From NCBI GenBank assembly GCA_002269645.1, contig NIVC01000578.1, forward strand, positions 541,202 to 605,201: DNA of 64,000 nt, in the 5' to 3' direction. Source of the stretch: Macrostomum lignano. Taxonomy: Eukaryota. The position numbers and the translations under genes are program-made. This document shows, in pieces, positions 1 through 64,000 of this stretch (positions are counted from its first letter, which is position 1; every line of letters starts with the position of its first letter). The notes under the pieces were generated by a model. It saw only the letters and a program-made list of their open reading frames with translations. It was not told where the DNA came from and searched no databases.

Positions 1-56
1 GACGGTCAGTATTGCTTACCCCAGAGCCCGCCAAATGAGATTCCAACTGACGGTGC

Positions 57-353
57 GTGATTTGGGATACGAATTCGGCTCTAAGCGTGAAGGCTCCAAT
101 TATGGCCAGCGAGGCCAGTGTGCAGGCTCTGGAATCGCTGCAGGTTTTCTACCGTCACCTCTTCATCATGCGGGCAGATCGGCTGGGCGCCGACAACCTG
201 CGATTCGTGTCGGGGAATTTCGGCATCATGTTTCTGAGGGCTCGGTACATCGGACTGGCTCGCCTGAAGCACGCTCACCACCTGCTGCTGAGAGGCATCT
301 GCGGCCTGTGCAGGGTTTGGTATCTTTGGCAAATTGGCAGTATAAAAGACTGA
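57..353 (+). CDS. Possible terminal exon or fragment of an unknown gene
   Basis: Open frame with coding-like codon usage (MASEASVQALESLQVFYRHLFIMRADRLG...). No recognisable domain; the 5' context is at the window edge. Confidence 0.25.
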   Translation: MIWDTNSALSVKAPIMASEASVQALESLQVFYRHLFIMRADRLGADNLRFVSGNFGIMFLRARYIGLARLKHAHHLLLRGICGLCRVWYLWQIGSIKD

Positions 354-1430
354 GTGAACTATAAACTGCTAGTGGCTTGCTGATGTCGAGGACCTGTTGT
401 GATGTTTAACACGTACTAGAGCATATTGTTACCATTCTGTATTCCTCTAGTACGGATCTGTTTGTTCCTACTTTAGTTATATTTATGCGATAAGATGATT
501 TTAGGATGTTTTCGCTTGTTAACAATGGACAAAATGAAACAGTTTGATAAAACGGGTCAATATCTGAATACACTGAAAGTACGCAGCACGATTTTAGCAG
601 TGCTTTTTTAATTTCTACAAAGAAATATCAATCAATTTTAAATGATTCGTAGCCGTCTTTTGGACAAGGACTACTAATGTAGTCCACTAGAGTAGTCCTT
701 GGTGTTGGGCAGAAAATCGACACACGTGAAGCTGTTGCAATAGCTGTTACAATTATTTTGCTATCAGCCCGTACAAGACCTTGATGCGGTTGCTAACAAA
801 GAAATTAAAATAATAATACTCGTGAACACCGCCTGAGGAACATCTGAAACATTGTTGCTGCTACTTGATGCAAAATTCTATTATCCTTGGATAAAGACAG
901 CGTAAAATAAGCAACACAAAGCAACGCAGGCACATAAACTTCAAGAACATGGGCTGAATTTTGTTGCACACCTTCTGACACAAGAATGCAGACCATCGAG
1001 ATAATCCAAAGTTCTGCCAGGAGGTCGGATTAGTGTATTAACTACACCCCTGTGCGGCAATCAGCACTGCGTCTCAGTGCGGCCTTAACAAGCCTTCAAC
1101 TTTCATCAGCGCGTCGACCACGTTCTCCTAGTATCTGGCTTTGTTGGTCACTGGCCTTCACCCACGCGGAGCTTTTGGACATTCAAAAGTGGCACTAGGT
1201 GGCTATGGACACCCTGTTGCGAATTTCTCCAGTTTTTCTGATCAAGCCTCGGCGGTGAGCAAACATCAACTGCTGGACATCCTCAGCTAATCTCTCAAGC
1301 GTTCACCACCTCGACGCCGTAAGCACCTTAGCCAGGTGACACCCTTGGTATAGTTCTACTGTTGATGAGCTCCAAATCTCTGTTCACGACACGACTGACA
1401 CTATCGAGCTGAGTTCCATGAAATTTGAGC

Positions 1431-1774
1431 CCTCACTACCGCGCTGAGTCCTCACTACCGCACTGAGCCCCTCACTACCGCGCTGAGCCCCTCACTACCG
1501 CGCTGAGCGACTCACTACCGCACTGAGCCCCTCACTACCGCGCTGAGCCCCTCACTACCGCACTGAGCCCCTCACTACCGCGCTGAGCCCCTCACTACCG
1601 CGCTGAGCGACTCACTACCGCACTGAGCCCCTCACTACCGCACTGAGCCCCTCACTACCGCACTGAGCCCCTCACTACCGCACTGAGCCCCTCACTACCG
1701 CGCTGAGTCCTCACTACCGCGCTGAGCCCCTCACTACCGCGCTGAGCCCCTCACTACCGCGCTGAGCCCCTCAC
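1431..1774. repeat. 20-bp minisatellite (CTCACTACCGCGCTGAGCCC)
   Basis: Direct tandem array seen in the sequence. Confidence 0.95.
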
Positions 1775-2353
1775 TTATTGAACCGCTTACTATTGCGCTG
1801 AGCAACTTATACCTTTAGGAGTATTAAGTCTCACAAGGACTCTGCGTTCCTCATTCTGAAGAATTTAAATTTTAGGTTTTTTGGAAGGCATGACGATTTC
1901 TTGGGTGAATAATGGAAATGGCCATAAGTTAGCATACCAAAGTAGAGTCTCTTAAGGAGTCGCATTTTATGTCAGTGCAAGCGTACGCGAGTATATGGCA
2001 GTTTATGGCAGCATGTGAGTGGGGCAGTTCAACACCCAATTGTAGTTGTTGAGGCTCACCCGACACACAAACGGTTGCAAAACATTATTAAACGCTGGCT
2101 GATAGCTTGTATGCACTTCTCTAATGACTCTCGTCTCGGTCTTTCTACCCCAGGCGGTTTGGGCTGCTGCACACTTATTGTTGTTTTCGCATCACTGCCT
2201 TTTGTAGCTAGCAGTTGTTCGTACCCATGCTTCAGTAGGTGGATATAAATATGATAAATATACGGACAGGAGTAGAGAATCCAGAGCTCAATGGTTACTT
2301 AACGTCGAGATAGCAGCTCTCCGCAACCATACATACACCTGTGACCCGCTGAA

Positions 2354-3381
2354 ATGCCGGGCAACGAACCTTCGGCAGAGCCCACGGAAGATGAGTTGAT
2401 TTCAGCTCTGGCCTCTAACAACTCGGGCGCTGTTCAAAGTATTATTTCTGGCGGAAAATGTGTTGACCATTTTATTGTGTATAAAGGTAAACATTTTACG
2501 CCGGCAATGATTGCATGCGACTTAGAAAGGACAGATCTCCTCATATATTAATTGAAGCAAAGGTGGATTTGGATAGGCAAAACAGCGACGGCATCTCAGC
2601 TTTGTATCTAGCTTCATACCAAGGCTTTTTTTCAATTGTCGAGCTACTAATTCATGCACAAGTCGATGTCAATCTTCAAACACGTGAGGGAAAATCATCT
2701 CTTTTTGCAGCATCGCAGCACGGTCATCATCAAGTGGCTAAGCTTCTCATAAAAGCCCAAGCCGATATTGATCTTGCCTATTGTTCTCCTCTTTACATGG
2801 CGGCGCAGGAGGGTCATTGCAAGGTTATTGAGTCGCTAGTCAGAGCGCAAGCTGAAGTAAATCTTCAAACAGTGATCGGCTCCACGCCACTGTACGTTGC
2901 CTCGCTTGAGGATCGGTATCAAGCAGTAGAATTGCTCATTAAAGCACAAGCTGATGTCGACCTTCAGGATTTTGATGGGTTTTCGCCCCTATACATCGCT
3001 TCAGAGCAGGGTTATCTAAAGGTGATGAACTCACTAATCAGAGGAAAAGCTGACGTAAATCTTCAAGATTCTAAAGGCTGCTCACCGATATTCGCAGCGT
3101 GTCAGCAAGGGCATTACCAAGTAGTCGAGTCTCTCTTGAAAGCCCAAGCCGATGTCACCAGTGCAAATGGCGCAGGAAAGATACCTTTAGATATTGTTTC
3201 ACAAAACAATCACTATCAGACTGTCAAGTTAATTATCGAGTTCTGCATTCGTAATGGCATTCAAGCCAGCTATTTAAAACAGGGTCTGAGATGTGCCGAA
3301 GAGTTTGAGAATGACCGTGTTGTGGAACTGTTTCATGCTGCCACGTCACTGGATGACTCTGGAATAAACGTTGAAAAGTAA
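2354..3381 (+). CDS. Ankyrin-repeat protein or exon (about 8 repeats) with a 1-nt frameshift near 2545; possibly the N-terminal part of the downstream cGLR gene
   Basis: Repeats of the form V(N/D)LQxxxGxSPLYxAxxxGHxxVVELLIKAQ. ORFs 2354-2551 and 2515-3381 join into one repeat (TPAMIACDLERTDLL|HILIEAK). The apparent stop overlaps a donor consensus, AA|GTAAGT at 3378. Confidence 0.85.
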
Positions 3382-6300
3382 GTGCTGCATTTTCGATAGC
3401 TAATTTGATCACTTTTGGGTAGCTGGGAGGGAGAATGAATCCAACCCTCGCGCTCACTTCTTGGGTTACATCACGCAGCATGGGCCATATTACGCAGGTT
3501 CAGGACTCAGGTGCTGGCCTGAAGGCTCGTGCGATTTTCACTCATGTGGACCGACCCTCAAGCTTCAGAATACACATACAGACGATGCTGAGAGCAGATA
3601 TACAGCTCTGCGTGTGTGCCTGAGTACATATTCGGGCGCGTGCTCGTGCTTAGGTGCCGTCCGAGGAACGTCCATAGTTACTTTCCCCTCGCTGGATGTT
3701 TGTCGATGTGCAAACTGCATGTCATCTACGAGCTACTGACTTAAAATTCTTTATCTTAACGCCCCGATTTTCGAGCGCATGTGAAACATATATTACCACT
3801 GCTTTCATCCTACAGACAGACGCACAGTGATGAGGAACTAAGCCAGCTGCTTCACTTAGCCCTGTCTAAATCGGGTTTCGTGCAATCCCGTGCTGTTTTT
3901 CAAAGCTCGACCGCAGATTTTCTTCAAGATATTCTTTTTAAAAGATATCATACGGACGAGTACTTTGTCGTAGGCAGCTTCGCTGAAGGCTGGGGCAACA
4001 GCCTGGTCACTCTGGATGGCAGAACTGACTTCGACTCTGACGTTGATGTGATGTGGCTCACTCATGGAAAACCCTTTCACCTGAAAGACTTTTGCGAGTG
4101 CGCTGACAGAAGTGAGCGGACAGTAGAGTACTGCAAGGGGCACATTTTGTGCTCTGGATTTGGTAAGAGTGCTGATGTCACTTTCTCCGCTACTACATTG
4201 TTTTGAAATAGAGCATTAATCAGACAAGCATACATACAAGCATACATACCTAAGCAGTACAATCCAAAAATTTCAGCGTCGAATCCAGCCCGCTCATATC
4301 TGGGGTTCAACCAGAGGCCGACTTTGGACGAGGTGCCGGCGCATCGCCTCTGCCGCTACCCGCCTATTGCTCCACTGCAGCCAGACAGAGTTGCGAAGTC
4401 CAACATCTTCCCAGCCGTGCTGCAGTCGATCCAGCGCGATGTTACTTCAGCCTCGTCACCCTGTCACATAGTGCACGCAGCTCCCCCTGGTAAGGCCGGT
4501 GAGCAGCTTCGAGTGAGCACCAGCTTCCTTGAGAGGCGGCTGTTACGAAATCTGACCACTCTACAGGGTCAAATGTTTGTCATTCTGAAGTGGCTACTCA
4601 AAAAGGCAATCTGCCACAATGGCTTCAGGACGTATCATGCAAAGACAATCACGTTCCGTATGCTAGAAGAGACGCCACCTGATCAGTGGAAATCAGAGAA
4701 CCTGGTGAATCTCACGAGACGTTCGCTGCAGATTTTGATTGACAGTGTTGAGAACGCCTGTAGGTCAGGCTATTTGGATTGTCGGATTATGGACCACTTC
4801 TTCTTGAGCGATGCAGCTGTCTACCTAAAAGGCGCGGACCCAAACTCAGCCGACAGTGTGCGGGAATCACTGCACCAAGCATCAAGTGCAGCGAAGGACA
4901 TTGTCGCTAGGCTGCCTGAGCTGCTAATTTATTTCAAGGACAGTCTGCAACCAATCAATGAATTCGGTCGATTTTACTTCAATCCATTCCTAATTCTTTC
5001 GCTACTTCCAGCTCATCATAGCACGCGTGTTTCAAGCGCCACCAAGTGCGAGTACCATGAGATTTATGACGTGCTGTTGGAAGCCATGCGTCGTCTGCCA
5101 GCTGTGGACGGCAATGCAGAGTCTCTCATGGATTTGATTGACAAGCTCCCAGACTGTGCTCGATCAGCGCGAGAGTCTGTCAGAGCAATTATTTGCCTTC
5201 AGTTGGGTAAAAGAGACGCTGCAGCGGATATTTTGAAAAGTCTCAAGGGCTTCAGCGCAAGTAGAGGCATTGATTGGCCGGCTGAAAGATCAGCCAGCGA
5301 AGCGACTGTGGAGTTCGTTTTGCAGCACTATCCGAGTGCCACTATCCGAGTTTTCCAGCGAGTTTGAACAGCTGCAAAATTCCACCATTTTACAACTTTG
5401 AATTATTCATTTTTCAATAATTTTTTTGAACAAGAGATGCTTATGAATATTTCCACGTAGATATTTTTATCCGACCAAACCAACTGGAATCAATAGCCGG
5501 TCAAACAAGTTGACTAGAAACGCCGAGCCATCCTACCCAGCTTTTGAGCTTTATTCCCTATTTTGCTTAGAACTGCAATTCTTTCAGTTAAAAACATGCT
5601 AAGATGAACGCCAAGTCGGTCCACACTAAGCAGGCGGTTAGACTGGGATGTCTCGGCGTTTCTAGTCGACTGGTCCGGTCAGCTAAGCCAGATATCTATT
5701 CCAGACGCTCTGGTCCGCTGCCGTGCTTTGGGTTCCATTCCAGCGCTTACGCTGCTGACATCCCTTTAAAGGCAGTTGCAGCACATACTTCATGTACCCG
5801 CAGCTATTCTACCGCAGCCTTACTGTCAAGGAGTCTTTAACAGTGCAAGCTGGAGTGGAAATCCATCTGGAATCCGGAATCCAGGATCTGGATTTTTTAT
5901 TTAATGGGGGTCATTTTGTGTATATTTTATTACCTGTGATTATTCCAATATCTTCATTTCCAAAAGTTTGAGTTTCATTCATTGTTCTGTTCAAATACAT
6001 TTTGCTCTGTTCTGTTGAGGATTCGATGTTAGTTTAGAGACCAACTTTGAAAGGTTTCCGTATTTTCAATCCACCCGGACGAAACAAGTTATTTTCTAAT
6101 TTTGGTTGTGTATTGGTCTATAATGACGGAACACCCTCGGTAACTTTATATTAAAGGTACACTACAGAACGTTACCTCTGCTTCCCTTTTGTTTTGTAAG
6201 ATTATTCGCGTTAATTGGTCCTTCAAAGTTGTTCAGTGAGTACTCTCTGACCCCAACATACCCCAACTGGCCCTGACTCTCAACAAACGCTTCACAATGG

Positions 6301-6960
6301 CTGATGTTTATCTAACTCTTTCTAACAGTGTGCTGTTTCTGCTTTTGATTTTGATATGGATTTTACCTATCAGTGAAGTATCCTGTTTTTATCATTGTTT
6401 TCAAAGTCATTCTCTTATGATTCTAACAATTTTTCAAACAAAAAATTGGTTTCGGCTAGTTTGTCGTACATCTGAGGCTCCTCAGCAGCCCCCCCCAGTT
6501 GCTTGTTATTCTGCATCCTCTTTGATAAAGCTTGTTTATCATCACAATATTGTCACTTATTGCGCTGATCATCGAAAAATCAGACTGCTTTAACCGATTT
6601 GCATAGTTTTATAACTGAAATCCTGCACTGGGAAATCTCCCCTGTAAATAAGAGACGTGACGTGAACCCTCAAAGAATAGATATCGGTGCAGGAGCCGTG
6701 AAATGAGCTAATTAGTTCTAAAAAAGGCATGCTGAAGGATTAGAAAGGGCCATCTGCCTGTCGGCATCGCCGACAATCGGCCGCAATCCGGGAGCCCAGC
6801 TACTGACAGAAACCATTCCAGCGCCATTCCGTTGTACTCCAACTTCGCAGCTCACCCTGCGAGACGCTTGAGACTTTTCACCAGCACCGCGACAACCAGT
6901 ATAGCCCACTCACCAAATATCGCAGCTCTGGCAACTCACTCATGGTGAAGATGAAGATGT
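3212..6960 (+). repeat. Left arm of a large inverted segmental duplication (partner 56740-64000)
   Basis: The reverse complement of 63960-64000 matches 3212-3253. Homology continues through the cGLR gene to about 5830, then 5830-6425 matches 60090-60620 and 6420-6960 matches 56740-57220. Confidence 0.95.
3775..5367 (+). CDS. Mab-21/cGAS-like nucleotidyltransferase (cGLR family), copy 1, C-terminally truncated relative to copy 2
   Basis: Motifs GSFAEG...SDVDVM, LDEVPA(HRLCRYP), [32 protein letters not shown]...W...NL and DHFF match the Mab-21/cGLR fold. Phase-1 intron 4163-4276 (G|GTAAGA...TTTCAG|) joins ORFs 3781 and 4324. The 5' boundary is uncertain. Confidence 0.85.
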
Positions 6961-7453
6961 ATAAGGATGATAATCAACTGTCATTTAGGGACTATCGTAG
7001 GAACAATTAGGAATAGGACTTAGGTTTAGGTTAGGAAATTAGGGAATTGCATTGTTATCAGAGCGTGGAGTGTAGCACTTGAAGCCAAAAGTTGAAAGAA
7101 TTTTTTTAAGGCAACAAAATCTGGCAACTGCGCATTTGGAAACTCAGCTATGCAGTGCTTTGAGTTGGGTGCGGCACTTGGGAATATTAGTCAGTGATAA
7201 TGTTTTTGTAGCTTATGGGTGAGACAAGCCTGACTTCTACAGAGCCTTTCCTGCACAGCCGGCAACACCGAGCCCAGAATGTCGACCAGAACGGGTTCCC
7301 GAAGATTGGTCCGCTTGCTGACTTTTGGAATTAAAACTTCAAGAGTGTAGAATTGTTTTGCTACTTTGCTAGCAATGGTATCGCTTTAATGTACGTTTGC
7401 TCTCTATGTACATCGCTAGTACAACTTGCATAAATATAGAGAGTATTGCCCCT

Positions 7454-8170
7454 GAATGGATTCAGGCTTCATGAATGGATTCAGGCTTCATGAATGGATT
7501 CAGGCTTCGGGAACGGATTCAGGCTTCAGGAACGGATTCAGGCTTCATGAACGGATTCAGGCTTCGGGAACGGATTCAGGCTTCAGGAACGGATTCAGGA
7601 TTCAGGAATGGATTTAGACAGGAACGGATTCAGGCTTCGGGAACGGATTCAGGCTTCAGGAACGGATTCAGGATTCAGGAATGGATTTAGACAGGAACGG
7701 ATTCAGGCTTCGGGAATGGATTTAGACAGGAACGGATTCAGGCTTCGGGAACGGATTCAGGCTTCAGGAATGGATTCAGGCTTCAGGAATGGATTCAGGC
7801 TTCAGGAACGGATTCAGGATTCAGGAATGGATTTAGACAGGAACGGATTCAGGCTTCGGGAATGGATTTAGACAGGAACGGATTCAGGCTTCGGGAACGG
7901 ATTCAGGCTTCAGGAATGGATTCAGGCTTCAGGAATGGATTCAGGCTTTGGGAACGGATTCAGGCTTCAGGAACGGATTCAGGCTTCGGGAACGGATTCA
8001 GGCTTCGGGAACGGATTCAGGCTTCAGGAACGGATTCAGGATTCAGGAATGGATTTAGACAGGAATGGATTCAGGCTTCGGGAACGGATTCAGGCTTCAG
8101 GAATGGATTCAGGCTTCGGGAACGGATTCAGGCTTCAGGAACGGATTCAGGCTTCAGGAACGGATTCAGG
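7454..8170. repeat. About 18-bp minisatellite (GGATTCAGGCTTC(A/G)GGAA(C/T)) with variant units
   Basis: Tandem array; it explains ORFs 7475-8307. Confidence 0.95.
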
Positions 8171-8939
8171 GTTTGGCAACAAGAGATTACCTAACTGAGC
8201 TGCAAACTCATCGCACACCAGTTGGAAGTTCTATTCAACAATCTATGCACGCATTTTCAGATGATTCGCTACAAATATTTTCTTACTACTCATTAGTAGG
8301 CGATTGAGCGCGAAAAGTCTGCACTTTTTAATTAATATTTCAATTTGTAACCACGTCACGCCCTGAATTAACTTAATTTAGAAAACCGATGTTTAAGGGT
8401 AAATTCTTTTGCGCTCAGGGCCAACACCGACTTCAAGCTAACCAGAACTTTGGAATCCAGTTAGGTTACAGGTGAGGCAGGCCAACATCTGGACTCAGGG
8501 GCTTTGACAGCGGGCTGGCAAAAGTATATGGTGCCGCTGACGCCAGCGCCCTTTTAAACAAAATGGCGTCAATTCAAACAAATTTGCGCTGATTCTAACA
8601 AAATTCGCCCTTTTAGACAAAGTGGCGTCAATTCAAACAAATTTGCGCCGATTCTAACAAAATTCGCCCTTTCAAACAAAATGGCGATCGTGTAAGAAAA
8701 ATGCCCCTCATCAAATCAACTAATGCCTCATCAGATTAATTAACCACGCTTCATTAACGCAAATAGCGCTCATCCACAAACATTAGCCTCCCAAATAACC
8801 AGCTGCATAGCAAATACGCCCTGTTTGAATAAAAAAATAACTTTTATTGCTTTCAGTCAAGTGCAAATTTTCTACTGCAAAGATTTCGGACAGCGCTGTC
8901 CAATAGAAGTGTCAGCCAGTCGGTCAGGGCTGCCCAGTT

Positions 8940-10594
8940 TCAATGACTCATCAGCTGACTGAGCAGCACCAGCAAAACTTGGAGAGTCAGCGCGCTGCCA
9001 CCTGGACACCCAAGCGGCAACGACGCACCGGACGGGAGCTCCGGCTCAATGGGAGTGCAGGCCTTGGCGTCCGCAGCCAGCAGGTCCTGCAGCAGCTGCA
9101 GTCCAATCTCCGGCCGCTCAGTCACCACGGAGTGTCCGGCACCGATCACCGTCCGGTACCTGATCCGGCCGCCCAGGTAGGACCTCTGGACGCCTCCGAT
9201 CTGCAGTCCGAAGCCCGGCGCCCGCATCGAGTAGAGCCAGGCGCCCTCGCCCTCGCGCAACGGATCCACGGGCAGCCGGTCCAGCAGCTGCTGCGTGCAC
9301 CCCAGAGGCAGCATCCAGTCCAGGGCCCCGTGGTACAGCAGCACCGACACGCAGCTGCTGGCAGCTGTCACCAGCTGCTGCAGAACATCTTTGTTTCTTC
9401 TTTGATAGTGTCCGGTTATCAGGACATTGCACAAGCTGTAGTTCACCTGGCCGCTCACGCCAAGAGCTCTCTGCACTCTGATGTCAGCCATGAAGCTGCT
9501 CAGGCCCGTCGTGTTCGAGCAGGGGTAGCCGCCACTTTCGCTGCTCAAGAAGCAGGGCTGCGCCAGGTTGTAAGGGTTCACTTGTGCCGCCTCCGAGCTC
9601 TGCGGGTGCATCGGTAGGCTTAGCCAGTCAGCCAGCTCGCAGAGGGGCTTCAGTGAGAGCCCAACTGCAGCCAGTGAGGAAGGCAGCAGTCATGCTCATC
9701 CCGCTAAGCCCTGAGCACTCATACGGATACGTACGGAGGCGCACACTCGACAAGGGTGCATTGTCATGGTCCGCGCCCACAAGGGTTGGCCCTCATAGGC
9801 GCGAATCTCAAAGCAATCTCCGAGTCAGTTTCCGTGCACGAGTCCCGAATTAACTGCTGGAATTAATTGCCGGAACTCACCAGATCGATGAGGTTGACCT
9901 CATCAGACCGAATGCCCAGCGCCTTCGTGACTGCTTCGCGATACGGCGACATGTCAAAGTCGTTGATTGTAACGTGCAGGCCGTTGCCCACGGCGATGCC
10001 CTTCAGGTTGATGAGGCTGGGCCAATGCCCGCCGTCGATGATGGCGCTGGCCAGCAACGGGATGTAGATCCCCGCGTAGCTCTCTCCCGCGATGTAGAAG
10101 GCCCGGCCTCGGTACTCGGGGAACAGGCTGTAGAAGTGGAGCAGCGCTCCCAGGTTCAGCCGCGTGGTCGCGTTATCGTTGAGCTCGGACGGGTCGGTGG
10201 GTCCGGGCTCGCTCAGGCCGACACCGCTGGGCGAGTCGATGTACAGCACGTTGGCCAGCCGGTTCCACGCGAAGTCGTTGCGCTCCAGCTCGGCGCGGTC
10301 GTTCGCCAGGAACGGCCCGTTCGTCATGAGCAGGCCGCCGACCGAGGAGCAGCCGGGACCGCCGTTCATCCACAGCACGAGCGGAGCCGTCGCGGCGTCC
10401 ACGTGGGAGCTCTCGACCAGCCAGTAGAAGAGGCGCCGGCTGCCGCCGCTGCCGCTGCTGGAGGTCAGGTAGCCCGAGTACTGGGTGAAGTTCGGGCGGA
10501 ACAGCAGCCGCGGCAGCTCCTCGACGCGGCGTCTCTGGCACTCGGCGAGCGCGCAGCAGCAGAGGCAGAGCGCCAGAGTCAGAACGGGCCGCAT
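8940..10594 (-). CDS. Serine carboxypeptidase, S10 family (cathepsin A-like), paralog A; 2 exons (10594-9881, 9599-8940), about 457 aa
   Basis: Signal peptide, QYSGYL, LFYWLVES, WMNGGPGCSS, GESYAG (catalytic Ser), YHGALD (Asp), GAGH (His). Phase-0 intron CTG|GTGAGT...CCCGCAG|. Hydrophobic C-terminal tail. Confidence 0.93.
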
Positions 10595-10660
10595 GGTTGC
10601 TTGCAGCAACACCTCGGCTCAGGTGCGTAAGCCCTAGCGCGTCGACATTCTTGTGACCAC

Positions 10661-10667
10661 TTTTATA
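10661..10667 (-). promoter_or_regulatory. Candidate TATA box of carboxypeptidase A
   Basis: TATAAAA on the minus strand about 70 nt upstream of the ATG. Confidence 0.5.
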
Positions 10668-11001
10668 CGCTAAATTGGCGCACTCGCGGACATGCATATT
10701 CACGAGTACAATATATTCCATAGGCACCCCACTGGCTGTTGGAGCGAATTCACTATAAACAAACAGCTCTGCAGCCATGTAGAAATTTGCACTGCATCAG
10801 TGAAATTTGGCACCATTGCTGCAAGGTTTAAAAGAGTTTTTGGTCAGAAAAGATGCTTCTGTTGGCTGCTTATCTCGAGCTGGCGATCTCGTTCTCTGTC
10901 TCTCAAGCAGTTGCGTAAACAGTTTAGCAATGTCTTAGTAATAGTGCTGAAAGGGGTAAAGTGCTTGCAACTTGTGGCTCTTTTGACTGCCCGTATAGCG
11001 G

Positions 11002-11004
<3 letters not shown>

Positions 11005-11034
<30 letters not shown>

Positions 11035-11037
11035 GTG

Positions 11038-11114
<77 letters not shown>

Positions 11115-11117
11115 GCC

Positions 11118-11180
<63 letters not shown>

Positions 11181-11200
11181 GTGTGTCTGTGTCTGTCCGC
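11005..11200. repeat. (TCTG)n microsatellite
   Basis: Direct observation. Confidence 0.97.
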
Positions 11201-12755
11201 CTGTCTGATTCAACGATCTCTAGACTTAAAGGCTCCGCTCCCAGAGCAGACGGTCAGTTCCCCATCCCGTAATGGCAGTTTTGGATGGCCCCCCGCTGTG
11301 AGGACTTCGCAACAGCAGGTTTTCCCGGTTTTAATTTACTTCAGTTGCCAACTGAATTTTAGGAACCAGTGTTCATTGTGTGCGGCTGGTTTTACTTTTA
11401 CTTGAACAAAGCGATTGCAAGCAACTCTGACCATCTGCTTACAGTAACGGAGCAAAAACACAGCAATTAACCATCAACCCCTATTGCGAGCGGACGAATC
11501 AAGTCTAGCCATTTGGGTATTAACAAATTTGACACAGTCAAAGCTGTCAGGGTTAAAATCTAATTCCGATGCAATGGCTGACATCTAAGAGTCATACAGC
11601 AGGTACCCGGCAGGTGTCAGCGTCCACAAGCCAAGAATGAATTTTCACCCTGTTCCGTTGAATCCTGGTGAAAGCGCACACGTGGATCTCCACATTGTTG
11701 CTTAGTAGCAAGGTTCGGACTCAGTCTTCTGCCAACCTGAGCCCCTACTCGGCAAGTGGCTGAGCACCCATTTTCTGGTGAGCTTGCAGACATCGGATTT
11801 TCTGAGCTCCTTCTTTCCTGGGGTGATTAAGCCGCGAGATGAATGCCGGCAGAGACAATGGCGCTCGGGTGATTGACTCGCGCCCAGCCCAGCAGCTTAG
11901 AGGCCGATCCCAGCTGAGCTCGGGCGTGGATCAATCGATCAGCCGAGCTCGAGGACATTAAAGTCGGGCGATTCCGACCGGCCCGGTCCCGCGGGGCCTG
12001 AGATCTCTGCCGCCTCCTGAGCAGAGCGGGCCGCGGCCAAGACAGCCCGGAGAGATTTTCTCTATTAAAGGCGCGGCACCGCTGCAGGTGAGCTGTTGAC
12101 TACTCTCTATTAAAGAGGGAGGCACTTAATCCTCTACCCCCCACTCCGGTTCGAAAGACCGGCCAAAAAGTCGAATAGGAGATTGGGAACAGTTGGATAA
12201 TCTTCTTCCTCCCTGGACAAGGCGCCGCCTGCCGCCCCGCATGGACCGCCGACCCAGATGGGAGATTGGGCACCCACCTGAGCCTCCTGGAAGTCTTGAG
12301 AAAGAGAATCTGGAGAGCCAACTCGTGTTCAAATTCCCATTGTGCATGCAGATTGGGACTGCAGAAGATTCAGAGTAATCTGGCTTAAGCTGTTTATTAA
12401 ATAATTTTTTGCATCAAAAACATTTCCACCAGTGCAAAAATATTTCAGTTTAGTTATTGTTTTTTCCCCAAATTTCTGCAGACTCTGGTAAAGGCTCCTA
12501 AAAGGGAGCGGACTCTGAGCTCTACCGCAGATCCCCTTGCGGCTTGGCCGCTGGTCTCGGGGACGCCCGGGATTCGATCCGCAGCCGCAATCAAGTCGGG
12601 GCTCTCCTATTGGCTGAGAGGGCCCGACTCTCCCGGACTCAAACCGAGAGCCAATTTATACGGCCCCAACCGGAACAACTGGTTGAGATCGGCAGGGCTG
12701 AGACACTGCTTAGAACTAGCTTGTGCTTCAGAAGTCCCGACAATCCGCAACACAA

Positions 12756-13693
12756 ATGGCTGGGCGCGCAGCGGTAGCGAGCCTGCAGCAGGCATTCGAG
12801 CAGCAGAAGCAGCAGCTGCGGCGCCTCGGACTCGAACCTGCGCACTCCGGCGAAGACGAAAAAGAGGAGGAGGAGGCAGCGGAGCGCCGGGACGAGGAGA
12901 TGCCGGGCGGCGCGAGCGGAGGTGGCAAGAAGACCGAAGGCAGGGAGCTGAGGTGAGTCTGAGAAGCTTCGAGTCTGATGCTGCATCATTCGAGATGCTG
13001 TATTTACATGTATATCAATCATATCATGCCGCCGGACCCCCCGTCAGGCTGAAAATCAACAGCCGCGAGCGCAAGCGGATGCACGACCTGAACTCGGCGC
13101 TGGACGGCCTCCGGGAGGTGATCCCGTACGCCACGGGGCCGTCAGTGAAGAAGCTGTCGAAGATCGCCACCCTCCTGCTGGCCAAGAACTACATCCTGAT
13201 GCTGCAGAGCTCGCTTGATGAGATGAAGAAGCTGCTGTCAGAGGTCTACAAGCACCGGGGCGGCAGCGGCGGCGGGACTGGGGAGTCACCGCGGTCGACG
13301 CCAACTTCGCCGTCCGACTTGACGACTCCAGCGGCAGCAGCCGGGGCACCCGCAGTGACAGCGGCGCCACTGCCGCCGCCACCAGCGCCAACAACGTCAG
13401 CGACACCAATGCCTTCGACTCCCACCCCGGCGATGCTGCTGCCGCAGCCGCCAGCGATGCCGACGCACTCGCAGCAGCAGCAGCATCCATTTGCCGGAGG
13501 CCTATTCCCACCGCACCTGCTGTACCAGCAGCACCCGCTGCACTGCTGGTGCCCGGACTGCTCGCTGCAGCGCCATCACCTGCGACAGGCGGCTGCAGCT
13601 GCCGCGGCCGTGGCTGCCGCCGCTGCGATAGCCGCGCCGTCTTCGGCCAGTGCAGCGGGCGGCAAAGCAACCGGAAGCTGCTTCAGCGACTGA
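12756..13693 (+). CDS. Olig: Olig-family bHLH transcription factor; exons 12756-12952 and 13048-13693, about 280 aa
   Basis: Splicing AG|GTGAGT...CCGTCAG|G restores [55 protein letters not shown], which matches the Olig2/3 bHLH. C-terminal CWCPDC resembles the Olig/bHLHe22 CxCxxC motif. Confidence 0.92.
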
Positions 13694-14164
13694 CAGGCAA
13701 CTGCGGCTCGTGTAGCCTCGAAGGCTTTTGACTGAATGAACCAATCGAATAAACTGCTACTTGTGCAGCGCATATTCTGCTGTGTTGTGAAGTTCCATGC
13801 ACTAATAATACAGGCTAATGTTTAACTTGACTCTCCCGGCACTTTCTTGTCTGCATGTCAGTTTTGACACTTTATGCATCTACAGTTTTGTAGAAACTTT
13901 CTACTTACTTCTAAGTCACTCACTGCAGTAGCGCATTGGCACTAATGGCAACGAACTGCTGGCTCCGAGTTAGCGCAGCTTTGCTGTCAATAACAGTTTA
14001 AATATAAATAAGACAAAGCATTGCACCTACACCTGCTCCACTGAAGCCTTTTTCAAAATAAGACTTTCAAATTTCTTTAAAAATGAAACATTGGTGTCTT
14101 TTGCGCGATATACGGTTGCAATAGTTTCAAGTTGGTCATTTTCCACTGAAAAGTTAGTCTTCAT

Positions 14165-14401
14165 TTGCAACAATGACATTCTCTAATTTGCAACAATGAT
14201 ATTCTCTAATTTGCAACAATGACATTCTCTAATTTGCAACAATGACATTCTCTAATTTGCAACAATGACATTCTCTAATTTGCAACAATGACATTCTCTA
14301 ATTTGCAACAATGACATTCTCTAATTTGCAACAATGACATTCTCTAATTTGCAACAATGACATTCTCTAATTTGCAACAATGACATTCTCTAATTTGCAA
14401 C
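14165..14401. repeat. 23-bp minisatellite (AATTTGCAACAATGACATTCTCT)
   Basis: Tandem array. Confidence 0.95.
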
Positions 14402-15621
14402 AGAAACTTCGGGTACAACCAAGGTACCTGATATGCGAGTGGAGAAGGTACCTGAGAAAAAAGATTGTACTACGTTTACTATTACTACGGTACAGCTGTT
14501 AGTCGGTGAGTAAACCGCTAGAGGGAACTCATTGACCAGCCCTCAGGCTCAAAGCAGTGCTAATTGCAGTCATTCGCAAGTGAACAGTGCGGCTAATCCT
14601 CCAGTTCAAGACTCGCTGACCCGGGGGACTCGCATCTCTCAAGTGTCAAAACAGCGCGCCGAGGCTAATTAAACTGCCTGGAGGATATGACAGCCGCCGG
14701 GGAACCCTCGAGAGCTGGGCGGACCGCCCGCTGCGCCTCGCCTCTCGGAACTTTCTCCCCCCGCCTTTCAAACAGGCGAGTCCGAATCCCCCGCTATCCG
14801 TCCGGACGGCAGGGCGGACAGACGGCGGGTGGACGCCGGTCTGTTTGCAAACTGATTAGTCTGAATGACGCGGGCCTGAGAGCTGCTCAGCAGACGCGAG
14901 AGCTGGCTAGGAACCAGGGCGGGTCGGGACCTCCGCGACCCCCGCCACCGCTGCGATCTCCAGCGCACTGCAGGCAGGGCCGGCCCAATTAAAGTGTGTA
15001 GCGTGAGGCGGCCGGCCCCGCGCTGAGCTCGCAGCGGGGGGCCAACAGGAGCCACCCGGCGGCGATTAAAATTGGGCCATCGAGCGGCCAATCTGGACGG
15101 ACCGGCTTCGCCCGCTCAGCGAGAGTGGCCCGGCAAGATTAAAAGCAAGCATTTCATTTCTACCTTTCAGAGCTTCCGGCCCGCTGCCTCACTTCAAAGA
15201 GGATGCAGCAAATACAGTAGGGCACCGATCTTTGTTGCTGGCTGACCCCTGGAGTTCGCCACAAAGACTATTAGCTCGAATTTTTAAGTCAGGAAGCAAG
15301 CAGGCCAAACTGAAAAGGAAATCGCTGACATATGCGTTTGAGCAAATGCAGCTTGACGACCAAAACCGCATGGCAACTCGGACTGCCTAAAATATAAGAA
15401 CTGTTGGTCCCCGCTCACACACTCGGGCTCCACTGAAGCATTGCTGATCGCTTATTATGGTGACTTGGGCTTCAATGGCGGCTCGCATTGCGCGGGAGAT
15501 GCCGCGACTGAGCGAGTGCTCCGTGTGGCAAAAGCAAGGCAAGGAGGTTCCATGGAAGAAATATCACGTAAACTAAAACACCAATATTCATATTTTTGTT
15601 TCGTAGAAACGTTCCGATTGT

Positions 15622-15985
15622 TGACTCAATGATCGCCCCATAAACTGACTCAGTGACTCAATGATCGCCCCATAAACTGACTCAGTGACTCAATGATCGC
15701 CCCATAAACTGACTCAGTGACTCAATGATCGCCCCATAAACTGACTCAGTGACTCAATGATCGCCCCATAAACTGACTCAGTGACTCAATGATCGCCTCA
15801 TAAACTGACTCAGTGACTCAATGATCGCCCCATAAACTGACTGAGTGACTCAATGATCGCCCCATAAACTGACTGAGTGACTTATTGATCGCCCCATAAA
15901 CTGACTCAGTGACTTATTGATCGCCGCATAAACTGACTCAGTGACTTATTGATCGCCCCATAAACTGACTCAGTGACTTAATGAT
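15622..15985. repeat. 32-bp minisatellite (GACTCAATGATCGCCCCATAAACTGACTCAGT)
   Basis: Contiguous units with no spacers. Confidence 0.95.
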
Positions 15986-16165
15986 CACCCTATAACAAAA
16001 TAATAACAAAGTAAAAGCAGAGAAGGTTTCGCGTTAGATTTTTTGTATCCAATTAGACTCAGCCAGTTAAACAAAGCAGATTCAGTGTATTTGGCTCAGC
16101 CTGACAATTTCTGTCACAGAGCGGCACACAAACAGTTCCGGGTTTCTGCAATGCAAATTCAATTC

Positions 16166-18661
16166 TTAAGCGACCAGCACGCAGGAGCCGCCGACCTTCT
16201 TGATCTTCTCCTCGGCCTTCTTGCTGAAGAATTTCGCCTTCACGATGACCGGCACCTTCGGCATGTTGCCCTTGCCCAGCACCTTGAAGAAGCCCTGCGG
16301 GTGAGCACAAAATACAATAGGATACAGCGATTGTTGCGTGTCATTCCATGGTGTGAAACAGTTTTGAGGGCCGATCCCATGGTGTGGGACAGTTTGAAGG
16401 CAGATCCCATGGTGTGGGACAGTTTTGAGGGCCGATCCCATGGTGTGGGACAGTTTTGAGGGCCGATCCCATGGTGTGGGACAGTTTTGAGGGCCGATCC
16501 CATGGTGTGGGACAGTTTGAAGGCAGATTCCATGGTGTGGGACAGTTTGAAGGCAGATCCCATGGTGTGGGACAGTTTTGAGGGCCGATCCCATGGTGTG
16601 GGGCAGTTCGAAGGCAGATTCCATGGTGTGGGACAGTTTTGAGGGCCGATCCCATGGTGTGAAACAGTTTTGAGGGCCGATCCCATGGTGTGGGACAGTT
16701 TGAAGGCAGATCCCATGGTGTGGGACAGTTTTGAGGGCCGATCCCATGGTGTGGGACAGTTTTGAGGGCCGATCCCATGGTGTGGGGCAGTTTGAAGGCA
16801 GATTCCATGGTGTGGGACAGTTTGAAGGCAGATCCCATGGTGTGGGACAGTTTTGAGGGCCGATCCCATGGTGTGGGGCAGTTCGAAGGCAGATTCCATG
16901 GTGTGGGACAGTTTTGAGGGCCGATCCCATGGTGTGAAACAGTTTTGAGGGCCGATCCCATGGTGTGGGACAGTTTGAAGGCAGATCCCATGGTGTGGGA
17001 CAGTTTTGAGGGCCGATCCCATGGTGTGGGACAGTTTTGAGGGCCGATCCCATGGTGTGGGGCAGTTTGAAGGCAGATTCCATGGTGTGGGACAGTTTGA
17101 AGGCAGATCCCATGGTGTGGGACAGTTTTGAGGGCCGATCCCATGGTGTGGGGCAGTTCGAAGGCAGATTCCATGGTGTGGGACAGTTTGAAGGCAGATT
17201 CTATGGTGTGGGGCAGTTTGAAGGCAGATTCCATGGTGTGGGACAGTTTGAAGGCAGATTCCATGGTGTGGGGCAGTTTGAAGGCAGATTCCATGGTGTG
17301 GGACAGTTTGAAGGCAGATTCCATGGTGTGGGACAGTTTGAAGGCAGATTCCATGGTGTGGGGCAGTTTGAAGGCAGATTCCATGGTGTGGGACAGTTTG
17401 AAGGCAGATCCCATGGTGTGGGACAGTTTTGAGGGCCGATCCCATGGTGTGGGACAGTTTTGAGGGCCGATCCCATGGTGTGGGACAGTTTTGAGGGCCG
17501 ATCCCATGGTGTGGGACAGTTTTGAGGGCCGATCCCATGGTGTGGGACAGTTTGAAGGCAGATTCCATGGTGTGGGACAGTTTGAAGGCAGATCCCATGG
17601 TGTGGGACAGTTTTGAGGGCCGATCCCATGGTGTGGGGCAGTTCGAAGGCAGATTCCATGGTGTGGGACAGTTTGAAGGCAGATTCTATGGTGTGGGGCA
17701 GTTTGAAGGCAGATTCCATGGTGTGGGACAGTTTGAAGGCAGATTCCATGGTGTGGGACAGTTTGAAGGCAGATTCCATGGTGTGGGGCAGTTTGAAGGC
17801 AGATTCCATGGTGTGGGACAGTTTGAAGGCAGATTCCATGGTGTGGGACAGTTTGAAGGCAGATTCCATGGTGTGGGGCAGTTTGAAGGCAGATTCCATG
17901 GTGTGGGGCAGTTTGAAGGCAGATTCCATGGTGTGGGGCAGTTTGAAGGCAGATTCCATGGTGTGGGACAGTTTGAAGGCAGATTCCATGGTGTGGGGCA
18001 GTTTGAAGGCAGATTCCATGGTGTGGGACAGTTTGAAGGCAGATTCCATGGTGTGGGACAGTTTGAAGGCAGATTCCATGGTGTGGGGCAGTTTGAAGGC
18101 AGATTCCATGGTGTGGGACAGTTTGAAGGCAGATTCCATGGTGTGGGGCAGTTTGAAGGCAGATTCTATGGTGTGGGGCAGTTTGAAGGCAGATTCTATG
18201 GTGTGGGGCAGTTTGAAGGCAGATTCTATGGTGTGGGGCAGTTTGAAGGCAGATTCTATGGTGTGGGGCAGTTTGAAGGCAGATTCCATGGTGTGGGACA
18301 GTTTGAAGGCAGATTCCATGGTGTGGGGCAGACTTACGGCCTGAACGCAGTCAATAACGGGCACTTTGCCCTCCTTGTTTCCATCCTTATACTTGTCGTA
18401 GGTCTGCTGAGAGACCAGAGACCAGAGCTTGTCGGTGTTGACAGCCGGGCAGTAGTAGGGATTCCGCCTGAGATGGAAGTGGCGCATGCCAACCTTGCCG
18501 AAGTAGCCGGGGTGGTACTTGTCAAAGTTGGTGCGGTGGTGGTGGGCGCCGCCGGCGTTACCGCGGCCGCTGGGGTGCTTGCGGTGCTTGCCAATCCGGC
18601 CGTGGCCGTGCGACACGTGGCCGCGCAGCTTGCGGGTCTTTGTGGGCTTCAGCTTGGACAT
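16166..18661 (-). CDS. RPL27A: 60S ribosomal protein L27a (uL15); exons 18661-18338 and 16294-16166, 150 aa
   Basis: [50 protein letters not shown] and [35 protein letters not shown]. Phase-0 intron GCC|GTAAGT...CCGCAG|GGC. Confidence 0.97.
16345..18331. repeat. 30/31-bp minisatellite filling the RPL27A intron
   Basis: Units GTTTGAAGGCAGATTCCATGGTGTGGGGCA and GTTTTGAGGGCCGATCCCATGGTGTGGGACA. Confidence 0.97.
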
Positions 18662-18819
18662 GGCGGACCGGCCTGGAGCTGCAAATTCAGTTGGCGGTTT
18701 CCGAAATTAAAATTTGCCTTTTTTGTTTAGATTCCTACTTGTAGTAGGCACGTGCGAACAAAAAAAGTTAAGGCCAAACAGAGTGATTGACTTGTCAACA
18801 CAGCTTATTTTTAACCATA

Positions 18820-19210
18820 AGGATCTGAGGCTGGCCCAGCAACTGAGGATCTGGGAGGCTGGCCCAGCAACTGAGGATCTGGGAGGCTGGCCCAGCAACT
18901 GAGGATCTGGGAGGCTGGTCCAGCAACTGAGGATCTGAGGCTGGCCCAGCAACTGAGGATCTGGGAGGCTGGCCCAGCATCTGGGGATCTGGTAGGCTGG
19001 CTGCCCAGCAACTGAGGATCTGGGAGGCTGGCCCAGCAACTGAGGATCTGGGAGGCTGGCCCAGCAACTGAGGATCTGAGGCTGGCCCAGCAACTGAGGA
19101 TCTGAGGCTGGCCCAGCAACTGAGGATCTGAGGGTTGCCCAGCAGTTGAGGATCTGAGGGTTGCCCAGCAGCTGAGGATTTAGGAGGGTGGTCCAAGAAC
19201 TGAGGATCTG
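18820..19210. repeat. About 28-bp minisatellite between EIF2A and RPL27A
   Basis: CTGAGGATCTGGGAGGCTGGCCCAGCAA units with variants. Confidence 0.93.
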
Positions 19211-19433
19211 GGAGGGTCTTGGGACATCAGGTGTCGGTGGCTCAGCTTATTTCCTATTCATAAACAGTAAATACAAACAGGAGCAAAAAGCACCAAATCT
19301 CACAATGCAATCTCACAAGAAACAAAACAAAAACGGGAACAAAAGTCCAAATTATATTTCCTTCTCTCAAGCGGCAGCAAACAGAAATAGGAGCAGTTAT
19401 TATGAGTCGGAATCTCAGTCAGAACATCGGGGG

Positions 19434-22114
19434 TCACAGGTACAGCTCATCCAGCTTCTGCCGCAGCTCGTCCTCAGTTTTGAGCTTCTCCATCTGGTTG
19501 AGCTCCAGCTGCTTGCCGGCCGCCTGGTCAGCGCGCAGCTTGTCAATCTGCTGCAGCTTGCGCAGGATGGCCTTGGCCCGCTTGTCCTTCTCGGCGTCTC
19601 CCGTGGACTCGAAGCTGGCCAGCGCTCCGCCACCGCCAGGCTGCTCGCCAGCCGCAGCGGCCTCGGGAGCGCCAGCGGTTGCGGCGGCCCGCTTGCGCTC
19701 TTTCTTGCGCTGGTTCTTCACGGCCGCCTTGCTGAGGCCGCCGGCCGCGCCGTCAGCCGCCGGCCGCTGATTGGACGGCAGCTCGTAGTTGTGCAGCTGC
19801 TGCTGCTGGCGCGGCTGGGCCTGCTGGCTGGCCGAGCCAGAGTCCCGGTTGCGCAGGTGCGGCGGCACGTACCTGCGGGCCCGGTCGGGGGATTGAGGAA
19901 ATTGACAGAATCAGCTACTACTGAAAAAGTAGCAAGGAAAGAATGCGAGCATCCTATTGTGTGACATTGCAAAACAGTGGCACTAATGCGATTCGCATGT
20001 AAACAGTATGCGTGAAACTCCAGGTCATGTGGCGGACTTTCTTAAGAGTCATTTCTTGAGTTTCCTATAATCTGGACTTGAGCCCCCTAAGTTAATGTCT
20101 CATAAACATTTAATTTGGAACAAAACCATCACACATTTGAGCAGCTCTTCACTGGACAATGATAATCCTTCAGAATCAAAGACAAGCTGCTCACCGAGTC
20201 GCCTGGGTCTGCTGCGTGATGGCCTGGAACGACTTGCTGGTGTCGTAGCGCAGCTTGGGCGGCTCGCAGGCGGGTTGGGGCCGCCAGGCCACCTCCAGCA
20301 GGCAGTCGAAGTCGCGCCTGGCCATCACCTTGCCCGAGTAGTGGTACACGGTCAGGCAGTTGTTCACCCGCAGCCTGGGCGAAGTGGTGGCCGCAACAAA
20401 GTGCACGCCGTCCGAGCACCACTGGAACTGCGTGGCGTCCGGCACGAGCAGCTTGGCCATGAGGCGCTTGTTGGCGAAGTCCCACAGCTCAACGTCGCCT
20501 TTGAGATTGCCGAAGCCGGCCAGGCACAGGATGTTGCCGAACGGGTTAAAGTAGGTCACGTTGCGGGGCCCCGTGCCGAAGTCGAAGACGGGCTCGCAGC
20601 GCAGGTTGTACACGGTGGTCTTGGCGGGCATGGAGCCGGCGGTCACCACGAACTGGGTGCAGTCCGGGTGCCACTCCGTGTGGTAGATCGGGCCGGCCTT
20701 CTGCAGCGGCACGGCGCAGGACTCGCCCCGCACAGACAGGTAGTGCAGGCCCTGCTCACCGTAATAGGAGTCCTTCGACACCTCCGAGGCAGTCAGCAGC
20801 AGCAGGTCGGTGCCGCGCCGGTTCCACTGGAAGCTGACGCTCTCGGCTTTGTAGAGGGACTTGTTGGCCACGGGGGCGGTCGGGCTGAGGTCCGGGTAGC
20901 GGAACACCCGGACACTGTGCGGCTGGCCGCGGCTGCCCGGGATGAAGGCGGCCACGTGGCAGGCGTCCGAGCGGCCGGGGGACATGGAGTACGCGGCCAG
21001 GCCCGCGATGGACAGCCGGCAGCGCATGCTTGAAAAGTCTCGGTCCTGGAACAGTTTGAGCAGTAGTGGGATTCAAACTGATTGGAGCTCAAACTGAGGG
21101 GAACTCAAACTGATTGCAACTCAAACTGATTGCAACTCAAACTGATTGCAACTTAAACTGATTGCAACTCAAACTGATTGGAACTCAAACTGATTGGAAC
21201 TCAAACTGAGTGGGATTCAAACTGATTGGAACTCAAACTGATTGGAACTCAAACTGATTGGAACTCAAACTGATTGGAACTCAAACTGATTGGAACTCAA
21301 ACTGATTGGAACTCAAACTGATTGCAACTCAAACTGATTGAACTCAAACTGATTGGAACTCAAACTGATTGGAACTCAAACTGATTGGAACTCAAACTGA
21401 TTGGAACTCAAACTGATTGGAACTCAAACTGAGTGGGATTCAAACTGATTGCAACTCAAACTGATTGCAACTCAAACTGATTGGAACTCAAACTGATTGG
21501 AACTCAAACTGAGGGGAACTCAAACTGAGTAGGATTCAAGCCACTCAATTTCTGAGTTAATCAGAAGTCATCAAGCTACTCAAACTGAAGCTGACCGGAA
21601 CTAGGAGCCACAGGAAATGAATCAAAATGCTACACAATTAGAATCCAGCCACAAAGGCGCACCTGATAACAGTGGACCTCCCCGGTGACGCCGCGAGCGC
21701 ACACAACGCTGTCCTCAGTCCAAGACGGTCGCCAAGTGTCGGCCTTCTTGTGCACAAATGACTTGAGCAATTTCCCAGTGCTAGAGTCGTACAGATTCAT
21801 ATTGGGCGAGCCCTGCGGATTGTCGCTGGTGACGGCGTACTGCTCCCACACGGCCAGCACCGTGCCGCAGGGCGAGAATGCCAGCTGGGCGGCCTTGGGG
21901 TGCGGCAGGTCAACAGTAGAGTTGGCGGCCAGACTGCGCACTTTCACACCTGCGCTGTTGCAGTGGGCAAAGAATTCGCCATTGGCGCTGTAAGCCAGGC
22001 AGCGGCAGGCGCCCGTGCCGTCACTGGCGAGGCTGCGCAGCGCGTCCTGGGCGCCCTGGCTGGCGCCATCGGATGGTACAAAGCGCTCAGTTTTCAGGCC
22101 GTGTTGAAATCGAT
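19434..22114 (-). CDS. EIF2A: Eukaryotic translation initiation factor 2A; exons 22114-21663, 21045-20195, 19872-19434; short first exon not securely located (candidate ATG at 22201)
   Basis: LKSFVHKK...W.PSW.ED...CAR, SYYGEQGLHY, FDFGTGPRN..Y.NP.G.IL.LAGFGNL.G, PRLRVNN, YVPPHLRN, and the C-terminal GKQLE.NQ.EK helix. Canonical GT-AG junctions are in compatible phases. Confidence 0.93.
21068..21540. repeat. 16-bp minisatellite in an EIF2A intron (GGAACTCAAACTGATT)
   Basis: Tandem array. Confidence 0.95.
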
Positions 22115-22483
22115 CTGTTTCAATTTGGGAATTGATTGGAGGTTTAGAAACACTGAAGCAGTATGGATTAGCACTTGCTGTCTCTCTAAACCAATAAACA
22201 TAAGGCATATGTAAATACCACAATTTACTGCTTAAGAATTGTAAACCAAAATTGGAACAAATATCTGGCAATTAGAATGTTACTGTTTTTCTATTTTCTT
22301 TCCTAATTGAAAAATTAACTCCAAAATTAAAAACATTTTTACAATATTTTGCCTATTGACTAAAACTTATGGCAAAAAAATCAATAAGCACAAAGACTTT
22401 TGTGCAGGTTGACAATTACACTTTTTTCCTTTTGTATGCCATCATTGCCATGCATGCTGAGGTTTTAGAATGTACACCAGAAA

Positions 22484-23703
22484 TAGTGATGGACCGAATG
22501 TGGATTTTTGCAAGTTTCCGAAACCGAATCCGAATGTACAAAAAAAATCCGAATCCGAATCCGAATGTTTCCGAATGTAAGCAAAGTGTCAGGTAAACGG
22601 CGGGAGTAACTATGACTCTTTTAATTTACGAAAATGTCTCGTCATCTAATTAGTGCGCACATAAATTGACTGACAAGATTCCATCTCTCCTGGGATTATA
22701 TTCGTACTCGTACTTTTATCTTAGGGGTCGGATGTGGTCACAATCGTGAATTCAGGACCATTTTTTCACAATAGTGATTTTGTTGAAACCTGTTCCAACA
22801 CTTGTGAATTTCTGCTTACGTTTTTATTAGAAATATAACTTTTCTACTTGATTTACCAAAAAACGTGAACACAAATGTGTAAAGAATTAACAAATTTTAA
22901 ATTTGTTGACTTGACAGCATTACGGCCGAGTAGCTATTATCAATATACGAGTATGATTTATTTTCTTGTTTGTTATTTTCAACACTTGTAACTTACGAGC
23001 TCAATATACATGTATGCTAATATAAATTCACAATCACAATCACGCCTGACTTGAAAAATTCACGCATGACCAAAATCTTCTACTTGTCCAACCTCTACTG
23101 ATATCTATTGCGAAACAAAATTTAAAGAGATGGACTTAGATAGGAAATTCAGTTCTACTTCTACCGTGTTACATGAACATCTAATTCTAGTACTACTGAC
23201 TATAGCAAATGAGTGACATATATATATATATACAGTGCAATTATGATAATTTTAACGTACGTACATAGTCCATGTGACCCGTGCAGTTGCAATTTTGCAT
23301 TTTGAAAAAACCTGTTATTACACTTAAACAATAATTACCAAACTATTTCCGTAACTTTAGGTTTATTGTCTTACGGGTCCCTAGGTTTAGTAAATTTACT
23401 TATTCAACTTTTTTTAAACATATATTGCTGCAAAAATAGACAATCGTAGAAAAAAAGAATAACGTGATAGATTTTGCTCTTTGCCTTTTAATTTTCTTTC
23501 TTTTTAGTTTTTAGTTTCTTTATTTAACGGGTTGCATGCTTTGGTTTCTTGATTTGTAATATTTATTTTAGATTTGAATTTTAGAAGCACATTTGGAAAT
23601 ATTTGGAAAAAAAATTTCCGAATCCGAAGCATTCGGATTCCTATAAAAGTAAGACTTTTTTTCGGATTCGGATTCCGAATCCGAATATTCGGATCCATCA
23701 CTA
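22484..23703. mobile_element. Non-autonomous hAT-type DNA transposon, copy 1 (1220 bp)
   Basis: TIRs TAGTGATGGACCGAAT / ATTCGGATCCATCACTA. Perfect 8-bp TSD ACCAGAAA at 22476-22483 and 23704-23711. Subterminal CCGAAT repeats. An 8-bp TSD is characteristic of hAT. Confidence 0.88.
22592..22682 (+). other. 28S rDNA-derived fragment inside the hAT element (not a functional rRNA gene)
   Basis: GGTAAACGGCGGGAGTAACTATGACTCT matches the conserved 28S sequence exactly, followed by degenerate ...CTCGTCATCTAATTAGTG...AGATTCC. A weaker continuation may lie at about 23084-23140. Confidence 0.85.
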
Positions 23704-23791
23704 ACCAGAAAATGATAGCATTCACTACATCTTCCATAATATAGTACTAGTATTAATATCAGCTTAATTAAGTTGTTAATAATTTAATACT

Positions 23792-24318
23792 GAGAGCTAT
23801 CAACATTTCAGATTTTATTTGAGACAAGATTCAAGACAACACAAGACAAGATGCAATTCTAAAATTCATTTTTTAGTCTGCTATTATATACCTTGTCAAA
23901 AAACTAAAATAATAACTAAAAGAAAACATATACAAGCTCATATATAACCATGTTTGTTAATTGACTAAAACTGCCTGACATTAGCCAGAACTTGAATTTT
24001 TCAAAATTACCTTACTGATTATCATTCATGCTAAAACATATGCCAGGTAATTTGCATTTTGATCAAAAATTAAATTGCTTGGCCAGTGTAAATCAAGAGG
24101 TTGCACATGTATATTAAGCATAATACAACAAACAGGTATATTTATAAAAAAAATTTGTCTTTTTATTTCTCATCCCCCCATTTTTAAATGTAAATATTAA
24201 AAAAATTATTGAATCTTGTTTTGAAATTTTTTCAAGAAACTTAAGAGATTTCTTGAGACAAGAAAAAATTGAGACCTTAACTTGAATCTTATCTCATTGA
24301 GATTTTATGATGCCTCTA
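23792..24318. mobile_element. Possible older hAT-like MITE
   Basis: Degenerate termini GAGAGCTATC / GATGCCTCTA, near-TSD TTAATACT / TTAATATT, and TGAGACAAGA motifs at both ends. Confidence 0.35.
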
Positions 24319-24474
24319 TTAATATTAATTTTTATCATTTTTATATATTAATATTATATTTAACAAAAAATAATGTCAATGATATAAAAAATCACTCATA
24401 TATATTATTCCAAATCATTTTACTTTTATATTAAGGTCTAAAGCAAAAGGTCAAGCAAATTATTATATTTAGAA

Positions 24475-27450
24475 TAATGATAGACCAAATGTTGATTTTT
24501 GCAAGTTTCTAAAACCAAATCCAAATGTAAATTTCAAATCTAAATCCAAATATCCAAATGTGTTTCCAAATGTAAGCAAAAAGTAAAAGGTAAATGGTGG
24601 GAGTAACTATGATATTTTGAAGTAACAGTAATATCTTGTCATCTAATTAGTTATCTAAAAAAACAACTAGTCTACTCTTCAAATGAAATTGCAGGAATTA
24701 AAATTTAATAAAGAGTAAATAGTTTTGAATTGAACTTAATTTTTATACAACTAATCTAGCTAATTCTAATTACTAATACCTACTAATGTTACATTTGTGC
24801 AATTTGAAAACTTTACTGTAAGTAGGGACTCCAGTGAGATTGTGGTACAAATAAAAAAATGCAAAATATGACCAAAACAGTGCTACTTATAAATTCAAAA
24901 AAAGTTATCTTATATATAAAGCTGGGTGGATTAATTGATTGACTGGCCAGGTTTAATGTGTATCTCCTCTCCTAAATGGCTGGCAACTCAAATGCAAGAC
25001 TTATATATATCAATGCAGAATTTTCCTACACAACAAATAGGCTATTTTAATGTTGAAATTTTCAAAATTAAGTCTGCTAAAAAAGCAGAAAACTGTTGTT
25101 TTCTTAACCTTCTTAAGCCATTTTTTCTGCTCTGAAATGAAAATTTGCATCAATTTTAAGTGATTGTGCCACAACTTTTTCCTATCTTGGCAGTGCATTT
25201 TCTCTTCAGTGAGGGGATGGGGGCATTCTAAGTAGCTGTGTGTGTACACTTGGACCCTTGCTAATTGGCAGACAGTGAAATTCAATGTATAAACTTGCGA
25301 GCCTCTCACTGTAGCAGACAGTGAATATACACTCAAAAATTCAATGCTTCAAACTGGGAAATTTCAAACAAACTGTTCCTCAAGTATTGAACTTTGAGAG
25401 AAGAGACTTCTATTGCTGGAAAGATCTTTCAATGCTAATATAAGTTGTTTGCTTTAAGTATGAAAACTAAAAGCACAGCATTCAAAAAACGATTTCTATA
25501 CTTTTAACTTTCTGCAAAGATTGTACTCATTTTTGCAAGATGCAATAGATAAATTTGGAGGCTTCAACTTCTAACTGCCTCTGTGTATTGGAGGGTTGAT
25601 TTAGATTGTGCAATCATTTTGTTAACTTTAACTGAGACTGATACTGACTGACTGAAAAATTGATTTCACATTCAATTGGTTTAATTGGTTCAATTTTTTA
25701 TTATTGGTGCCTTTCAACAGGCAGCACTGTGCAGCTCTAACCCTAACCTTAACCACTGAATCCTTTTATTTGCATATATTTAAGCCAGACAATTAGAAAG
25801 TGTTTTTAATACACTCCAATTTAACAGAGTCTGTTGATTAAATTGATAGATTTTTGCTTGAAGGAGATAATATTGATAGATATTCATTTAACAGAATGAA
25901 TTTTGATGAATATTGGTTTCATAGAGAGGATTTTGATGGATTTAAGTTTCATGGAGAGGATATTGATAGATTTAAGTTTCACAGAGAGGATTTTGATGGA
26001 GTTCTGTTTCATAGAAAGGATTTTGATGGAGTTCTGTTTCACATAGAGGATTTTAATGAATTTCTGTTTCACGGAGAGAATTTTGATGAATATCTGTTTG
26101 ACTGAGAAAGTTTTTATGAATAAAAATGTTTGAAAGAGAGGATTTTGATGGATTTCTATTTCACGGAAAATAATTTGATGGATTTTAGAGAGGACTTAGA
26201 TGATGGGATTTGGGTCAAAGGATTCAGCTGATGGATTGCGGTGATGTGAGTTCTTCCCCTCTCTTCCAACAGAAGAGTTGGCCTTATATCATACAAAATA
26301 CAAATAATGAATAAATACATTTTAAAAGAGCAATAAAAATGCTATAAAATGAGACTAAACATAGATTGATTGGACAAATTTGACAAAAGTTACATTGAAG
26401 TAAAGTTTTACAATTTTGAAAGAATTTTGCAACTGTGACTATAAAAAAAAATGTTGTTTTATATTTTGAATTTTTCTAAGAAACAGTACATTTTTACATA
26501 AAATTGTGATTTTAACTATATTCTGCATATAAAAAAGGCTATTTTACGGCCACTTTTTTTCTTAAGCTTCAGATTCTACCAAAAAGTCATGTTTATTTAC
26601 TTTGTTTTACTTTTTTCAAATGGGCAATATCAAAAGCTGTGATCTGGCCATGGATTTTCCAATACAGAATTTATTGAAGAACACAATAGAATGAGTGCCA
26701 TTTTCATAACAAGCTGTACTTTTCTGTACCTAGAGCCTAAAGTACCTACTATATGAACAAGTGAATAACAATTTTAAGATATTTGCATCATTTTGAATGG
26801 CAAAAAAACAGAACACATGTCTATTTCTTTTTAATTATACATAATTACAAAGTACTTAAGAAATACCAGTTATCAAATAAGCATGTTTCAACATTTGGTA
26901 TATATGTAGGCAGGTTAAAACAATTATTTGATAGGCAAGTAGTAAGTATAGTATAAGAAAACAAATGAAAAATATGAAAATAACATGTAATTAAACATTA
27001 AATTTTTGAAACTAGAGAAAAATGCAAAAGAATAAGGTATCATATAAAAATTGGATAAAGAATAAAAATGTTATAGAAAGAAAACTTTTTGTAAACTTTT
27101 TGCAAAGTTTTGCATAACCTTTTTATTTTTCATCTAAATTTCAAAAGTGAGGTGTATTTTTACTCATACAAACAAGATCTATTATACTACATAGTAAAAA
27201 ATTAGAAATTTAGAAGCTTCAAAATCTCACTAGAGCCATGCATTTGCATTTTGAAGAAAATTAAAATGAACAATATAACGTAAAATATTACATATTTGTT
27301 TCATAATATATTTTCTTGATTTAAAACTTTTACTTCTTTAGGGTTTCTTGATTTTTTCATATTCAGAATCAGAAGCATATTTTTTATTATTTACTAATTT
27401 AGAAATATTTGAAAAAAATTTCCAAATCCAAATATTCCAATCTATCACTA
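24475..27450. mobile_element. Same hAT family, copy 2 (about 3 kb), CpG-decayed, also carrying the 28S fragment
   Basis: Ends TAATGATAGACCAAAT / ATTCCAATCTATCACTA. 8-bp TSD ATTTAGAA at 24467-24474 and 27451-27458. GGTAAATGGTGGGAGTAACTATGA at about 24588. Confidence 0.8.
25860..26190. repeat. Degenerate 30-bp tandem repeat inside hAT copy 2
   Basis: GAGGATTTTGATGGA...TTTCA units; explains ORFs 25854 and 25884. Confidence 0.75.
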
Positions 27451-28838
27451 ATTTAGAATAGAAGCTAGGTTAAAAAAGCTTATTAATATTTGTCTTAAAA
27501 CTGAATGCTTAATGCTTATAATCTATTCTTAATAAAGTTTGGCCTAATTCCTAAAAGGTTACTATCTAATAATATCTATTTTGTATAGACTAAAAAGTAT
27601 AGTATATATCAGTATAGAACAATAATTTTATAACAGTAAAAACAAACTTACAAGAAAGCATATGATCCATTGCAGTTATTTTGGAATTATTTATTCAATC
27701 ACAATTACAACTAGAAAATAAGAAGCCTAATAAGAAGCCTAACTTTAGTAAGATAGGCCTAGCAAAATAAATTTTGTAATTAGCTTAAATTAAGTTTTTC
27801 AAAAATTTTGTGGCTAATTTCAATTGGAAGTCAGTGGTAGTAGTACTATTAGTAGTAGTAGTAGTGCACTAATCTTTAGGCCTGTATAGCTAATCTCTAA
27901 TTTGTCTCGGCCTGAAATCCACTAATCTGCTACTTTTAAGACTAGGGCTAGTAGTTTTTCTCTATAGTCTTGGACTTGGAAGTAGTCCTAGAAAACAAAA
28001 TGTGGCAATTAAAGTTTTGAATAAAAATGCATTATTAGCTGTTCCTCATTTGGCTTATCTTTGTGTATAAATAAATATTTGTTATTTGTTTACTTTTTAT
28101 AGATAGTCGACAGCTACAGCTAGACTTTGAAATCGAGAGTAGGCTTAATAACCTTCGCTGTACTTAAATTAAAGCTCCTTGACTGGACATTTACTACATT
28201 ACTGGATATTGTGCTTGCGTATCATGAGTCAAATTGACGAACAGACATCAGTGTCAGTTTCAACTTCGAGTCTAGCTTCGAGTAAATAGGCCCCTAATGC
28301 ATGTTTTTAGACGAGATAAATTTTAGTTTAAACATTTAGGATCAAAAAGCGAATTTTTATATAAAAAAGGATTTTTTAACTTGTTGTTGTTTTTATCTGT
28401 TTTTTGTATTGTAGTTTTCCTGCATATTGTTAGGTAACTTTTTAATTTTACTTTTTGTTTAACTGCATTATCGACAATATAAAAGTTCTGCATATTTTAA
28501 AATTGAATCAATAGTCGAACCGTTTGTTACTGTAACGGAACTTTTCAGAGCTTGGACTTGGACGAAACAAACCTTTCGTTCCTTTGTTCATCTTAAAAGT
28601 CGTACTGCAAGTATCAAAGTATTTTTTGCTATAATATTATCATTGAAGCATTTAGAATGTCCTACAAAATGAGTTACACGTAATTGTAATTTTTTAAGGA
28701 TTTTAACGTTTATTTCAACATTTACATAATAGAGTCACATATCTGTTCAGCGTATTGAACAACTAAACAGAAGGAAAATCTGACGAGCTTCTCAAGAAAA
28801 AATAAGGTCATAAATAGCGGAGGTGCATTTCCTACAAA

Positions 28839-34227
<5,389 letters not shown>

Positions 34228-34774
34228 ACTTTTCTAACCTGACTTCAAACTGAACTGACGATATTTGGGGAAAATCAACAGCATCGAACCGAATGTAAAG
34301 CAGAGCATTACATTTCATCTTTCACACAGTTCATTCTTCGGAAACCTTTTAATTTGTATGCTAATGAAATTTAATATAAACTATGAGATACTACATGGGC
34401 GTTACCTAATAAAACTGTTAAATCTCGTTTCGCACCAGCCTCAGTTTCGCGCTAGTGTAAATATAAATAGCCCGTGGATCACTAGACACAGAGGAGTAAA
34501 ATCAAACACGAAACCCCATAGTCTAAAAACCAGTGATGATCGATTTGGATGCTTGAGTTTTGGATGCGCAGTTACCGGATTTTGTTTGTTTAGAGCACAA
34601 ATCTGTCTTGCAACAAAATATTTATCAACAGCAATCAGTAGGTCGGCTGAACCCTTCTGTCCGACCTGGGGGTTACCGAAGTGAAATGCGCCATCACACG
34701 AGCTGAAGACTTTACGTTGCCGAATTGCAACCATTCAGCTAAATTATCATCAGGCGCTGCTGCTGTGAAATCAA

Positions 34775-35845
34775 AGTGCGCAGTATTCTTCGCTTTGCTT
34801 TTACTTCAGCGCTATCATTTTTGCTTCAATTTTTGCGTCAATCGAAAAGAAGCGCTCGAATGAACCGGCTGCCTCGCTATTGACGTTTCTATTAAACGCC
34901 TTTTACCTCACCTATTTCATTTTACTCCATTATTTTTTGAGTCATACTACTTGTATTGGGTTTGTCAGTAGCAATCATAGTTTGTTGTTGTTCTGGTTCT
35001 GTTAAATTTGCACTTTGGTGCCTATATGCCGCGATCTCCGGGCAATGCTTGTCATCAGCTTGCCTAGGTGTGAACGGTGAGCCGCGCTCTGCTAATGCGG
35101 ATGCTGCGGCTGCTAAAAGCAGCGGGAGAGGCAACCGGCGAGGCAAACGGAGTCGTCTTCGCAAGTCTGCACGTCTGCTGGAGCCGGCCCCAACCCAATC
35201 GGCTCTGCCTGGTGGCGCTGGAGACCGTGAAGCCCAACAAGTCCGGGCCTCAGCTGTACTACCAGGCAGCGTGTTTAGAATTGCCACCTTCAACTGTCGC
35301 ACTCTCAAATCTGCTTGGACGAGGGGAATGCTGGCTGGACATTGTAATGCTGCCGGAGGTGTCAGTTATGAAGCAAGACGGCCTCCAACGTGAGGATCCC
35401 GGTGCCGGCTGCACCCTGTTTTTCACCTCTGCGGACGGTCGACGCTCTAGTCGGACCACGGTTGCAGCAGAGTTTCTGCTGTGTCACTGTGTCACCTCGG
35501 CTGTTGCGTGTGGATGTGAGGCTGCGAGGCCGTAACGCCCGGCTTTTCTACGCGTATGCACCGACAGCTGCCCACCCTGGTGGTGCTTGGCGATCTCTGC
35601 ACTGTCGCGGAGAGGTCCCAGCGCACCCCCTTTGCGTCCAACACTAAAATGAATGGCTACTCTACTGTGCTTACGGCTCGTACGGTCTTCTGTCTTCACT
35701 TTGCTTTCCTTCCGCGCAATCATTTTTGCTTCAATTTTTGCGTCAATCGAAAAGAAGCGCTCGAATGAACCGTCTGCCTCGCTATTGATCGCGTCATTCT
35801 ATACGTTTCTATAAAACGCCTTTTACCTCACCTATTTCATTTTTT
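34775..35845 (+). repeat. Pair of about 150-bp direct repeats (about 34775-34925 and 35680-35845)
   Basis: Shared core ATCATTTTTGCTTCAATTTTTGCGTCAATCGAAAAGAAGCGCTCGAATGAACCG...CCTTTTACCTCACCTATTTCATTT. Confidence 0.9.
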
Positions 35846-38060
35846 CAATCAGTGTGATACGAATGTCGCCGCATGATTTGGTGTCGACCAATACGCGTTT
35901 CCGCAAGCCAGTTTTTCGATTGGAAACCAAAGCCGGCTGTAAGCGAAGGAAGCTGAAGCTTTCGGAAGCCGAAATGTCACGACCCACCGGGCCCAGCTCG
36001 ATTACATTCTAGTTCACTACCGCGAACGCAGACGGGTGACAGACTGCGACACGATGGCCCCTCTGTCCATCCGATCTGACCATCGCCTGCTTTTCTGCAA
36101 CCTTCGCACCCGGGACCCGCTCTAGAGGCCGCCCAAGCGACCCCCACGCCGCTACTACAGGGCTCTGCGAGACTCCAGCACCCGCGGCAGGTTCGCCTAC
36201 GCGTTCGCCGCCGTACTCGGAGCACCGGCAACTATTCCGAAATAAGCGCGGCAGTGGCGACGACAGCTAACAAGACGCTGCTTCTGATGCAACCTGCAGC
36301 CTGTAGTCTCCCCGTCTGGGCGAGTGGCAAGGAGGTTCAGGAGGCGAGGCGGACAGTCGAGGCTGCGACGGATCAGGCGACCGACGGCTGAGGCCGAAAA
36401 AGCCCTACCGGACGTTTACACTACCGGTAGGCAGCAGCAAGTCGCGGTTGACGATGCCATCTGAAGTGTCACCTCTGCGGGACTCAACCAACGGGATCGG
36501 CTCGTCTGGCCTACAATCAACGCCCTGACTGGCCGCAAAGAGAAGACGGCGCTGAACCTGACCGGCGATACACCAGAGGCACGCAGAAACGAGCTGCGCG
36601 ACTTCTTCGCTGATATTGTCAACGCGCCGCCACCGCCACCGCCTCAGCCAGAAGCGATGCCATTGCCGCTCGAGACGGCGCTGTCGTCGCAGGAGGAATT
36701 CAGCACCCAGCCAGTGACCAGCAACGACGCAGTGCAGTTCGCTCGCCTGGCGCCGGGAGGTCGCGCCCCCGGACCGGATGAGGTGCCTATCGAGGCGCTC
36801 GAGTCACAAGGGTCGCCACTGAGGTAGCCCTCGTGATGAACGACGTCCTCTCTGGAGGTGCCGCGCCCTGCGAGTATACAACAGCGCACATCGTCGCGAT
36901 TCCGAAAATGCCTGGCACGACACGGAAGGAGGAGCACTGAAGCTGTTCAACCGTGTGCTGCTAGCTGGGTTGTTGCCTGTGCTCGAATAGTTTCTGCGCC
37001 CTGAGCAGATCGGATTCCGCCCATATCGCGGTACAGTGACGCAGATCCTAGCTCTCCGCCGCATCATCGTGGAGGCGCGAATCCATCAGTCAAGTCTCGC
37101 GGTGATCTTCATTGACTTAATCAAGGCTTTTGACTCGTTGGTTCACGGCGCACTGCCTCTCGTGCTTCGCGCATACAATGTACCGGAGCAACTGATTTCC
37201 GCCATCATGGCGATGTACAAGGACACGACCGCTTCGGTGATGACGCCAGACAGACTGTCGGACCAATTCAGCACGTCGTCAGGCGTGCTGCAGGGTGACA
37301 CTCTGGCATCTTTCCTGTTTGTGCTGACACTGGATTTGGCGCTGAGGACCGGTCTGCCAGACCAGGATGATGGCTTCCTGGGTTCCTGCTGAGAAGACGC
37401 ACGAGTCGGCGGAACCCGGAGAAGCGGCTCTCAGTTCTCGGCTACGCGGATGACCTCGCGCTGCTCTCATCGACGGCTGAAGGCGCCCAGCGGCTGCTTG
37501 GACGGCCTGACGGCAGCAGCATCGCGAGTCGGCCTCAAGCTGAACGCGCGGAAGACGGTAGTCTTCACGGTGCCCTCCGACCTGCCTGCCGAGATCAACT
37601 ACCGAGACGCTGCCGGAGATGCTATCATGCTTACCCGCTGCCAGCGGTTCTTGTACCTCGGCGGCCTCGTGCCGGACGTCGCCGACGACTTGGTGAGACG
37701 ACGAGGACTGGCCTAAGCCGCGTTTCGTTCTGTGCACCCCGTGCTCCATTCTAAGGCCCTAAATGACGGGCTCAGGGCTCTGTTGTTTCTGGCAGTCGTT
37801 GAGACTGTCTTGTTGTACAAAGCTGAAACCTGGACCCTGACGGACGCCTTAGAGAGGCAGCTGGACGATGCGCATGCGGCCATGCTGCGTGCGGCGTTCG
37901 GAGTGCGCAGCGGTCCAGGCAGCGAGACCAGCGCCGCGCTCTACACGAGGGCGCGCCTGATGCTGCTTTCTGACCTGCTGCGCGGGCGATGACTTCGACT
38001 GGCTGGCCACGTCATTCGGACGGAGGCCCGCTGCCCTGAGCCGCTACAGGAAGTGCTGTC
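35240..38060 (+). mobile_element. Decayed non-LTR retrotransposon (APE endonuclease + RT, RTE-like); many stops and frameshifts
   Basis: APE motifs IATFNCRTL, AYAPT and SDHRL; RT motifs QIGFRP, FIDLIKAFDS, GVLQGDTL and YADD (about 37442-37455). Confidence 0.9.
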
Positions 38061-38317
38061 GTATGTATCAAAGAAATGCGTTGTTTGCGTTGCATAAATT
38101 TTCCTGCAAAACGCGCATCAGCTACTGAATCAAGAGTAGTTGACTGAATCGACATTTGTGATCTTAAAAATGTCTCATTAGCTTTGAGATCGACTTTCAT
38201 GCTGAAACAGCGAGAACTGACTGCATGTCTTTATATGAGCACAGAATGCTACAGGATTCAGCAAGACATCTCGTCAAATATCAAGCAATTCGGCTTCAAG
38301 GTTTGAAAAGTACAAAA

Positions 38318-38748
38318 TACTCAGCGCTAGACTCAGTGCTAGACTCAGTGCTAGACTCAGTGCTAGACTCAGTGCTAGACTCAGTGCTAGACTCAGTGCT
38401 AGACTCAGTGCTAGACTCAGTGCTAGACTCAGTGCTAGACTCAGTGCTAGACTCTGTGCTAGACTCAGTGCTAGACTCAGTGCTAGACTCAGTGTTAGAC
38501 TCAGTGCTAGACTCAGTGTTAGACTCAGTGCTAGACTCAGTGTTAGACTCAGTTCTAGACTCAGTGTTAGACTCAGTGCTAGACTCAGTGCTAGACTCAG
38601 TGCTAGACTCAGTGCTAGACTCAGTGCTAGACTCAGTGCTAGACTCAGTGCTAGACTCAGTGCTAGACTCAGTGCTAGACTCAGTGCTAGACTCAGTGCT
38701 AGACTCAGTGCTAGACTCAGTGCTAGACTCAGTGCTAGACTCAGTGCT
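38318..38748. repeat. 12-bp minisatellite (GCTAGACTCAGT)
   Basis: Tandem array. Confidence 0.97.
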
Positions 38749-38859
38749 GAGACTGGAGGTCAGCACGAGGTCATGTACATGCACTGTACTTTAGCAGCGA
38801 TTTGTTTCCTCGTTCTCGCTGATCTCGAGAAAGATCTGGAAGGAACTCGGCAGGCCGCC

Positions 38860-39367
38860 ACTAAATTCGGCCAAGTCTCGGATGCTGGCCTACGACGGGC
38901 ACGTGATGAAGCAGCTCGGCATCTTGGAGTGCCTGGTGGAGACTGGCGGCCCTGATGGCCGCTTCGCTGCGGCGGAGTTGCCCTTCATTGAATGCGAGCA
39001 GAAGTTCGGGTTGCTGGGCCGGGATCTGCTCAGCTCGCTGCCTGCTCACCACTCGGATGAGGCCAAGCCGCCCAGCAACAACAGGTGCGAGAGCTTGCTG
39101 GGCATCAAGGCAGCGGTTGGCAGAGATTCTGTGGAAGGCGGGAGCCAGGCCGATTTTCCAACCAGCCAGAGAGCTGGCGCTGCGTTGTGTCCACTGGTGA
39201 AGAAGAAGCTGGACCTGATGGAGAAGGCGGGCATAGTTGAGATGGTGACGTCCTCAGGGTGGGCGCCCCATAGTGGTGACGGTGAAGTCCGACCACATCT
39301 GACTAAAACAGCCTTCTCAAAGATGGCTAACAAGAAGCTGTTCTGCCGACTGGATTTCTCTGACTAA
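38860..39367 (+). mobile_element. Ty3/Gypsy pol fragment (protease-RT junction), degenerate
   Basis: LAYDG..MKQLG...LLGRDLL, KLDLMEKAGIVEMVTSSGWAP, FSKM..KKLFCRLDFSD. Confidence 0.7.
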
Positions 39368-40315
39368 ACTCACTCTGATTACACTCACTCTGATTACACT
39401 CACTCTGATTACACTCACTCTGATTACACTCACTCTGATTACACTCACTCTGATTACACTCACTCTGATTACACTCACTCTGATTACATTCACTCTGATT
39501 ACACTACTCTGATTACACTCACTCTGATTACACTCACTCTGATTACACTCACTCTGATTACACTCACTCTGATTACACTCACTCTGATTACATTCACTCT
39601 GATTACACTACTCTGATTACACTACTCTGATTACACTCACTCTGATTACACTCACTCTGATTACACTCACTCTGATTACACTCACTCTGATTACATTCAC
39701 TCTGATTACACTACTCTGATTACACTCACTCTGATTACACTCACTCTGATTACACCCACCCTGATTACACTCACTCTGATTACACTACTCTGATTATACT
39801 CACCCTGATTACACTCAGTCTGATTACACTCACTCTGATTACACTCAGTCTGATTACACTCAGTCTGATTACACTCACTCTGATTACACTCACTCTGATT
39901 ACACTACTCTGATTACACTCACTCTGACTACACTCACTCTGATTACACTCACTCTGATTACACTCACTCTGACTACACTCACTCTAATTACACTCACTCT
40001 GATTAAATTCACTCTGATTACACTACTCTGATTACACTCACTCTGATTACACTACTCTGATTACACTCACTCTGATTACACTCACTCTGATTACACTCAC
40101 TCTGATTACACTCACTCTGATTACACTACTCTGATTACACTACTCTGATTACACTCACTCTGATTACACTCACTCTGATTACACTCACTCTGATTACACT
40201 CACTCGGATTACACTCACTCGGATTACACTCACTCTGATTACACTCACTCTGATTACACTCACTCTGATTACACTCACTCAGATTACACTCACTCTGATT
40301 ACACTCACTCTCATT
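39365..40315. repeat. 15-bp minisatellite (ACTCACTCTGATTAC)
   Basis: Tandem array. Confidence 0.97.
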
Positions 40316-41262
40316 CTACAGCTAAACTGAAGAGAGCACTAGAAGTATTCCATCTTTTTAATTTAAGCTATTTTGCGACCCAGTGGTTGACCCAGGTACC
40401 TGTTTGAAACACATGATAGAGGACTTAGCGATCCAGGTTTGAGGTTGGCTTTGGAAAGTGTACCCTGTACTCGACACTCATCGCCATCGGCGTCGAAAAT
40501 TTCGCGGCGCAACTTGCTGTGTTGAACGCCGAATGTAAACTTTGACGTCCCTCACAGTATCTCAGATGTGACGCTAAGCGGAATTTCAGAACACAGCCAA
40601 CAAGCGCAAACATCTTGAAAGCGCAAAAGCGAGGAGCATCCAGATTGACAATGTCGGCAAGTTTTGAAGCCAAAAAGCAATTCCGCGTGACGCATGAATT
40701 TGACGGTTTTCTCTCGCATTGAATTCCTGGCCAAACCAGGTCAAGCCCAGGCCGCCCGCCGCGCTGACAGCGCATTTCGCTCCCTTGCGGCCCGGCCCGC
40801 CCACAGGTGCCTGCAGCTGCCGCACAGCCCCCGCACAGCGGAGTTCGGTGAATGGCTGGCCGTCCATTATCACTACTAGGCTTCTTCGCTAAGCAATTTT
40901 CACACCCTCGGGGTCACAGGCGACTTTTCTAGCCCCGCAGCCCCGGGAATTCAAGGCGTCACAAAGTTCGGCAACCCAGGGGCTGCAGGGCGAACAGGCG
41001 CAGCGACTTTGCGGATTCGCTTGCGATAAGCCAGTCCGCCCCGCCGGGGGTCGCTGCGGCTTTAAGTGGCCGCTGACAAGGCGGCTCCGCTAATTGCCGC
41101 CCCGATTCAAGCAAGTCAAAACGCCGCATCAGCTGTCGAAACTGAAGCCACCGGCCCCGCTAGTTGCGGTTAATTGCCTTTCGAATTGGCTTGTTCTGCA
41201 ACATTAGCAATTTTTGCTGCATAAAGTGATCAGCGCCGTTGACAGGCAGAAAGCTCTGACAG

Positions 41263-42852
41263 ATGCGGCCCGTTCTGACCATGGCGCTCTGCCTCTGCTG
41301 CTGCGCGCTCGCCGAGTGCCAGAGACGCCGCGTCGAGGAGCTGCCGCGGCTGCTGTTCCGCCCGAACTTCACCCAGTACTCGGGCTACCTGACCTCCAGC
41401 AGCGGCAGCGGCGGCAGCCGGCGCCTCTTCTACTGGCTGGTCGAGAGCTCCCACGTGGACGCCGCGACGGCTCCGCTCGTGCTGTGGATGAACGGCGGTC
41501 CCGGCTGCTCCTCGGTCGGCGGCCTGCTCATGACGAACGGGCCGTTCCTGGCGAACGACCGCGCCGAGCTGGAGCGCAACGACTTCGCGTGGAACCGGCT
41601 GGCCAACGTGCTGTACATCGACTCGCCCAGCGGTGTCGGCCTGAGCGAGCCCGGACCCACCGACCCGACCGAGCTCAACGATAACGCGACCACGCGGCTG
41701 AACCTGGGAGCGCTGCTCCACTTCTACAGCTTGTTCCCCGAGTACCGAGGCCGGGCCTTCTACATCGCGGGAGAGAGCTACGCGGGGATCTACATCCCGC
41801 TGCTGGCCAGCGCTATCATCGACGGTGGGCATTGGCCCAGCCTCATCAACCTGAAGGGCATCGCCGTGGGCAACGGCCTGCACGTGTCAATAAACGACAA
41901 CGCTTTGCTGGAAACCCGCAAGGAATTCGCAAAAATTTTGGGCATTTCGTTCAGAAATGACACAGCAATCGAAGTAAGTTAAAATCGAAGCTTGCTTTGT
42001 CCTTACGAGGTAAAACATTTCCTCAAACTTTTTGAGCACATCAGTCAGGTACAAGGTGCCTTAGAGGCCACTAGAAGAGTGGAAGCATGCGAGTAGGCTG
42101 TGTTTTCTAATGAGTCTTGATTAAGCAGGGACTGATATTCGCCCAAATCGAATTTTTCTGTGACCAAAATTTCTTTGCAGACGAACCTGTCAGTCAACTC
42201 TTACAACGTGATGCACACCTGCTACGAGCAGGAGTCGGTGAATGTGTACCCCTGTCTGAACACGACCGGCCTGGTCACTTATCTTCGCGACAAGCGCGTC
42301 CGTGAGGCCTTGGGTGTGTCGGACTCCGTGTCCGAGAATTACGTCATCTGCAGTCTGGTCAAGATATTCACGCACTATAACTACTTGGACAGGGACATCC
42401 TGCCCGAGCTGCGTAGGCTCGCCTCAGCAGATGTTTTCGTACTGCTGTACCACGGCACTCTGGACTACATGATCCCTACAATGCTCACCCAGCGGCTGCT
42501 GGAGCGGCTGCCGCAAGATAATGACACGGAGGGCGCCTGGTTCTACTGCCACTGGACGTTCGGTCGAGCCTCAACCCAGATCGGCGGCATGCAGAGATCC
42601 TACCTGGGCGGCCGCCTATTCTACCGCACCGTCATTGGCGCTGGGCACACGGTGGTCACCGACCGTCCCGACGTCGGCTTCCAGATTTTCACCGACTTCC
42701 TGAGCCCGGACAAAGACCGGCAGCCGCGATGTCTGCCGCCTGAAAGTCTGGAGGATGCTTCGAGCTGCGGCGCTGAGTTTACAGGTGTTTGCTCGTCGGC
42801 TGTCTGGCTGACGGCAGTCCTGGCTGCTGCTGGCGTTGCCTCCTGGCTGTAG
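41263..42852 (+). CDS. Serine carboxypeptidase S10, paralog B; exons 41263-41973 and 42181-42852, about 460 aa
   Basis: GESYAG, YHGTLD and GAGH triad. Phase-0 intron GAA|GTAAGT...TTTGCAG|. Hydrophobic C-terminal tail. Confidence 0.93.
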
Positions 42853-43703
42853 CACCGCTGCGCTGCTCCCCGGCCGCAGATGCCTGGCAGCTGATTTCTC
42901 TGGATTTGAGCACGCGACAGTGGGGGGGGGGAGTCTTAGCGCAGTTCACCGTGCTGGAAGCGGCCTCGCGCTGCTCAGAGGAGTAAACTTTGCACCTGCG
43001 CTCCGCATGGCATTCTGTTAGTCGATTTTTTCGTTTACAAATTTAGCAATTTTTGTTTTCATACCTTTTTAGAATACTCAAATTATAACATTTGCTCCTG
43101 CTAGATGTATGCGTCTCGTACTAACAAATACACATAGCGCCATTCAAAGTCTGCAGCGTGTTGCCTAAACAGCAAGCCTCGCGAGTCGAGTACCAGCATA
43201 AGGCCAGCACTGCAGAAGCCACTCAATACTCGCACAGGTGCCTAAGACTTAATGCGCAGATACTCGCAATTGCTTGGCTAAAACCTGAGCCATTCGGTCG
43301 CGAAGCACTGGTTTGTACCCTACAGGCGTGTAATAAAACTGCATCCAGGCTGTCTGTAAAGGTGAAACGAAAATAGCACATAGTGCTCGAAGGGTGCGGC
43401 TACTGAATATTCATTGCATTGTTAATCACTATACTTCAGACGACAAAACGCAAGAGAATGTTTTGCGTTCGCTGAAAAAGTCGAGTGCAAGAGTGCACGA
43501 CCTGCTGAGTGCAAGTCGGGTTCAAACTCGAATGCAAACCGCTGTTCTTTCTCTGCAGCAAAGTGCCAGGGCCCACAGCGCAAAAACAGCAGGGCTGAGT
43601 CAGCTTAGCTGTCATAAATTAAGGGTGACACCAGAATAAGTATAAGAAGGATTGAAACTTTGCGCAGCCCTTAGCCGAAAAAATCAAATTGGATTCGCCA
43701 ACC

Positions 43704-45246
43704 ATGCGGCCCGTTCTGAGCCTGGCGCTCTGCCTCTGCTGCTGCGCTCTCGCCGAGTGCCAGAGACGCCGCGTCGAGGAGCTGCCGCGGCTGCTGTTCC
43801 GCCCGAACTTCACCCAGTACTCGGGCTACCTGACCTCCAGCAGCGGCAGCGGCGGCAGCCGGCGCCTCTTCTACTGGCTGGTCGAGAGCTCCCACGTGGA
43901 CGCCGCGACGGCTCCGCTCGTGCTGTGGATGAACGGCGGTCCCGGCTGCTCCTCGGTCGGTGGCCTGCTCATGACGAACGGGCCGTTCCTGGCGAACGAC
44001 CGCGCCGAGCTGGAGCGCAACGACTTCGCGTGGAACCGGCTGGCCAACGTGCTGTACATCGACTCGCCCAGCGGTGTCGGCCTGAGCGAGCCCGGACCCA
44101 CCGACCCGACCGAGCTCAACGATAACGCGACCACGCGGCTGAACCTGGGAGCGCTGCTCCACTTCTACAGCCTGTTCCCCGAGTACCGAGGCCGGGCCTT
44201 CTACATCGCGGGAGAGAGCTACGCGGGGATCTACATCCCGCTGCTGGCCAGCGCCATCATCGACGGCGGGCATTGGCCCAGCCTCATCAACCTGAAGGGC
44301 ATCGCCGTGGGCAACGGCCTGCACATGCCATACAATGAGTCGGCTTTTAAATCGGACCGCAGAGCCCTGACGGACGCGATGGGCATCAGCATTGGTAACG
44401 TCAGTGTTCTCGAGCTGTCTGTGGTGAGTAAAGTGCTTTTGCTTAACGGCTTCGCTGTATGATATTATATATCAAGTATATTCCATGATATTACGATAGC
44501 TCAGGTGTGACAGCACTGAAATGATATCTATTCAGCCAGTGTTTACAATCCACCAGGGTTCCAATGGTTCAGAGCATTCACAGCGGCTGTCAGTGAATTT
44601 GTACAACGTCGCTCATCCGTGGTACCCTGGAAGTGAAGCCGATGGCTATCCCGGCCTCAACTCAACTGGACTCGCCAGCTTCTTAAACGACAGGGACGTG
44701 CAAAATGCTCTGGGCGTGAATGAATCAACTTTACAGAAATTCATCCTCTGCCACGATGACATAAACAGAATCTACAGGAAGACGGAGCGTGACGTTCTCA
44801 GTGAATTCGTTACACTCGCCAATCACAGTGTCTCGGTGCTGCTGTACACCGGAGCCCTGGACTTGCTGCTGCCCGTGGGGTTGACGCTGCAGCTGCTGGA
44901 GCGGCTGTCCCCGGACCCAGTCAGCGGCCAGGACGCCTGGTTCTGGTGTTTGAGGAGGCCGGGCTACGGACTGCAGATCGGAGGCATCCAGAGGTCCTAC
45001 CTGGGCGGCCGAATCAGGTACCGGACGGTGATCGGCGCCGGACACTCCGTGGCAACGGACCGGCCAGAGATCGGGCTGCAGCTGCTGCAGGACCTGCTGG
45101 AGCCATCGAGGATCTGGCCGCAGAACTGTTTGCAGTTCGGAAGTGAAAATGCAGAAGTCTGCAATGGCCAGGGCAGACAGTTTGGACAGCAGATCCTGCT
45201 GCTAGGGACTCTGCTGGTGCTTTGCTTCAAGGGAACAGATGCTTGA
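43704..45246 (+). CDS. Serine carboxypeptidase S10, paralog C; exons 43704-44423 and 44584-45246
   Basis: GESYAG, YTGALD and GAGH triad. Phase-0 intron GTG|GTGAGT...TCACAG|. Hydrophobic C-terminal tail. Confidence 0.92.
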
Positions 45247-45739
45247 TTTAACCTGTTTAGTGTGGCTAATTCTTGAAACTTGAAACGGAATTTCTGTGGT
45301 ATATTTTGGACGTAAGGAGCATAAAACTGGGATAGTTTTATCCCAATGGGGTCATTTCGTTCACAAATACAAGAATGAAATCGATCGCTGGAATCAGAGG
45401 TGAAACGGTGTTACGGCGTTACCTTCTCCAGCACAGGTTGCCATGTGAAACCATGCGAAAGCTTCAAGGCTTTATGACTTCATCTGCTGCAGAGGCTCAG
45501 TGGCTTCCGCACTGATGTCGTGCTTTGATACGCCACACTTTCCCAGGCTTCACTCTAAGGATTATGGACCTGGATGCTTTGGCAGTCAACGCAGTGAAGC
45601 TGCGCTGGCTTTGAAGACCAGAAGGGCTAAGTTTAGTCGTATTCTCTTTATGTACTTTCCAGCAGTTTAACATTCAGCAGCCGAAGAGACCTTGGCAAGG
45701 TTTATTGGGTGCCCAGTTTAGAGACAAGCGAAAGGTTTC

Positions 45740-46160
45740 CGGATGCTCCTGCTATCAGATGTGGAAAGATTCTGGATGCTCCTGCTATCAGATGTGGAAA
45801 GATTCTGGATGCTCCTGCTATCAGATGTAGAAAGATTCTGGATGCTCCTGCTATCAGATGTAGAAAGATTCTGGATGCTCCTGCTATCAGATGTGGAAAG
45901 ATTCTGGATGCTCCTGCTATCAGATGTGGAAAGATTCTGGACGCTCCTGCTATCAGATGTGGAAAGATTCTGATGCTCCTGCTATCAGATGTAGAAAGAT
46001 TCTGATGCTCCTGCTATCAGATGTAGAAAGATTCCGGATGCTCCTGCTATCAGATGTAGAAAGATTCTGGATGCTCCTGCTATCAGATGTAGAAAGATTC
46101 TGATGCTCCTGCTATCAGATGTAGAAAGATTCTGATGCTCCTGCTATCAGATGTAGAAAG
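45740..46160. repeat. 33-bp minisatellite (GATGCTCCTGCTATCAGATGTAGAAAGATTCTG)
   Basis: Contiguous units with no spacers. Confidence 0.95.
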
Positions 46161-46524
46161 AACAAAACTTTCGTGTCAAGGAGGCCCCAAACTTAACTTG
46201 GCTTTTATCCTCGTAAAGAAAATAATGATCACAGGAAGGTTCTGGGCACCATGTTGTGGGGTCTCGTATTTTACAAACTAACTTTTGTACTACTTAAGGT
46301 AGTGTAGGCTGGGTCAGCAGATATCTTCATAATACTTCGAATCTTTTTTCGAAATGTAACGACAGTTGAGTCCATAAATATGTTAGGAATGTTAAAAATC
46401 ATAAAAAATTCAGCTCTTAATGAGTTTTGAACACCAGAAATAACCATGAGCTGGGATGGAAGCTGAAATCAATTTGAAAAAGACAATGGCGAGTCAATTA
46501 TTGCCTAATAATAATTGTAATACA

Positions 46525-47090
46525 CCGGCGCCAAAATTAGTGCTTGCGGCGCCAAAATGAGTGCTTGCGGTGCCAAAATGAGTGCTTGCGGCGCCAAAAT
46601 GAGTGCTTGCGGCGCCAAAATGAGTAAGTGCTTGCGGCGCCAAAATGAGTGCTTGCGGCGCCAAAATGAGTGCTTGCAGCGCCAAAATGAGTGCTTGCGG
46701 CGCCAAAATGAGTGCTTGCGGCGCCAAAATGAGTGCTTGCGGTGCCAAAATGAGTGCTTGCGGCGCCAAAATGAGTGCTTGCGGCGCCAAAATGAGTGCT
46801 TGCGGCGCCAAAATGAGTGCTTGCGGCGCCAAAATGAGTGAGTGCTTGCGGCGCCAAAATGAGTGAGTGCTTGCGGCGCCAAAATGAGTGAGTGCTTGCG
46901 GCGCCAAAATGAGTGAGTGCTTGCGGCGCCAAAATGAGTGCTTGCGGCGCCAAAATGAGTGCTTGCGGCGCCAAAATGAGTGAGTGCTTGCGGCGCCAAA
47001 ATGAGTGAGTGCTTGCGGCGCCAAAATGAGTGCTTGCGGCGCTAAAATGAGTGCTTGCAACGCCAAAATGAGTGCTTGCGGCGCCAAAAT
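46525..47090. repeat. 21/25-bp minisatellite (GAGTGCTTGCGGCGCCAAAAT)
   Basis: Tandem array; a related inverted relic lies at about 56145-56190. Confidence 0.95.
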
Positions 47091-47184
47091 GAAAACACGG
47101 ATTCTGAAAAAAATTTACACATAGAAATTTAGTCATGTACATATTCACGAATTTAGCTCGATACCAAGCGATTAGGCGATAGCT

Positions 47185-47790
47185 GAGTCATGAGCTAGAC
47201 TGGGGTAATAAGCTAGACTGGGGTCATGAGCTAGACTGGGGTCATGAGCTAGACTGGGGTAATAAGCTAGACTGGGGTCATGAGCTAGACTGGGGTCATG
47301 AGCTAGACTGGGGTCATGAGCTAGACTGGGGTCATGAGCTAGACTGGGGTCATGAGCTAGACTGGGGTCATGAGCTAGACTGGGGTCATGAGCTAGACTG
47401 GGGTCATGAGCTAGACTGGGGTCATGAGCTAGACTGGGGTCATGAGCTAGACTGGGGTCATGAGCTAGACTGGGGTCATGAGCTAGACTGGGGTCATGAG
47501 CTAGACTGGGGTCATGAGCTAGACTGGGGTCATGGGCTAGACTAGGGTCATGAGCTAGACTGGAATCATGAGCTAGACTGGGGTCATGAGCTAGACTGGG
47601 GTCATGAGCTAGACTGGGGTCATGAGCTAGACTGGGGTCATGAGCTATACTGGGGTCATGAGCTAGACTGGGGTCATGAGCTATACTGGGGTCATGAGCT
47701 AGACTGGGGTCATGAGCTAGACTGGGGTCATGAGCTATACTAGGGTCATGAGCTAGACTGGGGTCATGAGCTAGACTGGGGTCATGAGCT
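47185..47790. repeat. 18-bp minisatellite (TCATGAGCTAGACTGGGG)
   Basis: Tandem array. Confidence 0.97.
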
Positions 47791-47983
47791 ACATAGCTAG
47801 AATAGTGAGGTTCGGCTATTTTCATAGCCAAAGGTCATCCGCAGGGAAGCAAAGTTGCTTGTTGCACTTCAGTTTACACGCAGCCTGCTGAACCGCCGCC
47901 TAAGCCGAGATGTCTATGGCCCAGGCTCCTCGATCCTGATAGGATTTTGCCTATAAGAGAGACTTAACGCCATGGAGGAAAGA

Positions 47984-50900
47984 GTACACACCTGGCCGAG
48001 AAACCTAGTAGACAACCCGGCAGCACCCAGCAGCACCCGGCAGCACCAGGCAGCACCCGGCAGCACCCGGCAGCACCTGGCAGCACCCGGCAGCACCCGG
48101 CAGCACCCGGCAGCACCCGGCAGCACCCGGCAGCACCCGGCAGCACCCGGCAGCACCCGGCAGCACCCGGCAGCACCCGGCAGCACCTGGCAGCACCTGG
48201 CAGCACCCGGCAGCACCCGGCAACACACCTAGAGGCAATCTAACTAATCAAGGTATTTAACTTCTTTCCTTTTACTAAAATACTTATCCTTCCTCACATC
48301 CGCCTCCATCTAACCCATCCAGCAACCAGAACCACCCACCTGTTCCACTCCCCTGACTTTAATCACTCCGAAAACTGCATAATTCCTAATTTCCCTTCCC
48401 AGTAGCAATCAAACCAAACAAAAACCTGATTCTTACCTGTCCTAAGTCCTTAACAAACTCTCCCTCACTTTCTCCGCCTCTCGTCATGGAGGGAAGCGGA
48501 GATCGAAGGAAAGAGCAGGCGATGCTTGATGGGGCAGAAAGCAGCCTAGCCACCTGCTGTCCGCTCCATCACACATCCCAGAATCCCTCAGACTCCTAAT
48601 TGGAGAGCTGGCCCACCAGTCTGCCTACCTACAAACCTACCTATCTACTTTACCTTACCTACTTTACCTACCTACCTACCTACCTACCTACCTAACTACC
48701 TAGAACCTATTTAAATACCCGAAAATATACCTGCCTAACTATTTATCTACCGACCTGTCTACTTACCTTACCTTACCTACCTACCCACCTCACCTGTCTG
48801 CTTTTATTTATAGCTCACTTACACCAATATAAAATATCGGGCCGCAAATACTGAGCTCTTTCATCATAGCTTTACGCTAGCTAAAGTTAAGATGGCTGCT
48901 TGCAACCTTCCTCGTGTTTGGGGTTCACGAGTAACCAACGTCCCCCACTAGTGTAAAGTCTGTGATGAAATGCTTAGTTGCTGTGGCCCTGCTAAAAATT
49001 CATTTTATTTGCAAATAAACAAACTATTCTCAATCCAACAGTCTCACATTCTATCACAGAAACTAACCAGTGCACCCCAGTTCTTATTTTCCGGTACACA
49101 CCTGGCCGAGAAACCTAGTAGACAACCCAGCAGCACCAGGCAGCACCCGGCAGCACCCGGCAGCACCCGGCAGCACCCGGCAGCACCCGGCAGCACCCGG
49201 CAGCACCCGGCAGCACCCGGCAGCACCTGGCAGCACCTGGCAGCACCCGGCAGCACCCGGCAACACACCTAGAGGCAATCTAACTAATCAAGGTATTTAA
49301 CTTCTTTCCTTTTACTAAAATACTTATCCTTCCTCACATCCGCCTCCATCTAACCCATCCAGCAACCAGAACCACCCACCTGTTCCACTCCCCTGACTTT
49401 AATCACTCCGAAAACTGCATAATTCCTAATTTCCCTTCCCAGTAGCAATCAAACCAAACAAAAACCTGATTCTTACCTGTCCTAAGTCCTTAACAAACTC
49501 TCCCTCACTTTCTCCGCCTCTCGTCATGGAGGGAAGCGGAGATCGAAGGAAAGAGCAGGCGATGCTTGATGGGGCAGAAAGCAGCCTAGCCACCTGCTGT
49601 CCGCTCCATCACACATCCCAGAATCCCTCAGACTCCTAATTGGAGAGCTGGCCCACCAGTCTGCCTACCTACAAACCTACCTATCTACTTTACCTTACCT
49701 ACTTTACCTACCTACCTACCTACCTACCTACCTAACTACCTAGAACCTATTTAAATACCCGAAAATATACCTGCCTAACTATTTATCTACCGACCTGTCT
49801 ACTTACCTTACCTACCTTACCTACCTACCCACCTCACCTGTCTGCTTTTATTTATAGCTCACTTACAGCAATATAAAATATCGGGCCGCAAATACTGAGC
49901 TCTTTCATCATAGCTTTACGCTAGCTAAAGTTAAGATGGCTGCTTGCAACCTTCCTCGTGTTTGGGGTTCACGAGTAACCAACGTCCCCCACTAGTGTAA
50001 AGTCTGTGATGAAATGCTTAGTTGCTGTGGCCCTGCTAAAAATTCATTTTATTTGCAAATAAACAAACTATTCTCAATCCAACAGTCTCACATTCTATCA
50101 CAGAAACTAACCAGTGCACCCCAGTTCTTATTTTCCGGTACACACCTGGCCGAGAAACCTAGTAGACAACCCGGCAGCACCAGGCAGCACCCGGCAGCAC
50201 CCGGCAGCACCCGGCAGCACCCGGCAGCACCCGGCAGCACCCGGCAGCACCCGGCAGCACCCGGCAACACACCTAGAGGCAATCTAACTAATCAAGGTAT
50301 TTAACTTCTTTCCTTTTACTAAAATACTTATCCTTCCTCACATCCGCCTCCATCTAACCCATCCAGCAACCAGAACCACCCACCTGTTCCACTCCCCTGA
50401 CTTTAATCACTCCGAAAACTGCATAATTCCTAATTTCCCTTCCCAGTAGCAATCAAACCAAACAAAAACCTGATTCTTACCTGTCCTAAGTCCTTAACAA
50501 ACTCTCCCTCACTTTCTCCGCCTCTCGTCATGGAGGGAAGCGGAGATCGAAGGAAAGAGCAGGCGATGCTTGATGGGGCAGAAAGCAGCCTAGCCACCTG
50601 CTGTCCGCTCCATCACACATCCCAGAATCCCTCAGACTCCTAATTGGAGAGCTGGCCCACCAGTCTGCCTACCTACAAACCTACCTATCTACTTTACCTT
50701 ACCTACTTTACCTACCTACCTACCTACCTACCTACCTAACTACCTAGAACCTATTTAAATACCCGAAAATATACCTGCCTAACTATTTATCTACCGACCT
50801 GTCTACTTACCTTACCTACCTTACCTACCTACCCACCTCACCTGTCTGCTTTTATTTATAGCTCACTTACAGCAATATAAAATATCGGGCCGCAAATACT

Positions 50901-51380
50901 GAGCTCTTTCATCATAGCTTTACGCTAGCTAAAGTTAAGATGGCTGCTTGCAACCTTCCTCGTGTTTGGGGTTCACGAGTAACCAACGTCCCCCACTAGT
51001 GTAAAGTCTGTGATGAAATGCTTAGTTGCTGTGGCCCTGCTAAAAATTCATTTTATTTGCAAATAAACAAACTATTCTCAATCCAACAGTCTCACATTCT
51101 ATCACAGAAACTAACCAGTGCACCCCAGTTCTTATTTTCCGGTACACACCTGGCCGAGAAACCTAGTAGACAACCCGGCAGCACCCGGCAGCACCCGGCA
51201 GCACCCGGCAGCACCCGGCAGCACCCGGCAGCACCCGGCAGCACCCGGCAGCACCCGGCAGCACCCGGCAGCACCCGGCAGCACCCAGCAGCACCCGGCA
51301 GCACACCCGGCAGCACACCTGGCAGCACACCTGGCAGCACCCCCGGCAGCACACCTGGTGGCACGCCAGGTAGCAAATGG
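47984..51380. repeat. Tandem triplication of a roughly 1-kb unit, each containing a (GGCAGCACCC)n 10-bp array
   Basis: GTACACACCTGGCCGAGAAACCTAGTAGACAACC recurs at 47984, 49094, 50138 and 51142. Confidence 0.95.
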
Positions 51381-51539
51381 AGAAGCACATTGCCTAATCA
51401 AGGTAATGTTTATATCTTTTTAATCTTATTGTAAACTAAAGTCAGCAGTGGCGGCAGGCAGCTGGAACACTCGTCATTTCTGAATATGCAGCCTGGGCGA
51501 CGGCTCCGAACCGAAAAGCGTCACGGAGATGCGCCTTAC

Positions 51540-51745
51540 CGGAGCTGGAAATCATGGCGTGTCAGCAGCTGCTGGCAAAGCTCCGAGTACAAACTGCTCC
51601 AATAGATGCGGCTTGAGCAGACCATGAAGCTCCAAGAGGCCGGAGAAATTCGCGCTGGGCTCTCGACAGACAGCTTCGGCATTCGCGAGCGCCACGCCGA
51701 CTGCCAAGTCCCGCAGGAGTGGCAAGCAAGAAGAGGCAGCAGGGA
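51540..51745 (-). CDS. Candidate orphan internal exon of an unknown gene
   Basis: Open frame SLLPLLACHSCGTW...WSSLYSELCQQLLTRHDFQLR bounded by TGCTGCAG| and CG|GTAAGG. No partner exons were identified. Confidence 0.3.
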
Positions 51746-51809
51746 CTGCAGCACAGGTGGGTCTCATCGGGGTTTGGCCAAGTGCGAAATGCGTTTACCT
51801 GACCTCCAC

Positions 51810-52112
51810 TGCATACCTGACACCCACTGCATCCCTGACACCCACTGCATCCCTGACAGCCGGTCAGCATCCCTGACTGCCGGTCAGCATCCCTGACTGC
51901 CGGTCAGCATCCCTGACAGCCGGTCAGCATCCCTGACAGCCGTTCAGCATCCCTGACAGCCGGTCAGCATCCCTGACAGCCGGTCAGCATCCCTGACAGC
52001 CGGTCAGCATCCCTGACAACCGGTCAGCATCCCTGACAGCCGGTCAGCATCCCTGACAGCCGGTCAGCATCCCTGACAGCCGTTCAGCATCCCTGACAGC
52101 CGGTTAGCATCC
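51810..52112. repeat. 20-bp minisatellite (CGGTCAGCATCCCTGACAGC)
   Basis: Tandem array. Confidence 0.92.
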
Positions 52113-52374
52113 CTCTTCAATACGCAGTTCAGACAGGCGGAGCAAAATGAATCAGAGGTGTTTGATGATGTTGACTGGCATGAACTGCAGGCTCAAGTGA
52201 CCTTGCCTAACTACTCATACTAACTGTACTTAAGCAATAGGATGCAGACGTCCTTACTTAGCGTTATAATCGTAGTTAATCTCCTCTCTATTCCCTTACT
52301 TTTTAAGCTGGTACTCGCACCCTTCAATTCACCAATAAAGGCAAGGCAAACCAAAAATGCCTGCACGGGAATCG

Positions 52375-53180
52375 ATGAGAGGAATAGGGAATCTGGGAGA
52401 TGAAGAGGGAATCGGGGAGGGGAATGGGGAATCGGGGAGGGGAATAGGGAATTGGGAAGGGGAAGGGGAATAGGGGAATAGAGAATTGGGGAGGGGAATA
52501 GGGAACTGGGAGGGAAATGGGGAATTGGGGAGGGGAATAGGGAATCGGGAAGGGGAATAGAGAATTGGGGAGGGAAATAGGGAATCGGGGAGGGGAATAG
52601 GGAATTGGGGAGGGGCATGTGGAATCGGGAAGGGGAATGGGGAATCGGGAGGGGAATAGGGAATCGGGAAGGGGAATGGGGAATCGGGGAGGGGAGGGAA
52701 TTGGGAGGGAAATTGGGAATCGAAGAGGGGAATAGGGAATCGGGAAAGGGAATGGGGAATCGGGGAGGGGAATGGGGAATCGGGGAGAGGAATAGGGAAT
52801 CGGGAAGGGGAATAGGGAATCGGGGAGGGGAATAGGGTATTGGGGAGGGGCATGGGGAATCGGGAAGGGGAATGGGGAATTGGGGAGGGGAATAGGGAAT
52901 CGGGAAGGGGAATGGGGAATCGGGGAGGGAAATAGGGAATCAGGGAGGGGAATAGGGAATCGGGGAGGGAAATAGGGAATCAGGGAGGGGAATAGGGAAT
53001 CGGGGAGGGGAATAGGGTATTGGGGAGGGAAATAGGGAATCGGGGAGAGGAATAGGGAATCGGAAAGGGAATAGGGAATTGGGGAGGGGCAGAGGGAATC
53101 GGGACGGGAATAGGGAATCGGGAAGGGGCATAGGGAATTGGGGAGGGAAATGGGGAATTGGAAGTGGGAGAGGCAATTGT
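52375..53180. repeat. Purine-rich G-run repeat (GGGAATCGGGGAGGGGAATA-like)
   Basis: Strong strand asymmetry, with G-runs throughout. Confidence 0.92.
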
Positions 53181-53722
53181 GGATGAAATGATAATTCGCA
53201 TATACAAAAAATGGTGTGTGTCTATCTATCTAAAAGTACCTAAAATTTTCCATCCAGTTCGAATGTATTTCCAGCCAATCAATGCGTTCCAACAAGCAAA
53301 ATCTGAGGACACGACCCCAGTCTCAACCAATTAAAGCTAGCCATGTACCCTCTAAATTATTCCCCAACGCGAAAGACTGAAAATGCACTGTAAACCAATG
53401 TTGAAATCAAGCAAGAAGCTCGTTTGACCGCTCGCCCTCCGTCTCTCGATCCCTCACCTCCCAGCTCCTTCGTTTTTGAATATAGTTTGCTTTTGATTGA
53501 AACATATATTGAGGTCGCACTATATACGTTCGATCGTACGTCGGAACTTTTGCACTGTGGAGATAGGAGCTGAGAACGACCTCATCTTACGATGGCTTTA
53601 TAGAATATTCCAAAATAACCTAAACCGATAGCCTAAACCGATAGAAATCTGATCCACTTATCAAAAAAATCGACAACCGACCCTTTCCCTGCAACAGACT
53701 GAGCCTTCGGCTCACCCAAATA

Positions 53723-54928
53723 CACCATTTTACCCTCGATTTTGAACAAGGAGAACTTCGAAACTGACAAACTCCTCTTCAATATTGACACTCTATGGTC
53801 GGGCACTCAAAATCTACAATCAATATTGACAGATCAAGCTTCATTTTTGACAAACTCTGGTTCAATTTTGACAATGCACGTTTAGTCAACTTCTCCTGGG
53901 AGAATTCGGTAACAAAGTAATCCAATGAAAGCCTGAACGGGGCTGAAGTGAGCTGTGCAAAATCAGCTTATTCTGACTTTGCTTTTTGGATCCACAAGTA
54001 TTGATAAAATTTATTTTTCTCTATCCTTTACACACAGACTAAAATAGCCTGACTGGTTGGGCTGCAAAGTCTGATTCTATTTTGACAGAGTTGCTTCAAA
54101 ACTGACACTCTATGGTTTGTGTACCCAAAAAGTCCGCTTCATTTTTGACAACTCCGAATCAATATTGAACAGTTAACAATCGATTTTGACTAAGACATTT
54201 TTTGAAATAGATTTTAACAATTTTTACTAAGATTTCTCTCTTGAGGGGGGTACTTGCTATTTGGGAGAAGGGGTACTGGCTGCATGTATCTACGAGTACA
54301 TGTATGGGGATATTTCTATCCAGGGATGCTTGCTACCTGGGTGGATGTTTGCTACCTGGATGATCTTGGGAGTACCCCTTCTCCCAAATAGCAAGTACCC
54401 CCCCCCTCAAGAGAGAAATCTTATTAAAAATTGTCAAAATCTATTTCAAAAAATGTCTTAGTCAAAATCGATTGTTAACTGTTCAATATTGATTCGGAGT
54501 TGTCAAAAATGAAGCGGACTTTTTGGGTACACAAACCATAGAGTGTCAGTTTTAAAGCAACTCTGTCAAAATAGAATCAGACTTTGCAGCCCAACCAGTC
54601 AGGCTATTTTAGTCTGTGTGTAAAGGATAGAGAAAAATAAATTTTATCAATACTTGTGGATCCAAAAAGCAAAGTCAGAATAAGCTGATTTTGCACAGCT
54701 CACTTCAACCCCGTTCAGGCTTTCATTGGATTACTTTGTTACCGAATTCTCCCAGGAGAAGTTGACTAAACGTGCATTGTCAAAATTGAACCAGAGTTTG
54801 TCAAAAATGAAGCTTGATCTGTCAATATTGATTGTAGATTTTGAGTGCCCGACCATAGAGTGTCAATATTGAAGAGGAGTTTGTCAGTTTCGAAGTTCTC
54901 CTTGTTCAAAATCGAGGGTAAAATGGTG
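53723..54928. mobile_element. Foldback element / MITE with about 555-bp inverted arms and a TA target duplication (Tc1/mariner-like)
   Basis: Arms 53723-54277 and 54371-54928 are near-perfect reverse complements, flanked by TA. An uninterrupted paralogous site lies at about 55340-55410. Confidence 0.88.
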
Positions 54929-54974
54929 TAGTTAGAACCTAGCATAAACTGGAGTCAATCGAGCTTCTTATTCG

Positions 54975-55345
54975 AGCAACAGACACCTCATTGCCTGAAC
55001 TGATAGACTGATCCACTGAGCACAAACCCACAACCGACCTTTCCCTGCAACAGACACCTAATTGCGTAAACTGATAGACTGATCCACTGAGCACAAACCC
55101 ACAACCGACTCTTTCCCTGCAACAGACACCTAATTGCGTAAACTGATAGACTGATCCACTGAGCACAAACCCACAACCGACCCTTTCCCTGCAACAGACA
55201 CCTAATTGCGTAAACTGATAGACTGATCCACTGAGCACAAACCCACAACCGACTCTTTCCCTGCAACAGACACCTAATTGCGTAAACTGATAGACTGATC
55301 CACTGAGCACAAACCCACAACCGACCCTTTCCCTGCAACAGACCG
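54975..55345. repeat. 71-72-bp tandem repeat, about 5 copies
   Basis: CTGATAGACTGATCCACTGAGCACAAACCCACAACCGAC... recurs every 71-72 nt. Confidence 0.93.
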
Positions 55346-55899
55346 AGCCTTCGGTTCACCCAAATAATTAAAACCCACCATTAACTGGAGTCAATCGAGC
55401 TTCTTATTTGGAACACTACTTCTATTGTACTTCGTATTTTATTCTTTGAAATACAAAATCGCGAGACTTTGAACATCAAATACGACGGTCAAATGACAAA
55501 ATAATTGCTCAAGAAAACGATTACCTACGTTGGAAACTAAAGTGCCTCAGCTGTCTAAGACATACTTTAAAAGAATCACAAGTGCTTGTCTTGTCATGGT
55601 ATGGCTAATTTAACACTTTTACTTCAGTAGTACTTTTTTCAAAATGGCTTTAATACTTTACTTTACACTTCAAAAGTGCAATCGTTTATGAGACGAAGTA
55701 CAGTCAGTAACTTCAAAGTGAGGGAACAAATGTGAGAAGTAAGGAACTCAGCTTATGCACCTGCATTCTAGCTAGGCCCTATCTAGCAGGGATAGTGAAT
55801 TAAACAATTCCAGAGTGTGTCTAATTTGTCTGCGAAAGGCTGAGCGCCGTCTGAATGACGTAACAACTGCTGAGCAGCACATCCTTCCGAACTATTGGT

Positions 55900-56371
55900 C
55901 AGTGCGGCGTGTTTTGCATGATTTTCATTGGAGTCTGCGAGGGCTGCCGTCGAATGGTTTTTTCGCTTGGAGGCCCATCATCTCATCCTTTGCCGTCCAG
56001 ACTCAACTACGGACAAACTGACCATGCAGATCTGCAAGATTGCCCGCAGCAACCTGCGCAAAAATTCACAAAAATTGATTTTATGGTGGGGGGACAAAGC
56101 CAATAATTCTACATGTACATTATTTTCAGAATCGGCATTGTCCGCACTCATTTTAGCGCCGCAGACACTCATTTTAGCGCCGCAGGCACTGTGTTTTGTC
56201 GCCCTACACAAAATTGTTGATTTTCATAACGGGCTACAAGACAAAGCATTGACATGCCCCCAGATCTTTTACTGCTCTGTAAAAGATTCTGTAAAAGAAA
56301 TTATGTTCGTTCTGCCTCCACCAGAGCTGCACCTGATGCTTGGCATCACGAATCGCATCTTCGAAGTTTGA
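55900..56371 (+). mobile_element. Possible degenerate DDE transposase fragment (Chapaev-like)
   Basis: LPPPELHLMLGITN and a nearby G..SSHP motif resemble Chapaev-type transposase motifs as recalled; frames are broken. Confidence 0.3.
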
Positions 56372-57424
56372 ACTGCAGGCGTGGGGCAACGGATACCAGC
56401 GGGCAGTGACACACAGTGACACACAGTGACATACAGTGACATACAGTGACATACAGTGGCATAGAGTGACGCAGTATTTTGCATGCGTACTGAGAAGATG
56501 GCAATCAGTCAGGACCGGTGCATTGTGAAGCGAATTTGATAGACTCTAGTACTTAATATATAAACTTCAATAGAATATTTTTTATCAATAGCGTCAAAGT
56601 ATATTGATAGAATAATAAATTGAGATTATTCAAAGCTGAAGATTAAGCGGCTTAGGAGCCTGTGTGTGCTTAAAAAGTTATTCAAGCTCTCTTTAGCCTA
56701 GGAGCAACTTCTGAGCCCTTGAGGGTTGTTGCCTCATCTTCATCTTTACCATGAGTGAGTTGCCAGAGCTGCGATACGAGTATGTGGTGAGTGGACTATA
56801 CTGGTTGGTGCTGGTGAAAAGTCTCAAGCGTCTCGCAGGGTGAGCTGCGAAGTTGGAGTACAACGGAATGGCGCTGGAGTGGTTTCTGTCAGTAGCTGGG
56901 CTCCCCGGATTGCGGCCGATTGTCGGCGATGCACATTTCACGCCTCCTGCACCGATATCTGTTCTCTGAGGGTTCACGTCACGTCGCTTATTTACAGGGG
57001 AAATTTCCCAGTGCAGGATTTCAGTTATAAAACTACGCAAATCGGTTAAAGCAGTTTAATTTTTCGATGATCAGTGACAATGCGCTGGCGCATGACAAGC
57101 TTTATCAAAGAGGATGCAGAATAACAAGCAACTTGGGGGGAGGGGGAGCTGCTGAGGAGCCTCAGGGGTACGACGAACTGGCCGAAACCAACTTCTTTGT
57201 TTGAAAAATTGTTAGAATTGTTGTGTCTCGTATGCGACTTTGGTTCCGCGCGGTAAAAACCGCGTCAAATACCGCGTTGATGTGTTGCACATTTCAAAGC
57301 GGAATTGAATGCGGATTCAATGCGGAATTTTCCACGAAAAACTAATCGACCGTTAACGAATACATTCTAAACAAACTTAACCGTATCTTTTTGTTTCTTC
57401 ATTGATAATTAAAATTCTTAAGCC

Positions 57425-58095
57425 AATTCAATGCGGAATTCAATGCGGGATTTCCCGCACTAAACTCAACTTGAGTTCTTAAGCCTATTCAATGCGGAAT
57501 TCAATGCGGAATTCAATGCGGAATTCAATGCGGAATTCAATGCGGAATTCAATGCGGAATTCAATGCGGAATTCAATGCGGAATTCAATGCGGAATTCAA
57601 TGCGGAATTCAATGCGGAATTCAATGCGGAATTCAATGCGGAATTCAATGCGGAATTCAATGCGGAATTCAATGCGGAATTCAATGCGGAATTCAATGCG
57701 GAATTCAATGCGGAATTCAATGCGGAATTCAATGCGGAATTCAATGCGGAATTCAATGCGAAAATCAATGCGCGATTTCCCGCACTAAACTCAACTTGAG
57801 TTCTTAAGCCTATTCAATGCGGAATTCAATGCGGAATTCAATGCGGAATTCAATGCGAAAATCAATGCGGGATTGAATGCGGAATTCAATGCGGAATTCA
57901 ATGCGGAATTCAATGCGGAATTCAATGCGAAACTCAATGCGGGATTTCCCGCACTAAACTCAACTTGAGTTCTTAAGCCTATTCAATGCGGAATTCAATG
58001 CGAAAATCAATGCGGGATTTCCCGCACTAAACTCAACTTGAGTTCTTAAGCCTATTCAATGCGGAATTCAATGCGGAATTCAATGCGGAATTCAT
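57425..58095. repeat. 12-bp satellite (GGAATTCAATGC) with a higher-order unit
   Basis: Tandem array interspersed with GGGATTTCCCGCACTAAACTCAACTTGAGTTCTTAAGCC. Confidence 0.95.
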
Positions 58096-58289
58096 TGAAT
58101 TCATTCATTGGGGAATTCATTCGGGATTTCCCGCACTAAACTCAACTGTTGGCTATTAGATGCAATGCTCTTTTTTGCTCTGGTTTCACTAAAGTTGCAA
58201 CTATTTAGTTCGTGTTAGTGTATTTCAAAGTTTTTTCATGAAGTTTGGATAAAGATAAACACTTCGGGTCGGAACGCTGAAATGCCGCA

Positions 58290-58990
58290 CTCTCTGGTGG
58301 AGAGGGCTGCTTGTGCATCTAGCGCTCCACCTAAGCTGCGATGTCATTGCGCTTCAAGAGATGTCAATGAGGGCCGACCCGGGACTTCACTGTGATTACC
58401 TAGGCGCCAGCTGGACACTCTGGTACACGTCGGCGGACCACCGAGGCCGTGGAGGAGTTGGAGCGCTGATCGGACCGAGGCTGCAGCAGGGCTGTCGCTG
58501 CACCTCCCTGTCTGACCGGCTGCTTCGGGTCGACGTCCGGCTTCGCGGCCGAAACGCTCGCCTGTTCTGCGCGTATGCGCCCCCTGCCACCCGACCTGAC
58601 AAGGCTCAAGTCTTCTTCGAGCAGCTCTCAGCCCAGGTGGAGGAGACGTCGCTGCATGACACAGTTGTCTGGCAGGAAACCAGAATGCGGTTTTGCGAGG
58701 TCCAAGCAGCCGCTGTTTGTGACACGCGCGAGAACGGCAACCGGAGCGCTGGAAGACTTCCTGGAGAGGCAGGACATGGTGTCGGCCAACGCCTGCTTCC
58801 GCAAGCCACCCGGCAGGCTCGCGACCTTCGTTGGCTGCAAGCGGAGGCGGAGGAATGCGCACGGCCGGAATGCAACGCGGAGGCAGACACAGCTCGACCA
58901 CGTGCTTGTGTGTCTTCGTGAGCGCCGCCGCGCCGTCAACTGCCGCACCATCACGCCGCTGGCTCTGCGATCCGACCACCGGCTAGTAGA
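58290..58990 (+). mobile_element. APE endonuclease fragment of the same LINE family as 35240-38060
   Basis: DVIALQE, GVGALIGPRLQQ, LLRVDVRLRGRNARLFCAYAP, LDHVLV, SDHRL. Confidence 0.85.
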
Positions 58991-60632
58991 ATGCATGAGG
59001 GGGCTTTTGGGACAAATTTTTTCACGTCCTCCATAATCCCATTAAATCCATCCATATTATCCCCGACAGAATCAGAAAAAATGGGGGTCGCACTCGCTCA
59101 CAAAACGTCCTCCATAATCCCATTAAATCCATCCATATCATCCCCGACAGAATCAGAAAAAATGGGGTCGCACTCGCTCACAAAACGTCCTCCATAATCT
59201 CATTAAAAAATTTACCGGAGGGAAATCCAAAACATTAGAATACGCGCATTTGAGCGGAACCGTCCATTGAACTCGCAAGCCAAAAAGTTGAAAGCAGGCT
59301 GACCATGACTAAGAGCCTAGCAAGAAAGCGAAAGCGAAAAAGATTTACAAATTCCTAAACACCACGACTTGCAAATTAGGACAGAACGGGACGAACCGCC
59401 GATTGGACTAGCAAGCGAAAAATTTATAAGCAGGAAGTGTTGCCACGAGTCTAGCAAGAAAGCGAATACCTAGAAAGGATGAGATTTGGAAATTATGGGA
59501 CATGCAGGACACGCGCTGGGGCAACACGGTCTGAATGGACTAGTGGTTGGTATTGGAGCTTTAGCGTAGAGGCAAACATAATTGATGCAGGCTGGGAGTG
59601 ACTACTCCCTATAGCAGATTGCATTGAACATTGAACATTGAAAGGACTTCCAGAAACTAAAAGTTCTTTGTGTGAAAGAACAGAAAAGAAACAATTGAAG
59701 CGGAAAATTCCAGCACCCGAACACGCGCGCCTTTAGCCAAAGCGTCGATCCCATATCACTATAGCGAAGCAAATGATAGGAATCTAGGAGAGAGTGGCCG
59801 CGAGCCTATAGCAAGAAAATGGAGGGGACGAGATTTGGTAACCGTGCCTGGGCAGGAAAGAAATTCATCGTCTAGTGCTGGGACTTCCTAGTGGTTTCGC
59901 CATGCAAAAACAAGCTATGGGCGTAAAAAACGCTTACTACTACTGGGTGCAGAAAGGGCTAGGCCAGGGTTGAGGCTTACGCCTCTCACAAACCCTGGCC
60001 CTGGCGCGAGACGGCGGACGGGGCGGGGTGGCAAGGAAAACTGAAAAAACCAGACAGAGTACACACGCACTGGAAGGGCGCAGCCCAACAGAATCATAAG
60101 AGAATGACTTTGAAAAAAATGATAAAAACAGGCTACTTCACTGATAGGTAAAATCTATATTAACATCAAAAGCAGAAACGGCACACTGTTAGAAAGAGTT
60201 AGATAAACATCAGCCATTGTGAAGCGTTTGCGGAGAGTCTGAGAGTCAGGGCCAGATGGGGTATGTTGAGGTCAGAGAGTAGTCACTGAACAACCTTGAA
60301 GGACCGACTAACGCGAATAATTTTACAAAACGAAAGGGAATCAGAGGTAACGCTCTGTAGTGCACTTTTAATATAAAGTTACCGAGGGTGTTCCGTCATT
60401 ATAGCCCAATACGCAACGAAAATTCCTCAACTAACATCGAATCCTCAACAGAACAGAGCAAAATGTCTTTGAACAGAACAATGAATGAAACTCAAACTTT
60501 TGGAAGGGAAGATATTGGAATAATCACTGGTGATAAAATGTACACAACATGACACCCATCAAATACAAAATCCAGATTCTAGATTCCGGATTCCAGATTG
60601 ATTTCCACTCTAGCTTGCTCTCCTTGACAGTA

Positions 60633-60998
60633 TTTTTTTATTAGAGACAGGGGGGTTGTGTGCACCCTGGCGCACTTTAGGCGACATAGGCACACAACCG
60701 GCCAGACGCATTACTGCCCATTCCGCCGACTCTCCTGAGCAGGCATACAAGCGCGCGGATACATACGCAGGCACACACTCACACAGGAGTGTACAGCGGC
60801 CCTAACTTTATTTTATCGTTAGGCATGTACACTTCACTGCGCCTTGGGGGGTTGGCTCTCAAGGCCGTTAATTGCACGAGCAGAGCCAAGCCAAGATTCC
60901 AATTCAGCCCCAAATTAATGTGACTGCACTTGAAATCGAGCCTGGGTCGCTGGCACACCAGAGCAGCTGCGCTACCGCTGGGCTCCGGCCCTCTTTCC
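60633..60998 (-). mobile_element. tRNA-derived SINE with an A-rich tail and 12-bp TSD
   Basis: Minus-strand head has an A-box-like GAGCCCAGCGGTAG and a B-box-like GGCTCGATTTC; tail [29 protein letters not shown] at 60621-60632 and 60999-61010. Empty site at about 5820-5832. Confidence 0.8.
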
Positions 60999-61525
60999 TC
61001 CTTGACAGTAAGGCTGTGTGGTAAAATAGCTGCGGGTACATGAAGTATGTGCTGCAACTGCCTTTAAAGGGATGTCCGCAGCGTAAGTGCTGGAATGGAA
61101 CCCAAAACACGGCAGCGGACCAAACCGTCTGTAAGATATCTGGCTTAGCTGGCCGGACCAGTCGACTAGAAACGCCGAGACATCCCAGTCTATCCGCCTG
61201 CTTAGTGTGGACCGACTTGGCGTTCATCTTAGCATGTTTTTAACTGAACGAATTGCAGTTCTAAGCAAAATGGGAATAAAGCTCAAAAGCTGGGTAGGAT
61301 GGCTCGGCGTTTCTAGTCAACTTGTTTGACCGGCTATTGATTCCAGTCGTTTGGTCAGATAAAAATATCTACGTGAAATATTCATAAGCATCTCTTATTT
61401 AAAAAAGTTATTAAAAAATGAATAATTCAAAGTTGTAAAACGATGGAATTTTGCAGCTGTTCAAACTCGCAGGATTACTCGGTCGTAGCACCAAAGCAAT
61501 TCTTGCTAGGAAACCAAACGCCGCG

Positions 61526-63522
61526 TCAGTTTAGAAAACGTTTGTATTTTTCTTCAAGCCATGGTGGCACGTCACCCAATACCTTAGAACTTCTTCTCCG
61601 CAACATCCTCAGCAGTTGTAGATCTTCGCACCTCTCTACAGCCACAACCAGCTCCTGTTCATCAGCATCTTCTCTTTCCGCAACATCTCGAATCCAGTCT
61701 GGGTGATCGCGTCTGTCGGCTCTCCTAGCTCCATTCGAAGAGCATGGAGCAAGGCTTCAAAGTTCATGTACTTTAAGCTGATGTAATGCTTAACAACTAG
61801 AGGAAATACATTGGCAATATTTTTATTTCTAAAAGGAAAACTCGGACGCCGATTAGTGCGAAAGCAAAGCTTCAAAACAGAGTCTTGACTCTTCAGGTGC
61901 TGCAAAACTAACTCCACAGTCGCTTCGCTGGCTGATCTTTCAGCCGGCCAATCAATGCCTCTACATACGCTGAAGCCCTTGAGACTTTTCAAAATATCCG
62001 CTGCAGCGTCTCTTTTACCCAACTGAAGGAAAATAATTGCTCTGACAGACTCTCGCGCTGATCGAGCGCAGTCTGGGAGCTTGTCAATCAAATCCATGAG
62101 AGACTCTGCATTGCCGTCCACAGCTGGCAGACGACGCATGGCTTCCAACAGCACGTCATAAATCTCATGGTACTCGCACTTTGTGGCGCTTGAAACAAGC
62201 GTGCTATGATGAGCTGGAAGTAGCGAAAGAATTAGGATTGGATTGAAATAAAATCGACCGAAGTCATTGATTGCAGACTGTCCTTGAAATAAATTAGCAG
62301 CTCAGGCAGCCTAGCGACAATGTCCTTCGCTGCACTTGATGCTTGGTGCAGTGATTCCCGCACACTGTCGGCTGAGTTTGGGTCCGCGTCTTTTAGGTAG
62401 ACAGCTGCATCGCTCAAGAAGAAGTGGTCCATAATCCGACCATCCAAATAGCCTGACCTACAGGCGTTCTCAACACTGTCAATCAAAATCTGCAGCGAAC
62501 GTCTCGTGAGATTCACCAGGTTCTCTGATTTCCACTGATCAGGTGGCGTCTCTTCTAGCATACGGAACGTGATTGTCTTTGCATGATACGTCCTGAAGCC
62601 ATTGTGGCAGATTGCCTTTTTGAGTAGCCACTTCAGAATGACAAACATTTGACCCTGTAGAGTGCTCAGATTTCGTAACAGCCGCCTCTCAAGGAAGCTG
62701 GTGCTCACTCGAAGCTGCTCACCGGCCTTACCAGGGGGAGCTGCGTGCACTATGTGACAGGGTGACGAGGCTGAAGTAACATCGCGCTGGATCGACTGCA
62801 GCACGGCTGGAAGATGTTGGACTTCGCAACTCTGTCTGGCTGCAGTGGAGCAATAGGCGGGTAGCGGCAGAGGCGATGCGCCGGCACCTCGTCCAAAGTC
62901 GGCCTCTGGTTGAACCCCAGATATGAGCGGGCTGGATTCGATGCTGAAATTTTTGGATTGTACTGCTTAGGTATGTATGCTTGTATGTATGCTTGTCTGA
63001 TTAATGCTCTATTTCAAAACAATGTAGTAGCGGAGAAAGTGACATCAGCACTCTTACCAAATCCAGAGCACAAAATGTGCCCTTGCAGTACTCTACTGTC
63101 CGCTCACTTCTGTCAGCGCACTCGCAAAAGTCTTTCAGGTGAAAGGGTTTTCCATGAGTGAGCCACATCACGTCAACGTCAGAGTCGAAGTCAGTTCTAC
63201 CATCCAGAGTGACCAGGCTGTTGCCCCAGCCTTCAGCGAAGCTACCTACGACAAAGTACTCGTCCGTATGATATCTTTTAAAAAGAATATCTTGAAGAAA
63301 ATCTGCGGTCGAACTTTGAAAAACAGCACGGGATTGCACGAAACCCGATTTAGACAGGGCTAAGTGAAGCAGCTGGCTTAGTTCCTCATCACTGTGCGTC
63401 TGTCTGTAGGATGAAAGCAGTGGTAATATATGTTTCACATGCGCTCGAAAATCGGGCGTTAAGATAAAGAATTTTAAGTCAGTAGCTCGTAGATGACATG
63501 CAGTTTGCACATCGACAAACAT
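61526..63522 (-). CDS. Mab-21/cGLR copy 2; retains an extra C-terminal region of about 130 aa but has several 1-4 nt frameshifts
   Basis: Near-identical to 3775-5327. Continues ...[14 protein letters not shown]...[13 protein letters not shown], then after a shift ...[13 protein letters not shown]. Indels near 63080, 62810, 62270 and 61720. Confidence 0.8.
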
Positions 63523-63809
63523 CTAGCGAGGGGAAAGTAACTATGGACATTCCTCGGACGGCACCTGAGCACCTGAGCGAATATGTACTCAGGCACACAC
63601 GCAGAGCTGTATATCTGCTCTCGGCATCGTCTGTATGTATATTCTGAAGCTTGAGGCGTCGGTCCACATGAGTGAAAATCGCACGAGCCTTCAGGCCAGC
63701 ACCTGAGTCCTGAACCTGCGTAATATGGCCCATGCTGCGTGATGTAACCCAAGAAGTGAGCGCGAGGGTTGGATTCATTCTCCCTCCCAGCTACCCAAAA
63801 GTGATCAAA

Positions 63810-64000
63810 TCAGCTATCGAAAATGCAGCACTTACTTTTCAACGTTTATTCCAGAGTCATCCAGTGACGTGGCAGCATGAAACAGTTCCACACACGGTCA
63901 TTCTCAAACTCTTCGGCACATCTCAGACCCTGTTTTAAATAGCTGCCTTGGATGCCATTACGAATGCAGAACTCGATAATTAACTTGACAGTCTGATAGT
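63810..64000 (-). CDS. 3' end of the second ankyrin-repeat exon (continues beyond the window)
   Basis: Reverse complement of about 3212-3400, with the same AA|GTAAGT donor. Confidence 0.8.

Follow-up and report, generated by a model that had tools for sequence, protein, structure and literature searches.

How do genes come to share the first 621 nucleotides of their coding sequence almost unchanged, when the remainder of each has diverged beyond easy recognition? The question is posed by three genes for serine carboxypeptidases of the S10 family, here A, B and C, in a 64-kb stretch of Macrostomum lignano DNA (the window; Table 1).

A near-identical first half with unrelated surroundings

Each of the three genes consists of two exons, the first comprising 238 codons in A, 237 in B and 240 in C. 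Their introns, all of phase 0, lie in the same length-variable loop, and the common intron position proposed in the initial annotation is correct within indel uncertainty. Gene A is inverted relative to B and C and lies 31 kb away. The window contains no further S10 copies or decayed remnants detectable by blastn or tblastn, and no Rfam family or tRNA match.

Table 1. Positions of the carboxypeptidase genes, their repeated blocks and the overlapping antisense reading frames in the window
Feature	Position	Strand	Details
Gene A, S10 serine carboxypeptidase, 457 aa	8940..10594	-	Exon 1 10594-9881; intron 9880-9600 (281 nt, GT..AG, phase 0); exon 2 9599-8940 including stop; from translation and splice sites
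Gene B, S10 serine carboxypeptidase, 460 aa	41263..42852	+	Exon 1 41263-41973; intron 41974-42180 (207 nt, phase 0); exon 2 42181-42852 including stop; from translation and splice sites
Gene C, S10 serine carboxypeptidase, 469 aa	43704..45246	+	Exon 1 43704-44423; intron 44424-44556 (133 nt, phase 0); exon 2 44557-45246 including stop; from translation and splice sites
Putative conversion block in A, codons 1-207	9974..10594	-	98.9-99.0% identity to the blocks of B and C
Putative conversion block in B	41263..41883	+	Match to A runs on to 41898 (nt 636)
Putative conversion block in C	43704..44324	+	Match to A begins at 43699, to D' at 43687
Second, putatively older block in A, LQIGGVQRSYLGGRIRYRTVIGAGHSVVTERPEIGLQLLQD	9084..9206	-	Contains the catalytic His (GAGH 9143-9132)
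Second, putatively older block in C	44971..45093	+	Contains the catalytic His (GAGH 45034-45045)
Counterpart of the second block in B	42574..42696	+	Not homogenised with A, C and D
Antisense ORF over the block of A, 217-218 aa	9974-10630	+	
Antisense ORF over the block of B, 217-218 aa	41883-41230	-	
Antisense ORF over the block of C, 217-218 aa	43671-44324	-	

The family is larger than the three genes counted initially and includes at least five types. A homeologous copy of the locus on contig NIVC01001673.1, which is 93-99.5% identical to the window in unique flanks, carries the same three chimeric genes (A', B' and C') plus a fourth paralog, D, about 60 kb past C; P0002 is the homeologous counterpart of gene A. 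D is thus near the other three, and a fifth type, E, known from older protein sets, sits elsewhere in the genome. The genome of M. lignano comprises three subgenomes with a SNP difference of 1.4-2.4% (PMC10733133). From 42.6 kb onward C and C' are only about 0.1% apart and effectively represent one haplotype, so that A/A' and B/B' are the only independent comparisons. The repeated block has misled the public annotation: gene B has no protein in the public set searched, and P0005 merges the start of B' with C' into a B/C chimera.

The block extends from the ATG to the GNGLH codons. A blastn search of the window with the block of B retrieves exactly three copies, each of 621 nt and gapless, with identities of 98.87% between B and A, 98.87% between B and C, and 99.04% between A and C. 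Only 10 sites vary among the three, 6 of them synonymous and 4 nonsynonymous (in codons 6, 7 and 136). Past the block, nucleotide identity falls to about 40-60% within 0-15 nt. The peptides continue as HVTIND, HVSIND and HMPYNE, just as first described, and the downstream protein sequences are 42-52% identical, close to the half estimated from the sequence by eye. MaxChi places the breakpoints at nt 621 for the pairs A-C and B-C and at nt 636 for A-B (chi-square 281-372), with 6-10 differences in the 621-636 nt before the breakpoint and 297-348 in the 714-747 nt after it. The longest identical run measures 212-515 nt; when the same differences were shuffled 2000 times, no run exceeded 62 nt and the observed length was never reached (0/2000). 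Breakpoints and run lengths together show that the identity profile is stepwise rather than gradual, and the abrupt mid-exon divergence reported in the initial annotation stands.

At the 5' end the limit depends on the pair compared: it coincides with the ATG in B and lies further upstream for A-C (-5) and C-D (-17). No similarity between paralogs was detected by blastn (word size 7, E ≤ 0.01) in the 800 nt upstream, the introns or the 500 nt downstream; the upstream regions, already described as different, cannot be aligned anywhere in those 800 nt. Since flanks and introns are unalignable, a recent duplication of whole genes is excluded.

Synonymous divergence gives the same contrast between the two parts of the genes. 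Values of dS between paralogs are 0.016-0.035 in the block, with 0.026-0.032 for the block of A against the others, versus 0.83-1.72 downstream, a roughly 40-fold difference. The homeologous pairs A-A' and B-B' show a dS of 0.019-0.035 in both regions, about the same as that between paralogs within the block. The non-converting paralog P0007 has only 55% protein identity over the same first half, and purifying selection alone is therefore unable to yield 99% nucleotide identity.

In the variable half, pairwise dN/dS is 0.36-0.60 with saturated synonymous sites, and the only 30-codon windows in which the ratio comes close to 1 or exceeds it are those with saturated pS. Selection for change in the cap or the variable half was considered and rejected, as overall pairwise dN/dS does not exceed 1 in a test weakened by saturation; the sequences are too few for site models. 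The adaptive diversification of a specificity half, which the initial annotation had envisaged, does not follow from these values.

Nor is the second half uniformly diverged, as had been supposed. It contains a block of its own, about 130 nt long, around the catalytic His, which is common to A, C and D, and to E at the protein level, and is not found in B. In this block A is 92% identical in nucleotides to C and D over 123-130 nt and about 70% identical to B; for C the values are 95.7% against D (139 nt) and 92.3% against A (130 nt). The homologous stretch of B has 67-77% identity per 30-nt window, with a pS of 0.56-0.69.

Position of the block in the protein

All three proteins match Pfam family PF00450 with E-values of 1.1e-80 (A), 2e-84 (B) and 4.8e-83 (C) and scores of 272-285 bits against a gathering cut-off of 21.9; in C one continuous match joins residues 30-421 to profile positions 3-418 of 420. 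They resemble human protective protein/cathepsin A and yeast carboxypeptidase Y (CPY), with PDB sequence matches down to an E-value of 4.6e-59 and aligned motifs for the Ser, Asp (GxxD) and His. The GESYAG motif begins at residue 170, LLY(H/T)G(A/T)LD aligns to NGDVD of human cathepsin A (PPCA), and GAGH(S/T)V aligns to its GAGHMV. The Ser/Asp/His triad is thus intact in A, B and C, and carboxypeptidase activity is predicted from sequence. The homeolog A' reads AEESYAG in place of the GESYAG context.

An AlphaFold model of D (pLDDT 85, pTM 0.88) shows an alpha/beta-hydrolase core with an inserted cap, which is short and of low confidence at residues 231-270. Its top Foldseek matches are cathepsin A (TM 0.73/0.82) and CPY (TM 0.66/0.73). 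The paralogs differ from these enzymes in cap length, which is about 63 residues as compared to about 120 in PPCA and 138 in CPY (PMC6609556). Nor does a long excision loop separate their two cap-end cysteines, both of which are missing from paralog C. All paralogs have a signal peptide and a short cap, and their C-terminal tail is hydrophobic, suggesting a GPI or membrane anchor.

As seen in gene A, the block encodes the signal peptide, the WMNGGPGCSS oxyanion and carboxylate-binding motif, the GESYAG motif of the catalytic Ser (10087-10070) and the final strand of the core, which precedes the cap. Its end corresponds to residue 182 of PPCA and to about residue 179 of CPY, positions that mark the boundary between core and insertion (PMC6609556), and in the AlphaFold model it comes after the last core strand (residues 196-203). 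The alignment and the model thus agree with the initial proposal that the block ends where the cap begins, leaving the catalytic Asp and His downstream. The variable parts, cap included, may alter substrate preference. A profile search for other-species relatives of the variable halves returned M. lignano proteins only, and neither of two protein searches yielded a sequence from another Macrostomum species. The literature searched did not mention carboxypeptidases of Macrostomum, conversion among these genes or any of the three locus tags.

Probable gene conversion and the alternatives

The identity step, the synonymous contrast, the coincidence with a domain boundary and the mosaic distribution of variants described below are best explained together. 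Very probably, the first 621 coding bases are kept near-identical by repeated homology-dependent gene conversion among old paralogs. A, B and C, with D and E, would be old tandem or inverted paralogs of cathepsin-A-like S10 enzymes, in which a break in one copy would be repaired from another, the tract reaching only as far as the copies stay similar. On the 5' side it would stop at the start codon, where unrelated upstream DNA begins, and on the 3' side at the GNGLH codons, beyond which nucleotide identity in the cap domain is down to about 40-60%. Such limits would be self-maintaining, since diverged sequences do not form heteroduplexes, and they may be sharpened or held by selection against chimeric caps. 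A second, shorter and older conversion block would cover the strand with the catalytic His in A, C and D, with B left out. Confinement of conversion to the 5' coding part, as first proposed, is well supported by the dS contrast, the abrupt breakpoints, the variants shared across paralogs and the differences between homeologs.

The variants within the block bear on the question of recurrence. B differs from B' at 10 sites, B' from D' at 3 and B' from C at 5, so that B' is closer to D' and C than to B and the genealogy of the block conflicts with homeology. Variants are shared across paralogs at sites 17, 45, 258 and 570-577: that at site 17 is found in A and B only, that at site 45 in C, C' and B', and the cluster at 570-577 (HRPG versus HWPS) in B' and D'. 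This sharing indicates that small patches have moved between paralogs, among them a D-like patch of 8-57 nt that distinguishes B from B'. The block of B has private changes at sites 19, 469, 552 and 564, which are absent from B'. Variable sites are crowded towards the edges, with 15 of 17 in the first 45 or the last 153 nt (P ~2e-6, with limits set after viewing the data), a pile-up to be expected if a tract must be flanked by homology at either end. The mosaic comprises few sites, and short-read polishing can swap paralog variants in copies that are more than 98% identical. The recurrence asserted in the initial annotation is therefore upheld in part: the shared patches speak for it, and they amount to a handful of sites and one diverged haplotype pair. 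These comparisons concern paralogs and homeologous copies within M. lignano; assemblies of M. cliftonense and M. hystrix have been published (PMC10468722). On this reading conversion would be ongoing rather than confined to one burst.

Base composition is consistent with this reading. GC content at third codon positions (GC3) reaches 0.94 within the block and 0.82-0.90 around the second block of A, C and D; the cap, at 0.59-0.74, and the tail, at 0.64-0.72, are lower. Of 10 private changes, 8 are from G/C to A/T. Conversion may be GC-biased, and codon preference in the conserved core may account for part of the high GC3.

There is a small but real chance that the limit at the junction of core and cap is held by selection as a constant-plus-variable design, in which a shared catalytic chassis is combined with distinct caps and tails. 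Conversion would then hold the chassis constant in at least five genes and throughout three subgenomes, and the genes would form a repertoire of surface-anchored carboxypeptidases with differing substrate preferences or expression sites, an enzyme counterpart to paired immune receptors.

A single recent event per gene, by unequal or inverted-repeat crossing-over or by template switching during replication, might instead have placed the 5' half of one paralog on the old genes, with no exchange thereafter. We consider this improbable. The paralog dS of 0.016-0.035 within the block resembles that between homeologs, most of the homogenisation could belong to one period, and the 3' limits agree within 15 nt; the same resemblance would fit a single homogenisation at about the time of the genome duplication, with a few small patches added afterwards. 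Separate single events would have to account for a block in at least five gene types, one of them inverted 31 kb off and another about 60 kb off, and for limits that vary from pair to pair, lying at -17, -5 or 0 on the 5' side and at 621-636 on the 3' side. The D-like patch in B versus B', the crowding of variable sites at the edges where an even spread would be expected, and the separate block of intermediate age around the catalytic His likewise argue for repeated conversion.

It is highly improbable that the 5' halves were collapsed or corrected to one paralog during assembly or polishing. The Mlig_3_7 assembly is partly chimeric between subgenomes, with 36% of its length in chimeric scaffolds (PMC10733133), and single sites are easily mis-polished in 621-nt repeats of more than 98% identity. 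However, two diverged copies of the locus have the same architecture, each with private SNPs of its own. The block is also joined to other variable halves in proteins P0003 and P0004 of the older, independent ML2 gene set, and in the transcript-derived P0006. The long reads used far exceed 621 nt and would span unique flanks, and polishing cannot turn a divergence of about 50% into 99% identity with codon-exact limits.

Hardly any credence can be given to a second function at the nucleotide level, such as an antisense ORF or an RNA element, that would freeze synonymous sites, for although antisense ORFs cover every block exactly, they have no Pfam match and are expected by chance at a GC3 of 0.94, stop codons being A/T-rich, the window has no Rfam match, the first half evolves freely to 55% identity in P0007, and neither the mosaic sharing among paralogs nor the D-type patch in B' would be accounted for. 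Spread of the block by a transposon was also considered and rejected: the block starts at the ATG, runs in frame into the exon of each gene, and has no repeat-like ends in the inspected flanks.

Significance and comparison with known systems

Conversion in these genes is a clean, fresh example of a known process rather than a novel kind of system. As a natural case in which conversion and divergence partition a gene it is unusually clean: codon-sharp mid-exon limits coincide with a protein domain junction, the edges show a pattern of erosion, and a second tract is of intermediate age. The animal is a neopolyploid, in which three subgenomes make more templates available. The locus could be used to measure tract length, GC bias and the rate of ectopic conversion in flatworms, and to test models of how duplicates escape from conversion. 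In practice, the repeated block will confuse short-read mapping, expression counts and the design of RNAi or in situ probes.

Among textbook tandem duplicates, the human fetal G-gamma and A-gamma globin genes, as reportedly described by Slightom, Blechl and Smithies in 1980, have a homogenised 5' part and a diverged 3' part separated by a sharp limit, a division like that seen in the carboxypeptidases. That case differs in involving two genes, a limit at an intronic simple-sequence repeat and diverged parts that are only slightly different.

In the tandem arrays of Trypanosoma brucei, chimaeric copies occur in 21 of 47 and were read as partial gene conversion (PMC1855330). The copies in these polycistronic dosage arrays are near-identical, whereas the carboxypeptidases are probably old paralogs with separate promoters and introns.

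Closer parallels are provided by the paired immune receptors SIGLEC11/SIGLEC16 (PMC5701461) and the activating and inhibitory CEACAM pairs (PMC2832619, PMC7042247), which undergo partial gene conversion. They share with the carboxypeptidases a near-identical 5' part encoding one module, a distinct remainder, sharp limits and lineage-recurrent exchange. No arms-race rationale is known for the carboxypeptidases. Homogenisation in the receptors affects the ligand-binding ectodomain and leaves the signalling tail distinct, whereas in the carboxypeptidases it affects the first segment of an enzyme core, including the nucleophile Ser, and involves at least five genes. The limits of conversion in the receptors usually fall in introns or between exons; in the carboxypeptidases they fall mid-exon, at a structural domain junction.

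Carboxypeptidase genes and the second copy of the locus

The three S10 serine carboxypeptidase genes of the window, A, B and C, each match Pfam PF00450 (E 1e-80 to 2e-84). Each is interrupted by a single phase-0 GT..AG intron (281 nt in A, 207 nt in B and 133 nt in C), and all three introns fall in the same length-variable loop, in agreement, within indel uncertainty, with the shared intron position noted in the initial annotation. An HLH-domain ORF (PF00010, E 1.8e-16) is located between A and B.

Features of the carboxypeptidase locus and its surroundings (window coordinates)
Feature	Position	Strand	Remarks
Gene A, S10 serine carboxypeptidase	8940-10594	-	457 aa, two exons
Gene B, S10 serine carboxypeptidase	41263-42852	+	460 aa, two exons
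Gene C, S10 serine carboxypeptidase	43704-45246	+	469 aa, two exons
Second block in A	9206-9084	-	identity to C and D
Second block in C	44971-45093	+	identity to A and D
Antisense ORF over block of A	9974-10630	+	217-218 aa
Antisense ORF over block of B	41230-41883	-	217-218 aa
Antisense ORF over block of C	43671-44324	-	217-218 aa
HLH-domain ORF	12683-13693	+	
Inverted segmental duplication	3212-6708; 56931-64000		
Ankyrin-repeat exon	2515-3381		
Mab-21_C-like ORF, weak	4324-5367	+	
Mab-21_C-like ORF, weak	62232-62804	-	
Satellite arrays (examples)	16343-18331; 39358-40315; 32320-33073		
Tandem ~1 kb segment	48015-48226; 49125-49266; 51173-51352		

The closest proteins found by search all belong to Macrostomum lignano. 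They include an A-type protein with few differences (P0002), a fourth type, D, whose N terminus carries the same block (P0001, and the transcript-derived fragment P0006), a fifth type, E, from an older gene set (P0003, P0004), and a paralog without the block (P0007), 55% identical over the block region and 33-37% beyond. No protein of B's own was present in the searched protein collection. P0001, P0002 and P0005 are all encoded on contig NIVC01001673.1 of assembly GCA_002269645.1. Because this contig runs colinear with the window (93-99.5% identity), it represents another copy of the locus. The M. lignano genome is neopolyploid; its three subgenomes are separated by 1.4-2.4% SNP differences and are all present in the Mlig_3_7 assembly (PMC10733133). 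On the second contig, the counterparts A', B' and C' are organised like A, B and C, and D' follows C' at a distance of about 60 kb. The public model P0005 (BOX15_Mlig001439g2, 10001-13199 of L003, from NIVC01001673.1) is a fusion of the start of B' with C', 281 aa long, in which 29 aa are duplicated and an intron is read through.

The window and the homeologous contig differ by 1.5-2% SNPs over 39.9-42.5 kb and by about 0.1% over 42.6-48.2 kb; the change at ~42600 could reflect a switch between subgenomes, scaffold chimerism, or homeologous exchange within exon 2 of B. As C and C' differ by only about 0.1%, they are not independent witnesses, while A/A' and B/B' are. In A', a G>A change at block site 509 (about 10509 of L002, the stretch with A') converts GESYAG in the nucleophile elbow to AEESYAG; it has either inactivated a redundant copy or arisen as a sequencing error.

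The whole carboxypeptidase cluster is bracketed by an inverted segmental duplication, the identity of its arms dropping from 98% to 87% going inward. The duplication carries an ankyrin-repeat exon and weak Mab-21_C-like ORFs, and its arms could mediate inversion of the intervening roughly 50 kb. Minisatellites and microsatellites form about 27 distinct arrays in the window, among them one with 66 copies of a 30-bp unit and one with 64 copies of a 15-bp unit; copy numbers are unequal to those of the homeologous contig. A ~1 kb segment is present in two to three tandem copies of 99% identity, each containing a ACCCGGCAGC array.

The shared block, its limits and the protein fold

The 621-nt block starts at the ATG and ends with the GNGLH His codon. 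It has exactly three gapless occurrences in the window, 98.9-99.0% identical with 10 variable sites among them. Directly past it, the peptides read HVTIND, HVSIND and HMPYNE; the nucleotide sequences drop to about 40-60% identity inside one 30-nt window. MaxChi places the breakpoints at nt 621 (A-C, B-C) and nt 636 (A-B); the identity profile is thus stepwise rather than gradual, and the abrupt divergence after a near-identical half, noted from the sequence alone, is borne out. Identical runs span 212-515 nt, and none of 2000 shuffles gives one above 62 nt. At the 5' end, the ATG is the limit of identity for B; identity reaches -5 between A and C and -17 between C and D. Outside the block, no similarity between paralogs was found in 800 nt upstream, the introns, or 500 nt downstream.

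The initial annotation described the C-terminal halves as strongly diverged, which holds past the break but not uniformly. A second block of 123-139 nt surrounds the catalytic His in A, C and D, with 92-96% identity and pS of 0.08-0.26; over the same zone B is about 70% identical, with pS of about 0.6. The corresponding peptide is present in E too. A, C and D have a GC3 of 0.82-0.90 over this zone, B one of 0.78. We read the second block as a conversion tract that is older or rarer than the first and that B has escaped.

The block encodes the signal peptide and the first core segment with the WMNGGPGCSS motif and the GESYAG serine. By phmmer, residues 23-208 and 272-416 of C correspond to 6-182 and 302-442 of human protective protein/cathepsin A (1IVY), and residues 29-212 to 6-184 of carboxypeptidase Y (CPY). 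The core domain of CPY comprises residues 1-179 and 318-421. The insertion domain (180-317) has a V-shape helix that lies over the active-site cavity and helps to form the substrate sites (PMC6609556); cathepsin A likewise consists of a catalytic core and a cap insertion (PMC8115914). In the AlphaFold model of D (pLDDT 85, pTM 0.88; TM 0.73/0.82 on cathepsin A), the last core strand (196-203) is followed by a helix (212-225) and a low-confidence region (231-270). Together, the alignments and the model place the end of the block where the cap begins, as the initial annotation had supposed for the region past GNG.

The cap is short, with about 63 residues where PPCA has about 120, and no long loop separates its two end cysteines; the enzymes are probably single-chain. 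A hydrophobic C-terminal tail of 15-20 residues in all four proteins suggests a GPI or membrane anchor. In exon 2 of C (about 44600-44660), both cap-end disulfide cysteines are lost (HPWY...YPG against QPCY...YPC in the other paralogs, where the second cysteine aligns to PPCA Cys303); in CPY, loss of the equivalent C262-C268 bond abolishes activity (PMC6609556).

Probable exchange among paralogs and alternative accounts

Repeated ectopic gene conversion among old paralogs is the best-supported account of the block, and we consider it very probable. By the Nei-Gojobori method on the codon alignment, paralog dS is 0.016-0.035 in the block (codons 1-207), against 0.83-1.72 in the remaining coding sequence, where dN is 0.44-0.62. 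Block dS between paralogs about equals that between homeologs (0.019-0.035 in both regions for A-A' and B-B'). Block genealogy conflicts with orthology: B' and D' share a cluster at sites 570-577 (HRPG vs HWPS), and variants are common to A and B only (site 17), to C, C' and B' (site 45), and to C, C' and D' (site 258), although single-site patterns in copies >98% identical are open to short-read polishing effects. B' is separated from B by 10 block differences, from C by 5 and from D' by 3. Since variants are shared across paralogs and B' is closer to D' than to B, short patches must have moved between paralogs; the B/B' patch measures 8-57 nt. These observations, with the sharp breakpoints, uphold the proposed conversion of the front half.

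Variable sites cluster at the block edges, with 15 of 17 within the first 45 or last 153 nt (P about 2e-6; limits set post hoc). Such clustering is expected under homology-dependent conversion, because tracts seldom reach the edges. It is not predicted by one recent replacement or by an artefact. We regard a single burst of chimera formation as unlikely and an assembly or polishing artefact as very improbable. Least credible is nucleotide-level constraint, such as that of the antisense ORFs which cover each block exactly; these have no Pfam match and are most likely a by-product of the block's GC3 of 0.94.

Under repeated conversion, tracts would be confined at both ends by loss of homology, and divergence past the limits would block heteroduplex formation, so that the limits persist; they may be made sharper by selection against cap chimeras or promoter swaps. 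GC3 is lower in the cap (0.59-0.74) and tail (0.64-0.72) than in the block, and 8 of 10 private changes are G/C to A/T. Both fit GC-biased conversion against A/T-biased mutation, with codon-usage selection an alternative. Adaptive diversification of what the initial annotation called the specificity half finds no support in the dN/dS of 0.36-0.60 in the variable half, where dS is saturated.

Our literature search turned up no earlier account of the locus or of gene conversion in this gene set. Conversion that is limited to a domain and has sharp edges is well known, the fetal globin genes being one example. Others are SIGLEC11/16 (PMC5701461), CEACAM pairs (PMC7042247, PMC2832619) and chimaeric copies in T. 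brucei arrays (PMC1855330). The present locus is a further case of an already well-known process, and its mid-exon limit at a fold junction, edge erosion, two tracts of different age and polyploid setting make it a good study object.
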